DNA of 64,000 nucleotides from a bacterium (GCA_037137535.1 JBAXKC010000007.1:27037-91036), one strand, 5' to 3'. Positions 1 through 64,000 are shown, numbered from the stretch's first letter. Notes: a model not told the origin generated them from the letters alone. Made by a program: numbers and translations.

Positions 1-1062
1 GAAAAAGGATCATCTCCAACAATAAAATATGAATATCAAACAGATACCCGTTTTCCTTCGTTGTTACATGCAGAATTACCTGTTGAATGCTTGAAAACTT
101 ATGGACATATGATATCCACATTTTTTCCTGTTGTTGTTAATAATACACATAATTTTTACGCAGATGAACAAGGAAGACAATGTTTTTATAATCAATATTT
201 AGTTGAAGCGTTTATGACTACTCCTATTATAACAGAGACTTATCCTCATTTAGCAATAGGAGGGATGGTTCTTTTTACTCATTCTCCAAGAATTTGGTTA
301 AAAAATGAAATAGATTTTATGAGGGGTATTGATGATGTTATAATGAGTGCTATAAATCGAATTAAAAGATTAAGAGAACTTGACGAATTAAGAAACTCTT
401 TCATCCAAACAATGACTCATGATTTACAAATACCCTTGGTCGGAGAAAATAAAGCTCTTGAATATTTATTAAAAAAATCCGACAATGAAACTATTGGGAG
501 CATTAAACCGATACTGAATGAATTAAAATTAAATAATGAATATAGTCATGAAGCATTAATTAAGTATATTGAAATATATAAATATGAATCAGGATCAAGA
601 ACGTTAAACTTAAAAAATATAAATATCTCAACTGTTGCTGATAAAGCAATTAAGAATATAGAACATTTAATCACAAGTAAGAATATTGATTTTAAAATTA
701 ATATTCAAAATAATCTTCCATTATTAAAAATGGAGGCACAAGAAATATCTAAAGTAATTTATAACTTTATAGACAATGCTATTTCATATTCCGAGGAAAA
801 TTCAAAAATTGAACTGAATATAAAAGAAAATAAAGATAAAATTTATGTTTGCGTAAATAATAATGGTCCGGCAATACCTAAAGAACTGCAATCTATGATA
901 TTTAATCGCTTTAAAATGATAGAAAGAACTGAAAGAAAAGTTGGTTCAGGATTAAGCTTATATTTGAGTAAATTAATAATAGAAGCTCATGGCGGCTCTA
1001 TTTGGTATGAAACAAATCAAAAAAATGGCTCAATGTTTTGTTTTACTCTTCCAAAAGAATAA
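1..1062 (+). CDS. GAF-containing sensor histidine kinase, 5'-truncated by window edge
   Basis: Frame open from base 1; H-box MTHDLQIP, N-box NFIDNAISYS, C-terminal IIEAHGGSIW...FCFTLP. Confidence 0.9.
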   Translation, partial: EKGSSPTIKYEYQTDTRFPSLLHAELPVECLKTYGHMISTFFPVVVNNTHNFYADEQGRQCFYNQYLVEAFMTTPIITETYPHLAIGGMVLFTHSPRIWLKNEIDFMRGIDDVIMSAINRIKRLRELDELRNSFIQTMTHDLQIPLVGENKALEYLLKKSDNETIGSIKPILNELKLNNEYSHEALIKYIEIYKYESGSRTLNLKNINISTVADKAIKNIEHLITSKNIDFKINIQNNLPLLKMEAQEISKVIYNFIDNAISYSEENSKIELNIKENKDKIYVCVNNNGPAIPKELQSMIFNRFKMIERTERKVGSGLSLYLSKLIIEAHGGSIWYETNQKNGSMFCFTLPKE

Positions 1063-1123
1063 CCGGATAGCAATTATTATTTTGGAATGCGTTATATAGA
1101 TAACGCATTATAAGGTTTTTCAA

Positions 1124-2599
1124 ATGAAGAATATAACATCAAGACCACAAATCATTTTAAATACTAATAATTGGGCAAAAAGAAAAAATCTGAACGTATC
1201 AAGTTCAGAAACACTTACTGAAAAAAATTATGACTTGAATTTTAAAGGAAACCCTTTTGCCATTTTAGGTCAAATATTTCAACCTTCTATTAAAAAAACT
1301 GCTGCAAATATGAACGATGTTGCTTTTTTTAAAGAAATTATCGAAAAAATAAAGCTCACCACAAAAGGTAATGATACCTTAGAAAAACTTATTGAAGACA
1401 GTTTTCATAAAATTGATAAAACTAAAGTTACTGATCCCTTTGAATATATTTTTTCTGAATTACACAAAGGAATAGAAAAAGCAGAAAAACATCTTCAAAA
1501 GGCGAATGAAAGCAAAAACATAAATGATTACAGAAAAGCCGAACATTATTATAAAATATCGGCAAATTATATAGATAAATTAAATAAAAATATAAACAAT
1601 CATACAATTAATTCTAAGAATGGAGTATCAGTTTCAAATTTACGAGATAATTTTAAAATTTCAAACTTATGCAATAACTTTATTGAAAAAACAAATCAAA
1701 AACAGATTGAATGCAGAAATAATATCTTTAAAATAAATATTTCGCCGGAAGCTTTAGCTCAAACAAACGCACAAGAAACAGCAAAATATAAAGCTATTAA
1801 AAATGGCAATGGTTTTTATCGAATGACAGAACAATTAATTGACGGGCAGAGGATAAGCATGTATTCAAACCAAAGAATGACTTATACCAAAGAAGGTGTG
1901 CCTATTCCTTATAAAAATTTCAAAAAAGGACTCACTACTTTTGTTGTTGACTTAAGCAAAGATAATCAGTTAAAAAAGAACTTAGATTTTTTCAATAATA
2001 CCATTTTGGCTTTTGAAAAATTAAAAGGAAAAAATTTAGACGATTTAGAAAAAATCAAACATTTATGTTGCACGATGAAACAAATATTCCCTGAAAAAGG
2101 TTATATTCAAAATAACAAGGGGGAAACAGTTAATTTACTAACTTGGAGCAATAAACATGTGCCACATAGAGACATACTTCTTGGAGAATTTATTTCAGGA
2201 ACTAAAGACGGAATAAGACCAGGTGAAGCCGTTTGTCTTCAACAGTCAATGATTGCCAAAGTTTTTGGTGAAAATAACGGAATGAATGTTGATTTAATAA
2301 TCAATAAAGATCATGCATGGACAGAAATAAAAAGTAAAAATGGAGACAAATTTTTATTTGATCCAAGAGCTGGAATCATAGCAGATTTTAAAAATGCAAC
2401 TATATACTCTTATGATTCATATTTTGGAAGCATTGAAACATATGACAAAGACTTTATTATCAGAATGATTGAATACAAAAACAATAAGCCCTTAACTCCT
2501 GATTTCAAGCAAAAGGTTACTAATAAAGAATTACTTAGAATGTATTTAAGTTCTATTTATCAGAATGAAGTCGGAAAATCTATCTATGATAAAATATAG
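1124..2599 (+). CDS. Hypothetical protein with C-terminal EDR1/transglutaminase-like Cys-His-Asp domain
   Basis: ILLGEFI..GEAVCLQQSMIAKV, HAWTEI, FLFDP spacing typical of papain-fold transglutaminase-like triad; N-terminal LNFKG motif. Confidence 0.65.
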   Translation: MKNITSRPQIILNTNNWAKRKNLNVSSSETLTEKNYDLNFKGNPFAILGQIFQPSIKKTAANMNDVAFFKEIIEKIKLTTKGNDTLEKLIEDSFHKIDKTKVTDPFEYIFSELHKGIEKAEKHLQKANESKNINDYRKAEHYYKISANYIDKLNKNINNHTINSKNGVSVSNLRDNFKISNLCNNFIEKTNQKQIECRNNIFKINISPEALAQTNAQETAKYKAIKNGNGFYRMTEQLIDGQRISMYSNQRMTYTKEGVPIPYKNFKKGLTTFVVDLSKDNQLKKNLDFFNNTILAFEKLKGKNLDDLEKIKHLCCTMKQIFPEKGYIQNNKGETVNLLTWSNKHVPHRDILLGEFISGTKDGIRPGEAVCLQQSMIAKVFGENNGMNVDLIINKDHAWTEIKSKNGDKFLFDPRAGIIADFKNATIYSYDSYFGSIETYDKDFIIRMIEYKNNKPLTPDFKQKVTNKELLRMYLSSIYQNEVGKSIYDKI

Positions 2600-2603
2600 C
2601 AGA

Positions 2604-3536
2604 CTATTTTCCTATACCCGATTTGCCAAAAGTGCCCATAAGGCTTATTGCCGCAGGTCCCATTAAAACTATAAACATTGAAGGTAATATAAATAAGACC
2701 ATCGGAATTATCATCTTTACACTTGCTTTAGCCGCAAGAGCTTCAACACGTTGACGTCTTCTTGTTCTTACGGTATCGGCATAGACGCGTAAAGATTGAG
2801 CTATACTTGTTCCCAACTTATCGGTCTGAATTAATAAAGCTGTAAAACTTTTCAAATCAGGGACATTATTTCTATTTGCAAGATTTCTGAAAGCATCCTG
2901 CCTTTGAACACCTGCTAAAATATCTTTATTTACTTTTCCAAGCTCTTTTGCAAGAACAGGAGCCGTTCGGTTAAATTCCACCGATACTCTTGATAACGCA
3001 GCATCTAAACCTAATCCGGCTTCAACGCATACGGTTAATAAGTCTAACGCATCAGGAAGATTATAAGCTATATCGTCGGAACGTTTTTTAATTATTGATT
3101 TTAATTGAAAATCCGGAAATTTAAACATTCCATAAGTGCAAATAAATAGAGAAAATAACGAAAATAAAGGAGCTGACCTGTTCATAAGAGACATACAAAT
3201 TCCGATAATGACACCCATTAAAGCAAAAAATATTTTTTTCAATACGAATTTAGAGGCTTCTTCTTCTCCTGAAGCATAGCCTGCCTCTAAAAGAAGTTGT
3301 CTTGTCGATTTCATTTTATCTTTGCGTTTTAAAAAACTTGCTAAAAATGGCTCTAATAACTTATAGATTTCTTCTTTAAGACTAAATTTTTCTTCTTTGT
3401 TTTCTTCTTCTATATGATTAACTTGTGAAATCTTCGTTAATCTTGCTTGAAGAAGATCATTATGTTCATCATCAATAAAAATATATATTAAAATAGAAAT
3501 TGAAATTATTAAAAACATAAGAATAATGATATTCAT
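2604..3536 (-). CDS. tadC: Tad pilus inner-membrane platform protein TadC (T2SSF family)
   Basis: LPDALDLLTVCVEAGLGLDAAL motif; last gene of Tad operon. Confidence 0.93.
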   Translation of the reverse strand: MNIIILMFLIISISILIYIFIDDEHNDLLQARLTKISQVNHIEEENKEEKFSLKEEIYKLLEPFLASFLKRKDKMKSTRQLLLEAGYASGEEEASKFVLKKIFFALMGVIIGICMSLMNRSAPLFSLFSLFICTYGMFKFPDFQLKSIIKKRSDDIAYNLPDALDLLTVCVEAGLGLDAALSRVSVEFNRTAPVLAKELGKVNKDILAGVQRQDAFRNLANRNNVPDLKSFTALLIQTDKLGTSIAQSLRVYADTVRTRRRQRVEALAAKASVKMIIPMVLFILPSMFIVLMGPAAISLMGTFGKSGIGK

Positions 3537-3549
3537 TTAAATCTACTCC

Positions 3550-4539
3550 TTATATTTTAATATTTGTAATTTGTTTAATACATAGAAAACCGATAAAACC
3601 CATTGTTACCGCCATTGCTAAAGCCATCTGCCCCATAATATTTTCAAAAAGCGGCTTCATATAACTTGGATTCATTACCCAAATAAGCAAACCAATCGCA
3701 ACAGGAGCTAAAGCAAGCACAATTCCTGACATTTTAGCCTGCGCAGTCTGTGCATTAAGCTGACCGATAAGTTTAAATCGCTCTCTTATCGTATGCCCAA
3801 GATTATCTAATATTTCAGCTAAATTTCCGCCAATTTCCCTTTGAATAAGCACAGCTGTAATAAAAAACCTTAAATCAACGCTTTCAGGCATATAATTACT
3901 CATATTATCTAGAGCATCCCTTGTATCTCGCCCTAAAGAAATATCATCAACAACAACTTTAAAAACCTGTGATGTAGGTTCAGGCATTTCATTAATAACA
4001 AGAGCAAAAGAAGAAGACAAAGAATGACCGGCTCTTAAAGCACTTGAAATAAGACCGAGCGCATCGGGAAATTGTTGGCTGAATAATTCATGTCGTTTTT
4101 TTATACGCATTCTTATCATAAGAAAAGGACTATATGATAATATAATCCCTATTACAGTAAAAGCAACAGAATTTGCAGGTATAACCAAACCAAGGAAAAA
4201 GAAAAAGCTAAAAATACCTGCTGACATTAATAATAAAATATCAACTGTTATTTTAATATCAGCTGTTTTCAACATTCTCTTTAATTTTTCAGTCGATTTT
4301 AATCTATTTAAAATTGCGCCAATAAATAAAATTCTATATTCATCTGATGAAAAAAATGCTTTAAATTGTTGTTGCCTTAAACTTTCATTTTTTTTAGTTA
4401 AAAATACTTTATTTTTAATATTTCTAAGTCTTTTTGCCACTGATTCATCAATATTAACAACATTATTGTTAAATTGAGTAATAACAAAAAATATTGAAAA
4501 AATTAATATTAAAATAAATGCAAAGTTTAAAATATCCAT
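3550..4539 (-). CDS. tadB: Tad pilus inner-membrane platform protein TadB
   Basis: QFPDALGLISSALRAGHS, IQREIGGNLAEIL motifs. Confidence 0.93.
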   Translation of the reverse strand: MDILNFAFILILIFSIFFVITQFNNNVVNIDESVAKRLRNIKNKVFLTKKNESLRQQQFKAFFSSDEYRILFIGAILNRLKSTEKLKRMLKTADIKITVDILLLMSAGIFSFFFFLGLVIPANSVAFTVIGIILSYSPFLMIRMRIKKRHELFSQQFPDALGLISSALRAGHSLSSSFALVINEMPEPTSQVFKVVVDDISLGRDTRDALDNMSNYMPESVDLRFFITAVLIQREIGGNLAEILDNLGHTIRERFKLIGQLNAQTAQAKMSGIVLALAPVAIGLLIWVMNPSYMKPLFENIMGQMALAMAVTMGFIGFLCIKQITNIKI

Positions 4540-4550
4540 AAAAACTCAAA

Positions 4551-6077
4551 TTATCTTTTCAATCTATTTAATAGAGAATTTGATTCGTTACTACTCTTAA
4601 AAAGTTCTTCATTTTTAACTTTAGTGTTGTTATTTTGCGAATTATTATTAGAAGTAACTTCTTTTGTTGTTTTCAAATTTGGAGGATTTTTACAAAGATA
4701 AACAGGCGGTGTTTTAGCATCAAAAATAGCCAAAGATAAATTAATGCCTTTAGACTTACATCTATCAGCAAATAAAGGTCTCACACCCGTAGCAACATGT
4801 TGACCTATTATTTTTCCATTTTCATCTATGCCTGTCTGCTCCCATTTAAAAATATCCTGCATAGTAATTGTAGAGCCCTCTAATCCTGTCAATTCAGTTA
4901 TATGAGTAACTCTTCTTGTGCCATCACTAAGCCTGCTTGCCTGAACTATGATATGAACAGCCGAACTGACTTGAGTTCTGATAGTTCTTTCAGGCAATTC
5001 AACACCTGAGAACATAACCATTGTCTCTAGTCTGCTTAATGCATCTCTCGGAGTGTTTGCGTGAAGTGTAGTTAAAGAACCATCATGACCTGTATTCATC
5101 GCCTGTAGCATATCTAAAGTTTCAGCGCCACGACATTCCCCTATAACAATACGATCAGGTCTCATTCTTAAAGCATTAATAACTAAATCTCTAGCGGTTA
5201 TAGCTCCTGTTCCTTCAATGTTTGAAGGTCTTGTTTCAAGCCTTACAACATGTTCTTGCTGTAAATTCAATTCAGCAGAGTCTTCGATAGTTACAATTCT
5301 TTCATCTTCAGGAATTTGAGCTGATAAGCTGTTTAAAAGAGTTGTTTTTCCTGCACCTGTTCCACCCGATATAACAATATTTAATCGGCTTTTAACTGCG
5401 GCTTTTAAGGTATCTGCCATTGCAGTAGTCATTGATCCCCATTGTAGAAGACTTTCCAGCGTAGCGACATCAGACTTGAATCTTCTTATTGAAAGGGATG
5501 GTCCATCTATTGCTAATGGAGGAATAATAGCATTAACCCTTGACCCGTCAGGTAATCTTGCATCAACCATCGGAGACTTTTCATCAATTCTTCTTCCTAC
5601 TTTCGATACAATTCTTTCAATGATATTCATTAAATGAGCATTATCTTTAAAGGTTATTGAAGTTTTATGAATTTTACCATGTTTTTCAACATAAACCTGC
5701 TTTGCTCCATTAACAAGAATATCAGAGACTTCAGTATCAGCCAGTAAAATATCGAGAGGTCCATACCCCTTAACTTCATTCAAAATCTCTCTGATTATAA
5801 TTTCTTTTTCATTTTTATTTAACGGAGTTGTTCCAAAATCACTCGAAAGTTTTTTATCAATAAACTGGCGAATAAATTGTTTTTGTTCTTCTTCGGAATA
5901 AGTATCCCAAACAGGTGTAGAATTAACCTTTTCAATCAATAAAGTATGAATTTTTTCTTTGATATTCATAAATTCAACGGTTAAAGGCTCATTATACAAT
6001 GATAATTCATTATATGGTTTAACATCAGACGATTTAGACGGTGGAAGATTTTTACTTAACCTATCTCTTAATGACAT
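4551..6077 (-). CDS. cpaF: Tad pilus assembly ATPase CpaF/TadA
   Basis: Walker A GGTGAGKTT, LRMRPDRIVIGECRG, AMNTGHDGSLTTLHAN. Confidence 0.96.
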   Translation of the reverse strand: MSLRDRLSKNLPPSKSSDVKPYNELSLYNEPLTVEFMNIKEKIHTLLIEKVNSTPVWDTYSEEEQKQFIRQFIDKKLSSDFGTTPLNKNEKEIIIREILNEVKGYGPLDILLADTEVSDILVNGAKQVYVEKHGKIHKTSITFKDNAHLMNIIERIVSKVGRRIDEKSPMVDARLPDGSRVNAIIPPLAIDGPSLSIRRFKSDVATLESLLQWGSMTTAMADTLKAAVKSRLNIVISGGTGAGKTTLLNSLSAQIPEDERIVTIEDSAELNLQQEHVVRLETRPSNIEGTGAITARDLVINALRMRPDRIVIGECRGAETLDMLQAMNTGHDGSLTTLHANTPRDALSRLETMVMFSGVELPERTIRTQVSSAVHIIVQASRLSDGTRRVTHITELTGLEGSTITMQDIFKWEQTGIDENGKIIGQHVATGVRPLFADRCKSKGINLSLAIFDAKTPPVYLCKNPPNLKTTKEVTSNNNSQNNNTKVKNEELFKSSNESNSLLNRLKR

Positions 6078-6091
6078 TTGTTATGAACCTC

Positions 6092-7327
6092 CTACTTTCC
6101 GTTTTTTGTTAGTCTGCTTAAAAAAGGTGATATAGACTTCATACTAAATAAGCTTTTATTCTTTTTAGCCTTTCCTTGAAATTTATTGTCTCTTACTATA
6201 ACAGAATTACTCAACAATGCGGCTAATTCCATAAAACTTTGACTAATATTAGAATTAGGGTCAATTTTAGAAATAGGAACACCTCTGTTAATAGCAGACA
6301 TTACGGACAAGTAATTATTAGGAAACTTCCAATATACAGAATGCCCTAAAGCATCTTCAACATCTTCAACCGTAATTTCTTCATTAGGCATATAACGGTT
6401 GATAATCAACTTTACTTTATCTTCGTTATAATCAAGCCTGTTAAACAGGTCAATACATCTTTGAGAGTTTCGTATAGTAGGAAGATTTACCATTGAAACC
6501 AGAAGAATATTATCCGAGTTATCAAGTGAACACAGCGTTTTACTGTCAAAATTACTGCTTGTATCAATAATTATGTAGGAAAAAACTGATTTTAATATAC
6601 TGAGAACAGTATTAATCTGCTCAGAGGTAATTTCCTCAGCCTGCTCCAAATATGGAGGGTCTGCGAGTATATACAAATCTTTATCTTTATATTTTTCAAG
6701 AGTGCTTAGAAGAAATGACTCATCAACCCTGTTTAAATGAGTAACAACATAAGAAATATCAAAAGAAGGAGAAATATCCAAAAAGGTTGTCACATCGCCA
6801 AGTTGAAGGTTCAAATCAAGTAAGGCCACTTTTTTACCTGTAAGATCCGCAAGACTCACCGCAAGATTAGCGGCAATTGTAGTTTTTCCAATACCACCCT
6901 TGTTGCTGAAAACTGTTATTATTTTGCTCTGATGTCTTTCTTCATTATCAACATTAATAATGCTTTTAGCCTTATCAAGTGCATTTTTAAGCTCGTTTGT
7001 CTGAATTGGCTTTGATAAAAATTCTCTTGCCCCTGCTCTCATTGTCTTTAAAACAATATCTGTACTTACATCAGACGAAGTTACAAAGATAATAGTGTTT
7101 TTAGCTTGAATAGAAAGTTTTTCTATTACTTCAAGAGCATACTCTTCATTATCAGATATATCAATAATCGCAACAGACGGTTTGTCCTGAATAATAGCAT
7201 TATAGCCTGCGACTAAAGTATTATAATCTCCGATGACTTTAACATTTGGCATTTCATCTAAAGTGCTTTTTAGTATTGGGCTTTGATCCTCAAAGCTGTC
7301 AACCACTATCATTGAGATTAAATCCAT
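6092..7327 (-). CDS. cpaE: CpaE/TadZ pilus localisation protein (pseudo-receiver + MinD/ParA ATPase)
   Basis: N-terminal receiver-like domain, KGGIGKTT, LLDLNLQLGDV; ATG at 7327 directly follows the secretin stop codon. Confidence 0.9.
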   Translation of the reverse strand: MDLISMIVVDSFEDQSPILKSTLDEMPNVKVIGDYNTLVAGYNAIIQDKPSVAIIDISDNEEYALEVIEKLSIQAKNTIIFVTSSDVSTDIVLKTMRAGAREFLSKPIQTNELKNALDKAKSIINVDNEERHQSKIITVFSNKGGIGKTTIAANLAVSLADLTGKKVALLDLNLQLGDVTTFLDISPSFDISYVVTHLNRVDESFLLSTLEKYKDKDLYILADPPYLEQAEEITSEQINTVLSILKSVFSYIIIDTSSNFDSKTLCSLDNSDNILLVSMVNLPTIRNSQRCIDLFNRLDYNEDKVKLIINRYMPNEEITVEDVEDALGHSVYWKFPNNYLSVMSAINRGVPISKIDPNSNISQSFMELAALLSNSVIVRDNKFQGKAKKNKSLFSMKSISPFLSRLTKNGK

Positions 7328-7328
7328 A

Positions 7329-8690
7329 TTATAAGCCCTCTCCTGAAACATTGGAATCGATAATTCTAGGAGTTACAAATATTAAAAGCTCTGTTTCATC
7401 TTTTCTTATATCAGATCTCTTAAAGAAATTACCTATAATCGGTATATCGCCTAAAGTAGGGATTTGGTCTTTTGATGAATTATCTGTTCTTTTCAACAGT
7501 CCCGCAATAACAAGAGTCTGACCGTCCATTAACTGAACAGTAGTTTCAGCTTTTCTTGTTTTAAATCCGTAAATTTTTGAATTTTGATTTGTAACAGTTA
7601 CGGTAGAATCTATTTCACTTACCTCAGGAATTATATTTAATGAAATAAGTTTTGATTCAGGCTGTATAGTAGGGGTAAAAGTAACATTTACACCTGTATC
7701 TTTATATTCATAAGATACATTTCCGCCTTCACCGATACCGCTTGGAACAGGAACTTGATAACCTGCGTTAAAACTGGCTTTATTGCCATTTGTCGAAACA
7801 AGTTTAGGCTCTGCAAGTATTTTAACAAGACCTTTTTGCTCTGCCATACTTAAAGCAGTACTTACGCTTTGAGAATTAAATCCAAACCCTCTTAATCCCT
7901 TTGAAATATCCGGCTCAAAAGACATACCGTATTGATTCCCCGATATTGCCGTAGCAGCACTTGGAATAACACCAAATGTAAAATTATCAGCATATCTGCT
8001 TAATGCGAAACTTGAACTTATTATTTTTGTAAACGAACGAGCAGCTTCTGTAACTTTAACTTCAAGTACAATTTGAGGAGTTTTACATTCAGAAAGATCA
8101 ACAAATTTATAGCCGTATGCTTCAGTTATACTTTTAATTTTATCTCTTACAATAGAAGAAGAAACATTTCCTGCAAGTATAACATTTTCAGAATTAGTAA
8201 ATTTTAAATCCACTTTTTCATTCGGATATACTGATCTGACAGCTTTTAATAAAATAGTAGGATCATTTTTAATATTCAAATCAAAGAAAACAGGTTCACC
8301 TGTTTCTCCCCATATAATTAAACTTGTTAAGCCTGCTGTTTTACCGTTTAAAAGCAATTCATTAGGCGAAAGCATTATTATATCGGCAAGTGAAGGATTT
8401 GTTAAAGATATTCTTTTTACAGGCTCATTAAATCTTATAAGCTGAGATTTCCCCACAAAAGCAGTCATTTCAGAAATACTACCTTTTAAATCAGCGTTAA
8501 CTTTTTCCGTAGGAGTAAAAAAGGTATCAGAAATTTTTCTGGAGGCTTTATCATCAATAGACAAAGGAGAAAGATTCATTTCTCTAAGCTGTGGAGCAGC
8601 ATCAGCATTAACCGACTGCGAACAAGAGAATAAAAGCGCAATTGATAACAAGCCAAATATTATATTTTTTTTCTGATAATTATAGTTCAA
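7329..8690 (-). CDS. cpaC: Tad pilus secretin CpaC/RcpA
   Basis: Signal peptide, pilus N-terminal domain (GKSQLIRF..G.TSLIIW), secretin core LAEPKL..GNKASF.AG, IPTLGDIPIIGNFF..ETELLIFVTP. Confidence 0.92.
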   Translation of the reverse strand: MNYNYQKKNIIFGLLSIALLFSCSQSVNADAAPQLREMNLSPLSIDDKASRKISDTFFTPTEKVNADLKGSISEMTAFVGKSQLIRFNEPVKRISLTNPSLADIIMLSPNELLLNGKTAGLTSLIIWGETGEPVFFDLNIKNDPTILLKAVRSVYPNEKVDLKFTNSENVILAGNVSSSIVRDKIKSITEAYGYKFVDLSECKTPQIVLEVKVTEAARSFTKIISSSFALSRYADNFTFGVIPSAATAISGNQYGMSFEPDISKGLRGFGFNSQSVSTALSMAEQKGLVKILAEPKLVSTNGNKASFNAGYQVPVPSGIGEGGNVSYEYKDTGVNVTFTPTIQPESKLISLNIIPEVSEIDSTVTVTNQNSKIYGFKTRKAETTVQLMDGQTLVIAGLLKRTDNSSKDQIPTLGDIPIIGNFFKRSDIRKDETELLIFVTPRIIDSNVSGEGL

Positions 8691-8701
8691 CTCATTTACC
8701 T

Positions 8702-9658
8702 TTAATAATCGCTGTTAAAATTAACTTCTGACTTAACATTTGCCTGAATAAGCTCTACTGATTTTGTATGCTGCAACTTTGGAGCAGCTGGTAGCGGCAA
8801 GCCTGACGAAGAAATAGCCGGAAGTGTCGGAACTCCGGAAATGGAAGGGACTTCAGGAAGTTTATAACCAGGGATTATTGATCCATAATTATGACCTGAA
8901 CTTGAAGCTGAATGCCTTTTCTTATAAGACTTGTTTCCGATAATTTTTTTATCTGTAAAATTTCTAGCCACAACTTGAAGCTTTCCACTCATCATTGCAT
9001 CAACTATCCTTGCCGAAGAGCCTGCCGGAATCTGAAAGGTTATTGCTGTTGCCTTTATTACAGATTGAGCTGTGCCATCAGGCACACCTTCTAACGAGAT
9101 TATCTTTACGTTTTGCAAAATAAGCTCAGGCTGTTCTGTCGCTGTTTTTGCCATTGAAATAATATCAACATAACTTCCTTTTGTAATATAAGAAGCTAAG
9201 CCTTGAATATAGGACACAGGAATGGATATAGCCCTCATTCCTTCAGGAAGATCAAGCCCGGCAAAACTATTTTCCATTACATCGCTATTTTTTATAAAAT
9301 CTCCTGCCTTTATGGCTTTTGCACTGATTTTACCAACAAGAGAATATAAATTATTTGATACATCGGGTGGCATTAATTTTGCGTTAATTTGCTTTGCTTC
9401 CATCATTTCTGTGGTTAACACAACGCCTGAAGGGATATTTTGTCTTGAAACAACAGCAAGATTAGAATTAACAACATTAACACCGCTTTGCAAATTTTGT
9501 GATAATCTGCCAAGTTCTGTTTTTTGAGATTGCAGCTCTTTACTCAAATCCTGAATTACCGCATCTTTTTTAGTAAAAGATGTGAATATACCAAAAGCGG
9601 AGATAATGCCTGCTGTAACCGCTATCATTATTTTTTTTCTATTTGACTTTGAACGCAT
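8702..9658 (-). CDS. cpaB: Flp pilus assembly protein CpaB/RcpC
   Basis: N-terminal TM, SAF-like domain, LPEGMRAISIPV..G.YVDI..ILQNVKII. Confidence 0.9.
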   Translation of the reverse strand: MRSKSNRKKIMIAVTAGIISAFGIFTSFTKKDAVIQDLSKELQSQKTELGRLSQNLQSGVNVVNSNLAVVSRQNIPSGVVLTTEMMEAKQINAKLMPPDVSNNLYSLVGKISAKAIKAGDFIKNSDVMENSFAGLDLPEGMRAISIPVSYIQGLASYITKGSYVDIISMAKTATEQPELILQNVKIISLEGVPDGTAQSVIKATAITFQIPAGSSARIVDAMMSGKLQVVARNFTDKKIIGNKSYKKRHSASSSGHNYGSIIPGYKLPEVPSISGVPTLPAISSSGLPLPAAPKLQHTKSVELIQANVKSEVNFNSDY

Positions 9659-9835
9659 ATCCTATCCCGATCAAATACTTTATTTTAGATATCGGCTATC
9701 GCAAAGATTAACTTTAACATTTTACGACAGTCCACCCTTTAGATTACCAGTTATAATGATTTTGAATATCATTCAAACAAACTATATCAAGTATAATCCG
9801 ATTTTTTTGAAATATAAAGTATTTTATACGAAAGT

Positions 9836-10172
9836 TCATTTAGGCTTATTATTCTTAATTTTATGCCTATGTTTATGAAATTTTTTAGAGTGTTTCTTTT
9901 TATGGTGTTTTTTCTTTTTAGTATGTTTTTTAGGTTGTTTTGGCTTTAAAATACATGTTTTACAAGAATGAGCATTAAATAATTGTTCTGCTTCATCTCT
10001 TGTTGTTACGACACAATTAGAACAATACGAAGCCGTGACGACCATCAATTTTATGATAAATTTTACTATCCAAATTTAAAGCAACATCTTCTGCAAAACT
10101 AAAATTGCAAAGACATCAGTGCAAGATAATAATCGCAAATAACTTATTAAGCTTTAATAGAGTAATTTTCAA
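9836..10172 (-). pseudogene. Disrupted gene for small exported Cys-rich protein with His/Lys-rich tail
   Basis: TTG at 10172 after GAGGG; reads MKITLLKLNKLFAIIILH*CLCNFSFAEDVALNLDSKIYHKIDGRH, then 1-nt shift near 10034 into ASYCSNC...EAEQLFNAHSCKTC. Confidence 0.55.
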
Positions 10173-12327
10173 GTTTTATACCCTCTTTCACTCCTAAGAC
10201 ACAATATATTTTTACAGCATTATCTTTTCCTTTAACTTTACATTCATCAAGATATTGAGTGTTTATATACTCCTTGACTTCGTTGTAAGTCGTTTCACTG
10301 ATAATAATATTCGTTTTATATTCCTTATTAAGCCCCTCAAGACGGGAAGCGAGGTTGACATTATCACCTACAACAGTATAATCAAGCAATCTTGGCGAAC
10401 CCATATGACCAACAATCATATCACCGGTATTTATGCCTATACCGATATCTAAAACATGCTTACCTTCTTCAGCCCATTTTTTATTTAAGAATTTTAATGA
10501 CTCCATCATGGAAATAGCCGTTAAAACAGACCTTAGAGCATGGTCTTCCATCGGTAAGGGATCACCATAAAAGGCCATAATTGCATCGCCAATATATTTA
10601 TCTAACGTTCCATTATGCTTTAATATCACTTCGACCATTTCAGTCATATATTCATTCAACTGTGAAATAAGTTCATGAGGCGGTATTTTCTCTGAAAGAG
10701 TAGTAAAACTTCTAATATCAGAGAATAAAACCGTCATATACTTTCTTTGACCTTCTCTGGATACACTTTTAGGGTCTTTTAATAATTTATCAAGAACCTG
10801 AGGAGAAACAAACTTTCCAAACAAGTTTTCTATTTGCTGTTTATCCTTTTTCTCTATATGAATTTTATATAAGTATGTCCCAATGGAAGAAACGGTCATT
10901 AATATTAGCGGATAGGTCATATTCACCCATATTCTGATCTGAGGATGGGCAAAAAGAATAAGAGCCAATATTATAAAAAAGAATACAACAAGGAAAAAAC
11001 CTGCAAGACTAAGCAAATTAGAACGAGCTTTAATAATAAAAATAACAATTGCCGCACAAAACAATAATGAAATCATAAAATTTGTTATAAAATCGGCTTT
11101 TTTTATAAAATTCCTTGAAGAATTACTATTTTTAAGAGTGTCATGAAGCAAATTATCAATACTTGTAGCAATTATTTCCGTCCCGGGGTAAACCATGCCC
11201 ATTGGAGTAGGATGAAAATCAGTACCCGGTGCTGTTTGACCTATTACAATTATTTTATCCTTAAAAAAGTCAGAGGTTATTCTATCACTTGGATTAATTT
11301 TATTAATTTTACCTTTTTCAAAAGCTTCGGAAATCAAAACTTTAGAAATAGAAATATTTTTATAAGCAGAAGCTTTTCCATGCCAGTTAATAAGAAGTTT
11401 CCCCTCTTCATCAATAGGAATTATTCTGTTTTTTGATTCAATTCTGTCTTGATATAACTTATAGGAAGCGTTTTCATCTTTGTCTGACAAGGCAATAACC
11501 GTTGCCAAAGGAAGAGATGGGATATACTGAACACCTTGACTCTTCGCCAATCTGTATAGTGGCTCATGCACTCTGGCAACAAGGCTGTCACCAGACTTCA
11601 GATTAATAACACCCAAAGAATGCGAACTTGCTAAAAGCTCGGGGCTTATAGCACTATTTCCGTAAAAAGTAATATTATTAAGTAAATTTTGAATATTTTT
11701 ATCAGTAGAAGGTAACTCCTGTATCGATTTGTCATCAATATTTAATGTTAATGCTTTTTTTAATGGAATTGATGAAATATTTAACTGCTTATAAACATAA
11801 CTATCTAAATTATTATTAGAAAATTTTCTTTGCTTAGTTAAATCGTTAACTTCCTTGCTGATTGACTCTCTTGGATAAGATAAGGCAACTCCGAGAATTA
11901 CGTTTTTATGTTTTTTTAAAACATCCGCCATATATTTATCAGAATAAACACTCTTAATATCATTGCCTTCAGAGCCTTCAAACTTTATATCAAAAACTAT
12001 TGCCTTAGGCTTACCCTTATTAATAAAAGTTATTACATCTCCCCAGGTTTTTCTCGGCCATGGCCACCTTCCAAGAGCAAGTTTAGGATATTGCATCAAT
12101 TTATCATTTGTAGACTGATCATCCGTCAGTAGAATTATATTATTATCGGCTTTTCTGAATTTAGAACTAAAAGGCCCTCCATCAACAGAGATTTGAGCTC
12201 GCCAATCATACATAATGCTTTCAATATTATTTAAAAGGTCTTTAATACCTGCAAACCAGCTTATTCCGATTATCAGAACACAAGCAAAAACCACCAACAT
12301 ATTGCGGAAGAAATAATTATCACGCAT
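10147..12327 (-). CDS. CHASE2-domain class III adenylate/guanylate cyclase
   Basis: GRWPWPR CHASE2 motif, three TM helices, TVLFSDIRSFT, DKYIGDAIMA, YTVVGDNVNLASRLE. Confidence 0.95.
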   Translation of the reverse strand: MRDNYFFRNMLVVFACVLIIGISWFAGIKDLLNNIESIMYDWRAQISVDGGPFSSKFRKADNNIILLTDDQSTNDKLMQYPKLALGRWPWPRKTWGDVITFINKGKPKAIVFDIKFEGSEGNDIKSVYSDKYMADVLKKHKNVILGVALSYPRESISKEVNDLTKQRKFSNNNLDSYVYKQLNISSIPLKKALTLNIDDKSIQELPSTDKNIQNLLNNITFYGNSAISPELLASSHSLGVINLKSGDSLVARVHEPLYRLAKSQGVQYIPSLPLATVIALSDKDENASYKLYQDRIESKNRIIPIDEEGKLLINWHGKASAYKNISISKVLISEAFEKGKINKINPSDRITSDFFKDKIIVIGQTAPGTDFHPTPMGMVYPGTEIIATSIDNLLHDTLKNSNSSRNFIKKADFITNFMISLLFCAAIVIFIIKARSNLLSLAGFFLVVFFFIILALILFAHPQIRIWVNMTYPLILMTVSSIGTYLYKIHIEKKDKQQIENLFGKFVSPQVLDKLLKDPKSVSREGQRKYMTVLFSDIRSFTTLSEKIPPHELISQLNEYMTEMVEVILKHNGTLDKYIGDAIMAFYGDPLPMEDHALRSVLTAISMMESLKFLNKKWAEEGKHVLDIGIGINTGDMIVGHMGSPRLLDYTVVGDNVNLASRLEGLNKEYKTNIIISETTYNEVKEYINTQYLDECKVKGKDNAVKIYCVLGVKEGIKLENYSIKA

Positions 12328-12406
12328 AATAAAAGACCTTATCCAAACTCACTTTTATATTTAATTATATAAATACATATTATTTTTATCAATCACGAAT
12401 AAATGC

Positions 12407-12435
12407 TTGACTATATTTTATGTTAGAGGTTTAAT
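12407..12435 (+). promoter_or_regulatory. Putative sigma70 promoter of tRNA-Leu
   Basis: TTGACT-N17-TTTAAT upstream of the tRNA. Confidence 0.5.
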
Positions 12436-12462
12436 ATAGATAATTAAATATTAATTTAGTTC

Positions 12463-12546
12463 GGGTGAGTGGCGGAATTGGTAGACGCGCTAGTCTTAGG
12501 AACTAGTAGGTTCCCTGTGAGAGTTCGAGTCTCTCCTCGCCCACCA
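12463..12546 (+). tRNA. tRNA-Leu(TAG)
   Basis: Acceptor GGGTGAG/CTCGCCC, D-loop GGAATTGGTAGAC, anticodon stem CTAGT-ctTAGga-ACTAG, long variable arm, GTTCGAGT, encoded CCA. Confidence 0.97.
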
Positions 12547-12549
12547 TTT

Positions 12550-12581
12550 AATACAACCTTATTTTTAAAGGTTGTATTTTT
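12550..12581 (+). terminator. Intrinsic terminator after tRNA-Leu
   Basis: AATACAACCTT/AAGGTTGTATT inverted repeat followed by T-run. Confidence 0.75.
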
Positions 12582-12689
12582 GTATGGATTTTAAAATACA
12601 ACCTATTTGTTAAAGCTCCCATTAAATTACTTGAAAATATACTTCAACTCTGAAATAATTTTACTAGATTAATAATTAGCAAAAAAATA

Positions 12690-13709
12690 ATGGTAGATTC
12701 TGCTCAAAAAGACTGTCAAGCTTTTAATTACTGCTTGAACGATATATTAATTACAGTAAAACCTGAATTAGATTCTTTAGAAAGAAAGTTAATTCAGGAA
12801 CTTTCCGGCAATAATCCTTTTTTAAATAAAATTACTGAACATATTATTCAGGCAGGAGGCAAAAGGCTAAGACCTGCGCTGGTTTTTTTATTTTCAAAAG
12901 CCTTTAATGGCTCATTTGTAAGCTCAAATCACCTTAGACTTGCTATTGCGTCAGAATTAATCCACACTGCAACATTAATTCATGACGATATAATTGATGA
13001 AGCAGATGAAAGACGTGGAATTCAAACAATTAATTCAAAATGGAGCGATAAAGCAGCAGTTATAGCGGGCGATTATCTGCTTGCAAAATCTTTAAAAAAT
13101 CTTGCCTTAACAAAAAATGTAAACGTAATAGAAATTTTTTCAAATATTCTTAGCGAAATATGTGAAGGCGAAATAACTCAAAATTCCGAAAAATATCAAA
13201 TACCTTTACTGGAAAGCTATATTGAAAAATCAAAACGTAAAACAGCAATGTTATTTATAGCTTGCACCGAAGGTTCTGCGGTATTATCACCAAATTCAAA
13301 CAATCTAAAAATAAAAACAGCAAGAGATTATGCCTTGAATTTTGGTATTGCTTTTCAGATAATCGATGATGTTTTAAATTATATGACACAAAATAATGAA
13401 GCAGATAAACCCGTTGGCAGCGACCTTTTCAATGGAATTATAACCGCACCTGCAATATTTGCAGTCGAAGAATACGCAGAAAAAGGTGATTTTATTTTAA
13501 AAAACCTTATTGAAAATGGTTTAAATTCCTCTGAAGAATTTGATTTAGCGCTTGAACTAATTTTAAATACTCAAGGAATAAATAAATCAATTAAATTGGC
13601 GGAAGAATATTCGCAAAAGGCATGCCAATCAATAGAAACACTTGAAGAAAACGAAATAAAACAAACCCTTACAGACTTAGCCCAATTTGTAATAAATAGA
13701 AAAAAATAA
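12690..13709 (+). CDS. Polyprenyl (solanesyl/octaprenyl) diphosphate synthase
   Basis: GGKRLRP, LIHDDIID..RRG, FQIIDDVLN motifs. Confidence 0.93.
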   Translation: MVDSAQKDCQAFNYCLNDILITVKPELDSLERKLIQELSGNNPFLNKITEHIIQAGGKRLRPALVFLFSKAFNGSFVSSNHLRLAIASELIHTATLIHDDIIDEADERRGIQTINSKWSDKAAVIAGDYLLAKSLKNLALTKNVNVIEIFSNILSEICEGEITQNSEKYQIPLLESYIEKSKRKTAMLFIACTEGSAVLSPNSNNLKIKTARDYALNFGIAFQIIDDVLNYMTQNNEADKPVGSDLFNGIITAPAIFAVEEYAEKGDFILKNLIENGLNSSEEFDLALELILNTQGINKSIKLAEEYSQKACQSIETLEENEIKQTLTDLAQFVINRKK

Positions 13710-13793
13710 GGCTAATATCATATAGTTTTATTTATGATATACTCAAACTTGTTAAAAAGGTGAGCTTTTGGCTTTTTATATGAGGGTATAGCA

Positions 13794-14489
13794 TTGACAG
13801 ACGATACAAATTCAAATAGTCATAAAATAAAAGCGATTATTAAAGAAACTGTTGAAACAATAGTCATTGTACTTGTTCTTGTCTTTTTTATTCGTCATTT
13901 TATTGCCGAGCCAAGATGGATACCTTCTGCATCAATGCACCCGACTTTAATTGAAGGAGATAGGCTTATTGTTGAAAAAATAAGTGCTTATTTTTCAACA
14001 CCTAAAAGAGGCGATATTCTAGTATTTTATCCTCCTCACAGAAAGCTTGACCCTACACTATGGGGAAAATTCACTAGAACAATAGGCTTTTTCGGAAAAG
14101 ACGATGCTTTTATTAAAAGAGTTATAGGCTTACCGGGTGATAACATTAAAATAACACCCGATAACAATCTTTATATCAACGGAAAAAAATTAGATGAGCC
14201 TTATAAAATTGGTTCTTCAACTATAAGCTGTTCTTTTGCAAGATATTGCGCAGAAACCTCAATAAAAGTTCCTCCTCATTCTTATTTCATGATGGGTGAT
14301 AACCGTTCAAACAGTGAAGACAGTCGTTTTTGGGGTTATTTACCTGATAATAGAATTATTGGAAAAGCTGTTTTTATATTTTGGCCATTAAACAGAATCA
14401 AAGTATTAACAAGACCAGATTATCCCAATTTAGTACCGCAACCTAATAATAGAGTTAAAAATATTAATGAAAGAGCTACAGTTCATTGA
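13794..14489 (+). CDS. lepB: Signal peptidase I
   Basis: IPSASMHPTL, FIKRVIGLPGD, MGDNRSNSEDSR. Confidence 0.96.
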   Translation: MTDDTNSNSHKIKAIIKETVETIVIVLVLVFFIRHFIAEPRWIPSASMHPTLIEGDRLIVEKISAYFSTPKRGDILVFYPPHRKLDPTLWGKFTRTIGFFGKDDAFIKRVIGLPGDNIKITPDNNLYINGKKLDEPYKIGSSTISCSFARYCAETSIKVPPHSYFMMGDNRSNSEDSRFWGYLPDNRIIGKAVFIFWPLNRIKVLTRPDYPNLVPQPNNRVKNINERATVH

Positions 14490-15435
14490 AATAATTAAAA
14501 AGACGTTACCATCTTCCTGTAAATATATCGGGGATGATACTGCTTTTTTATCGGATAAAGGAATTATAATAACTCAAGACACGCTTGTAGAAGATGTTCA
14601 TTTCAGATTAACAACTATTAGCCCCTTTCAACTCGGCTATAAATCCATCGCTGTAAACTTAAGCGACATTGCTGCAGGTGCAGCAATTGCTAAATATTGC
14701 CTTATTTCTCTTTCCTTACCTAAAAACATTAATAATGCTTTTATAGAAGGATTTTATAAAGGCGTAAAGGCTATATGTGAGTTTTTTAACGTTGATGTAA
14801 TAGGTGGAGATATTACAGGGGCTGAAAAATTAACTGTAAGCATTACGGCAATAGGCTATACTGAAGGGGTACAACCTGCTTCACGCAAAAATGCAAAAGA
14901 AAATGATATTGTCTTTGTAACAGGTCATTTTGGCTCAAGCGCAGCCGGATTATGGTGTTTAGAAAATAATTACAATTCTGATAAATTTATAAAAAGCCAC
15001 CTAATGCCAATGCCAAGATTGACAGAAGCCAGAAAAATCCTTGAAAAATCAAAACATCCTTTGACTTTAATGGATGCAAGCGATGGACTTGCTGATGCTT
15101 TAGCAAAAATCTCTTCAATGAGCGAAGTATCTATGGAAATAAACGCTATAGATATTCCAATTGACAGCGATATAAAAAATATTGCGGGAAAAGCCAATAT
15201 AAATTCATATTACGACTGGATTTTATTTGGTGGAGAAGACTATGAACTTGTAGGGACAATGCCCGAAAGTTTATTTAATGAATTAAATCATAATGAATTA
15301 AACATTAAAAAAATCGGGAAAGTAATAAAAAAAGAACTTAACTCAACTGTTTTTGTCCAATTAAATGATAAAACCCTTGAAATTAATATGGAAACGCTAA
15401 ATCAACAAACTTTTGATCATTTTAAAGAGGATTAA
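14467..15435 (+). CDS. thiL: Thiamine-phosphate kinase
   Basis: IGDDTA, NLSDIAA, MDASDGL, GGEDYEL. Confidence 0.94.
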   Translation: MKELQFIEIIKKTLPSSCKYIGDDTAFLSDKGIIITQDTLVEDVHFRLTTISPFQLGYKSIAVNLSDIAAGAAIAKYCLISLSLPKNINNAFIEGFYKGVKAICEFFNVDVIGGDITGAEKLTVSITAIGYTEGVQPASRKNAKENDIVFVTGHFGSSAAGLWCLENNYNSDKFIKSHLMPMPRLTEARKILEKSKHPLTLMDASDGLADALAKISSMSEVSMEINAIDIPIDSDIKNIAGKANINSYYDWILFGGEDYELVGTMPESLFNELNHNELNIKKIGKVIKKELNSTVFVQLNDKTLEINMETLNQQTFDHFKED

Positions 15436-15437
15436 AA

Positions 15438-16121
15438 ATGAAAATTTCTGCAATTATACCCGCAGGTGGCTCTGGAAACAGGTACAGCAAAGAGAAGAAT
15501 AAGCTTTTAGAACTTTTATCGGGGAAAGAAGTTTTAATAACAACTATTGAAGCTATTTTAACCTCTGATTATATTGACAATATTATAATTCCCTCCTATG
15601 AAGGAATTATTCCCTTTTTAAACAAAGCCTTACAGACTTTTCCTCATAAAGACAAAATTCAAATCATTAATGGAGGAGACACAAGGCAAGCATCTGTTTA
15701 TAATGCATTGGAGTTTTTAAATAAAACAACTAAACCTGATTATATTGTGATACATGATGGAGCAAGACCTTTAATTACAAACGATATTATCAATTCAGTA
15801 ATCAAAAAAGCCATTGAAACTGATGCGGCAATCGTTGCAGTCCCTGTAAAAGATACGATTAAAAGAGCTAATAGCGAAAATTTAGTTATAGAAACGCCTA
15901 ACAGAGAAGAATTATGGCAAATTCAAACCCCACAGGTCTTTAATTTTGATAAATTAATTAAGGCTCATGAAAAATACAAACAGGAAAATTTTACAGATGA
16001 TGCAGCACTTATGGAAAAAGAAGGCTATAACGTGTTTCTTGTAAAAGGCTCTTATTCAAATATAAAAATAACTACCCCCGAAGATATTATTATTGCTGAG
16101 GCGTTATTGGCAATTCAGTAA
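15438..16121 (+). CDS. ispD: 2-C-methyl-D-erythritol 4-phosphate cytidylyltransferase
   Basis: PAGGSGNR, IHDGARP, QTPQVF, NIKITTPED. Confidence 0.95.
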   Translation: MKISAIIPAGGSGNRYSKEKNKLLELLSGKEVLITTIEAILTSDYIDNIIIPSYEGIIPFLNKALQTFPHKDKIQIINGGDTRQASVYNALEFLNKTTKPDYIVIHDGARPLITNDIINSVIKKAIETDAAIVAVPVKDTIKRANSENLVIETPNREELWQIQTPQVFNFDKLIKAHEKYKQENFTDDAALMEKEGYNVFLVKGSYSNIKITTPEDIIIAEALLAIQ

Positions 16122-16234
16122 AATTCAATTATAATACTTATTCAAATATCTAATAAAATAAGAGCAATAAGTCAATTTTTTCATGCGCTGTGTTTTTATA
16201 TATATAATATATCGTTTAAAGTAGAGGATAAATA

Positions 16235-18562
16235 ATGAACACTAATAATAGTGTAAATTTTTTTTCAACAAATAATCTATATAAACTACCTGAAAAACAA
16301 CTTTCTCAGGTAGCTATAAAAACTACTGAGCTTGAAAACGATAAATTTGAATTATCAACAGCCTCTAAACAACCTGAAAATAAAAAAAATAATAATTTAT
16401 TAATGTATGCGACTATTTTATCAACAGCAGCAGCAACTATTCTTGGGGCAATCGTCTTACATAAAAATGGACTTTTGGCAGAAGTAAAAACTCAGTTATC
16501 TTCTAAAGAGACTCATCTTAATGAAATAAATCAAAAAGTTAAAGAAACCTTAAAAAATTCACAAGCACTTGAAAATGAATTAGCAAAATTAAAAGAACAA
16601 GCTCTTAAATCTGCTGATGAGGCTTTAAATAAAACTGTTGAAACATTACAAAAAGAAAAACAGGCTCTTGAAACAAAAGCCCAATTATTAGAACAACAAC
16701 TCAAGCAAGCAAAAAATAGTAACACAGCAGAAGTTTCTGAACTTAAACAACAACTTAACATCCTAAATACCGAAAAACAAAAACTTGAGCAAAATGTTAG
16801 AAACCTTGTAGCTGAATCAAAAAGCAAAGACGGCATTATCAATTCACTTCAACAAGATATTTCACAAATAAAAACTGCTTCCGATGAAGCTACTAAAAAA
16901 CTTGCTGACTTGCAAAAATCAGCTTTAGAAGCTGCTGATCAAAAGTTAAATAAAGCTGTTGAAATTTTACAAAAAGAAAAACAAGCTCTTGAAGAAAAAG
17001 CAAATACACTAGAGCAACAACTTCAGCAAGCAAAAAACAGTAACACAGCAGAAGTTTCTGAGCTTAACAAACAACTTAACAGTCTAAAAACCGAAAAACA
17101 AAAACTTGAACAAAATGTCAATAAACTTGTAACTGAAACAAAAAGCAAAGACGGCATTATCAGTTCACTTCAACAAAAAATTGAACAAATAAAAACGGAG
17201 TCCAATGAGGCTACTCAAAAACTTGTTAAAATAAATCAAGCCGCTTTAGAAGCTTCTGATAAAAACTTGCAGAAGGCTGTTACAGATTTAAAAACACAAA
17301 AAGCAGAAATTGATAAATTAAATAAAGAATTAGAAGACTCTCTTAGAACTCAATCTTCAAATTCTGCTGAAATTACAAACCTAAAAGCTAAGGTTAAAGA
17401 ATTAGAAAACAAAAATATAGAATTAAATAAAAATATTGGAAAAGTTGAAAATGAAATAATCTCAGGCATTCAATCCAAACTTTCTAAAGTAGAACATCCT
17501 GCCGTTGGCAAACAAGTAAAAATAAATCTTGAAAAAGACGGTGAATTTTTCATCGGAAGAGAAGCTTCACCTAGCTGTATAGAAATAACAGACAGCGGTA
17601 AAGTAAGTCGAACTCATTTAAAATTAAATATAAAAAATGGAAAAGTTGAAATAACTGATGTTTCTGCAAATGGAACACTATTAAACGGTAACATTATTCA
17701 AAAAAACAAACCAATAACGATTAACAAGTTAGATGAAATTCAAATAGACAATACTATCTATTTATTTGACGGTAAAGAGCTTAAAACCTTAACAAATGAT
17801 GCTGAAACATACAGAGAAATGTTTAATTCAGGAATTAAAGATCTTCCCTTTTATCAAGGTCAGAATGGCAATTGCTATGCTTTAAGCGGCTTTGATTCTT
17901 TAAGAGCTATGCCAGATGCCAAATGTTATCTTGCAAACATGATTTCTAAAGAAAAAAATGGAGATATAATTGTAAACTTTGCAGGAGTAAAAGAAGGAGC
18001 AGGAAAAAAAATAATCATAAAAGCGGCGGAACTACCTTCAATACTTAATGACCCTGAGGCAGTAATATCCTCTAATGGTTTAAAAATAATTGAACGAGCT
18101 TATGGGCATCTTATAAAGGCTGAAAGACAATCTTTAAACCCTAATAGTAATAAGACAATGTTCTTAATGTCAGGCGGTAGACCTGGGGACTTTATGGAAG
18201 CAATTGTACCAGGAATAAAACATCTTATTTTCTGGGGAAATGATATTGGCGATATGTCTCGTGAAGCAGAGCACCTCCCTTATGCCCTAAATATGCTTAA
18301 AAGTTTTTCCGCCAATAAAGAAAGAATGGCTTTAACAGCTGCAACCAGAAGAGGAGCAGCAGGTGGACATGAGGTGATACTTAAAACAATTGGAAATTTA
18401 CAAATAGCACAAACACATGCATATAGCATAAAAAATGTAGACTTGGCCAATCAAAAGATTTTACTTGCAAATCCTTGGGATTCTAGTGAAAAGGCTTATA
18501 TTGCCTTTGATGAATTCTTTAAATTATTTGGAACTATCGACAGTATAGCTATGAAAAAATAG
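16235..18562 (+). CDS. Membrane-anchored coiled-coil protein with FHA domain and C-terminal calpain-like (C2) cysteine protease
   Basis: Hydrophobic helix aa~56-75, long coiled coil, FHA motifs IGR..VSRTH..SANGTLLNG, protease motifs QGQNGNCY, HAYSI, NPW. Confidence 0.8.
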   Translation: MNTNNSVNFFSTNNLYKLPEKQLSQVAIKTTELENDKFELSTASKQPENKKNNNLLMYATILSTAAATILGAIVLHKNGLLAEVKTQLSSKETHLNEINQKVKETLKNSQALENELAKLKEQALKSADEALNKTVETLQKEKQALETKAQLLEQQLKQAKNSNTAEVSELKQQLNILNTEKQKLEQNVRNLVAESKSKDGIINSLQQDISQIKTASDEATKKLADLQKSALEAADQKLNKAVEILQKEKQALEEKANTLEQQLQQAKNSNTAEVSELNKQLNSLKTEKQKLEQNVNKLVTETKSKDGIISSLQQKIEQIKTESNEATQKLVKINQAALEASDKNLQKAVTDLKTQKAEIDKLNKELEDSLRTQSSNSAEITNLKAKVKELENKNIELNKNIGKVENEIISGIQSKLSKVEHPAVGKQVKINLEKDGEFFIGREASPSCIEITDSGKVSRTHLKLNIKNGKVEITDVSANGTLLNGNIIQKNKPITINKLDEIQIDNTIYLFDGKELKTLTNDAETYREMFNSGIKDLPFYQGQNGNCYALSGFDSLRAMPDAKCYLANMISKEKNGDIIVNFAGVKEGAGKKIIIKAAELPSILNDPEAVISSNGLKIIERAYGHLIKAERQSLNPNSNKTMFLMSGGRPGDFMEAIVPGIKHLIFWGNDIGDMSREAEHLPYALNMLKSFSANKERMALTAATRRGAAGGHEVILKTIGNLQIAQTHAYSIKNVDLANQKILLANPWDSSEKAYIAFDEFFKLFGTIDSIAMKK
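16610..17285 (+). repeat. Intragenic tandem duplication, 321-bp (107-aa) period, about 2 copies
   Basis: GACGGCATTAT at 16829 and 17150; QAKNSNTAEVSEL occurs twice. Confidence 0.85.
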
Positions 18563-18623
18563 TCAATAATTCATTTCAAATTGTTTTTAAATATATATAG
18601 GCGAATTATATAAAGGAGAAACA

Positions 18624-18851
18624 ATGTCAAACGAACTTTTCAATATAGTTAATACGATTGACAAATATATCGGCAAAAATAAAATGACTTGTTATAAATT
18701 CAACTATCCTTGCGAATATAAACGTTGTGAAGTGGCTAAATCTATTGATATTGTTGATGAGTATAAAACTTTAAAAGAAACAGTTGAGAATTTATCCTTT
18801 CAATCTTCTGATCTCGCTTACAGCTATGTAGAAGTAAGAAACAGACGATAA
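18624..18851 (+). CDS. Small hypothetical protein with three Cys
   Basis: Strong RBS AAAGGAG, 75-aa ORF, followed by terminator. Confidence 0.75.
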   Translation: MSNELFNIVNTIDKYIGKNKMTCYKFNYPCEYKRCEVAKSIDIVDEYKTLKETVENLSFQSSDLAYSYVEVRNRR

Positions 18852-18871
18852 ATATTTTAATAATATAAACT

Positions 18872-18896
18872 AAAGCGGTTATTTAAGCCGCTTTTT
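18872..18896 (+). terminator. Intrinsic terminator
   Basis: AAAGCGGTT/AGCCGCTTT stem with T-run. Confidence 0.65.
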
Positions 18897-18997
18897 GTAT
18901 TTCTTGCAGATTTTGTAGAAAGTTCTCTTTTATCGTAATATAATTTTATTACAAGCTCATATTACTGAGTATTTATTAATAAAATGAATTGAAAATT

Positions 18998-21013
18998 ATG
19001 GTTGAAGCTGCAATATCATCATATTTACCGCTATATAGAAAATACAGACCGCAAAAATTTAGTGATCTTGTCGGACAGGAAGCAGTAACTAAAATTCTTT
19101 CTTCTGCAATAGAATTAAACAAAGTTTCCCATGCATACCTTTTTACAGGTTCAAGAGGAACAGGAAAAACTTCTTCCGCAAGGATTTTTGCAAAGTCTTT
19201 AAATTGCGAAAAAGGCCCGACTCCAAGTCCATGTGGAGTTTGCGCAAGTTGCACGGATATAACCGCAGGCAGAGCTGTTGATGTAATAGAAATCGATGCC
19301 GCAAGCAATCGTAGCGTTGAACATGCCAGAAACATTCTTGAAAAAGTACAATTTGCACCAGTTGCAGGCAAATATAAAGTCTATATCATAGATGAAGTGC
19401 ATATGCTTTCAAAAGAAGCCTTTAATACTTTATTAAAAACGCTGGAAGAACCGCCTAAAAATTTGGTATTTATACTTGCAACGACCGAAACTCATAAAGT
19501 TCTTGAAACTATCGTATCTCGTTGTCAAAGGTTTGATTTTAAAAGAATTAAAACCGAGCTGATCGTCGGACTTCTACAAGAAATCTCAAAAATTGAAAAT
19601 ATTAACATAAACGATGAAGCCTTATTTATAATTGCAAGAAAAGCTCAAGGAGGTTTAAGGGATGCTCTTAGCCTTTTAGATCAGGTAAGTATTTTATCCT
19701 TGACAGGTAAGCAAATAACCGAAGAAGATGTCCTTAAAATGTTGGGAAGCCTTTCTGAAGAAACGCTTTATGAAATAACTCAGGCTCTTGCGGAAAAGAA
19801 CATTCAAAGTTTGCTTAAATTTTTAGATTATCTTTACGAAAAAGGAAATGAACCTGTTCAGATAATCCGTGAACTTATAGGCTATTTTAGAAATCTTATG
19901 CTTGTGAAAACTTCAGATAATTATTCTGAAATTAAAGAATTGGTATTAAGCGGAGAAGAGTTTTATTCAAAGCTGAAAACTCAATCAGCTATCTTTGAAA
20001 CTATTGAAATTACACAAATTATTGAAAAACTTGCAGAATGTGAAAGAGCGTTAAAAAACTCATCACAACAGGGGTTATGGATTGAAACAGGCTTAATATC
20101 TATATGTCACAGGCATGACATTCAAGTTATAAAAAATCTTGAAGAAAGAATAGAAAAACTTGAGAGTCTTATTTTATCTGGCAATATTCCTACTCAAAGA
20201 GTAAATACAACTTATGAAAAGCCGATTACAAGCTTTACTGCTCCAATCGTAAAAGAAATTGAACTGCCTGAAAAAACTAAAGAACCTGCAATTACAACAG
20301 AAGTAAAAGCTCCAGTTATTCAAACTACTCCAAAAATTGAACCCGCAAGACAAGAAGAACCAAAACCGATACTGATAAAAGAAGAAAAACCACAAGAAAC
20401 TCAAAGTGCCCAAAGTGTTTCCTCAATTACTTCTGTCTCAAAAGAAGATTTAATAGCAAACTGGAAGCTCTTATTGAAAAATATTACAAGCCCACCCACA
20501 ATGAGCTTGTTTATGCAGCTTTCGACCCCCGTTGAAATAACTGCTGATAGAATTATTGTTACTTTTAAAGATGAAACATGGGTAAAGAAAATTCAGGATG
20601 AAGGCAAAGCAGAAATGCTTGAAAAAGCTGCTATTGCTTTATTTGGAAAAGCTCCTAGGCTTATTATCAGAACACCTATGCCTGAAGATAAAGCAAATAT
20701 AAAAGCTGATAAAATATCTATAAGCTCACAACCTGTTACAGAAGTACAAAAGCCGAAGCCTGCTCCTCAACAAGCAGCACCTGCTGTAGAAACGCATACT
20801 TATGATCAAATAACTTCTGATATTGTTGAAGAACGCACCGAAAAAATTGTTAAAAGATCCGATGACGTGAAAAATGTATCTTCCTCTTCTGATGATCTGA
20901 CGGATGACGATTTAGAAGAGATACAAACAACCGCCCCGCAGATTGTTAGAACAAATCTTCCCGAGACGGCTGTACATCTTTTAAATGTGTTTAACGGTAA
21001 ACTTATTGATTAA
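18998..21013 (+). CDS. dnaX: DNA polymerase III subunit gamma/tau
   Basis: LYRKYRPQKF, GSRGTGKTS, Zn cysteines, IDAASN, IIDEVHML, SRCQ. Confidence 0.97.
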   Translation: MVEAAISSYLPLYRKYRPQKFSDLVGQEAVTKILSSAIELNKVSHAYLFTGSRGTGKTSSARIFAKSLNCEKGPTPSPCGVCASCTDITAGRAVDVIEIDAASNRSVEHARNILEKVQFAPVAGKYKVYIIDEVHMLSKEAFNTLLKTLEEPPKNLVFILATTETHKVLETIVSRCQRFDFKRIKTELIVGLLQEISKIENININDEALFIIARKAQGGLRDALSLLDQVSILSLTGKQITEEDVLKMLGSLSEETLYEITQALAEKNIQSLLKFLDYLYEKGNEPVQIIRELIGYFRNLMLVKTSDNYSEIKELVLSGEEFYSKLKTQSAIFETIEITQIIEKLAECERALKNSSQQGLWIETGLISICHRHDIQVIKNLEERIEKLESLILSGNIPTQRVNTTYEKPITSFTAPIVKEIELPEKTKEPAITTEVKAPVIQTTPKIEPARQEEPKPILIKEEKPQETQSAQSVSSITSVSKEDLIANWKLLLKNITSPPTMSLFMQLSTPVEITADRIIVTFKDETWVKKIQDEGKAEMLEKAAIALFGKAPRLIIRTPMPEDKANIKADKISISSQPVTEVQKPKPAPQQAAPAVETHTYDQITSDIVEERTEKIVKRSDDVKNVSSSSDDLTDDDLEEIQTTAPQIVRTNLPETAVHLLNVFNGKLID

Positions 21014-22020
21014 ACCGCAAAATTATAAGTATCTTCCTTTTTAAGCTGTCTTGTCATAAGTTTTTTAATCACGTCTTCCGGTGAAATATCGGTATAAACA
21101 GCTTCATAGATAACATCTGAAACTGGTGTTTCTATATTTAACTTTTTAGAAAGCTCGCAAACAGCTTTTGTAGTTTTTACACCTTCCGCAACAGAACCAA
21201 GCTCTTTTAAAATATCATCAAGTTTTTTTCCTTGACCTAGTTTATAGCCGACTTGATAATTTCTGCTTAAAGGACTTGAACAAGTTGCTATTAAATCACC
21301 AATGCCCGAAAGACCGTATAATGTACTCGGATTAGCTCCAAGTTCTACGCTAAGTCTTACTATTTCAGCAAGTCCACGAGTTAAAATAGCCCCTCTTGCA
21401 TTATCACCAAGATTCATAGCACTTACAAATCCCGAAGCAATAGCAATTACGTTTTTAAGACTTCCGCCAAACTCTACACCGGCGACATCAGAGTTTGAAT
21501 ACAATCTGAATTTACCTGGGACTGTTAATTTTTGTTGAACTAATTCGGCGGTTTCACTATCTTTAGAAGCAACTGACGCTGCGGTCGGCAAGCCTTTTAA
21601 CACTTCTACAGCTAAAGTAGGTCCTGAAAGAACAACAACAGGATTATCGGGAAGTTCTTGCGATATAACTTCGCTCATTCTGTATAAACCAGGTAATTCG
21701 AGGCCTTTAGAAGTATTAACAAGAATTTGCTTATCTGTTAAGCCTGCTTCTTTTAATTTTTTACAAACATCTCTAACTCCGGAAGTAGCAATAACCATTA
21801 ATATTATTGAAGCATCTTTGATTGCTTCATTCAAATTTGAAGTAAGTTGAACTTTATCTGCAAGTTGCACTTCTACAGGCTTTGAAAGTTTTTTTGTAGA
21901 CTTAAACTCTTCAGTCAAATCCTGTTCTCTTGCCCAGAGTGTAACTTCTTCAAAGTTATCGGTTAAAAGCCTTGTTAATGTTGAGCCCCAAGCACCTGCT
22001 CCAAGAACTGTAAGTTTCAT
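21010..22020 (-). CDS. gpsA: NAD(P)H-dependent glycerol-3-phosphate dehydrogenase
   Basis: GAGAWG, GGSLKNVIAIASG, GDLIATCSSPLSRN. Confidence 0.96.
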   Translation of the reverse strand: MKLTVLGAGAWGSTLTRLLTDNFEEVTLWAREQDLTEEFKSTKKLSKPVEVQLADKVQLTSNLNEAIKDASIILMVIATSGVRDVCKKLKEAGLTDKQILVNTSKGLELPGLYRMSEVISQELPDNPVVVLSGPTLAVEVLKGLPTAASVASKDSETAELVQQKLTVPGKFRLYSNSDVAGVEFGGSLKNVIAIASGFVSAMNLGDNARGAILTRGLAEIVRLSVELGANPSTLYGLSGIGDLIATCSSPLSRNYQVGYKLGQGKKLDDILKELGSVAEGVKTTKAVCELSKKLNIETPVSDVIYEAVYTDISPEDVIKKLMTRQLKKEDTYNFAV

Positions 22021-22032
22021 AACTATTTCCTC

Positions 22033-22656
22033 TTACTTTCTTACTTTATTTTCTGTTCCGGCAATTAAACGCTGAATGTTTTCTCTATGAAGCCATGTAA
22101 TATATAAACCACCGATAAGACAGTAAATAACATAGCTTAAAGGCTGTTTGAACAGCCACATCCACAATGGTGTAAGCAACACAGCGATTATGGATGAAAT
22201 AGATACTATTTTTGTTGAATAGGTGATAATACTCCATAACAAAGCAGTAATAAGCCCAACAGGCCAATAAAGACCGAAAATCGTACCTACTCCTGATGCT
22301 ACGGATTTTCCACCTTTAAATCCAAGAAATAATGATTTACTATGACCAATAATAACTGCAACTGAAGCTAAAACCGGTAATATATGAGAATGTGGGAATA
22401 AATTAAATTTAACTTCAACATATTTTGCCAGTACAACAGGAAGGATTCCTTTAACTGCGTCTATGAACATTACAACGAAAAAGGCCCAAGAGCCAAGTAC
22501 ACGCTTAACATTCGTAGCCCCAGTACTGCCGCTGCCTATTTTTCTTAAATCTTCGCCTTTTAAGGCTCTTACTAGCAAATAACCTGTTGGGAATGCACCC
22601 ATGATATAGGCAATAGCGATAAATATAAGGCTATACCCGATTGAATGAAAATTCAT
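22033..22656 (-). CDS. plsY: Glycerol-3-phosphate acyltransferase PlsY
   Basis: GSGSTGATNVKR, FKGGKSVAS, HRENIQRL..GTE. Confidence 0.96.
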   Translation of the reverse strand: MNFHSIGYSLIFIAIAYIMGAFPTGYLLVRALKGEDLRKIGSGSTGATNVKRVLGSWAFFVVMFIDAVKGILPVVLAKYVEVKFNLFPHSHILPVLASVAVIIGHSKSLFLGFKGGKSVASGVGTIFGLYWPVGLITALLWSIITYSTKIVSISSIIAVLLTPLWMWLFKQPLSYVIYCLIGGLYITWLHRENIQRLIAGTENKVRK

Positions 22657-22856
22657 AAAAACTTCCCTATACTAACTATTCATATACAAATAAGACTATG
22701 ACTCATAAAAACTAAAAATAAGAAGTTAATGATAATATTTCAAATTAGAGCTTTTATAGGTAATACATCAATTTCTTAACTTTTATTCTATCGAAAAATC
22801 AGTTAATATGATACTTTGTTATAGGATTTTTACAATATGAGCTTTTGTTTTTAATT

Positions 22857-23354
22857 ATGAGTAATTTACAGTTTGAAAATGTTTTAGATAATAAATTAAT
22901 TGAGATGGTAGAAGAACTTGCAAAAGAAATCTGGAGCGAACACTATACAGAAATAATCGGCGAAGCTCAAGTAAAATATATGGTTGATAAGTTTCAATCA
23001 CAAAGTGCTATAAATCAGCAAATTCAACAAGGACTAATTTATTACCTCATAAAATATAAAGATAATTATATTGGATATTTTGCCGTAGAGATAAAAAATA
23101 AAGAATTGTTTTTAAGTAAGTTATATATAAAGGCAGAATATCAAAACCAAGGATTAGGAAAACAATCTTTTGATTTTATAGAAGAGCTGGCAAAAGAAAA
23201 AAAATTAATGTTAATTTCTCTTAACGTAAATAAAAACAACATAAACTCAATTAAAGCATATAAAAAATACGGATTTATTATAGTTAATGAAATAATCCAA
23301 GACATAGGCAATAACTTTGTCATGGATGATTATGCAATGCAAAAAATAATATAA
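22857..23354 (+). CDS. GNAT family N-acetyltransferase
   Basis: LSKLYI...QNQGLGK acetyl-CoA motif, NKNN..AYKKYGF. Confidence 0.9.
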   Translation: MSNLQFENVLDNKLIEMVEELAKEIWSEHYTEIIGEAQVKYMVDKFQSQSAINQQIQQGLIYYLIKYKDNYIGYFAVEIKNKELFLSKLYIKAEYQNQGLGKQSFDFIEELAKEKKLMLISLNVNKNNINSIKAYKKYGFIIVNEIIQDIGNNFVMDDYAMQKII

Positions 23355-23528
23355 TATAATTATTAATAAACAAATAAAGGTAATTATATACTTATAAATT
23401 TAAGTATAGATTAGAGAGATTTATTAATTAAAATAGTATTTAAATAGGTTTTAATCTCTTTTAAAAAAGGAATAAGAAAACATGTAATCTTATTTAAGAA
23501 AAATTATTTTGTTTTATATTGGATTGAG

Positions 23529-24866
23529 ATGAGAATGAAAATCAAAGAAAAAGAATTTTTAAAAGCTATAAACTATTTAATTAAACATCAACCTGATCAT
23601 GATCTGCTAATTAGTAAAATAACTGAAGAAATAGGACTATTTTATAATTCCGACAGAGTTGTTTTTTCAAAATATGATGCAGATAATGGAATTTTTATAG
23701 CACCAAATGATTTTTATGAATATCGAAAATCTGAAGCAGTAAAAAGTCTTATAGGAATAAGCATTGAATCACAAGGAAATATTAAATATAAAAACAAATT
23801 AATTGAAAAGAAAAATGTTCTTTACATTAACGATACCCTTAAATCAGCTATTGAAACAATAGATGAAAATCCAAGTCAGTTAGATCATAAAAATGAATTA
23901 GATTTTTTACATTTTTTTAATATCAAAGCAGCGATAGGAACAACTTTTCTTGATGGAAAAGAATTATTGGGAATTATGGCCATTCATTTTCCAGCTTCAA
24001 TTCCTGAACCATCAGAAGCAGATATTAATTTAATAAGAAATCTTAGCGAAATTATCAGCCCTTTATTCAGAAAGGAAAATAAAACTGATTTATTATTTTC
24101 TTCTTTTAATCAAAATATAGCTAAAAATCTTGGTTTAAGCGCAGCTATTTTATATGATTACCTATTAAAAGAAGACAGAAAGTACACATTATTTAAAAAA
24201 AATGATTTAAAAAATATTCTAACAATCAGTATTTTAGATATTAAAAATGCAACCTACCTGTCTAATCCTGAAATAAGAACAGCATTAGAAAAACTTTATG
24301 AACAAGGAATCATTGAGCTTAAAAAGGTTAAAGAAGAAAATGCTGATACCATAAAATTCTTAATTTCACCTGAAAATAAATATATAAATCGCATAAATAA
24401 TGAAAACAAGCTGCAATTACTTTTTGATAATTACATAAAATGCTTTCAACAATCACAGAATAACACTTATCAGATAAACGATATCATTTCATTTAAGACC
24501 TTTGGCTTTAATTTTGATCTTGATGTTGATTTTCATAAATTAATTCAATATTTCTTTAAATCATTTATTCAGAATAAGACGAAAGAACAATCTATTGGAA
24601 GAGAATTAGTTTCTATAATTTTTCAGACGCTTTATATCTTTATAAATGAAAATGATTTAACAACAGCCAATATGATAAAATTGCTTGAAGCCTCTGAGGT
24701 TAATAATACAAAAGACCGAAACAACATTACTAATCTTGATAAGAATATTATCTCTTCACGTTTTTGGTTAATCTTAATTTATAGGTTAAGTATTGCTGAC
24801 ATTAACAGTAATGACAAAGAAATTTATAAAAAAATAATGCAACGACAAACAAAAGAGCTTGTATAA
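23529..24866 (+). CDS. GAF domain protein with probable central winged-helix domain
   Basis: N-terminal EIGLFYNSDRV..LLGIMAIH GAF; FNQNIAKNLGLSAAILYDYL..EIRTALEKLYEQGIIE wHTH-like. Confidence 0.65.
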   Translation: MRMKIKEKEFLKAINYLIKHQPDHDLLISKITEEIGLFYNSDRVVFSKYDADNGIFIAPNDFYEYRKSEAVKSLIGISIESQGNIKYKNKLIEKKNVLYINDTLKSAIETIDENPSQLDHKNELDFLHFFNIKAAIGTTFLDGKELLGIMAIHFPASIPEPSEADINLIRNLSEIISPLFRKENKTDLLFSSFNQNIAKNLGLSAAILYDYLLKEDRKYTLFKKNDLKNILTISILDIKNATYLSNPEIRTALEKLYEQGIIELKKVKEENADTIKFLISPENKYINRINNENKLQLLFDNYIKCFQQSQNNTYQINDIISFKTFGFNFDLDVDFHKLIQYFFKSFIQNKTKEQSIGRELVSIIFQTLYIFINENDLTTANMIKLLEASEVNNTKDRNNITNLDKNIISSRFWLILIYRLSIADINSNDKEIYKKIMQRQTKELV

Positions 24867-24869
24867 AAT

Positions 24870-25811
24870 TTATTTAATATACTTTCTCACAAATTGCCTA
24901 AGAGTATCATTATGCCTTATTTTCAATAGCATAGGCACATATGAATAATCCACTCCTTTATTTTGAGGAGTATTGACTATAAGATGATGCCCATTATCAT
25001 CTGAATGAAGTGTTAAAACAACTATTTCAGGTGGATTTCCAATTCTTACAGGAACTCCGCCTATTCCCGATGAAACAAAAAGCTGTTTTCCATTTTCTGC
25101 AATATGACCTTTCATAAATCTTTGACCATAATCAGAAATAATAAATAAACCGCCCAAATACGGCAAATTAATATGTCCCCCATGCGTATGCCCTGAAAGT
25201 GTTAGAGAAACTGATTTTGGTACTAATGGAAAATAATCGGGGTTATGGCTAAGCAAAATAGTAGGTCTTGATTTTTTTATATACCTTGTTGCTTTTCTAT
25301 AGTCCGGATGTCCCATCCAAAAATCCTCAACCCCAACAATATTAAGCCCTTTACTTTTCAATACCAGTGATTCATTCTCTAGTAAAGGAATATGAGCATT
25401 TTTTATTATTGTTCTTATTATATTGGTGTCATAATCATGATTTCCCATAACTGCAACTACACCGTATTTGGAATGAAAACCTGATAAAATTCTTGAAATT
25501 TTATTTGTATTTATTTTTGATGCTTTTATCGCTAAAGCATCCATATCACCTAAAAGAAAAATCAAATCCGGCTTTTGAGCATTTGCCAGTTGTACTATTT
25601 CTACTAATTTTTCTTCATTTATTGTTGGCGTGCCGATGTGCATATCGGAAATTGCAACAACTTTTAAATTATCAAGGCGATGACTCCAATTTGGCAGAAC
25701 AAGGTCTTTATGAGTAACAACAAGCTTATTCGGCTCAATAAAACGTCCCCAGATAATAGCAACTATCATTAAAAATATTATTATTTTTATTAATTTTAAT
25801 ATTAATTTCAT
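24870..25811 (-). CDS. Calcineurin-like metallophosphoesterase (YkuE/YaeI type)
   Basis: SDMH, LGD, GNHD, SHNPD, SGHTHGG. Confidence 0.93.
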   Translation of the reverse strand: MKLILKLIKIIIFLMIVAIIWGRFIEPNKLVVTHKDLVLPNWSHRLDNLKVVAISDMHIGTPTINEEKLVEIVQLANAQKPDLIFLLGDMDALAIKASKINTNKISRILSGFHSKYGVVAVMGNHDYDTNIIRTIIKNAHIPLLENESLVLKSKGLNIVGVEDFWMGHPDYRKATRYIKKSRPTILLSHNPDYFPLVPKSVSLTLSGHTHGGHINLPYLGGLFIISDYGQRFMKGHIAENGKQLFVSSGIGGVPVRIGNPPEIVVLTLHSDDNGHHLIVNTPQNKGVDYSYVPMLLKIRHNDTLRQFVRKYIK

Positions 25812-25820
25812 ATAATAACC

Positions 25821-27176
25821 TTATTTCTCAAGAACGGCTTTAATTGACTCATGAGCAATATTAACAAGCTTTTCAATTTCTTCTTCGGTAATAATCAAAG
25901 GTGGCATAAAATAAAGAACATTTCCTAATGGTCTGATAATAGCACCTCTTTTTAAGGCTTCTTTGTATATTTGATGACCAATACGGTCTTTTAACGGAAA
26001 TTCTTCTTTTGTTTCTTTATTTCTAACAAGCTCTATTGCACCTACCATACCAATTTGGCGAATATCACCGACATATTTATTATCTTTAAGTTTTTGCATT
26101 TCCTCTTTAAGACGTTTAATTTTTGGCTGTATTGCTTCAATTATTTTATCTTCTTCATATATTTTCGCACATTCGAGAGCAACGCTTGCAGCAAGAGGAT
26201 TCCCCGTAAAACTATGCCCATGATAAAAAGTTTTTTTGTTTTCATAATCATCATAAAAGGCTTTATATATTTTTTCGGTCGTAAGAGTTGCTGATAGTGG
26301 CATATATCCACCTGTAAGACCCTTTGCCACACATACTATATCGGGCACTATTTCAGCATGTTCAAAAGCAAACATTTTACCTGTTCTTCCAAATCCCATA
26401 GCCACTTCATCATCGATAAGAAGAGCATCATATTTGTCGCATAACTCACGAACTTTTGCTAAATACTTTGATGGGTATATTATCATTCCCCCTGCGGCTT
26501 GATTTAAAGGCTCAACAACAACACCGATTATTTCATCAGAATGCTCTTGGAATATTTTCTCCATAGAGCTTATACATTCTACTTTACAAGTATCAGCCTT
26601 TTTTCCCTCAGGACATCTATAACAATAAGGACTTTCAGCTTGACAAACATCAAACAATAAAGGCTTATAAACATGATGAAACAATTCAACACCGCCAACA
26701 GACACAGCTCCAATTGTATCGCCATGATAAGAGTTTTTTAACGCAATAAATTTATTTTTTTGAGGTTTTCCACTCTGAACGCAATATTGATAAGCCATTT
26801 TTAAAGCCACTTCTACGGCAGTAGAACCATTATCAGAATAAAAAACTCTTGTTATGGCTTCAGGCATAAGATTGATAAGTTTCTCTGCCAGTTCTATCGC
26901 AGGCTTATGAGAAAATCCGGCTAATAACACATGTTCAATCTTTTGTAACTGGTTAATTATAGCGTTATTTAATCGTGTATTACTGTGCCCGAGAACATTT
27001 ACCCACCATGAAGAAATACCGTCAATGTATCTATTCCCCTCTATATCCCAAATATAAATACCCTCTCCACGCTCGATTATTATAGGTTTTTCGTCTTTTT
27101 CATAATCTTTCATCTGAGTAAAAGGATGCCATATATATTTTAAGTCTTTATCAATCAATTCAGAGGTTATAGGCAT
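25821..27176 (-). CDS. bioA: Adenosylmethionine-8-amino-7-oxononanoate transaminase
   Basis: IWHPFTQM, SSWWVN, DNGSTAVEVALK, YHGDT, AKGLTGGY. Confidence 0.96.
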   Translation of the reverse strand: MPITSELIDKDLKYIWHPFTQMKDYEKDEKPIIIERGEGIYIWDIEGNRYIDGISSWWVNVLGHSNTRLNNAIINQLQKIEHVLLAGFSHKPAIELAEKLINLMPEAITRVFYSDNGSTAVEVALKMAYQYCVQSGKPQKNKFIALKNSYHGDTIGAVSVGGVELFHHVYKPLLFDVCQAESPYCYRCPEGKKADTCKVECISSMEKIFQEHSDEIIGVVVEPLNQAAGGMIIYPSKYLAKVRELCDKYDALLIDDEVAMGFGRTGKMFAFEHAEIVPDIVCVAKGLTGGYMPLSATLTTEKIYKAFYDDYENKKTFYHGHSFTGNPLAASVALECAKIYEEDKIIEAIQPKIKRLKEEMQKLKDNKYVGDIRQIGMVGAIELVRNKETKEEFPLKDRIGHQIYKEALKRGAIIRPLGNVLYFMPPLIITEEEIEKLVNIAHESIKAVLEK

Positions 27177-27246
27177 TTGATATTCCTTTAAGTTGCTTTA
27201 TTCATTAAAAATATAATGAATAACTTTAAATATCAAATCAAACTTA

Positions 27247-27285
27247 TAAAAAACCGTCTCTCTAATAATAGAGAGACGGTTTTTA
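27247..27285 (-). terminator. Intrinsic terminator of the ECF cassette
   Basis: AAAAACCGTCTCTCTA/TAGAGAGACGGTTTTT perfect inverted repeat. Confidence 0.85.
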
Positions 27286-27287
27286 TC

Positions 27288-27830
27288 TTATCTTCTTCCT
27301 TGTTGATTATTTTGCCTGAAGTCTCTCATGTTTTGGTGTTGTTCTTGTCTAAACGCTTGTCTTCCTTGCTGATTGTTTTGTCTGAAATCTCTCATATTTT
27401 GGTGTTGATCTTGTCTAAACTCTTGTCTTCCCTGCTGATTATTTTGTCTGAAATCTTGCATGTTTTGGTGTTGATCTTGTCTGAACTCTTGTCTTCCCTG
27501 TTGATTATTTTGTCTAAAATCTTGCATGTTTTGGTGTTGTTCTTGTCTGAACTCTTGCCTTCCCTGTTGATTATTTTGTCTGAAATCTTGCATGTTTTGG
27601 TGTTGTTCTTGTCTGAATTGTTGTTTTTCCAGTTGATTATTCTGTTTATATTCTTCTCGTTTTTGATTCATCTCTTCTCGATGTTGCATGTATTTTTGTT
27701 GTCTTTCTTCGGGGGATAAATTGGGTCTGTCTTGATTATAAGACGGAGAATCAGAGCTTACCTGACTAAATGCAGAATTTCCAACTAGTAATAATGAACA
27801 GACAAAAGCCGCCGCTAATAACTTTTTCAT
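27288..27830 (-). CDS. Exported Gln/Arg/Asn-rich tandem-repeat protein
   Basis: RBS AAGGGA, signal peptide MKKLLAAAFVCSLLLVGNSAFS, five 22-aa repeats. Confidence 0.8.
   Translation of the reverse strand: MKKLLAAAFVCSLLLVGNSAFSQVSSDSPSYNQDRPNLSPEERQQKYMQHREEMNQKREEYKQNNQLEKQQFRQEQHQNMQDFRQNNQQGRQEFRQEQHQNMQDFRQNNQQGRQEFRQDQHQNMQDFRQNNQQGRQEFRQDQHQNMRDFRQNNQQGRQAFRQEQHQNMRDFRQNNQQGRR
27294..27623 (-). repeat. 66-bp tandem repeat, 5 copies (QEFRQEQHQNMQDFRQNNQQGR)
   Basis: TTTTGGTGTTG core recurs every 66 nt. Confidence 0.92.
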
Positions 27831-27962
27831 GTAAATCCCTTTCATGCTAATCTTTTGCAAATAATTTCAAACAAACACCGAAGCAGATAATAACTTTATA
27901 AGGTTGTAAATAATTTTACGACTTACAACCCTATAAAAGTTTATACCCATTATAAAAAATTT

Positions 27963-28466
27963 TTAATCTTTATTGAAATTATGATGTTCTCCTTTTTCAT
28001 CATGATACTTTTTCATCTCCGCCTTACGCTCTTCTCTGAATTTAGCAAATTGAACTTTTTGATCAGGGGTCAATATTGCTTCAAATTGCTTCATATTTTC
28101 TTCCCTGACTTGTTGCACCTGTTTTCTCATTGCTCTTACTTTTTCTTGCTGTTGAGCTATATCTTGAGAAGGAGCCTTTTGTTCTCTCATTTGTTTTAAT
28201 TTTTGATATTCTGCTTTTAAATTATCAATTAGAGGCTTGATTTTACCTTTAGAAGCTTCTCTCATCGCTTTTGCTTTTTGGGCTTGATCAGGTGTTAAAT
28301 TCAAATAATCTTTAATTTTTGGTCTTTGACATTCTTTATTAAACGTAGATTGAGCTTGAGTATTATCGCTAATTAATAATTTATCAACATTTTGAGCAAA
28401 AGCTCCACTTGAAAATGCAAATAAAGACAAAGCAATTAAAGTTGTTGAAATATAATGTTTTTTCAT
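27963..28466 (-). CDS. Spy/CpxP family periplasmic chaperone
   Basis: Signal peptide; two LTxxQ motifs (LNLTPDQ, ILTPDQ). Confidence 0.9.
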   Translation of the reverse strand: MKKHYISTTLIALSLFAFSSGAFAQNVDKLLISDNTQAQSTFNKECQRPKIKDYLNLTPDQAQKAKAMREASKGKIKPLIDNLKAEYQKLKQMREQKAPSQDIAQQQEKVRAMRKQVQQVREENMKQFEAILTPDQKVQFAKFREERKAEMKKYHDEKGEHHNFNKD

Positions 28467-28487
28467 GAGTTTGAACCCTTTCGTTAA

Positions 28488-28997
28488 TTATAGAAATTCT
28501 TTTAACTCTTCTTTAAGCAATCTTCTGGCTTTAAAGAGTCTTGATTTTATTGTGCCTGCAGGGCAATTTAATTTTTTAGCTATAGCATCATGTGTTAATT
28601 CTTCTATGTCATGAAGAATGACAACTTCCTTGAATTTGGGAGGTAACAAATTGATTGCATTAATTATAGTTTGATGTCTTTCATTCAAAAGTGCTTTCTG
28701 TAAAGGGATGGGCTTATTATCCTTTATCTGATTAAACATTTCTTCATCAGAGCAAGCAAAAGCTTTCTTACTTTTAGTAAAATCCTTACATGTGTTTATG
28801 GTTACAGTTTTTATCCATCCGAGCAAAGAAGTGCTATTTTCTACTTTATGAAAATTTTTCCATGTTTTTATATAGACTGTTTGCTCAATGTCATCAACTT
28901 CATCATCATCAATCGAGTTTTTAAAAAAACCTTTTATAGTAGACCGAACTCGACCGTTATATTCATTGATTACATTTTTTATCGGGGTATCTTTCAT
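28488..28997 (-). CDS. ECF-type RNA polymerase sigma factor
   Basis: DDIEQTVYIKTW, WIKTVTINTCKD, IAKKLNCPAGTIKSRLFKAR. Confidence 0.92.
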   Translation of the reverse strand: MKDTPIKNVINEYNGRVRSTIKGFFKNSIDDDEVDDIEQTVYIKTWKNFHKVENSTSLLGWIKTVTINTCKDFTKSKKAFACSDEEMFNQIKDNKPIPLQKALLNERHQTIINAINLLPPKFKEVVILHDIEELTHDAIAKKLNCPAGTIKSRLFKARRLLKEELKEFL

Positions 28998-29004
28998 ATA
29001 AGCC

Positions 29005-29370
29005 TTATTCTATCTCCAATAATCCATATTGATCAGTTGGTAAGCCCATTGCTTCAACAACAGATGTATCATTAACAGATAACTCCGAGGACTTCGTATG
29101 TTCAATTGCAATTTTATTTACAGAAAAATTATCAAATGCGAAAAAACATAGAAAAATAAGAATTAATGATGCAACAGCCTGTAATTGAACAGAAGGAATT
29201 TTTTTTGATTTTGATTTATTAAGATATGGTTTTACTTCTTTAACAAGAGAAGCTATTTTTTGATCTTCCTCATATTCTTTCCTGCACTCTTCGCAGTCTT
29301 TGATATGAGAGAACAAAACTTCTTCACTCTGAAATAAGTATAACGATTCATATCTATTACATTTTCCCAT
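29005..29370 (-). CDS. Probable zinc-binding anti-sigma factor with TM helix
   Basis: HIKDCEEC (HxxxCxxC) ZAS motif, single TM, adjacent to ECF sigma. Confidence 0.75.
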   Translation of the reverse strand: MGKCNRYESLYLFQSEEVLFSHIKDCEECRKEYEEDQKIASLVKEVKPYLNKSKSKKIPSVQLQAVASLILIFLCFFAFDNFSVNKIAIEHTKSSELSVNDTSVVEAMGLPTDQYGLLEIE

Positions 29371-29404
29371 AATTTTATACCTTTGTTTTCTCCTTCTGAT
29401 AATA

Positions 29405-29431
29405 TAACGATTTGATTTTGAAAAGGGTTCA
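29405..29431 (-). promoter_or_regulatory. ECF-sigma-type promoter
   Basis: TGAACC-N16-CGTTA on the minus strand about 35 nt upstream of the anti-sigma start. Confidence 0.65.
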
Positions 29432-29623
29432 TTTTTTTAATATTTTTTATTTTATTCATTTCAGACAGCTTTTAAAAAGATCCTACAAGTCATTATATGT
29501 TAATTTTATATCAATTACTTATCTATAGATATTAAATCTCCTGATTGAAATATTATTATGATTTAGTTTTAATTAAAGTAATAACCTAAGCTTAATTTAT
29601 AGTATATTTTATAGGTAAAATTT

Positions 29624-30769
29624 ATGAGTTTATTTAAATCTCTTTTAATCACGATAGCTATTTTTATTTTCATTGGATTATTTTGCGTTATAGGTGTTTT
29701 TTTTGATCAAGAGAAAAAATCAGAGAAAACTCTTGCATTAGTTAAAGATTTATACAATAAAGGAAGCTATGAAGAGGTAATAGCTAAAGTTAATGAAACT
29801 CTTCCATTTGCTCATAGAGAAGAATTATTATTTACTAAGTTCGAATCATTAATGGAGTTAGGTAAATTTTATGAAGCCGAAACTCTTTCAAAAGAATTAT
29901 TAAAGCTTAATGCAAAGAACGATAAATGTTATTATTTATTAGGTCTTTTATATTACAATACAGGCGATTTTACAAAATCATCGGAATCATTTAAAAAAGC
30001 CATTGAACTACAACCGAAAAATATTGATTATAAATTAAATCTGGCTAGAATTCTTGCTCAAAATGGTAACTATGATGACGCAATAAAAGTTTATGCACAA
30101 ATAATGAAAGAAGATCAAAGATATGAAGTGGCATGGGCTGAAATGGCTAATACCTATAATACGATAGGGAATAAAAAAGAAGTTTTAAGATTAAGAAAAG
30201 ATGCCGTAAAAAGGTTTCCTAATAATTCGTATGATCACTATATGCTTGGTGTAATTTATGATGAACTGAAAATGAAAAAACAGGCGATTATTTCATTTAA
30301 AAAGTCTATTGATTTGCAACCTGATGCTGATACAGATGCAAAAGACAGATTGGAAAAATTAACAGGAAAGAGTTATAGCGTTACTTTTGGATCACAAGAA
30401 CGAATTCCATATCATGGAATGGGTAATCTTATGCTTATTAATACAAAGGTTAATAATGTAAAGGGGACATTCTTAGTTGACACAGGTGCTATGACTACCG
30501 TACTTTATTCAAGATTTCTTAAAAATAATAATATTAAATTGATTACAAATTCTTTTGGTGTAATAGAAATGGCTAACGGCAAAAAAAGTTTTGCTCCTTC
30601 TACCTATATTGATGTACAGATGGGAAGTAAAAATCTAACAGATATAAGAGCTTATATTTTACCTGATACTAAGAATATGAATATTGATGGAATAATCGGA
30701 ATGAATGTATTGAATAATTTTAGTTTTCAAATAGATTCAGGGAAAAATTCTATATTAATTAATAAATAA
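29624..30769 (+). CDS. TPR-repeat protein with C-terminal retropepsin-like aspartyl protease
   Basis: N-terminal TM, multiple TPRs, FLVDTGA and DGIIGMNVL motifs. Confidence 0.88.
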   Translation: MSLFKSLLITIAIFIFIGLFCVIGVFFDQEKKSEKTLALVKDLYNKGSYEEVIAKVNETLPFAHREELLFTKFESLMELGKFYEAETLSKELLKLNAKNDKCYYLLGLLYYNTGDFTKSSESFKKAIELQPKNIDYKLNLARILAQNGNYDDAIKVYAQIMKEDQRYEVAWAEMANTYNTIGNKKEVLRLRKDAVKRFPNNSYDHYMLGVIYDELKMKKQAIISFKKSIDLQPDADTDAKDRLEKLTGKSYSVTFGSQERIPYHGMGNLMLINTKVNNVKGTFLVDTGAMTTVLYSRFLKNNNIKLITNSFGVIEMANGKKSFAPSTYIDVQMGSKNLTDIRAYILPDTKNMNIDGIIGMNVLNNFSFQIDSGKNSILINK

Positions 30770-30787
30770 TCCTATAACTAAAAAAGT

Positions 30788-30822
30788 AAAAACCCTTTAA
30801 TTAAGAAAATTAAAGGGTTTTT
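30788..30822 (+). terminator. Intrinsic terminator
   Basis: AAAAACCCTTTAATT/AATTAAAGGGTTTTT. Confidence 0.8.
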
Positions 30823-31046
30823 GTGATTTTCAAGCGTATGTAAACCTGTAAAAAAAGTTTAAGGTCTAAATTCATATACTAACTTTTTATATTTCAAGAA
30901 TTAAGTCGATTTATTAATTTTATAAATGAAATTTGCTCCTATAATAAGAATTCAAATTTATAGAACTCTCAAAAAATAAAGTTCAATCCTTATCATGGAA
31001 AATTGGTGCAATTATCATTATTATTTAATCGAGAAAGGAAATTATC

Positions 31047-31562
31047 ATGGGAAAAAGAGGTATAGAAATATTAGGGCTTAACGTCGAACAACTGATAAAA
31101 ACCTTAAATGAAGCATTAAGTGAGGAATGGTTAGCCTATTATCAATATTGGATTGGTGCAAAAGTGATGGAAGGCCCAATGAGATCAGATATTGAATCCG
31201 AACTTCTTCTTCATGCTAATCAAGAACTAAATCATGCAACTTTATTGGCAGACAGAATAATACAATTAGGCGGAGTGCCTGTTTTATCTCCTGATGAGTG
31301 GTCAAAACTTGCAAAATGCAAATATCAATCACCTGAAGATAATTACATCGAATCTGTACTAACTCAAAATCTTGAATCAGAAAGATGTGCTATTCAGAGA
31401 TATAAAGATATTATCGATTCAACAAACGACAAAGACCATACCACTCATCAAATGGCAATTAATATTCTGAATGAAGAAATTGAACATGAGCAGGATCTTG
31501 AAGATTGGATAAAAGATATTAACAGAATTAAAGAACAAGTTAAAAATACAAAATTAACCTAA
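31047..31562 (+). CDS. Ferritin-like Dps-like (DPSL) / bacterioferritin-related protein
   Basis: EEWLAYYQYW, ELNHA..RIIQLGG, ERCAI..Y, EEIEHEQD. Confidence 0.9.
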   Translation: MGKRGIEILGLNVEQLIKTLNEALSEEWLAYYQYWIGAKVMEGPMRSDIESELLLHANQELNHATLLADRIIQLGGVPVLSPDEWSKLAKCKYQSPEDNYIESVLTQNLESERCAIQRYKDIIDSTNDKDHTTHQMAINILNEEIEHEQDLEDWIKDINRIKEQVKNTKLT

Positions 31563-31567
31563 TGTTG

Positions 31568-32152
31568 TTAAGTTAGTCTGTAATCTATTCCGTTAAAGCG
31601 ATTTGAAGCCGTAGTAAGATCATTTTTTATGTAAGTTTCAATCGCTTCTGCGGCTCCATTTACAACATTTGCTAAGAGAGCTTTTTCTGAAACGGCAAAA
31701 GGCTCAAGGACAAAATTTTTCCTTGCAGCTCCACCGGGATCAGGGCCGATTCCAACTTTTAATCGATGAAAATTGTTAAATCCGCCAAAAGAACCTATTA
31801 TTGACTTTATACCGTTATGACCACCGTCACTTCCGCTATTTCTAAATCTTAATCTACCAAGGTCGAGCGCTATATCATCAAAAACAACAAATATATTTTC
31901 TTTTTGCAATTTATACCAGTTTATAATTTTAACAATACTTTCCCCCGAAAGATTCATAAAAGTCATTGGCTCAAGAATAAAGACTTCTTCCCCGCAAATA
32001 TTTCCCTTGCCGACTAAAGCATTGAATTTAGGCTCAAATCTCAAAGATATAGCATGTTTTGAGGCTAACGTCTCAACAGTCATAAAACCTATGTTATGTC
32101 TAGTGTTTTTATACTTATCACCCGGATTGCCGAGTCCTATTATCACTTTCAC
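31568..32152 (-). CDS. pth: Peptidyl-tRNA hydrolase
   Basis: GLGNPG..YKNTRHNIGF, TFMNLSG, GGHNGIKS. Confidence 0.97.
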   Translation of the reverse strand: MKVIIGLGNPGDKYKNTRHNIGFMTVETLASKHAISLRFEPKFNALVGKGNICGEEVFILEPMTFMNLSGESIVKIINWYKLQKENIFVVFDDIALDLGRLRFRNSGSDGGHNGIKSIIGSFGGFNNFHRLKVGIGPDPGGAARKNFVLEPFAVSEKALLANVVNGAAEAIETYIKNDLTTASNRFNGIDYRLT

Positions 32153-32384
32153 TTTTAGTTCTACTCCTATAGGGTAACTTGATGAATAAATTTTTTGTCT
32201 TTTTATTATATTCTCTGTGATAGGAACTATTTTAATTTTATGTTATATTTTTATTGATAATTTAATATATCTAATTGAATAATAACTATTAAAATTACAA
32301 ATCTGCGATTAAAGAGCAATTACCCGATAAAACTATTAAATCAAAAAATAATATAATTAAAAGAGCAAACAATTGGAGGTTAAA

Positions 32385-32960
32385 ATGTCTACTGATAATC
32401 AAATTTCTACCGACACACCTATAAGCGAAAGCAGCACAAGGCTTGTAGATTTCCTTGAAACATCAAATCTGCACAAAAAAGATTTTGCCGAAATGATAGG
32501 TGTTACTCTTTCTTATGTTTATAGCCTTATTGACAGCACTATTTCATTCTCGACAAGAACCACAACACTTGAACGTATTGCGGTTATTATGGGGATAAAT
32601 CCTTCTGAGTTTCCTGAATACAAATCATCAGAAGAGCCTAAACTTGTTGATCCGGGAGTACAGTTTCTGAAACAGAAACAAAGAGAACTTGGATTAAGCA
32701 ATGTACAATTACTAAAACGTTTCCCAAGACAAAAAAGACTTGAAATGGTTGATCTTTGGAGAGGTGCAGAGCCATTACCACTTGATTGGAATGACCTTGC
32801 CGCTGTTGCAGAAGTTTTAGAATTGTCTTCAAAAGACATCTATCCATATTGGCAAGCAAGACTACAACAATATCTTGTAGTTGGAGGTATTGACCTTTTT
32901 GCTAATACAGGATTAATTAATGCGATGTTTGAGGGAGCAAAAAGCTATTTAAAAATATAG
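32385..32960 (+). CDS. XRE-like helix-turn-helix protein
   Basis: RBS GGAGG; KKDFAEMIGVTLSYVYSL HTH; possible second degenerate HTH. Confidence 0.75.
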   Translation: MSTDNQISTDTPISESSTRLVDFLETSNLHKKDFAEMIGVTLSYVYSLIDSTISFSTRTTTLERIAVIMGINPSEFPEYKSSEEPKLVDPGVQFLKQKQRELGLSNVQLLKRFPRQKRLEMVDLWRGAEPLPLDWNDLAAVAEVLELSSKDIYPYWQARLQQYLVVGGIDLFANTGLINAMFEGAKSYLKI

Positions 32961-33087
32961 ACTTTTTACGCATTATTTTTACTCAAAATTGCATTAAGAT
33001 AGAAGTATCTTGAATCAAACCGATCTTAAAAGTGAAATACTGATATTCTCAGATTAACGGATAAGGTCGGTTTTTTCTATCCTCTAA

Positions 33088-33120
33088 CTAAAACCTCACT
33101 ATTAATTAGTGAGGTTTTAG
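33088..33120. terminator. Hairpin between convergent genes
   Basis: CTAAAACCTCACTA/TAGTGAGGTTTTAG perfect 14-bp inverted repeat. Confidence 0.7.
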
Positions 33121-33143
33121 ACTGTTATATTTATAATTTTTTA

Positions 33144-33800
33144 TTAAAACAAATTAAATATAGATGCAACGCTGACTAATGCAACATCAGAAATTAAATT
33201 TGCAGCAGTCCAAAAAACATGTGAAGCACCTGGAATAATGCATAGAACTAAAAATAAAAGAAGATATCCATTATTTCCAATTTTTTCATAGATTTTATTA
33301 ACGGCAGGAATCAAATATTTAGCAATATGACTACCCTCCAGCGGTGGTAAAGGAATTAAAGTAAATAATGCTAATACGGCATTTGCCTGACTACCTGTCT
33401 GAAAACAAAATAACAGGTTCTTTTTTACATGTACAGGAATAAAAGATAAATTATTTTTCAAACAAACTATATATAATAAAGAAAAGACAAAAACCATAAC
33501 CAAACTCGCAAGTGGTCCTGCTAAGCTGACAAGGGCTTTGCTGTATTTATGCTTATATGTTTTGTTCTCCATATCAAAAGAATCCCAAAACATTCCAAAT
33601 AAAACCAGTAGAATAAGCGACATATAATTCAAATAATAAACAGGATTAAAAGAAAAATAATCTTTTCTTTTAATGGCTAAATCAGTTTGTTTATAGGAAA
33701 CAGCAGCATGAGCTAATTGATGAATATAAGCCGAAATTATGACTATAACAATCCAAGTAATATAAAGTTGAAAATCTGTAAATAAATATTGTATAAACAT
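33144..33800 (-). CDS. Site-2 protease (M50) family membrane protein, degenerate active site
   Basis: IHQLAH, VSLAGP, LFTLIPLPPLEGS. Confidence 0.8.
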   Translation of the reverse strand: MFIQYLFTDFQLYITWIVIVIISAYIHQLAHAAVSYKQTDLAIKRKDYFSFNPVYYLNYMSLILLVLFGMFWDSFDMENKTYKHKYSKALVSLAGPLASLVMVFVFSLLYIVCLKNNLSFIPVHVKKNLLFCFQTGSQANAVLALFTLIPLPPLEGSHIAKYLIPAVNKIYEKIGNNGYLLLFLVLCIIPGASHVFWTAANLISDVALVSVASIFNLF

Positions 33801-34008
33801 TTTTAAATTCCTATCCTTTAAACCTATTATAATCTCTAAACAATAGATTTATACCAACTATTTTAACGAAAATTTAATAAGTTTCAAAATAATGTAAAAT
33901 ATTTAAAAAAACATGTATAAAAATTTCAAAAGGACTATCAATATTTTTTATTTTTGGTTTTTAAGCACTTATCAAGATTTTTATTAGTGAAAGTTTAGAG
34001 TGAATTAT

Positions 34009-35235
34009 ATGATTTATTCGATTAAGCCACAAACAAACTTGCAATATCACAACAAGAAAGTCGAAAATAAAAACATCAATAACTTCTCTAATAATGCTTC
34101 GTCAAAAAGCATCAATTTTACAGGAAATAATCCTGATCTTGCAACAAAAATTGCGAAATCCATACCTGATGGAGTTTTTACATTTAAACCAATTCAAGGA
34201 TTGTTTAAACTTGCACAAAAAGATTTAGCCTTATTTGATGCGGTTTTAACATTCGCATTGGTGGCGTCAATAAGACCATTAACGATTATGGCAATGCCTG
34301 GCGCAAGCAAAGAAGATAAACAATATGCCGCTACAAAAGCTATGGCTGGTGGAGCAATTGGCTTAGGTTTAACAGCCTTACTTTTTACTCCCGTTACAAA
34401 AGCTGTTAAAGGTGTATCAAAAGAACTGTTTAAAGGACTTGCTAACTCCGAGAAGAAAGAAAAAGCCTTTGAATATTTAATGAATTATGGTGCTAAGTTT
34501 ATTATTGCACCGCTTCAAGCCTTTTTACTGGTGGAATCAATTCATCCTATTATGGATTTAGTATTCCCTAAGAAAAACAAGAAAACAGAAGAAAAAAAAT
34601 CTACTGAAAAGGCCTTTACCTCAAACCAAACTGTTAAATCAAATAATTCCGCAAGTTTACTTAACATTCTTGAAGAAGCTAATAAAAATAAATCCTTAAA
34701 AACTGAAAACAGAACTGCTTTATTCTCACAAAAACCGACTGCTAAAGTTACAAGCTTTGGTGGACTTCAATCTTTCTTTGATAATTTAATTAAAGAAAAC
34801 CCTGCTACTAAAAAAACTAATCTTGATACAATTAAAAAATTTGCTCCCGCTATATCAGGGTTATGGTTAGAAGGTTGTTATTCTACGGCTTCTATCTCTT
34901 CCGACAAAATACCTAAAGAAAGAAAAGCTCCATTAGTAATCAATCTTTTATTTACTGGAGTAACTTCTGCGATCGGAAGTATTGCATTAGCTCCGTTTAT
35001 TGAAAAATGTGAAGTTGCACTTGTAAAAAGATTTAATGAAATTAATGGAATTAAAGCTCTTGAACAACAAGAACGAACTGTATTAGGCGAAGGCTTAAAA
35101 GCAATGCCACATATTGCAATAGCAGCAATACTTTTACATTATATTTGTCCTGTAATAGCTACACCTATTGCAGATAAAGTGAATAAATTCCTTATTAAGC
35201 AAAATATCCTTAAAGCTCCTGACACTAAAAAATAA
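34009..35235 (+). CDS. Hypothetical membrane protein with two tandem hydrophobic units
   Basis: Long ORF; Asn-rich leader ending SINFTG, second linker ending VTSFGG, several hydrophobic helices. Confidence 0.75.
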   Translation: MIYSIKPQTNLQYHNKKVENKNINNFSNNASSKSINFTGNNPDLATKIAKSIPDGVFTFKPIQGLFKLAQKDLALFDAVLTFALVASIRPLTIMAMPGASKEDKQYAATKAMAGGAIGLGLTALLFTPVTKAVKGVSKELFKGLANSEKKEKAFEYLMNYGAKFIIAPLQAFLLVESIHPIMDLVFPKKNKKTEEKKSTEKAFTSNQTVKSNNSASLLNILEEANKNKSLKTENRTALFSQKPTAKVTSFGGLQSFFDNLIKENPATKKTNLDTIKKFAPAISGLWLEGCYSTASISSDKIPKERKAPLVINLLFTGVTSAIGSIALAPFIEKCEVALVKRFNEINGIKALEQQERTVLGEGLKAMPHIAIAAILLHYICPVIATPIADKVNKFLIKQNILKAPDTKK

Positions 35236-35387
35236 TTAACTCGAGTCGCTAATTCAAATTATCAAAAACCCTCCCGCAGCACCCATAAGTGGCAAAGAGG
35301 CGATGCACCTTTGCATTTCTATATATTTTTGATAATTTAAAACTTAATAATAAGACCTTTGATTATTTGGCGACTGAAGTTAATTAT
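35232..35387. repeat. MITE-like element with nested inverted repeats
   Basis: Outer 21-bp IR (18/21) at 35232-35252 and 35367-35387; inner perfect 13-bp IR at 35256-35268 and 35326-35338; GC-richer core. Confidence 0.55.
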
Positions 35388-35388
35388 C

Positions 35389-36777
35389 TTATTGTCCTAA
35401 AAGATTTATTATTTTATCTTCTAAATCTTTGGCGCACTTGGATTGCCCGCTATAATTCTGTATTAAGATTACAAAACTATATGTTTTATCCGTTTGCAAA
35501 TATCCTGTTATTCCGCTAACTCCCGATAAAGTTCCTGTTTTTGCGAAAACCTTAAAAGTAGAAGTTTTTAATCTGGCTTGAAGTGTCCCATATTGCTGTG
35601 GCTGAGCAAGAGAATTAACATAAATATCCGACAAATTACTCTTATAAAGCCTACATAAAGCCAAACTCATCCAATCGGACTGCATTAAGTTATAATGCGA
35701 AACACCACTTGCATCAACAAGTTTTAAATCATTAAGATTCATCCCTAAATTAGAATAAAACGAATTAAAAGCCTTAAAACCATTCATAGTAGAACCTTGT
35801 GAGTGAGTAAATTCACCACCCGCAAGTTTAAAAAGAGTTTCAGCACCCATGTTGTCGCTTTTATGATTAATAGAAGCAACTTCGTCACTTAAATTATGCT
35901 CTATGCTATTAATCAAAATAACATCTTGAGGCGTTTTTTCTATTTGAACATCTCCGTTAAACTCAATATTATTAGCTTTTATTATCTGTTTAAGATTTTC
36001 AATAAAATATTTTTTTGTGTTTTCTACAGGAATATAAGTTTCAGTCGGAGTTTTTATCTCGCCTAAAATATCTAAAGCCTCTGAATTTTGAGTAGATTTT
36101 TCAACAATTATATTATTTTTTGTTGAAGTTATAGCATTATTTATAATATTTATCTGATAAGGTAAATCAACCATTACTTGTGGAGGAAAACCCTTTTGAG
36201 CAGGTAAAATTTTAACTTTGAATAAATTATGGTTAAGGTTATAAGAACTGAATTTAGGCATTGATTCATCGTTATTATCATCCCACATCCAGCCTTTGCC
36301 CCACTCTTTATTATCGATAACACTATCATCAATAATCATTGAGCCTTTAATGCGGTCAATACCTTTATTTTTAAGAGTTTTAAACATATCCGACAAATCA
36401 TTAGAGGTTAAAAAAGGATCAGCAGATAGTTTTAAATATAAATTGTCATTATTTGACGACTTATATAAATTTGTAGCTATTTTATAATCTTTCCCTAATG
36501 TATTTAACACAACAGGTGTAGTAAAGGCTTTCAAAGTCGAAGCAGGATGTAATAATAATCGGCTATTTCTTTCATAAATAATATTTTCGCTGTTAACGTC
36601 CCTAATTGACACAGCTATAATTGATTTTTGAGATAAAACACTATTATTAATAACTTTATCAAGAGAATTAACCAAATTTTCTTGAGCAAAAGCGTTATTA
36701 TTTAAGACAGCAAACCATAAAAAAATGGTCAATAAGATTTTGTTTATTTTTATTTTTTGCCAAAATAGTTTAAGCAT
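35389..36777 (-). CDS. dacB: D-alanyl-D-alanine carboxypeptidase/endopeptidase PBP4 (S13)
   Basis: PASTLK (SxxK), KSDN (SxN), AKTGTL. Confidence 0.93.
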   Translation of the reverse strand: MLKLFWQKIKINKILLTIFLWFAVLNNNAFAQENLVNSLDKVINNSVLSQKSIIAVSIRDVNSENIIYERNSRLLLHPASTLKAFTTPVVLNTLGKDYKIATNLYKSSNNDNLYLKLSADPFLTSNDLSDMFKTLKNKGIDRIKGSMIIDDSVIDNKEWGKGWMWDDNNDESMPKFSSYNLNHNLFKVKILPAQKGFPPQVMVDLPYQINIINNAITSTKNNIIVEKSTQNSEALDILGEIKTPTETYIPVENTKKYFIENLKQIIKANNIEFNGDVQIEKTPQDVILINSIEHNLSDEVASINHKSDNMGAETLFKLAGGEFTHSQGSTMNGFKAFNSFYSNLGMNLNDLKLVDASGVSHYNLMQSDWMSLALCRLYKSNLSDIYVNSLAQPQQYGTLQARLKTSTFKVFAKTGTLSGVSGITGYLQTDKTYSFVILIQNYSGQSKCAKDLEDKIINLLGQ

Positions 36778-36880
36778 CTTAATACCTTATTAACAAAACA
36801 AGTCAGATTAATCTATTATAGCAAAAACCCCAGAAGTCATAATAACTCTGAGGTTTCTGAAAGTTAAGTTTAGATTAATC

Positions 36881-37441
36881 CTAACCGAAGTATCTTTCTA
36901 ATAAGCCTTTGAAAGCCATACCGTGTCTAGCTTCATCTTTACACATTTCGTGAACTGTATCATGAATTGCATCAAGATTTAATTCTTTAGCTCTTGTAGC
37001 GATTTTTTTCTTACCGTTGCAAGCGCCAAATTCAGCTTCAACTCTCATTTCAAGGTTTCTTTTTGTGCTTCCTTCTAAAACATCACCAAGAAGTTCAGCA
37101 AATCTAGCAGCGTGATCAGCTTCTTCAAAAGCTATTCTTTTGTAAGCTTCAGCGATTTCAGGAAAGCCTTCTCTATCCGCTTGTCTGCTCATAGCTAAGT
37201 ACATACCGACTTCTGTACATTCGCCGATAAAATTAGCATTTAAGCCTTCAAGAATTTCAGCATCAACACCTTTAGCTACTCCAAGTCTATGTTCGTCAGC
37301 CCATGACATTTGATTGTTTTGTTTTTCTTCAAATTTACTTGCAGGGGCTTTACATTGTGGACAACTTTCAGGAGCGCAAGCACCTTCATGAACATATCCG
37401 CAAATTGTACAAACAAACTTTTTAACAGCTACTTCAGTCAT
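36881..37441 (-). CDS. Reverse rubrerythrin / NADH peroxidase
   Basis: N-terminal rubredoxin CTICG..CPQC, ferritin-like [21 protein letters not shown]. Confidence 0.94.
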
Positions 37442-37507
37442 TTCTAATCTCCAATTAAAACTAATACGTAATATTCATTTATCTAATCTAGAAAGCTATT
37501 TCTTAAT

Positions 37508-37544
37508 TTGTAATGATTATAAATTAAGCGAAAATAATTTGCAA
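37508..37544 (-). promoter_or_regulatory. Sigma70 promoter with overlapping PerR/Fur-type box
   Basis: TTGCAA-N17-TATAAT; TTGTAATGATTATAA at 37508-37522 differs by one base from the Bacillus Per box TTATAATnATTATAA. Confidence 0.75.
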
Positions 37545-37567
37545 GCAAAATAAACTTTTTTTCAAAA

Positions 37568-38692
37568 TTATTTTTCAACTGCAAATTTATTATTAAAAAC
37601 CTCCAATGCTTGTTCGACTATCTGATCCATATTGTAATATTTATATTCAGCTAATCTCCCGATAAATGTCACTTCTTTGTGTTTTTTTGCTTCAGTTGAA
37701 TACAATTCATATTTTTTTGAATTTTCTTCATTAGGAATTGGATAATAAGGATCATTTTCCCCTTGAACAAAAGCTTGCGGATATTCTACCGCAATTGTTG
37801 TTGAAGAAGATTTTGTATTAAGAAAATGTTTATATTCCGTTATTCTTGTAAAATCATAATTTTCAGGATAGTTTGTTACCGCTTTTTCTTGATAATATTC
37901 GGTATTAAACTCTTTTGAATCAAAATACAAACTTCTGTATGGCAATTGACCATGGCTGAACTCGAAATATTCGTCCATTTGACCTGTAAAGACAATATGT
38001 TTAAAGGTTATTTCTTTTGAAAGCTCTTTAAACTCGGTATTTAATCGGACTTTTATATTTTTATGCTCCAGCATTTTTTCAACCATCACAGTATAGCCAT
38101 TAGAAGGGATTCCTTGATATTTATCTTGAAAATACCTGTCATCTCTACTTATATAAACGGGAATTCTTGCAGTTACCTTTTCATCAAGATCTTCAGGAGT
38201 TACCCCCCATTGCTTAAGGGTATATTCAAGAAAAACTTTTTTATACACATATTCATATAAAAATTTTAAATCTTTATCATCAGTCTTTTTTAAATTTAAT
38301 ATAGAAACTTTGGTATTAAATCCAAAATTCTCAATAAGTTTTTCTTCAAGCCTTGTCGCAAGACTATTTGGAAATACCTTATAAATTGAGTTCAAGTTAA
38401 AAGGTAAAGGCACTTCAATTCCGTCAACAACAGCATTTACCTTGTGAAAATATATATGCCAGTCGGTGAAGTCGCTTAAATAATTCCAAACTATTTTATT
38501 ATTTGTATGAAATATATGCGGGCCATATTTATGAATGATAATTCCATTTTTATCAATATAATCGTAACTGTTTCCAGCAACATGAGGCTTTCGGTCAATT
38601 ATCAAAACTTTTTTCTTTAATACCGTTGCGGCTCTTTCAGCAAAAACACAACCTGCTAAACCTGCACCGACAATAAGAAAATCAAAATCCAT
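37568..38692 (-). CDS. glf: UDP-galactopyranose mutase
   Basis: VGAGLAG, HKYGPHIFHT, YFQDKYQGIP, GRLAEYKYYNMD. Confidence 0.96.
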   Translation of the reverse strand: MDFDFLIVGAGLAGCVFAERAATVLKKKVLIIDRKPHVAGNSYDYIDKNGIIIHKYGPHIFHTNNKIVWNYLSDFTDWHIYFHKVNAVVDGIEVPLPFNLNSIYKVFPNSLATRLEEKLIENFGFNTKVSILNLKKTDDKDLKFLYEYVYKKVFLEYTLKQWGVTPEDLDEKVTARIPVYISRDDRYFQDKYQGIPSNGYTVMVEKMLEHKNIKVRLNTEFKELSKEITFKHIVFTGQMDEYFEFSHGQLPYRSLYFDSKEFNTEYYQEKAVTNYPENYDFTRITEYKHFLNTKSSSTTIAVEYPQAFVQGENDPYYPIPNEENSKKYELYSTEAKKHKEVTFIGRLAEYKYYNMDQIVEQALEVFNNKFAVEK

Positions 38693-38790
38693 TGATATAA
38701 CCTCTAAAACATTCTTCGTTGTATCAGCCGAAATTGATTATATAACGATAGTCAATTTATTTAATCATACATTGATAGCATTTAAAACAA

Positions 38791-38816
38791 AAACAGACTG
38801 TTTGATTAAACAGTCT
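38791..38816 (-). terminator. Intrinsic terminator after guaA
   Basis: AGACTGTTT/AAACAGTCT stem, T-run on minus strand. Confidence 0.65.
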
Positions 38817-38838
38817 ATCTTAATCTATTTATATATAG

Positions 38839-40395
38839 TTATTCCCACTCAATAGTCCCAGGTGGTTTTGAAGTTATATCATATACAACTCTGTTTATGC
38901 CTTTTACTTCGTTAATAATCCTGCTAGAAATTGTGCCGAGTATCTCATAAGGAATATGTGACCAATCAGCCGTCATTCCGTCAACACTTCCAACAATTCT
39001 TACTGCGCAAGTGTCTTCGTAAGTTCTCTCATCACCCATAACACCAACTGATTTTACAGGAAGAAGAACAGCGAAAGACTGCCATACTTTTGTGTAAAGA
39101 CCTGCTTTTTTAATTTCGTCAACAACAATATTATCAGCCTGTCTTAAAACATCAAGTTTTTCTTTTGTGATATCACCAAGAACTCTTATAGCAAGACCTG
39201 GCCCGGGGAAAGGCTGACGGTTGATAACTTCATCAGGAACTCCGAGTTCTTTACCTACAAGTCTTACTTCATCTTTAAATAACTCTCTGAATGGCTCAAT
39301 AAGTTTGAGATTCATTTTTTCAGGTAATCCGCCAACATTATGATGACTTTTAATTACCGCTGAAGGCCCTTTTAATGAAACGCTTTCTATAACATCTGGA
39401 TAAAGTGTTCCTTGAGCTAAAAACTTAACATTTTCAAGTTTATTTGCTTCTTCTTCAAAGATTTCAATAAATTCATAGCCGATAAGTTTTCTTTTTTGTT
39501 CAGGATCGCTTATATCTTTAAGTTTTTCAAGGAATCTGTCTTCAGCGTCAACGTAGATTAAATCAATATGGAAGTTATCTCTAAAGATTTTAATTACTTT
39601 TTCTGCTTCATTTTGTCTTAAAACGCCATTATTTACAAAAATACATTTAAGTTGGTGTCCAACCGCTCTATGAAGTAATACAGCAGCTACAGAAGAGTCA
39701 ACACCACCGCTAAGACCGCAAATAATAGTTTTATCGCCGACTTTTTCTCTTATTTCTTTTATTTGAGTGTCGATAAAGTTCTTCATATTCCAATTTGGAT
39801 CACATTTACAAACTTCAAACAAGAAATTTCCGATAATTTCAGTACCATTTGTTGAATGAACAACTTCAGGGTGGAACTGAACACCGTATATATTTTTTTC
39901 ATAATTTGCAATTGCAGTAAATGCAGTATTATCACTTAATGCAATCTGTACAAATCCTTCAGGAATCGCGTCAACTTTATCGCCATGGCTCATCCATACG
40001 TCAAACTTTTGACCAAGCTCGAAAGATTTAAAAATCCCTTGATTTTCAATTATTTCAATAGCTGCTCTTCCGTATTCTCTTTTTTGGGAAGGAACTACTT
40101 TTCCACCTAAGAAAAAGGAAGTAAGCTGCATCCCATAACAAATACCTAAAATAGGCAATCCGAGATTAAACACTTCTCTTGTGCAATAAGGAGCATTTTC
40201 TTCATATACGCTTGAAGGGCCACCTGAAAGGATTATACCTTTAGGGTTGAACTCTTTTATTTTTTCTAAATCATAGTTGAACGGGTGAATTTCACAATAT
40301 ACATTTAGTTCTCTGACTCGTCTGGCAATTAATTGGGTATATTGAGAACCAAAGTCTAAAATTAATATCTTATCCAGATTTATATTATCCAGCAT
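38839..40395 (-). CDS. guaA: GMP synthase (glutamine-hydrolysing)
   Basis: [36 protein letters not shown]. Confidence 0.98.
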
Positions 40396-40427
40396 TTAAT
40401 TTTCCTCTTTTAACAATAAAAACGATA

Positions 40428-41894
<1,467 letters not shown>

Positions 41895-42104
41895 TCATGC
41901 TCCAATCTAATTGTTTAAGGTTGTGTTTTACATGTTAAGTCTAAACGATTTTAAAAATTTACCTGTTTTTGAAAAAAATTTTGAAAATATTATATTAACG
42001 ATAAAAAATAAATCATTTAGAATATTAAGTCAATAATTTTTATTTTAAAGTCCCTGTTTTTATTTGATCTATATACAGGAGTGCCCCCTATTAGGAGGCA
42101 CACT

Positions 42105-42425
42105 TTAATTATTTATCGCTTTTTCGTCCTGCTTTATATATTGGCACAAAGTTTCCAACCTTTTATCTTCCATTTGCGCAATCAGCTCGTCAATATGCTT
42201 TATTTTCCCAAGACCGAGGCTTATTTCTGCAAGAAGGACACAATCATTACAAAGTTTTTTGTCCTCATACAATAATGAACCTGCTAAAATTTTATCCTCA
42301 CCACAACAGGCACAATCAAATTCTTCAAAAGCCGCATCTCCATATTCGTTGATATCGTCTTCTTTCATTTGCTCAACAGCTTGCTGAGTAGATTCTATAA
42401 ATTCTATTTTTTCTTGGTTATCCAT
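42105..42425 (-). CDS. Small acidic hypothetical protein, possible Zn-binding (CxCC...CxxC)
   Basis: RBS AGGA before ATG 42425; CACC and CNDC motifs; hairpin at 42081-42101 downstream. Confidence 0.75.
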   Translation of the reverse strand: MDNQEKIEFIESTQQAVEQMKEDDINEYGDAAFEEFDCACCGEDKILAGSLLYEDKKLCNDCVLLAEISLGLGKIKHIDELIAQMEDKRLETLCQYIKQDEKAINN

Positions 42426-42770
42426 TTTTAACATCCTACAGATAATTAATAATAGTTTACTATAAAATAAATTACTTTTTAGCAATTATTAATTTCTATA
42501 AATTTTCTTACTCTTTATATGTTAAAAAGTTTCTTACTATTTTCATAGAAAATCTAGTCTATGACTTTATTCGGTTTCTCTTCTCCATAATAATTTTCGT
42601 GTGTTTACTTCATCTCAATTCACTTTTTTTAAAAATTTAACGAAATTGTAGTCATTTCTTCTATTATTAGGTGTATTAGCCTTTTGGTGAATTTAATAAT
42701 TCTATTTTCAATGAAGTATATTCTTAGAGTAATTTATTTAAAGTAACTATAATTGAAAGTTCATTATTAA

Positions 42771-45700
42771 ATGAATAAAAATAACTTTTGGCTAAATAGA
42801 TTAAATAAGATCAGTAGCTGGTTCTATATTTTTATAGTACCGATATTGCTGATCTTAATATATATGATAACCTTAAGTAATTATCATAGTTACCTTTTAT
42901 TTCATAGTTTTGCAGAATTTTTCAGCATTATAATTTCAATTACAATTTTTTTACTTGCATGGAACTCAAAAAAGTTTGTTGAAAATGACTTTTTTCTTTT
43001 TATAGGTATTTCTTTTTTATTTGTTGGAATTATAGATTTTATACACCTATTATCATATAAAGGTATGGATGTTTTTGTTGGATTACCCTATGCTTCAGTT
43101 CAATTATGGATAGCTGCCAGGTATATGCAAAGTTTGTCAATACTAACTGCTTTTCTTTTTATATCTGATAAAAGGAAAGTTAATACAGTAATCTTATTAT
43201 TAACATATAGTTTTATTTCAATAATGATAATACTTTCAATTTTCTACTGGAAAAATTTCCCGGCATGTTTCATTGAAAATAGTGGACTTACTCCATTTAA
43301 GAAGATTAGTGAATATATTATTGCTTTTATATATTTAATTAATACACTTTTGTTGAATAAGTTTAAAAACAGTTTTAATTCAAAAATTTATAAATTATTG
43401 AATTATTCATTTATATTAGGAGGCATAACTGAGCTAACGTTTTCATCTTACTCTTCAGTTTTTGATAAATTTAATATTATAGGACATTATTTTAAAATAC
43501 TTTCATTTTATTTCTTTTATTTAGCAATTATAGAAAAAGGAATAAAAGATCCCCAACAAATTATTTTTAGAAAACTATCTCTAGATCATGAAAAACAAAA
43601 AGAAAAAGAAATTCTTTATAATCAAATAACTGAAACAATAAGAAGCACACTTGATATAAATAATTTAAAAACCATTATTGTTACAGAAATCGGTAAATTT
43701 TTTGATGCGGATAGATGTGCAATCATCCAATACGATAATATTAATAATAAATTTTCAGCTATTGATAATTTATCAGAATATATATCAGATGATAGTTTAG
43801 ATAGTCATATAACTTTTGATATTGAAGAAGGCGAACTCAGTATTTTTAAAAATTATTTTTTAAAAGAAAAACAAGAATTATTATTGCCAGATATAGATAA
43901 CCCTCCTTTTGAATTCAATCAACAAATAACAACAATACTTAAGAATTTAAAACTCAAATCAAATTATACTGTATTGATAACATACGGTGATGAGTTTCTT
44001 GGTGTTTTATATTTAAACTATGTGAAACATAAAAGAGTTTTTTCAGTTGATGAAATAAATTTTTTAAGAAACTTATCAAATCAGTCAGGTATAGCACTTT
44101 ATCAGGCCAGTCTTTACAGCAGAGAAAAAAATCTTTCTTTAATGTTAACTAAAAGTTTTAAAAAAGAAAAATTTTTAAGACAATTGATGTTGGCATCAAT
44201 GGACTCTAAAACAGCCGAAGAAAGTTTAACAACAATAGTAACCAAAACGTGTAAATTTTTTAAAGCGGACAGATGTTTCTATTTAGAATATGATTCAACT
44301 ACAGATGTTTTTTTAAGATCAGAACCCTATCAAGAGTATAATGATTCTCCTAATTTTAAAAAATTAAGTGATCGACCTTATACACAAGAAGAATCTGCTC
44401 CATTTGTCGAATTTGCAATAAGGCAAAGAAAAACCTTTTTAGTCAAAAATATTTATGAAACATTTTTGCCTGGGGCACAAATAAATGTAATGGAAGAATA
44501 TGGAATTAAATCCTTAATAAGTTGCCCTGTTTTTTATCATGATATTCCTTTGGGAATGCTTGCCGTACATGCGGTTAATGATTTTAGAGAATTTACTCAA
44601 GAAGAAGTTGATTTACTTGTTGCTGTTGCAAGTCAGGCAGCTATAAGCATTTATCAATCTAAATTAATAAAAAAAGAAAAACAAGCTGCCGAACAAGAAA
44701 TCGCATTAAGAAAAGCTATTGAAATAAGTAAAAATCAACAAGATGCTCTTCTTGACAGTATACCGTATTTAGCTTGGATAAAAGATGAAAAAGGTAAATA
44801 CCTAGCTGTAAATAAAGGATTTGCTGACTCTGCCTTTAAAAAGGCTGAAGAGATTATCGGAAAAACTGACTATGAGGTATGGCCTGAAGAATTTGCTAAA
44901 AATTACATTGCAGATGATATAAAAGTAATGCGAACAGGGAAAAATATTATTGTAGAAGAACAAGCTGAATATCACGGAAATATTCGCTGGACTGAAACTT
45001 GTAAAGCTCCTGTTTTTAACGAGGAAGGAACTGCAATTGGGACGGCAGGTATAGCTAGAGATATAACCTCGAGAAAACAAGAACTGATAGAGTTAACAGA
45101 AAGTCGAAATCGAATTATAGAAGCAAATAAAAGAGAACAAATTATAAAGAACATCACTACTTTAATTAGAAGTGAACTAGATATTAAAAAAATTAAAAAA
45201 TTTTTCATTTCTGAAATAAGCAAGTATTTAGATTCAGATTTTAATATTTTTTATGAGCAAGATATAGAAACTCAAAAATTTCTAACTATTGATGAAGACT
45301 CCTTTTATTTATCTTCATTAGAGATAAAATCACCTTTAGGGGTAAATATTTTTGAAGACTATGGGTGGAGTGAATTTTTTAGAAAAAACCCGATTGAAAT
45401 AATTTATTCAAATATAAATGACTTTAAAAAAGATTATAATCTTTATGGCGGATCTGGAGAAAAATTCATAGACGATTATAATATAAAATCATCTATTGTT
45501 ATTCCTGTTATCCATAGTGATCAATTACTAGGGGTTTTAGCAATAAACTATACAAAAAAACAAAAACATATAACTGAAGACGACCTGAATTTTGTTCGTG
45601 TGCTTGCAAATCAATCAGGAGTTGCCTTATATCAAGCAAGACTTTATACAAACGAAAAAAAATCAGCTGAAAGAGAAAAAGTATTAAGAAAAGTAATTGA

Positions 45701-47420
45701 AACAATTAGAAGTTCTCTTAATATTAAATATGTAAAACATGAAATTGTTTATCAAATAGGTAATTTGTTAAAAGCAGATAGAGTATTCTTTGCTGATTAT
45801 GATATTCAAACACAAAATTACTACGTGTTTGAAGAACAGGAATATAGATCGACAGAAAGTATAAAAAGTTTTATTGGATATAACTTCATTGCAACCCCAG
45901 ACTTTGGTGAATATATCAGAAATTATCATCTTGGTGGAAATGATATCATTTTTAATGATCTTGAAAAATATTTAGAGGATAAAAATCTTAGAGGAACTGG
46001 TGTTGAAAAATTTTATAAAGACTACGGTTTTATTTCTTCAGCCGCTATAAATATATATTATGAGGAAGAGTTCTTGGGTGATTTGGTTATTACTTTTGAG
46101 AATAAAAAAAATATTACTGAAGAAGATATAATATTTTTAAAAACTCTTGCTGCTCAAGCTGGTGTTGCTGTTAAGCAAGCAGAATTATATGAAGAAGTAA
46201 AATATAATGCGAAAAAAGAAAAACTATTAAGAGAAATTGTCAGTGAATTAAAACCTTTTAAAAACGTAGAAGATGCTTTCAACTATTTGTTGTCTAAAAT
46301 AGCAAATATTTATGATGTATCCCGTACTGTATTAATTGAAGTCCCACTTCACGATGATGAAAAAACCCAAGTAGGATATGAATTAATAAAAAAGAATGAT
46401 ATGCCTTCTTTAAAAGACACCTTTTTGCCTAATGAATTTTTAGAAATATTTGGAAATGTAAATAAAGATTTATCTTCTATTATAGTTTCTGACACAAACT
46501 CTTTTAATTCTAATAAAAAACTACAAACTTTTTTTAATCAGTTTTTAATAAGCTCCTTCATTGGAACTCCGTTAGTCAGATACAATCACCAGACCAGAGT
46601 GCTTGGAGTTTTGGTTATATTTGACGATAAACCTAAGAACTGGTCCAAAAAAGATATTGAGCTTTTGCAATCAATTAATGAATCAGTCGTTAATGTATTA
46701 TGGGAAATATTAAAAACCATTGAAGTTAATAAACTCCGAGATACTTTTATTAATACACTTGCTCATGATTTACAGGTTCCTATCGTTGGCGACATCAAAG
46801 CTCTTGAGTTTTTGAGTTCAAGAGCTGATAATAAGCCGATAGGCGAGTTGAAAAATATTATTAATGAAACCATTATCAATGATAAAAGAATATTAACAAT
46901 ATTAAAAAGACTTTTAATCAGTTATAATTATGAATCAGGGAAGAAAGAATTAAATCTCATGATGAGTGAATGGAAGTCAGTAATTAATAATGTTGTAGAG
47001 GGATTTAATGATTCTGCAATAAACAAATTGCTAAATATTAAAGTAGAGATTCCTGAAAATCTACCTAAAATCTATATAGATATGGATGAAATTTCTATAG
47101 TTTTATATATATTTATTGAAAATGCAATTATGTATACAGAAAAAGGTGGAAATATAATTATTAAAACCGAATTTAAAGGTAATTATCTGCAAACTTGTGT
47201 AATAGATAATGGTCCTGGAATTCCAGAGCATATAAAAGAATCTATTTTTAAAAGATATGAAATGGCTATTGAATTAGAAAGAAAAATTGGCGCAGGAATT
47301 AGTCTTTACCTTGCAAAGCAAATTGTCGATGCTCATGGAGGAAAGGTTTTATTTGATTCCAAATCAGGTGAAGGGGCAACTTTTTGTATGTTACTGCCTC
47401 TTAATATTCCTGAACTATAA
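42771..47420 (+). CDS. MASE3-GAF-GAF-PAS-GAF-GAF-GAF sensor histidine kinase
   Basis: YLLFHSFAEFFSI MASE3 motif, repeated IRS.LD..ADR GAFs, PAS (WIKDEKGKYLAVN..GIARDIT), LAHDLQVP, DNGPGI. Confidence 0.92.
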   Translation: MNKNNFWLNRLNKISSWFYIFIVPILLILIYMITLSNYHSYLLFHSFAEFFSIIISITIFLLAWNSKKFVENDFFLFIGISFLFVGIIDFIHLLSYKGMDVFVGLPYASVQLWIAARYMQSLSILTAFLFISDKRKVNTVILLLTYSFISIMIILSIFYWKNFPACFIENSGLTPFKKISEYIIAFIYLINTLLLNKFKNSFNSKIYKLLNYSFILGGITELTFSSYSSVFDKFNIIGHYFKILSFYFFYLAIIEKGIKDPQQIIFRKLSLDHEKQKEKEILYNQITETIRSTLDINNLKTIIVTEIGKFFDADRCAIIQYDNINNKFSAIDNLSEYISDDSLDSHITFDIEEGELSIFKNYFLKEKQELLLPDIDNPPFEFNQQITTILKNLKLKSNYTVLITYGDEFLGVLYLNYVKHKRVFSVDEINFLRNLSNQSGIALYQASLYSREKNLSLMLTKSFKKEKFLRQLMLASMDSKTAEESLTTIVTKTCKFFKADRCFYLEYDSTTDVFLRSEPYQEYNDSPNFKKLSDRPYTQEESAPFVEFAIRQRKTFLVKNIYETFLPGAQINVMEEYGIKSLISCPVFYHDIPLGMLAVHAVNDFREFTQEEVDLLVAVASQAAISIYQSKLIKKEKQAAEQEIALRKAIEISKNQQDALLDSIPYLAWIKDEKGKYLAVNKGFADSAFKKAEEIIGKTDYEVWPEEFAKNYIADDIKVMRTGKNIIVEEQAEYHGNIRWTETCKAPVFNEEGTAIGTAGIARDITSRKQELIELTESRNRIIEANKREQIIKNITTLIRSELDIKKIKKFFISEISKYLDSDFNIFYEQDIETQKFLTIDEDSFYLSSLEIKSPLGVNIFEDYGWSEFFRKNPIEIIYSNINDFKKDYNLYGGSGEKFIDDYNIKSSIVIPVIHSDQLLGVLAINYTKKQKHITEDDLNFVRVLANQSGVALYQARLYTNEKKSAEREKVLRKVIETIRSSLNIKYVKHEIVYQIGNLLKADRVFFADYDIQTQNYYVFEEQEYRSTESIKSFIGYNFIATPDFGEYIRNYHLGGNDIIFNDLEKYLEDKNLRGTGVEKFYKDYGFISSAAINIYYEEEFLGDLVITFENKKNITEEDIIFLKTLAAQAGVAVKQAELYEEVKYNAKKEKLLREIVSELKPFKNVEDAFNYLLSKIANIYDVSRTVLIEVPLHDDEKTQVGYELIKKNDMPSLKDTFLPNEFLEIFGNVNKDLSSIIVSDTNSFNSNKKLQTFFNQFLISSFIGTPLVRYNHQTRVLGVLVIFDDKPKNWSKKDIELLQSINESVVNVLWEILKTIEVNKLRDTFINTLAHDLQVPIVGDIKALEFLSSRADNKPIGELKNIINETIINDKRILTILKRLLISYNYESGKKELNLMMSEWKSVINNVVEGFNDSAINKLLNIKVEIPENLPKIYIDMDEISIVLYIFIENAIMYTEKGGNIIIKTEFKGNYLQTCVIDNGPGIPEHIKESIFKRYEMAIELERKIGAGISLYLAKQIVDAHGGKVLFDSKSGEGATFCMLLPLNIPEL

Positions 47421-47528
47421 TTTTAAACAATAATTATTTCTAATTCTGATTACATTAAAAATTAATAGTTGACAAGTATAATAAAAAAACATAAGTTAAT
47501 TTTATATTAATTAAGGATTTATTATTTA

Positions 47529-48470
47529 ATGACTGATAGAATTGCCCTTCATAAGCTGAATTTCCTTGTAAAAGAATTTGCAAAGACTTTTGTTGATTAT
47601 ATGGATGATTATGAAAAATTTTCTAAAAACTATGCTCTTTTATTAAAAAATTTGACAAAAGAACAACAGGAATTTTTAGTTTATCTTTTTAAGCGAATGA
47701 TTTTTACTAATTATTCAATTTTTTATAGAGATGAGCTTTTTACTGCTGATGAGCAAAATGAGCGAATGACAATACAAGAGCCTTTATTGCCCGCAATACA
47801 AGAAGGGGCTTATTTTAGGCATAAAGATTATCTTTTACCCATTAATCGTTTTGAAGTCTCGGTTTTTCATTATCATCTGGGAATAGATTTTCTTGAGAAT
47901 AAAGATAGCATTGAAGGAACTGATATTATTGATGCGGGTGCATATATTGGTGATTCTGCAATGGTATTAAGTAGGACATTAAGCCCAAGAAAGATTTATT
48001 CATTTGAACCTGTTTCAGTTATATTTAATCAATTAATTGATACGATAAAAGTGAATAAATTAAATGAAGTCGTACAGCCTGTAAAACTAGGTCTTAGCTC
48101 AGAAGAAAAAGAGCAGGAAATAACCATAGACGGTTCTGGCAGTACAATGAAACTTTCAGAAAGAAGCCTTAAGATTCCAAAAGAAAAAATCTTAAATACA
48201 ACGATTGATGCTTTTGTTGAAAAACATAATTTAAAGGTCAGTTTAATTAAAATGGATACTGAAGGAACAGAGCTTGATATTTTAAGGGGAGCTGAAAAAA
48301 CAATTAGAGAGCAAAAGCCTGTTTTACTTGTTAGCATTTATCATAACGCTGAAGAATTTTTTGAGGCAAAACCATTAATTGAAAGCTGGAATCTTGGATA
48401 TAAATTTAAAATAAAAAAGTTAAATCCTTTTAATTTTATTTTTGAAACTATCTTAATTTGTGAAGCATAA
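47529..48470 (+). CDS. FkbM family methyltransferase
   Basis: IIDAGAYIGDS, YSFEP, IKMDTEGTE..GA. Confidence 0.92.
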   Translation: MTDRIALHKLNFLVKEFAKTFVDYMDDYEKFSKNYALLLKNLTKEQQEFLVYLFKRMIFTNYSIFYRDELFTADEQNERMTIQEPLLPAIQEGAYFRHKDYLLPINRFEVSVFHYHLGIDFLENKDSIEGTDIIDAGAYIGDSAMVLSRTLSPRKIYSFEPVSVIFNQLIDTIKVNKLNEVVQPVKLGLSSEEKEQEITIDGSGSTMKLSERSLKIPKEKILNTTIDAFVEKHNLKVSLIKMDTEGTELDILRGAEKTIREQKPVLLVSIYHNAEEFFEAKPLIESWNLGYKFKIKKLNPFNFIFETILICEA

Positions 48471-48487
48471 ATAGTTCAGATTAAACT

Positions 48488-49240
48488 TTATTGCTCAACA
48501 GTTAATTGTTTTTCTGCTCTATTTTCTGAAATTATGGTGTAAATAACAAATATTATTAATAAGGTCGCTAAAATTATTGATGAACCAATAGTTCCAAAGT
48601 TAAGCCCTCCTTTTGCAATAGGTTTTGTGAGCAAATCGCCAAAAGTTGCTCCAAATGGGCGAGTTAACACAAATGCTATCCAAAATAATAAGATTGAATT
48701 AATTTTAGTGAAATATTTAGCAACGACAACCAATCCAATTAAACTTCCAATTAAAACTGCTCCGCCTAAAAAGCCTAACCCCGAACTATCCGCTAAAAAA
48801 TCACCTAATGCTGTACCTAGTGTATTTGAGAATAATATGGCAATCCAATAAAAAAGTTCTGATTTTATTGTTTGAATATTACTAACTGATAAAGTTTTTT
48901 CACTAAAACGCCATATCGCTAAGACAGTAACTAATCCTGCTGCTAATATAATTGAACCCTTTGCATAACCAAGGGAAAGAGTTCTATCCATAAAATCTGA
49001 CATTGTAGTACCTGCTGTACTTGTTGTAAGAATTACCGTCCAATAAAGCAGAGGATGAAACTTGCGTGATTTTAGCTGAATAATAAGAGAAATAAGAAAG
49101 ATACTGATAAGAATGGCTGAACTGATTGCATACCCGACATTCATTGTCATAGAAAGCAGATCACCGCCTGTTTCTCCAAGAGTGGTTGCACAAATTTTCA
49201 TAATCCAAAAAACAAAAGTGATTTTTGCGACTTTATTCAT
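48488..49240 (-). CDS. COG4705 / DUF347-repeat membrane protein
   Basis: FWIMKICATTLGETGGD, SNTLGTALGD, FWIAFVLTRPFGATFGD. Confidence 0.9.
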   Translation of the reverse strand: MNKVAKITFVFWIMKICATTLGETGGDLLSMTMNVGYAISSAILISIFLISLIIQLKSRKFHPLLYWTVILTTSTAGTTMSDFMDRTLSLGYAKGSIILAAGLVTVLAIWRFSEKTLSVSNIQTIKSELFYWIAILFSNTLGTALGDFLADSSGLGFLGGAVLIGSLIGLVVVAKYFTKINSILLFWIAFVLTRPFGATFGDLLTKPIAKGGLNFGTIGSSIILATLLIIFVIYTIISENRAEKQLTVEQ

Positions 49241-49981
49241 AAATTTATTTTACCTTTTTAATACTTCGCAAGTTTCTTTTAATAATATCTTACTCCATTG
49301 AGGAGGTTTCGTACATAAGAAAAAGTTAGTTCCTTATTTATTTCAGACAACCAAAATAAGCATCTTTATACTTAAAGATACTTTTTCAATTCATAACAAA
49401 TAACGCCTTTTTCAAAAAAGGACTAAAACTTTAAACAACTCTCCCGCAATTGTCTGAAATTGCAGGAACTTCTATACATTAAATCAATACGTTAATAGTC
49501 TTACCATTCCATCACTGACTGATGCGCCTAAGTGCAACAGTTTCACACATAAAAATATTCTTTTTTAGTAATAGTCTAACCAGTTCTTTTTTTTTAAGCA
49601 GGACTCGATTCATGGATACATGCGTATAAAGCCCTTTTGAAGCCATCACTCCTTTCAATCATGACTAATTATATATGTTTATGTCATGAAAACAATGAAC
49701 AAATAAAGGAGTTTTTTAAATTTTTACCATTCAGAAAATGGATAGGTTTTGGATATAACATATATAAGTTCAGTATATGCATTTGTTGACCACGCGAAAA
49801 CGATGTAACGATGGCTTTTTTGGAAAAACAGAACAGTAAAATAATTACTAATAGTTAATTTTAAAAGAGTTAATTTGATTATTCTGTCAAAATTACTTTT
49901 TAAACCATTTAGTTTTATAAAAAAATAAGCTATACTAGACATAAAAGAGTTGGATTTAAAAGTCTGGAATATTGTTAGGGG

Positions 49982-51088
49982 TTGAAAAAATATATGCTTA
50001 ATGAAATCAAAGAACAGCCTCAAGTTTTAAAAGAACTTATTGAAAAATTTGTTAAAACAGACTTTATTGATTTGAAATTCCCCGAACTGGATAAAAAAAT
50101 CGCAAGTTTAAGAAATATCTATATTGTCGCAAGCGGTTCTTCAAGAAATGTGGGAATTATTGCGGCTTATGCTTTTGAGAAGTATTCAAGAATTCCTGCA
50201 AAAGTAGAATTTGCAAGTGAATTTGCACATAGAGAACTTAATTTAACAGAAAGCGATTTAGTTTTGGCTATTTCTCAATCAGGAGAAACTGCGGATACTC
50301 TTGCGGCACTTAAAAAAGCAAAAGAAAATGGTGCGATTACCTTTGCCCTTACAAATAATCCGAACTCTAAAATTCATAAACTTGCCGACTGTGCAATGAT
50401 CGTTGGAGCAGGCGAAGAAAAAAGCATTGCGGCCACTAAATCATTAACAGCTCAACTTATAAATATTTATTTTTTATCGTTGTACTTTGGCCTGACTAAA
50501 AAAGCTATTGATATAGACTTATGGAAAAGTTTAACATCTGAGCTTAAAAAACTTCCCGTTAATCTTCAAAAAATCATTGAAAATATTGATGAAATTGAGC
50601 AGGTTACCGAAAAAATAAAAAACTCAAAAAATCTTGTTATTCTTGGTCGAGGTATTAATTACGGTTCTGCTTGTGAAGCGGCTTTAAAAATTAAAGAAAC
50701 TTGTTATATTGACGCAAACGGATTTCCTACAGGTGAATTTCTTCATGGATATGTGGCTGTAGTTGATGAAGCGATTCCCGTTATTTCAATAATTCATAAA
50801 GGGAAAAGAAGTGTTTCAAAATTCAAACTTGCAGTAGGGAATACTGAAAGTATTAAAATTAAAAGAAATCCCCCGATGATTATTTTTACAAATGTCAGCA
50901 AAAGCGAATTTGAAAAAAATGAAACATTGAAGGATTCTTTAATAATTTGTATTCCTGATTGCCATGAAGAGTTCTCAGCTTTTTATTATATAGTCTTATT
51001 TCAGCTTATAGCTTATAAAACAGCTCTTTTATTAGGAAGAGAGATAGAAAAACCTAGAGGTTTGACGAAGGCTGTAACTGTTGAGTAG
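49982..51088 (+). CDS. Double-SIS sugar isomerase domain protein (GlmS C-terminal half only)
   Basis: [43 protein letters not shown]; no N-terminal CGI glutaminase domain. Confidence 0.88.
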
Positions 51089-52760
51089 AGCTTAATGTTT
51101 CATCAAGTTTCTCATAAAATTTACTGAAACCTTTTCTTTCTTTTGCAGATATAAGTATAGGATTCGGACATTTTTCTATGATTTCATTTAACGACTCTTT
51201 ATTTTCTACAAGGTCTATTTTATTTATCAAGGTAATAAAAGGCTTTTGTACCGCTTCAAGGTCTCCTAATATCTTATAAACTGTATCTATATGATCAAGG
51301 CAAGCAGGATGAGAACCGTCAACAACATGGATTACAACATCTGCTGTGAGTGTTTCCTCAAGTGTTGCCCTAAAGGCAGCAATTAAATCAGTAGGAAGAT
51401 TTTGAATAAAACCAACCGTATCAGTTAATAAGACGTTTAAGTCTTCTTTCAACCTTACTTTACGGGTAGTAGGATCAAGTGTCGCAAAAAGTTTATCTTC
51501 GGCTAAAATGTCTGAATTTGTTAATGCATTAAGCAACGTAGACTTACCTACATTTGTATAGCCCACTATAGCTGCGGTAGGCAGAAGGTTATTTTCTCTT
51601 TGCCTACGTTGATATGCTCTTTGCTCTTTTATTTTCTCTACTTCTTTTTCAAGCATATTAATTCGGTCTCTGATACGTCTTCTATCAATTTCCAGTTTTG
51701 TTTCCCCTGGTCCTCTTGTGGCAATTCCACCTGAAGAGCCAGCTCCGCCTTGTCTGCTAAGAGAAAGTCCCGCTCCGATAAGTTTTGGGAACAAATATTT
51801 AAGTTGTGCCAGCTCTACTTGAAGCTTTCCTTCTTTTGATCTTGCTCTTTGCGCAAATATATCAAGAATAAGCTCTGTTCTATCAATTACTTTTATTCCG
51901 ATAATTTCTTCAAGTGTTTTTTGTTGTCTTGGCATTAACTCTGCATCAATAATTATAAGGTTTGCCCCTGATTCTCTAGCGGTGACAGCTGCTTCATAGG
52001 CTTTTCCGCTTCCTATATAAGAGGAAGAATCAGGCATTGATCTTTTTTGAACAATATTGCCAACCACTTCAGCCCCTGCGGTATATGCAAGCTCTTTAAG
52101 TTCTGCAACCGAATCTATAACTTCAAAGTCTGATTTATCTTTTGTATAAAGCGAGATCAGCATAGCTTTTTCTTTATCATCAACTTCTAAAACCGAGAAT
52201 TTTTGAGCTAAATCGGACTCAATATCAAATATTTTATCTTCAAAGTCAATATCTTCAACTTCATGAAGCGTCAATTTTTCGCTGATTTCCCATTTATTTA
52301 CATGGTCGGAAGTTAAAAATGCCATTTGGACGGAATCGGCATATTTAGCAGTTATTCCTTTTGAACGGCTAAAAGCAGCTCCTTTAGATACACCGATTGC
52401 AACCATTACATCAAGTCTGTTTTTTTCTAATGTGGTTAAATCCGCCTTGCTAAGCTCAGGATTTCCATTTGGGTGAGTATGAATACAACGTAAACCGCAA
52501 AGTCTTGATTTTGATTCTCTTACGTTTTTAAATTCTGGTAATATTATTTTTTCAGCATCGCCAACGGCAATATCAATAATTTGCCCTTTTCTATTTATTA
52601 TAAGAGCAACTTCTTTATTTATTTCATAGGAAATTTCTGCTAAAGTTTCTGCTAATTCTACTGTAATAATACAGTTTTTAGCCATTTTTTTTCTAAAAAG
52701 CTTTTCCAGTCTTACTATATGACTTTTTTTTAATGTATGCAGTTTGCCTTGAACTTTAAT
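51054..52760 (-). CDS. hflX: Ribosome-splitting GTPase HflX, long N-terminal form; probable ATT start
   Basis: [33 protein letters not shown]; open frame extends 25 codons upstream of ATG 52685 to an ATT with GGGAG RBS. Confidence 0.93.
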
Positions 52761-52850
52761 GGTTCACACTCCCAAAACAACTTGAATTGTTGTATATATT
52801 ATACTTACAAGTGTATTTTAGCATTAAATAAGATTATTTTTTATAAAATA

Positions 52851-53000
52851 TTAACTTACTGCTCCTGTGAGTTCAGCGGTTTTAGTTTGTGATAATTCTA
52901 TATTTTGCAATTTATCTGATGAACAAATATTGTTTGATAAATTAAAAATTAAGATTGCCAATAAAATAAAACAGATAACTCTACCACATATAAAATGCAT
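52851..53000 (-). CDS. Possible 49-aa exported peptide or gene remnant
   Basis: MHFICGRVICFILLAILIFNLSNNICSSDKLQNIELSQTKTAELTGAVS; signal-peptide-like N-terminus. Confidence 0.4.
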   Translation of the reverse strand: MHFICGRVICFILLAILIFNLSNNICSSDKLQNIELSQTKTAELTGAVS

Positions 53001-53132
53001 ATCTAAACCCCACACAGCCTACAAATTGTATACTAATATATTAGCTTATAAAGATATTATTTCCATTTTCTAGTATTATTTTGTTAAGACTTTTTAATTA
53101 AAATAAAAGTAAGGGATTAAAAAAGAATTGCA

Positions 53133-54260
53133 ATGATAGCTAAAAATCAATTATATAGCGTTTATATTCATATTCCATTTTGTAAAAGCAAATGCTCTTA
53201 TTGTAGTTTTATTTCGTTTACAGAAAATAACAACTTAAAGAAACTTTATATTGATGAACTGATTAAAGAGATAAAAAATGGACTATCTCAAGTAAAATCC
53301 CCGATTTTAAAGACTATTTACATCGGAGGAGGAACTCCTTCGCTATTATCACTTGAAGAACTGGAGCAAATAATAACTTCTTTATTAAATAATGCAGAGT
53401 TTGCTGAAGATATTGAATTTTCAATAGAAATTAATCCTGCTACAGTTGATTTAGCTTATTTAACGGGACTAAGACAGCTGGGGCTTAATCGTTTAAGCAT
53501 TGGTGTACAAAGTTTTAATAATGAAATTTTAAAGCTAATTAATAGAAGACATAATTCTTATGATGCAGTTAAGTGTGTGGAATGGGCAAAACAAGCAGGC
53601 TTTAATAATATCAGCATTGATTTAATTCATGGATTACCAAAGCAAACTTTGCAAAATTGGGAAGAAACTTTGGAAAAGGGAATAAGTCTTGGAATTAATC
53701 ATATTTCCGCCTACGGATTAAAAATTGAAGAAGGTACTGAATTTTATACAAATATGCCGTCAGAGCTTCCTGATGAGGATTTATGTGCTGATTTATATAT
53801 AAAAACAGTAGATTTTCTTAAAAATCAAGCTTTTCATCAATATGAAATAAGTAATTTTGCTATTGAGGGCTATTCTTCCAGACATAATACAGCTTATTGG
53901 ACAAATAAAGAGTATTTCGGCTTTGGAATTGCAGCTCATGGCTATATAAAAGGAGTAAGATACTCTAACACCTCCGATTTAGATTTATACTTGAATAATA
54001 CCGACAAAAAAGAGCATGAGCATACTGTTTCTAATAAAGAGCGTATTGAAGAAGCTATTTATTTGGGGCTAAGATTAAATAAAGGAATAAATTTATTAGA
54101 ATTTAACGATGAATATAATTTCGATATTTTAAAGCATTATGAAAAAATAATTCAAAAGCATATAAAAAATGGCTTTCTTGAGTTAGAAAACCATTTTTTG
54201 ACTCTTACAACAGAAGGATTTTTATTGAGTAATTGTATTCTATCAGATTTTATTGATTAG
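53133..54260 (+). CDS. hemW: Radical SAM heme chaperone HemW
   Basis: YIHIPFCKSKCSYC, GGGTPS, YEISNF..SRHN.AYW. Confidence 0.92.
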   Translation: MIAKNQLYSVYIHIPFCKSKCSYCSFISFTENNNLKKLYIDELIKEIKNGLSQVKSPILKTIYIGGGTPSLLSLEELEQIITSLLNNAEFAEDIEFSIEINPATVDLAYLTGLRQLGLNRLSIGVQSFNNEILKLINRRHNSYDAVKCVEWAKQAGFNNISIDLIHGLPKQTLQNWEETLEKGISLGINHISAYGLKIEEGTEFYTNMPSELPDEDLCADLYIKTVDFLKNQAFHQYEISNFAIEGYSSRHNTAYWTNKEYFGFGIAAHGYIKGVRYSNTSDLDLYLNNTDKKEHEHTVSNKERIEEAIYLGLRLNKGINLLEFNDEYNFDILKHYEKIIQKHIKNGFLELENHFLTLTTEGFLLSNCILSDFID

Positions 54261-55159
54261 AAATTTTCTGATTTGAATCCGAATTCTCTTATTATGTTTG
54301 AATTTTTGCGCCAATTTTTCTTTAATTTAACAAAAAGTTCTAAGAAAACTTTACCTTCTGTTAATTCTTCTATTTCTTTTCTCGCAAGCATTCCAATGGT
54401 TTTAATCATTTGTCCGCCATCACCGATTACAATTCCTTTTTGTGAATCATGTTCAACATAAATGGTTGCTCTAATGTTAGTTATATTAGGCAATTCTTGA
54501 AACTTATCAATGATTACTGCCACACTATGCGGAATTTCATCTCTTGTATTGTGCAAAACTTTTTCTCTGATAATTTCTTCGCTTATCGCTCGTATATTTT
54601 GGTCTGTAACATTATCTTCAGGGAAATATTGAGGACCTTTCGGAAGTTTTCTGTAAATGTTATTAATTAAATCATCTTGATTTCTTCCTGTAAGAGCGGA
54701 CATTTTAATGGTAGTAACTTTTTTATCTTTGAATAATTCTTTATAAGTTTCTAAATTTTCGTCTCTTTTTTCCATATTTTTCATTTGGTCGACTTTATTG
54801 GCAACCATGATAACAGTAGCATCGGTATTTAACAGGTTTTCTGCAATCCATTTGTCCCCTGGGCCTGCTTTTTCTGTCACATCCACCAAAAATAAAATAA
54901 CATCAGCTGAAGGAATCGCAAGTTTTGCTTCTGTCATCATAAATTCATGGAATTTGTGTTGAGGCTTTTGAACTCCGGGGGTGTCAATAAAGACTATTTG
55001 ACCTTTTTCGGTAGTATAAACCCCTCTTATTCTTTTTCTTGTTGTTTGTGGCTTATCACTTGTTATTACAACCTTTTGCCCTAATATTATATTTAATAAT
55101 GTTGATTTCCCTACATTTGGTCTGCCTACAATGGTTACAAACCCTGACTTATATGCCAT
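54257..55159 (-). CDS. era: GTPase Era
   Basis: GRPNVGKST, PQTTR, DTPG, NKVD, KH domain GIVIG..G. Confidence 0.97.
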   Translation of the reverse strand: MAYKSGFVTIVGRPNVGKSTLLNIILGQKVVITSDKPQTTRKRIRGVYTTEKGQIVFIDTPGVQKPQHKFHEFMMTEAKLAIPSADVILFLVDVTEKAGPGDKWIAENLLNTDATVIMVANKVDQMKNMEKRDENLETYKELFKDKKVTTIKMSALTGRNQDDLINNIYRKLPKGPQYFPEDNVTDQNIRAISEEIIREKVLHNTRDEIPHSVAVIIDKFQELPNITNIRATIYVEHDSQKGIVIGDGGQMIKTIGMLARKEIEELTEGKVFLELFVKLKKNWRKNSNIIREFGFKSENF

Positions 55160-55162
55160 AAA

Positions 55163-56995
55163 TTAACCTTCTTCCTCTTCTAATGCTTGAACGTCTTGAA
55201 AACCATCGGCTTTATATAAAATAACTCTTGTTATTTTATGACCGTCCATGTTTTCAACTTTCATGGTCAAACCACTAGCTTCAACTTCATCGCCTATTTC
55301 AGGCTCTCTTCCTACCAGGCCGAATATATAACCGCCAATAGTCTGGAAATCTTCAGTTGGAAGATCAAGATTAAAACGTTCATTTAAGTCATATATATTC
55401 ATTTTTGAAAAAACGCTTATTGAGTTTTCATCAATTTTTATAATTTCATCAACTTGGACATCATATTCGTCCCAAATTTCGCCTACGATTTCTTCTAAAA
55501 CATCTTCCATTGTTATAATTCCTGCAACTCCGCCATGTTCATCTACAACAGCAGAAATTTGAGATTTATTTCTTATAAAATCATTCAGCATGTCGCTTAC
55601 AGGTTTATTTTCAGGAACAATGGTGATTTCTCTGGTTAATTCTTCTATTTTTATTTCTTCTTTGTTTTTGTCTTTCATTGCTTTTAATAAATCTTTAGCA
55701 TTTACTACACCGATAATATTATCAATATTTTCCTTATAAACAGGAATTCTTGTATGTCCCGAATCGATAATAAGGTCTATAAGGTCATTAATAGAAGCGT
55801 CTGAGGAGATGAAGTCAACGTCAATTCGTGGAATCATAGATTCCCAAGCAACGGTATTTGTAAAATCAAAGAAATTAGATAACATTTTAGATTCTCTTGA
55901 TTTCAAAACTCCTTTTGCTTTACCTTCTTCGATTAATTTTTGAAATTTTTCTTCCCAGTCTTCTTCTGTTTCATCTGCTTGAACTTCAATTGTTACATGG
56001 GCGATATTATCTATTTTTGCTCTAATTCGCTGTTCAAGTTTATCGGCAATATCATCAGCATCTTTTACTTGTGTTTCAGGATCTACTTCAATTTCCATAT
56101 TAACAATAAGCCCTGAAGGCCCCATATCCATTGTTTTAAGGTCATGAACCTGCGAGATGCCGTTTACGCTATTAGCAATTGTTCTTATCATCTCTTCGGT
56201 CTGAGGTTTTGCCGAAGCTCCCGTTAAAGCGTTTACATTGTGTGTAAGCAGATATAAAGCGAGAGAAAGCAAAATTAAACCAATGAAAATAGAGGCAATA
56301 GCATCAGGAATATAAACAAACGCTGGCGGTAAAAACTTAGCAATTGTTAAAGCTACAAAAGCCGCTAATACACCAACTAAAGCCGCTGTATCTTCAAACC
56401 ATACAAATTTTGTAGTAGGACTTTTAATTGAGGTTATATGAGAAAAAGATTGTATTACTGCGTCTATTGAATTTTTATATTCTATATTTGCTTCTTCAAG
56501 TACAGCTATGCTTGCACTTGTAACGGCCCAAATTTCAAAAGCAATACTTCCTAATAAAGTAATGGCAATAATTATGTAATTTTTATAAATAAGTCCCGCT
56601 AAATGTTCATTACCATTAATTAAATGGTCAAAACCATAAAATAATGATACGCCTGTACCCATCAGCATTAATAAACTTGCAAATAATGCCCAGATGTTAG
56701 CTTCTAATCCATAACCGAAAGGGTGAAACCTATCTGCCGGTCTGCTACATCTTTCAAGTCCCACTAAAAGGCAAACGCTGTTAAATCCATCTGTTGCAGA
56801 GTGAATAGATTCAGAAAGCATAGCCGAACTTTTGCTTATATACCAACAAACTAATTTTATTGCTGCAATTCCCAGATTAGCTCCAAGAGCTTTCCATACA
56901 GCTTTTTTTGAATAAACATTATCTTTAGAAAAGTCTTTATTTTTAATTGCCAGTTTTCCGTTAGTTATATTGTTATCTTGCGTCCCGGACGACAT
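55163..56995 (-). CDS. Cation diffusion facilitator fused to CBS pair and CorC/HlyC domain
   Basis: SESIHSATD, HPFGYG, ZT dimer domain; then MIPRID, GHTRIPVY, VDEHGGVAGIITMEDVLEEIVGEI.DE.D, TIGGY. Confidence 0.88.
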   Translation of the reverse strand: MSSGTQDNNITNGKLAIKNKDFSKDNVYSKKAVWKALGANLGIAAIKLVCWYISKSSAMLSESIHSATDGFNSVCLLVGLERCSRPADRFHPFGYGLEANIWALFASLLMLMGTGVSLFYGFDHLINGNEHLAGLIYKNYIIIAITLLGSIAFEIWAVTSASIAVLEEANIEYKNSIDAVIQSFSHITSIKSPTTKFVWFEDTAALVGVLAAFVALTIAKFLPPAFVYIPDAIASIFIGLILLSLALYLLTHNVNALTGASAKPQTEEMIRTIANSVNGISQVHDLKTMDMGPSGLIVNMEIEVDPETQVKDADDIADKLEQRIRAKIDNIAHVTIEVQADETEEDWEEKFQKLIEEGKAKGVLKSRESKMLSNFFDFTNTVAWESMIPRIDVDFISSDASINDLIDLIIDSGHTRIPVYKENIDNIIGVVNAKDLLKAMKDKNKEEIKIEELTREITIVPENKPVSDMLNDFIRNKSQISAVVDEHGGVAGIITMEDVLEEIVGEIWDEYDVQVDEIIKIDENSISVFSKMNIYDLNERFNLDLPTEDFQTIGGYIFGLVGREPEIGDEVEASGLTMKVENMDGHKITRVILYKADGFQDVQALEEEEG

Positions 56996-57251
56996 TTAGT
57001 TTCCCTTTAATAGGCTATTATACATTGATTAATCGTAATTATTTGAGTTTAAATATATTTTCAGTCATTACATGTATATTATACACAATATTACAGTTTA
57101 TAAACATATAAGGATTTTAAAATCCCTCAAATTACTGTTTCTTTCCTTAAAAAATTTTAAGAAAGTGAAATGTATATAAATTTACTTTAATAAAAATATG
57201 TAATAAAATATAATCTCAAATTAGTGTATAAGAATAATATTGAGTACTATT

Positions 57252-58466
57252 ATGAAAAAATTATCTTTTAAACATAATAATGTAGAATTTATAAATCCTT
57301 TTTTATTAGCATCTTCTCCTATAACAAGAAATGCCGAAATGATTATGAGAGGCTTTGATGCAGGTTGGGGCGGAGCTGTTTTAAAAACTTTAAATTTATG
57401 TCCCGAAACAATGAATAATGTTAGCCAGAGAATGTATGGTTATAAAGTTAAATCCTCAGTTCTAGGCTTGAAAAATATTGAAATGATAAGCGATAGATCA
57501 ATAGAAAGCTGGGTTGACGATATAAAGTTAATGAAAGACAAATACCCTGATAGAGTTATTGTTGCAAGCATAATGGCTGAAGGCGTTAATTCTGATGAAT
57601 GGCAAAAACTTACAGAAATAACTCAAGAAGCAGGCTCAGATATAATTGAACTAAATTTAAGCTGTCCTAACGGTGTTCCTGAAAGAGGAATGGGTAGTTA
57701 TTGTTCAGAACTTCCTCATCTTTGCGGTGATATAGTTAAAACGGTAAAACAAGTATCTAAAATCCCTGTATGGGCAAAATTATCCCCTAATGTTACCAGC
57801 ATTTCATACCTTGCAGAATGTTGTTTAGCGCAAGGAGCTGATGGAATTGTTGCAATCAATACTGTAAAAGGATTTGCAGGTATTAACATTGATACTTTAC
57901 AACCTAATCTGCCCATAAACGGATTATCCACCTATGGCGGTTTTTCAGGTCCAATAGTTAAACCTATGGCTTTAAAAGCTGTTTCTGAAATAGCTAACGA
58001 TCACAATAACTGCTATATCTCGGCAACAGGTGGAATAAGCACATGGCAGGATGCTATTGAGTTTATGTTGCTTGGTGCTTCATCGTTACAGCTTTGCACA
58101 GAAGTTATGTATAAAGGTTATGACGTAATTCAACCAATACTAGAGGGTGTAGAATCTTATTTAAGTAAACATAATTATGCTTCTTTAGAGTCAATTGTCG
58201 GTTTAGCTCTTGATAAAGTAACAAATTACGGAAGTTTAGATAATAAAATTAAATATTATGCCGAAATTTCTCAAGACACTTGCCGTAATTGCGGAAGATG
58301 TATTACAGCGTGCAATGATGGCGGATATCAAGCCATAAGCAAAAATAATTCAAATTATGAAATAGCAAAAGAAAAATGCGTAGGTTGCGGATTCTGCCAG
58401 AGTGTTTGTTCAGTAGGAAGTATTAAAATGAACCTATTAGAACAGGCGGCTAAGGTTATAGTATAG
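57252..58466 (+). CDS. preA: NAD-dependent dihydropyrimidine dehydrogenase subunit PreA
   Basis: NPFLLASSP, GWGGAVLKT, ELNLSCP, two C-terminal 4Fe-4S motifs. Confidence 0.88.
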   Translation: MKKLSFKHNNVEFINPFLLASSPITRNAEMIMRGFDAGWGGAVLKTLNLCPETMNNVSQRMYGYKVKSSVLGLKNIEMISDRSIESWVDDIKLMKDKYPDRVIVASIMAEGVNSDEWQKLTEITQEAGSDIIELNLSCPNGVPERGMGSYCSELPHLCGDIVKTVKQVSKIPVWAKLSPNVTSISYLAECCLAQGADGIVAINTVKGFAGINIDTLQPNLPINGLSTYGGFSGPIVKPMALKAVSEIANDHNNCYISATGGISTWQDAIEFMLLGASSLQLCTEVMYKGYDVIQPILEGVESYLSKHNYASLESIVGLALDKVTNYGSLDNKIKYYAEISQDTCRNCGRCITACNDGGYQAISKNNSNYEIAKEKCVGCGFCQSVCSVGSIKMNLLEQAAKVIV

Positions 58467-58548
58467 CAATTATATAATTACAATCTCTTTGATAATTTAA
58501 TTCCATTTTTCCAAAATAATTCATAAAAGATTAATCTTAAAATGAGAT

Positions 58549-58585
58549 AAAATCCTCCTAAATTTGTAAATCTAGGAGGATTTTT
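58549..58585. terminator. Bidirectional terminator between convergent genes
   Basis: AAAATCCTCCTA/TAGGAGGATTTT. Confidence 0.8.
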
Positions 58586-58603
58586 CCATTATTACCAAAA
58601 GAA

Positions 58604-60676
58604 TTAAGCGACTTTTTTATGTGTCATTAAAATTGATAATGCTATATGATTTGGAGCTTCTTCATAAGAGTAAAATTCTGCTGTAAATGAACCTGCGCCA
58701 CCTGTCATTGAGTTTAAAACAGAAGAATAATTTATTATTTCTGACATTGGAATTAATGATTTTATTATTTGAGTATGGTCTTCTGCTTCTATTCCAAGCA
58801 TTTTTCCTCTTCTACTGCTTAAATCCCCGATAACATCTCCGACATAGGATTCAGGAACTGTTATTTCAACCGACATAACAGGTTCAAGCATAATGGGGTT
58901 AGCCTCAACTGCACCTTTTTTAAATCCTAAAGAGCCTGCAATTTTAAAAGCCATTTCAGAAGAATCTACATTATGATAACTACCGTCATATAATACTGCT
59001 TTTATATCAACTGCCTGATAATTTGATAAAATCCCTTCCTGCATTGCCTCTCTTATTCCTGCCTCTACAGCGGGAATGTATTGTCTTGGAATTGCACCGC
59101 CTACAATATTATCAATAAATTCAAAGCCTTTACCTCTTTCAATAGGGCTTAATTCTATCCAACAATCCCCGTATTGCCCCTTCCCGCCGGATTGTTTTTT
59201 GTATTTACCCTGCACTTTTATTGTTGAAGTTATTGTTTCTTTATATGGAATTTGTGGAGCTTCAAGTATAACTTCAACTCCGTATCTTCTGAAGAGTTTA
59301 CTTGTTGTTACATCAAGATGAACTTGCCCCATTCCCGAAAGTATAATTTGCTTTGTTTCTTCATCTCTATGAATATCAATCGAAGGGTCTTCTTCTTTTA
59401 ATTTTTTAAATCCTGAATATATTTTGTCTTCATCATTTTTTTGTTTTGATTTAATTGCATAAGAAAGAACAGGTTCAGGCAATTTTATATAAGATAAAAT
59501 GAGCGGATTTTTTTCGGTACTTAAACTATCTCCGGTATGAGTATGTTTTAACTTGGGTAAAGCAACAATATCCCCTGCAATCGCTCGAGGAATCAATTCA
59601 TGTTTTTTGCCCTGTAACATAATTATCTGGCTTATTTTTTCTTTATCTTCTTGTGATGAGTTATAGATGATTTCATCAGAATGAAGAGAACCGGCAAAAA
59701 GCCTTACAATAGAATATTTCCCTGAATAAGGATCAGACAAAGTTTTTATAACGAGAGCCATAATATCTTCATCTTTAGATAATTTTATAAGTTCAGGTTC
59801 ATTATTTTTATTTATGGCATAAATATTGTCTCTTTCCAGCGGAGAAGGCATAAAATCAGCAATGAAATTAAGTAATTGTTTTACACCGATATTTTTATGG
59901 GCAGAACCTGTTAGAACAGGAACTATTTTCCCGCCGATAATTCCTTTTTTCAAGGCACAAACCAGCTCATATTGAGAAATTTCATCACCATTTAAATACT
60001 TTTCAAGAAGTTCATCCTCACATTCAAGAATGGTTTCTATACTCTTTTCCTGTAAGACTTTAACCTCTTTTGCCAGTTCGTCGGGAATTTTTATTTCATT
60101 GTATTCCAACGAGTCTTTAGGATAGCTGAAGGCTTTTAATCCTAATATATCGACTATTCCGGTAAGATTAATATCTTCTCCCATAGGAAGCTGAAGTAGT
60201 AGAACTGCTCTGTTCATATGTTTCTTTAAATCAAGAAAGACCTGTTTAAAATTAGAGTTTTCTCTATCTAATTTATTAATAAAAATAGAGTAAGGAATTT
60301 TTTGGCGTTCTAAATCTTCTATGATTTTTTTGGATTGAAATTTTAATCCTTCGACAGAATCAATTACAACAAAAGCTGAGTCTACAGCTTTTAATGCACT
60401 TTTTGTTTCTGACATAAATTCAGATGATCCAGGTGTATCAACTAAATTTAACTTTTTATTGCCCCACATAAAAGTAGCAAACGACTGACTTAATGTAGTC
60501 TTTCTTTTTATTTCCTCAGCCTCAAAATCAAAAAATGAATTACCCTCATCAACTCTGCCAATTCTGCTGTTTAAACCTCCATTAAAGGCTATGGCATCTG
60601 CCAGAGAGGTTTTACCCGTTCCTATATGAGAAACTAAAGCAATATTTCTTATATCGTTAGAATAAACTTTATCCAT
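58604..60676 (-). CDS. fusA: Elongation factor G paralog (EF-G2-like)
   Basis: IRNIALVSHIGTGKT, DTPG, NKLD, GMGQVHL, KKQSGGKGQYG, VDSSEMAF; stand-alone, outside str operon. Confidence 0.88.
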   Translation of the reverse strand: MDKVYSNDIRNIALVSHIGTGKTSLADAIAFNGGLNSRIGRVDEGNSFFDFEAEEIKRKTTLSQSFATFMWGNKKLNLVDTPGSSEFMSETKSALKAVDSAFVVIDSVEGLKFQSKKIIEDLERQKIPYSIFINKLDRENSNFKQVFLDLKKHMNRAVLLLQLPMGEDINLTGIVDILGLKAFSYPKDSLEYNEIKIPDELAKEVKVLQEKSIETILECEDELLEKYLNGDEISQYELVCALKKGIIGGKIVPVLTGSAHKNIGVKQLLNFIADFMPSPLERDNIYAINKNNEPELIKLSKDEDIMALVIKTLSDPYSGKYSIVRLFAGSLHSDEIIYNSSQEDKEKISQIIMLQGKKHELIPRAIAGDIVALPKLKHTHTGDSLSTEKNPLILSYIKLPEPVLSYAIKSKQKNDEDKIYSGFKKLKEEDPSIDIHRDEETKQIILSGMGQVHLDVTTSKLFRRYGVEVILEAPQIPYKETITSTIKVQGKYKKQSGGKGQYGDCWIELSPIERGKGFEFIDNIVGGAIPRQYIPAVEAGIREAMQEGILSNYQAVDIKAVLYDGSYHNVDSSEMAFKIAGSLGFKKGAVEANPIMLEPVMSVEITVPESYVGDVIGDLSSRRGKMLGIEAEDHTQIIKSLIPMSEIINYSSVLNSMTGGAGSFTAEFYSYEEAPNHIALSILMTHKKVA

Positions 60677-60900
60677 AAAAATCCCCCCTTTTTTATAATA
60701 TTCGCATTCGTTTTTTTAAATTTCTATCCCTGATTAGTCAACTAGGTGGATAATAGGGGAATTTACTTCGGATTTCTTTTTTACCTGTTTTAATACATTT
60801 AAAAGAACAATAATAAAATTCTTTAATTTTCTAATACTGATTAATCTGCTATTATTGTTTTAAGCGTTTTATTAGATAATCGCATCGGGAAAGGCTTATA

Positions 60901-62442
60901 ATGAGTAAAAAACTGAATATTTTAATTACGGCATCAGAAGTTAATCCATACGCAAAAACAGGTGGATTAGCCGATGTAGTTGGAACATTACCTAAAGAAT
61001 TAAAAAAATTAGGACATGACGTAAGAGTTGTTATGCCTAGACATTACTTAATTGACAAGGAAAAGTTTGGTTTAAAGCCTTTAGATGGAGCATTAAGTAC
61101 ACATGTAGGTGCTTTAGGCGAAGTGTGGTGCGGTGTTTATGAAGCGACAATGCCTAATTGTGATGTACCCATTTATTTTATAGAGCATGAAGATTTTTTT
61201 GGAAGAGCAGGACTTTATACTGAAGAAAACGGTCAAGGCTATATGGACAATGACAATAGATTTGTTTTCTTTTCAAAAGCATGCCTTCAATTATGTAAAA
61301 AATTAAATTTTAAACCCGATGTGATTCACGCTAATGATTGGCATACAGCGGCAGTTCCCGTATTTTTAAACACCTCCTACAGAAATGATGAATTATTAGG
61401 TGAAACTGCTAGTTTATTAACTATTCATAACATGCAACATCAGGGTAATTTTTATCCGGGATTGATGGATGTTTTAGATATAGGTTGGGAGCATTTTAAC
61501 TATTTAGAATTGGAATGTGATGATCAGGTCAATCTCCTAAAAGGTGGTCTTTATCATTCAACTCTCATTAATACCGTAAGTAACGGTTATGCAAGAGAAA
61601 TAGCCTCTTCTGAAGGCGGATGGGGACTTGAAGGCGTAATTAGAGATCGTTCCTCCGATGTTTTCGGTATTTTAAACGGCATTGATTATGATGAGTGGAA
61701 TCCTGAAACAGATAAATTCATAGCAGCAAATTTTTCAGAAGATGATTTAAGAGGAAAAGCCGAATGTAAAAAAGATTTACAAAGAACTTTCGGTCTTCCT
61801 GAAAATCCTGATATTCCTATATTTGGAATTGTTTCAAGGCTTGTTTCACAAAAAGGAATAGACATTGTTGCGGAAGCTCTTTATAAGTTATTTGGCTTTG
61901 ACCTTCAAATTGTTATTTTAGGCACAGGCGAAGTGTGGAGTCATTTTTACTTTGGCGAAGCGGCTTCAAAATTTCCTGATAAATTAGGGTGTCATATTGG
62001 ATATAACGATGCTTTGGCTCACAAAATCGAAGCAGGAGCGGATTTCTTTTTAATGCCGTCAAGATTTGAACCTTGCGGTCTTAATCAAATGTATAGTCTT
62101 AGATATGGAACATTGCCCGTCGTAAGAGCAACCGGCGGACTTGATGATACAATAGAAAATTTTAATGACTATACTGGTGAAGGTACTGGGTTTAAGTTTT
62201 TTGATTTAACGGCAGAATCCTTATATTCAACTATTGGATGGGCTTTATATACTTATTACAATAGAAAAGGGCATATGCTTAAAATGATTGAATCAGCAAT
62301 GTCAAAACGCTTCACATGGGAAGATTCAGCAAAAAAATATGAAGACTTATATTATTTAGCTTGCTGCAAAAAAAAAGGCTATGACAGATTTGTTAAAGAA
62401 TATGATCATAAACAGCAATTATTAACTCATTTTAATAAATAG
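60901..62442 (+). CDS. glgA: Glycogen synthase
   Basis: KTGGLADV, HANDWH, SRFEPCGLNQ. Confidence 0.96.
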   Translation: MSKKLNILITASEVNPYAKTGGLADVVGTLPKELKKLGHDVRVVMPRHYLIDKEKFGLKPLDGALSTHVGALGEVWCGVYEATMPNCDVPIYFIEHEDFFGRAGLYTEENGQGYMDNDNRFVFFSKACLQLCKKLNFKPDVIHANDWHTAAVPVFLNTSYRNDELLGETASLLTIHNMQHQGNFYPGLMDVLDIGWEHFNYLELECDDQVNLLKGGLYHSTLINTVSNGYAREIASSEGGWGLEGVIRDRSSDVFGILNGIDYDEWNPETDKFIAANFSEDDLRGKAECKKDLQRTFGLPENPDIPIFGIVSRLVSQKGIDIVAEALYKLFGFDLQIVILGTGEVWSHFYFGEAASKFPDKLGCHIGYNDALAHKIEAGADFFLMPSRFEPCGLNQMYSLRYGTLPVVRATGGLDDTIENFNDYTGEGTGFKFFDLTAESLYSTIGWALYTYYNRKGHMLKMIESAMSKRFTWEDSAKKYEDLYYLACCKKKGYDRFVKEYDHKQQLLTHFNK

Positions 62443-62473
62443 AGAAATTTTATATATAGATAATAGATAAAAG

Positions 62474-62500
62474 CTTAGCCTAAATTTATTGTAGGCTAAG
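62474..62500. terminator. Hairpin downstream of glgA
   Basis: CTTAGCCTA/TAGGCTAAG. Confidence 0.5.
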
Positions 62501-62737
62501 TGATTATTAACATGTAGCTAAAATTTCGTTCAATATTAAGTTATTGATGCAGACTGTCTGAAAATTGACAGTCTGTTTAGCTTTATCGACAGAACAGTCT
62601 TCAATTATTTTCCACCTTGATTTATAACTTCTAATTATATCTTACATAATCATCAGTATTTTTTCAGTTATATCCGATATTTGAAGTGCAAAAAATGATA
62701 GAGATAAAGTTAAGTATTTTCATTGTTTCCCATTTTA

Positions 62738-64000: not shown

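Follow-up and report, generated by a model that had tools for sequence, protein, structure and literature searches.

Two unrelated protein families encoded in the 64-kb stretch of bacterial DNA analysed here (the window) each conserve, at the protein level, a short hydrophobic-(Ser/Asn)-Phe-x-Gly motif that lies in predicted disorder. The families are those of the membrane protein ORF34009 and of the transglutaminase-like protein ORF1124. Our best reading, with a probability of roughly 0.4, is that the motif serves for docking, wherever in the chain it stands, and sits on tails facing the cytoplasm, a placement suggested by tail charge as judged by eye. As a short linear motif, it would close a disordered Asn/Lys/Ser-rich tail directly before the first helix and would tag a Melainabacteria-specific set comprising both families and several small orphans. 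Rather than acting as a cleavable Sec-like export leader, it would stay on the protein and dock to a putative common partner on the cytoplasmic side of the inner membrane, probably contributing a short strand to it; the partner could serve assembly, localisation or turnover.

Results

Motif copies in the window and the conserved core

The sequence-only reading of this DNA had pointed to LNFKG in ORF1124 and to INFTG and an internal TSFGG in ORF34009, and the translations place all three where it had put them (Table 1). Among the 49 window proteins screened (19,069 aa), [LIV]NF[KT]GN matches twice, in the leaders of these two ORFs only, and a six-frame search of the window with [LIV][NS]F[KTGS][GA] returned 6 matches, the only genic ones being the ORF1124 and ORF34009 copies. 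F[KTG]G, the form in which the motif had been proposed, proved unspecific (15 matches in window proteins, 12 of them beyond the first 60 residues), and the pattern drawn from the proposed instances, [LIVT][NS]F[KTG]G, occurs in 0/12 ORF1124 homologues. The conserved core, judged from the sequences compared here, is instead hydrophobic-Ser/Asn-Phe, frequently with x-Gly behind it and often a proline after that.

For the serine of the motif, AGY and TCN codons are both in use, and the glycine and hydrophobic codons vary; the use of both serine codon boxes argues for selection on the amino acid, at the protein level. Causes at the DNA level (an internal Shine-Dalgarno sequence with a downstream start, a slippery site or a conserved DNA box) were ruled out on the same codon evidence and because no in-frame start follows the motif. 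We found no account of a motif of this kind in full-text literature searches.

Table 1 Features of the window and further motif carriers in related genome loci.
Feature	Position	Strand	Description
ORF1124	1124-2599	+	491 aa, soluble; disordered leader 1-102, helical bundle 105-226, transglutaminase/papain-like Cys-His-Asp domain ~230-450
LNFKG, ORF1124 residues 38-42	1235-1249	+	motif copy within disordered leader; NPFAILG comes next
ORF16235	16235-18562	+	N-terminal tail, transmembrane anchor 56-74, duplicated coiled coil, FHA domain 440-504, calpain-like C-terminal domain
VNFFS, ORF16235 residues 7-11	16253-16267	+	candidate motif, doubtful
ORF34009	34009-35235	+	408 aa, multi-pass membrane protein; fusion of two genes
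INFTG, ORF34009 residues 35-39	34111-34125	+	motif copy at end of disordered N-terminal tail, directly before helix 42-51
TSFGG, ORF34009 residues 248-252	34750-34764	+	internal motif copy at end of disordered linker, directly before helix 251-263
Carrier in L003	7424-9013		not detectable as a relative (HMM, phmmer)
Carrier in L004	3323-3739		not detectable as a relative (HMM, phmmer)
Carrier in L008	15690-16838		not detectable as a relative (HMM, phmmer)
Carrier in L006 and L008	L006 15192/L008 15139		not detectable as a relative (HMM, phmmer)
Carrier in L002	6556-7929		not detectable as a relative (HMM, phmmer)

The ORF34009 family

ORF34009 has five hydropathy segments, none of them (19-residue Kyte-Doolittle window of at least 1.6) before residue 73, and AF2 models it as helical, with disorder at residues 1-42 and 226-253. 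The family is conserved across Melainabacteria and present in all 8 related genome loci fetched, and Atlas look-alikes are Melainabacteria hypotheticals only. The counterparts of ORF34009 are two adjacent separate genes in 7/8 of these loci, and the L007 homologue is fragmented. BLAST between the two halves of the window protein, run with paralogy in mind, gave no match; a single-linkage family of 18 joins both halves because the fused window protein contains both.

All 8/8 N-half orthologues carry the motif (INFTG, IGFSA, LSFSG, ISFSG, VSFGM twice, LSFGG and VSFGG), and it is kept while their tails vary in sequence and in length, which places it anywhere from residue 27 to 76. Among C-half forms the motif is present in 5/5 with a leader and in 0/6 without one, a distribution that marks it as a portable module. 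The internal TSFGG of ORF34009 matches the leader motif position of the separate C-half gene (L006, L008, P0009 and P0006). The motif is also kept inside the fused protein, where no N-terminal signal role is possible, and this argues for position independence.

The ORF1124 family

The AF2 model of ORF1124 has a pLDDT of 73 overall and below 50 over residues 1-102, and no 19-residue Kyte-Doolittle window reaches 1.6 anywhere in the protein. C371, H397 and D413 are invariant across 13 family sequences, as expected of a Cys-His-Asp catalytic triad, and PF14381, a transglutaminase-like peptidase family, matches 5/13 members (best 1.2e-11). ORF1124 itself gives a sub-threshold match to Transglut_core3 (E 0.078, 13.3 bits against a threshold of 26), Foldseek ranks menin, PNGase and TgpA highest, at E 0.058-0.34, and gives no match at or below 0.001, and Atlas look-alikes are transglutaminase/EDR1-like leads only. 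The family is rare, with 16 matches at E <= 0.001, itself included, in 1.84 billion representatives. The transglutaminase-like cargo proposed earlier is upheld by the invariant residues and by the PF14381 matches of some family members, as are the membrane helices of ORF34009 by its hydropathy segments and, marginally, the calpain-like domain of ORF16235 (see below).

Twelve distant homologues were gathered via the C-terminal domain, and BLAST aligns their leaders only among P0024, P0025 and P0026. Within residues 2-80, [LIV][NS]F is found in 6/12 (shuffle mean 1.28; 3/5000 shuffles reach 6), as compared with only 1/12 beyond residue 80. In ORF1124, LNFKG together with NPFAILG resembles the ISFSG-NPLAALG of the L003 N-half.

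ORF16235, a doubtful third carrier

ORF16235 had been credited with a weaker version of the motif, a claim that was not confirmed: SVNFF is absent from both homologues (P0029 and P0030), and the N-terminus is a tail before the transmembrane anchor. PWM tests gave p = 0.117, 0.741 and 0.333, and all that ORF16235 has in common with the other carriers is N[LI]Y, a feature noticed post hoc. Residues 528-752 score 24.3 bits against Peptidase_C2 (PF00648; E 1.9e-5), marginally above the cut-off of 23.8. No PDB sequence match was found at E <= 1, and NCBIfam and PADLOC scans returned coiled-coil noise only.

Comparison with known signals

As had been noted earlier, ORF1124 and ORF34009 lack a Sec-type start, their first ~70 residues containing no hydrophobic segment by a coarse Kyte-Doolittle window that could miss a short h-region; a Sec h-region spans ~7-15 hydrophobic residues within the first ~30. 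A genuine Sec signal is seen elsewhere in the window, in ORF27288. The Tat consensus is S/T-R-R-x-F-L-K followed by an h-region, and neither leader contains RR or has a hydrophobic stretch after the motif. Prepilin and Flp leaders have a cleavage Gly followed by a ~20-residue hydrophobic helix, with Glu at +5 or the Flp G/XXXXEY form; the sequences after the Gly here, NPFAILGQIFQP and NNPDLATKIAKS, lack Glu5/Tyr6 and any long hydrophobic stretch. A PilZ c-di-GMP motif (RxxxR ... [D/N]xSxxG) is likewise ruled against by the disorder of the region and the lack of a PilZ Pfam match; NISFKG and NVSFGG fit [D/N]xSxxG by eye, and the window copies have Asn instead of Ser.

Three further systems invite comparison. 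C39 double-glycine leaders are also N-terminal non-Sec leaders on unrelated cargo, often with a Gly-Gly end (VSFGG, LSFGG, ISFGG and TSFGG here), and their processing enzyme is papain-like. In our motif, however, position -2 is variable (K, S, T, G), the conserved Phe/Ser has no counterpart and the hydrophobic periodicity at -4/-7/-12 is absent; the N-terminal window copies end in KG and TG, and GG ends just 5 among the 28 listed loose-core matches. The carriers are large membrane proteins and enzymes rather than small peptides, and the window holds neither a Peptidase_C39 (0 among 49 proteins) nor a linked ABC transporter. TonB boxes of TonB-dependent transporters and colicin translocation domains offer a likeness in form, with a strand-like docking motif of 5-7 residues in a disordered polar N-terminus on unrelated domains, but their consensus differs and they are periplasmic after Sec export or ride on incoming toxins, whereas the present carriers are non-Sec with a probably cytoplasmic tail. 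Type III gate and chaperone-binding motifs (FxxxPhi) are likewise Phe-centred, disordered and ~30-40 residues from an N-terminus without a Sec signal; the FxxxPhi spacing is nevertheless missing (F-K-G-N-P, F-T-G-N-N), the window and the loci scanned contain no type III genes, and the internal copy looks functional.

Sharing across families

The sequence-only reading had held that unrelated, lineage-restricted non-Sec proteins have a short N-terminal motif in common, and for the ORF1124 and ORF34009 families this stands. Common ancestry of the two was ruled out (hhalign of A3 against A2, probability 0.1), and HMM and phmmer searches from carrier to carrier gave no link other than one 11-bit match of L006_15192 to L002_9986. 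The comparison proposed with that claim, of orphan N-termini with composition-matched shuffles and housekeeping controls, also came out in its favour: the motif occurs in 7/15 families without a Pfam match and in 3/63 Pfam families (Fisher 2e-4), and shuffles of the no-Pfam N-termini average 1.47, with 0/2000 reaching 7. The Gly-ended form is found in 5/15 no-Pfam and 0/63 Pfam families. The pattern taken from the three instances first proposed recovers 2 new families among 107 (shuffle mean 0.26; 55/2000 shuffles reach 2), and the wider patterns were refined post hoc, after data inspection. Carrier genes lie within ~5 kb of the ORF34009-family pair in L002, L003, L004 and L008; since loci were picked around ORF34009 relatives, carriers nearby may be non-independent. 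The family itself is found in all loci, its motif always present and other carriers around it.

In an unbiased motif scan of all 109 families the motif is not near the top (hsF.G, 5 against 1.27). A scan of the 15 no-Pfam families ranks it third, with 29/200 shuffles equally surprising, which is not family-wise significant. For this reason the sharing between families is only moderately supported and not proven.

These same scans lend weight to coincidence, the most serious competitor, which we consider distinctly possible although less probable than docking. The motif would then be genuine only for the ORF34009 family and would elsewhere reflect the Asn/Ser/Lys/Phe/Ile-rich composition of tails at 31% G+C, together with post-hoc fitting. 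By our own estimate, 4/6 residues in common between two 60-residue tails is not rare, and permuted versions of the 4-residue core match 3 to 10 families as against 11/109 for the core itself. Transfer between the families is poor, since only 4/12 ORF1124 homologues reach p <= 0.061 with a PWM trained on the ORF34009 family and the pattern first proposed is found in none; MAFFT, moreover, places another ORF1124 segment (VAFFK, ~residues 66-70), and not LNFKG, in the column of the homologues' ISFSR/VSFCG. Coincidence does not, however, reproduce the shuffle counts for the no-Pfam families and the ORF1124 homologues, the absence of the Gly-ended form from Pfam families or the concentration of ORF1124 homologue matches in the first 80 residues. 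It also sits poorly with the modelled placement, which is the same in unrelated proteins: the end of disorder, with a helix next.

Discussion

A dedicated protease could instead take off the Asn/Lys-rich leader by cutting at the motif or directly behind it, and could in this way separate the fused ORF34009 protein into the halves that other genomes encode separately. We regard this as unlikely. It would account for the internal TSFGG standing where the mature part of the second gene begins in other genomes, for the orthologues that do without a leader and for the small residue (Gly/Ala/Ser) after the motif in 17 of the 28 loose-core matches listed. The protease could, by analogy, be papain-like, for example a member of ORF1124's own family or the calpain-like ORF16235; C39 and Prp peptidases remove leaders. 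According to PMC10318531, the lasso-peptide leader peptidase McjB, a cysteine protease of transglutaminase-like type, recognises an N-terminal leader and takes it off, and ORF1124 has its weak match to the corresponding Transglut_core3 domain. This match is far sub-threshold, though, the family matches PF14381 instead and no lasso-peptide cluster is present. Further points against processing are that the residue after x varies (G, A, M, S, R, T, Q and H), that a rare ORF1124 family would have to be paired with a widespread membrane family, and that a Pfam scan of the 63 ORFs around ORF34009 relatives (7 of the 8 loci fetched) detected no secretion-system, chaperone or protease gene.

At similarly low odds, the leader with its closing motif may be a lineage-wide non-Sec targeting peptide that acts in the manner of organelle transit peptides. 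It would route lineage-specific membrane proteins and enzymes to a single machine that exports them, assembles membrane domains or removes the leader, and the ORF34009 family would possibly be a part of that machine.

Least probable is an export or translocation signal that sends lineage-specific effectors through a non-Sec system (Tad, flagellar type III or type IV): it draws on the missing Sec signal, the protease-like fold of the ORF1124 cargo, the likeness of disordered, polar leaders of 30-100 residues to type III or contractile-injection cargo and the Tad locus adjoining ORF1124, the only secretion system in the window, but ORF1124 is convergent with tadC and outside the operon, the carriers are for the most part integral membrane proteins whose family is present in each of the 8 related loci fetched, the scan of 7 loci is free of secretion genes around carriers, the motif is kept internally in fused ORF34009, and codon usage is native. 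Nothing points to the effector repertoire that had been suggested or to an export route, and the ORF34009 family is better described as a conserved multi-pass membrane protein.

To our knowledge, the non-photosynthetic cyanobacterial relatives of the gut are uncultured, and much of their proteome is without annotation. A motif that joins several unannotated families would allow orphans to be grouped, supply a peptide with which to fish for their common partner and provide a fixed pattern with which to search proteomes. If that partner turned out to be machinery for sorting, export or processing, such a system would be new for the phylum; should whole proteomes show no enrichment, the finding would shrink to a conserved element in the tails of a single membrane-protein family.

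The description of the three ORFs as stand-alone insertions is doubtful, given the conservation of the ORF34009 family. Recent horizontal insertion is unsupported, since none of the three departs by more than 1.5 sd from 47 window genes in GC or GC3. The host is a Melainabacteria-like gut bacterium, of a lineage with a G+C content of 31%.

Motif copies in the window

The leaders of ORF1124 and ORF34009, which the sequence-only reading had proposed to share a signal for secretion, chaperone binding or cleavage, do contain LNFKG (residues 38-42) and INFTG (residues 35-39), respectively, and ORF34009 carries a second, internal copy, TSFGG, at residues 248-252. Neither leader contains a hydrophobic segment, consistent with their description as non-Sec. 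The proposed core, F[KTG]G, is unspecific by itself, with 15 matches in window proteins, 12 of them past residue 60. The longer pattern [LIV]NF[KT]GN matches the 19,069 residues of window proteins twice, at the LNFKG and INFTG sites only, and of the 6 matches to [LIV][NS]F[KTGS][GA] in a six-frame translation of the window, only these two lie within genes. By our own estimate, finding such a match between two tails of 60 residues carries no significance by itself, and the verdict therefore rests on relatives.

Coordinates of the window ORFs, neighbouring genes and motif carriers (L002-L008, related genome loci holding ORF34009 homologues)
Sequence	Coordinates	Strand	Feature	Motif
Window	1124-2599	+	ORF1124, 491 aa	LNFKG
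Window	2604-9658	-	Compact Tad/Flp pilus locus (Pfam)	
Window	9836-10048	-	70-aa Lys/His-rich protein	
Window	10147-12327		CHASE2-adenylate/guanylate cyclase	
Window	16235-18562	+	ORF16235	
Window	16625-17225		Tandem duplication within ORF16235	
Window	27288-27860	-	ORF27288, Gln-rich repeat protein, clear canonical Sec signal (by eye)	
Window	27963-28466	-	LTXXQ/Spy-like protein	
Window	28488-28997	-	ECF sigma factor	
Window	29005-29370	-	Putative anti-sigma factor, small, Cys-rich	
Window	29624-30769	+	TPR/retropepsin-like protein	
Window	34009-35235	+	ORF34009, 408 aa	INFTG, TSFGG
Window	42771-47420	+	Sensor kinase, 1549 aa	
L002	6556-7929		Looser carrier	ISFKH
L003	7424-9013		Carrier	VSFKG (residue 52)
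L004	3323-3739		Carrier	VSFSG (residue 12)
L006	15192-15770	-	Looser carrier	ISFKQ
L007	9700-11340		Fragmented ORF34009 homologue	
L008	15139-15696	-	Looser carrier	ISFKQ (residue 16)
L008	15690-16838	-	Carrier	ISFGG (residue 61)

The ORF1124 transglutaminase-like family

A word-based search with ORF1124 returned only the protein itself; an exhaustive HMMER search covering 1.84 billion representatives yielded a family of 16 proteins, itself included (E <= 0.001). Cys371, His397 and Asp413 are invariant in an alignment of 13 members, 5 of which match PF14381, a family placed among the transglutaminase-like papain-fold enzymes in a 2023 classification (PMC10318531). The AF2 model (pLDDT 73) predicts disorder for residues 1-102, followed by a helical bundle and then an alpha/beta domain. 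Foldseek searches with this model found nothing at E <= 0.001, the best matches being menin, PNGase and TgpA at 0.058-0.34.

Because they were retrieved through the C-terminal domain, the 12 homologues provide a fair test set for the motif. [LIV][NS]F lies within residues 2-80 in 6 of the 12 (shuffle mean 1.28; at least 6 in 3 of 5000 shuffles) and past residue 80 in 1 only. BLAST alignment of the leaders fails except among three close relatives, and MAFFT aligns the homologues' motif column with VAFFK of ORF1124 (~residues 66-70), not with LNFKG. The Gly-bearing pattern taken from the sequence-only reading occurs in 0 of the 12; F[KTG]G is thus not the conserved part, and the conserved core is therefore hydrophobic-Ser/Asn-Phe.

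The ORF34009 membrane family

For ORF34009, the word-based search (E <= 0.001) recovered the cluster of the query and nine relatives, 10 proteins in all, which are mostly ~250 residues in length and align to the C-terminal half only. A scan of species-representative genomes located eight loci (L001-L008) in Melainabacteria. At seven of these the counterpart is two adjacent genes, often overlapping, that match the N-terminal and C-terminal halves of the fused window protein; at L007 the homologue is fragmented. Many of its neighbours on this complete long-read chromosome (CP091731.1) are likewise broken into short ORFs (36 of >= 70 aa in 21 kb), which looks like indel errors or pseudogenisation.

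The motif is present in all eight N-halves whose N-terminus is intact (the one in the window and those of the seven loci), as INFTG, IGFSA, LSFSG, ISFSG, VSFGM (twice), LSFGG or VSFGG, starting anywhere from residue 27 to 76 of otherwise divergent tails. C-halves that possess a leader (L006, L008, P0006, and P0009 with its close relatives) carry ISFKG, ISFKA or VSFGS, and the six that have no leader (L001-L005 and P0005) have no motif. Since separate C-halves bear the motif in their leaders, the internal TSFGG of the window is therefore the C-half leader motif, kept in the fused gene. The AF2 model of ORF34009, of modest quality (pLDDT 59.5), predicts disorder at residues 1-42 and 226-253 and places each motif copy immediately ahead of a helix.

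By eye, residues ~19-35 of the L006 and L008 N-halves resemble a PilZ c-di-GMP motif pair, with an RxxxR stretch (RKTLR, RRTLR) before N-[VL]-S-F-G-G. Neither N-half matches a PilZ domain and the region is predicted to be disordered, so the likeness is probably coincidence.

Carriers in unrelated families

The 184 ORFs of the window and the eight loci, L007 included, fall into 109 BLAST families. A pattern based on the sequence-only reading, fixed before the relatives were seen, recovered 2 new families of 107 (shuffle mean 0.26; 55/2000). Two variants were set post hoc, after the data were seen. Permitting Ser at position 4 gives 3 families against a shuffle mean of 0.29 (10/2000). The Gly-less [LIV][NS]F[KTGS], within the first 80 residues, occurs in 7 of 15 no-Pfam families (shuffle mean 1.47; 0/2000), in line with the proposal that orphan N-termini carry the motif more often than shuffles do, and in 3 of the 63 with Pfam matches (Fisher 2e-4). 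With Gly added, the counts are 5/15 and 0/63. Pfam status is known for 78 families (112 of 184 ORFs scanned); L007 was not Pfam-scanned and its ORFs lie outside this comparison.

The three carriers in L003, L004 and L008 show no detectable kinship to the ORF34009 or ORF1124 families. Carriers cluster near the ORF34009-family pair: in L003 and L004 they adjoin it on the upstream side, in L002 the distance upstream is ~2 kb, and in L008 two overlapping carriers lie ~4 kb away. These two are unrelated motif-bearing orphans with a 7-nt overlap, apparently an operon; L006 has just the smaller, adjoining a GTPase gene. Pfam annotation of 63 surrounding ORFs at 7 of the 8 loci identified no secretion system near the ORF34009 family; regulators, transporters and metabolic genes were found instead.

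A second leader feature, noticed post hoc, is N[LI]Y at residues 2-25 (INLYNPLP, NNLYKLP, VLNIYNN, DKNLYGRH), present in 6 of 25 carriers, a count inflated by ortholog pairs (shuffle mean 0.97; 1/5000). It also occurs in ORF16235 (window 16235-16310) and in the protein P0018.

ORF16235 itself, previously read as bearing a weaker version of the motif, is not counted as a carrier: SVNFF is replaced by RINNNLF in both homologues (51-53% identity), and a PWM trained on the ORF34009 family gives p = 0.117, 0.741 and 0.333. In this protein a tail leads to a transmembrane anchor (56-74), beyond which come a coiled coil, an FHA domain and a calpain match of marginal strength. The coiled-coil region contains a tandem duplication of 321 bp (1.9 copies, 86% matches), and the stalk joining the anchor to the FHA/calpain part has recently doubled.

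Interpretation of the motif

Codon usage within the motif is varied: AGC, AGT, TCT, TCA and TCG all serve for Ser, each of the four Gly codons is used, and ATT, ATA, ATC, GTT, GTA, TTG and TTA occur at the hydrophobic position. No in-frame start lies downstream of the motif, and selection is on the peptide. The motif is under amino-acid selection, is modular across orthologues and kept internally in fused ORF34009, is predicted to stand at the end of disordered tails ahead of a helix, and is found for the most part on integral membrane proteins that belong to a conserved, lineage-specific family. Taken together, these features favour a position-independent docking motif.

The most attractive alternative is a cleavage site at the motif, because a cut at TSFGG would restore the two-protein state found in other genomes. 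The sharing across families may also be coincidence, given 186 kb of sequence. Permuted 4-mers match 3-10 families versus 11 for the unpermuted core, two permutations overlapping true instances. In an unbiased scan of the 109 families other patterns outrank the motif, some P-loop/Rossmann-type by eye; among the 15 no-Pfam families, five of the top eight patterns are motif fragments, and 29 of 200 shuffles give one as surprising as hsF.G. An N-terminal export signal fits less well than docking, as the motif is kept internally and its carriers are mostly integral membrane proteins.

Genomic setting

The window (G+C ~31%), whose relatives are Melainabacteria/Gastranaerophilales metagenome-assembled genomes, is dominated by housekeeping genes (Pfam annotation, 49 ORFs). 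The GC and GC3 of ORF1124, ORF34009 and ORF16235 deviate by less than 1.5 sd from those of 47 genes in the window. The Tad/Flp locus encodes TadC and TadB (two T2SSF genes), TadA/CpaF (T2SSE ATPase), RcpA secretin, RcpC/CpaB and a fusion of a TadZ-like ATPase with a receiver domain. Neither a Flp pilin nor a prepilin peptidase is recognisable beside it, the Lys/His-rich protein being the sole small ORF upstream.

The membrane-anchored TPR/retropepsin-like protein, of unusual architecture, combines TPR repeats with a clan AA, TIGR02281-type aspartic protease domain and is conceivable as a reader or cutter of the motif. The genes at 27288-29370 (-) form an envelope-stress-like cluster. Signalling genes are abundant, including the cyclase and the sensor kinase, which has MASE3, four GAF stretches, PAS and HATPase domains.
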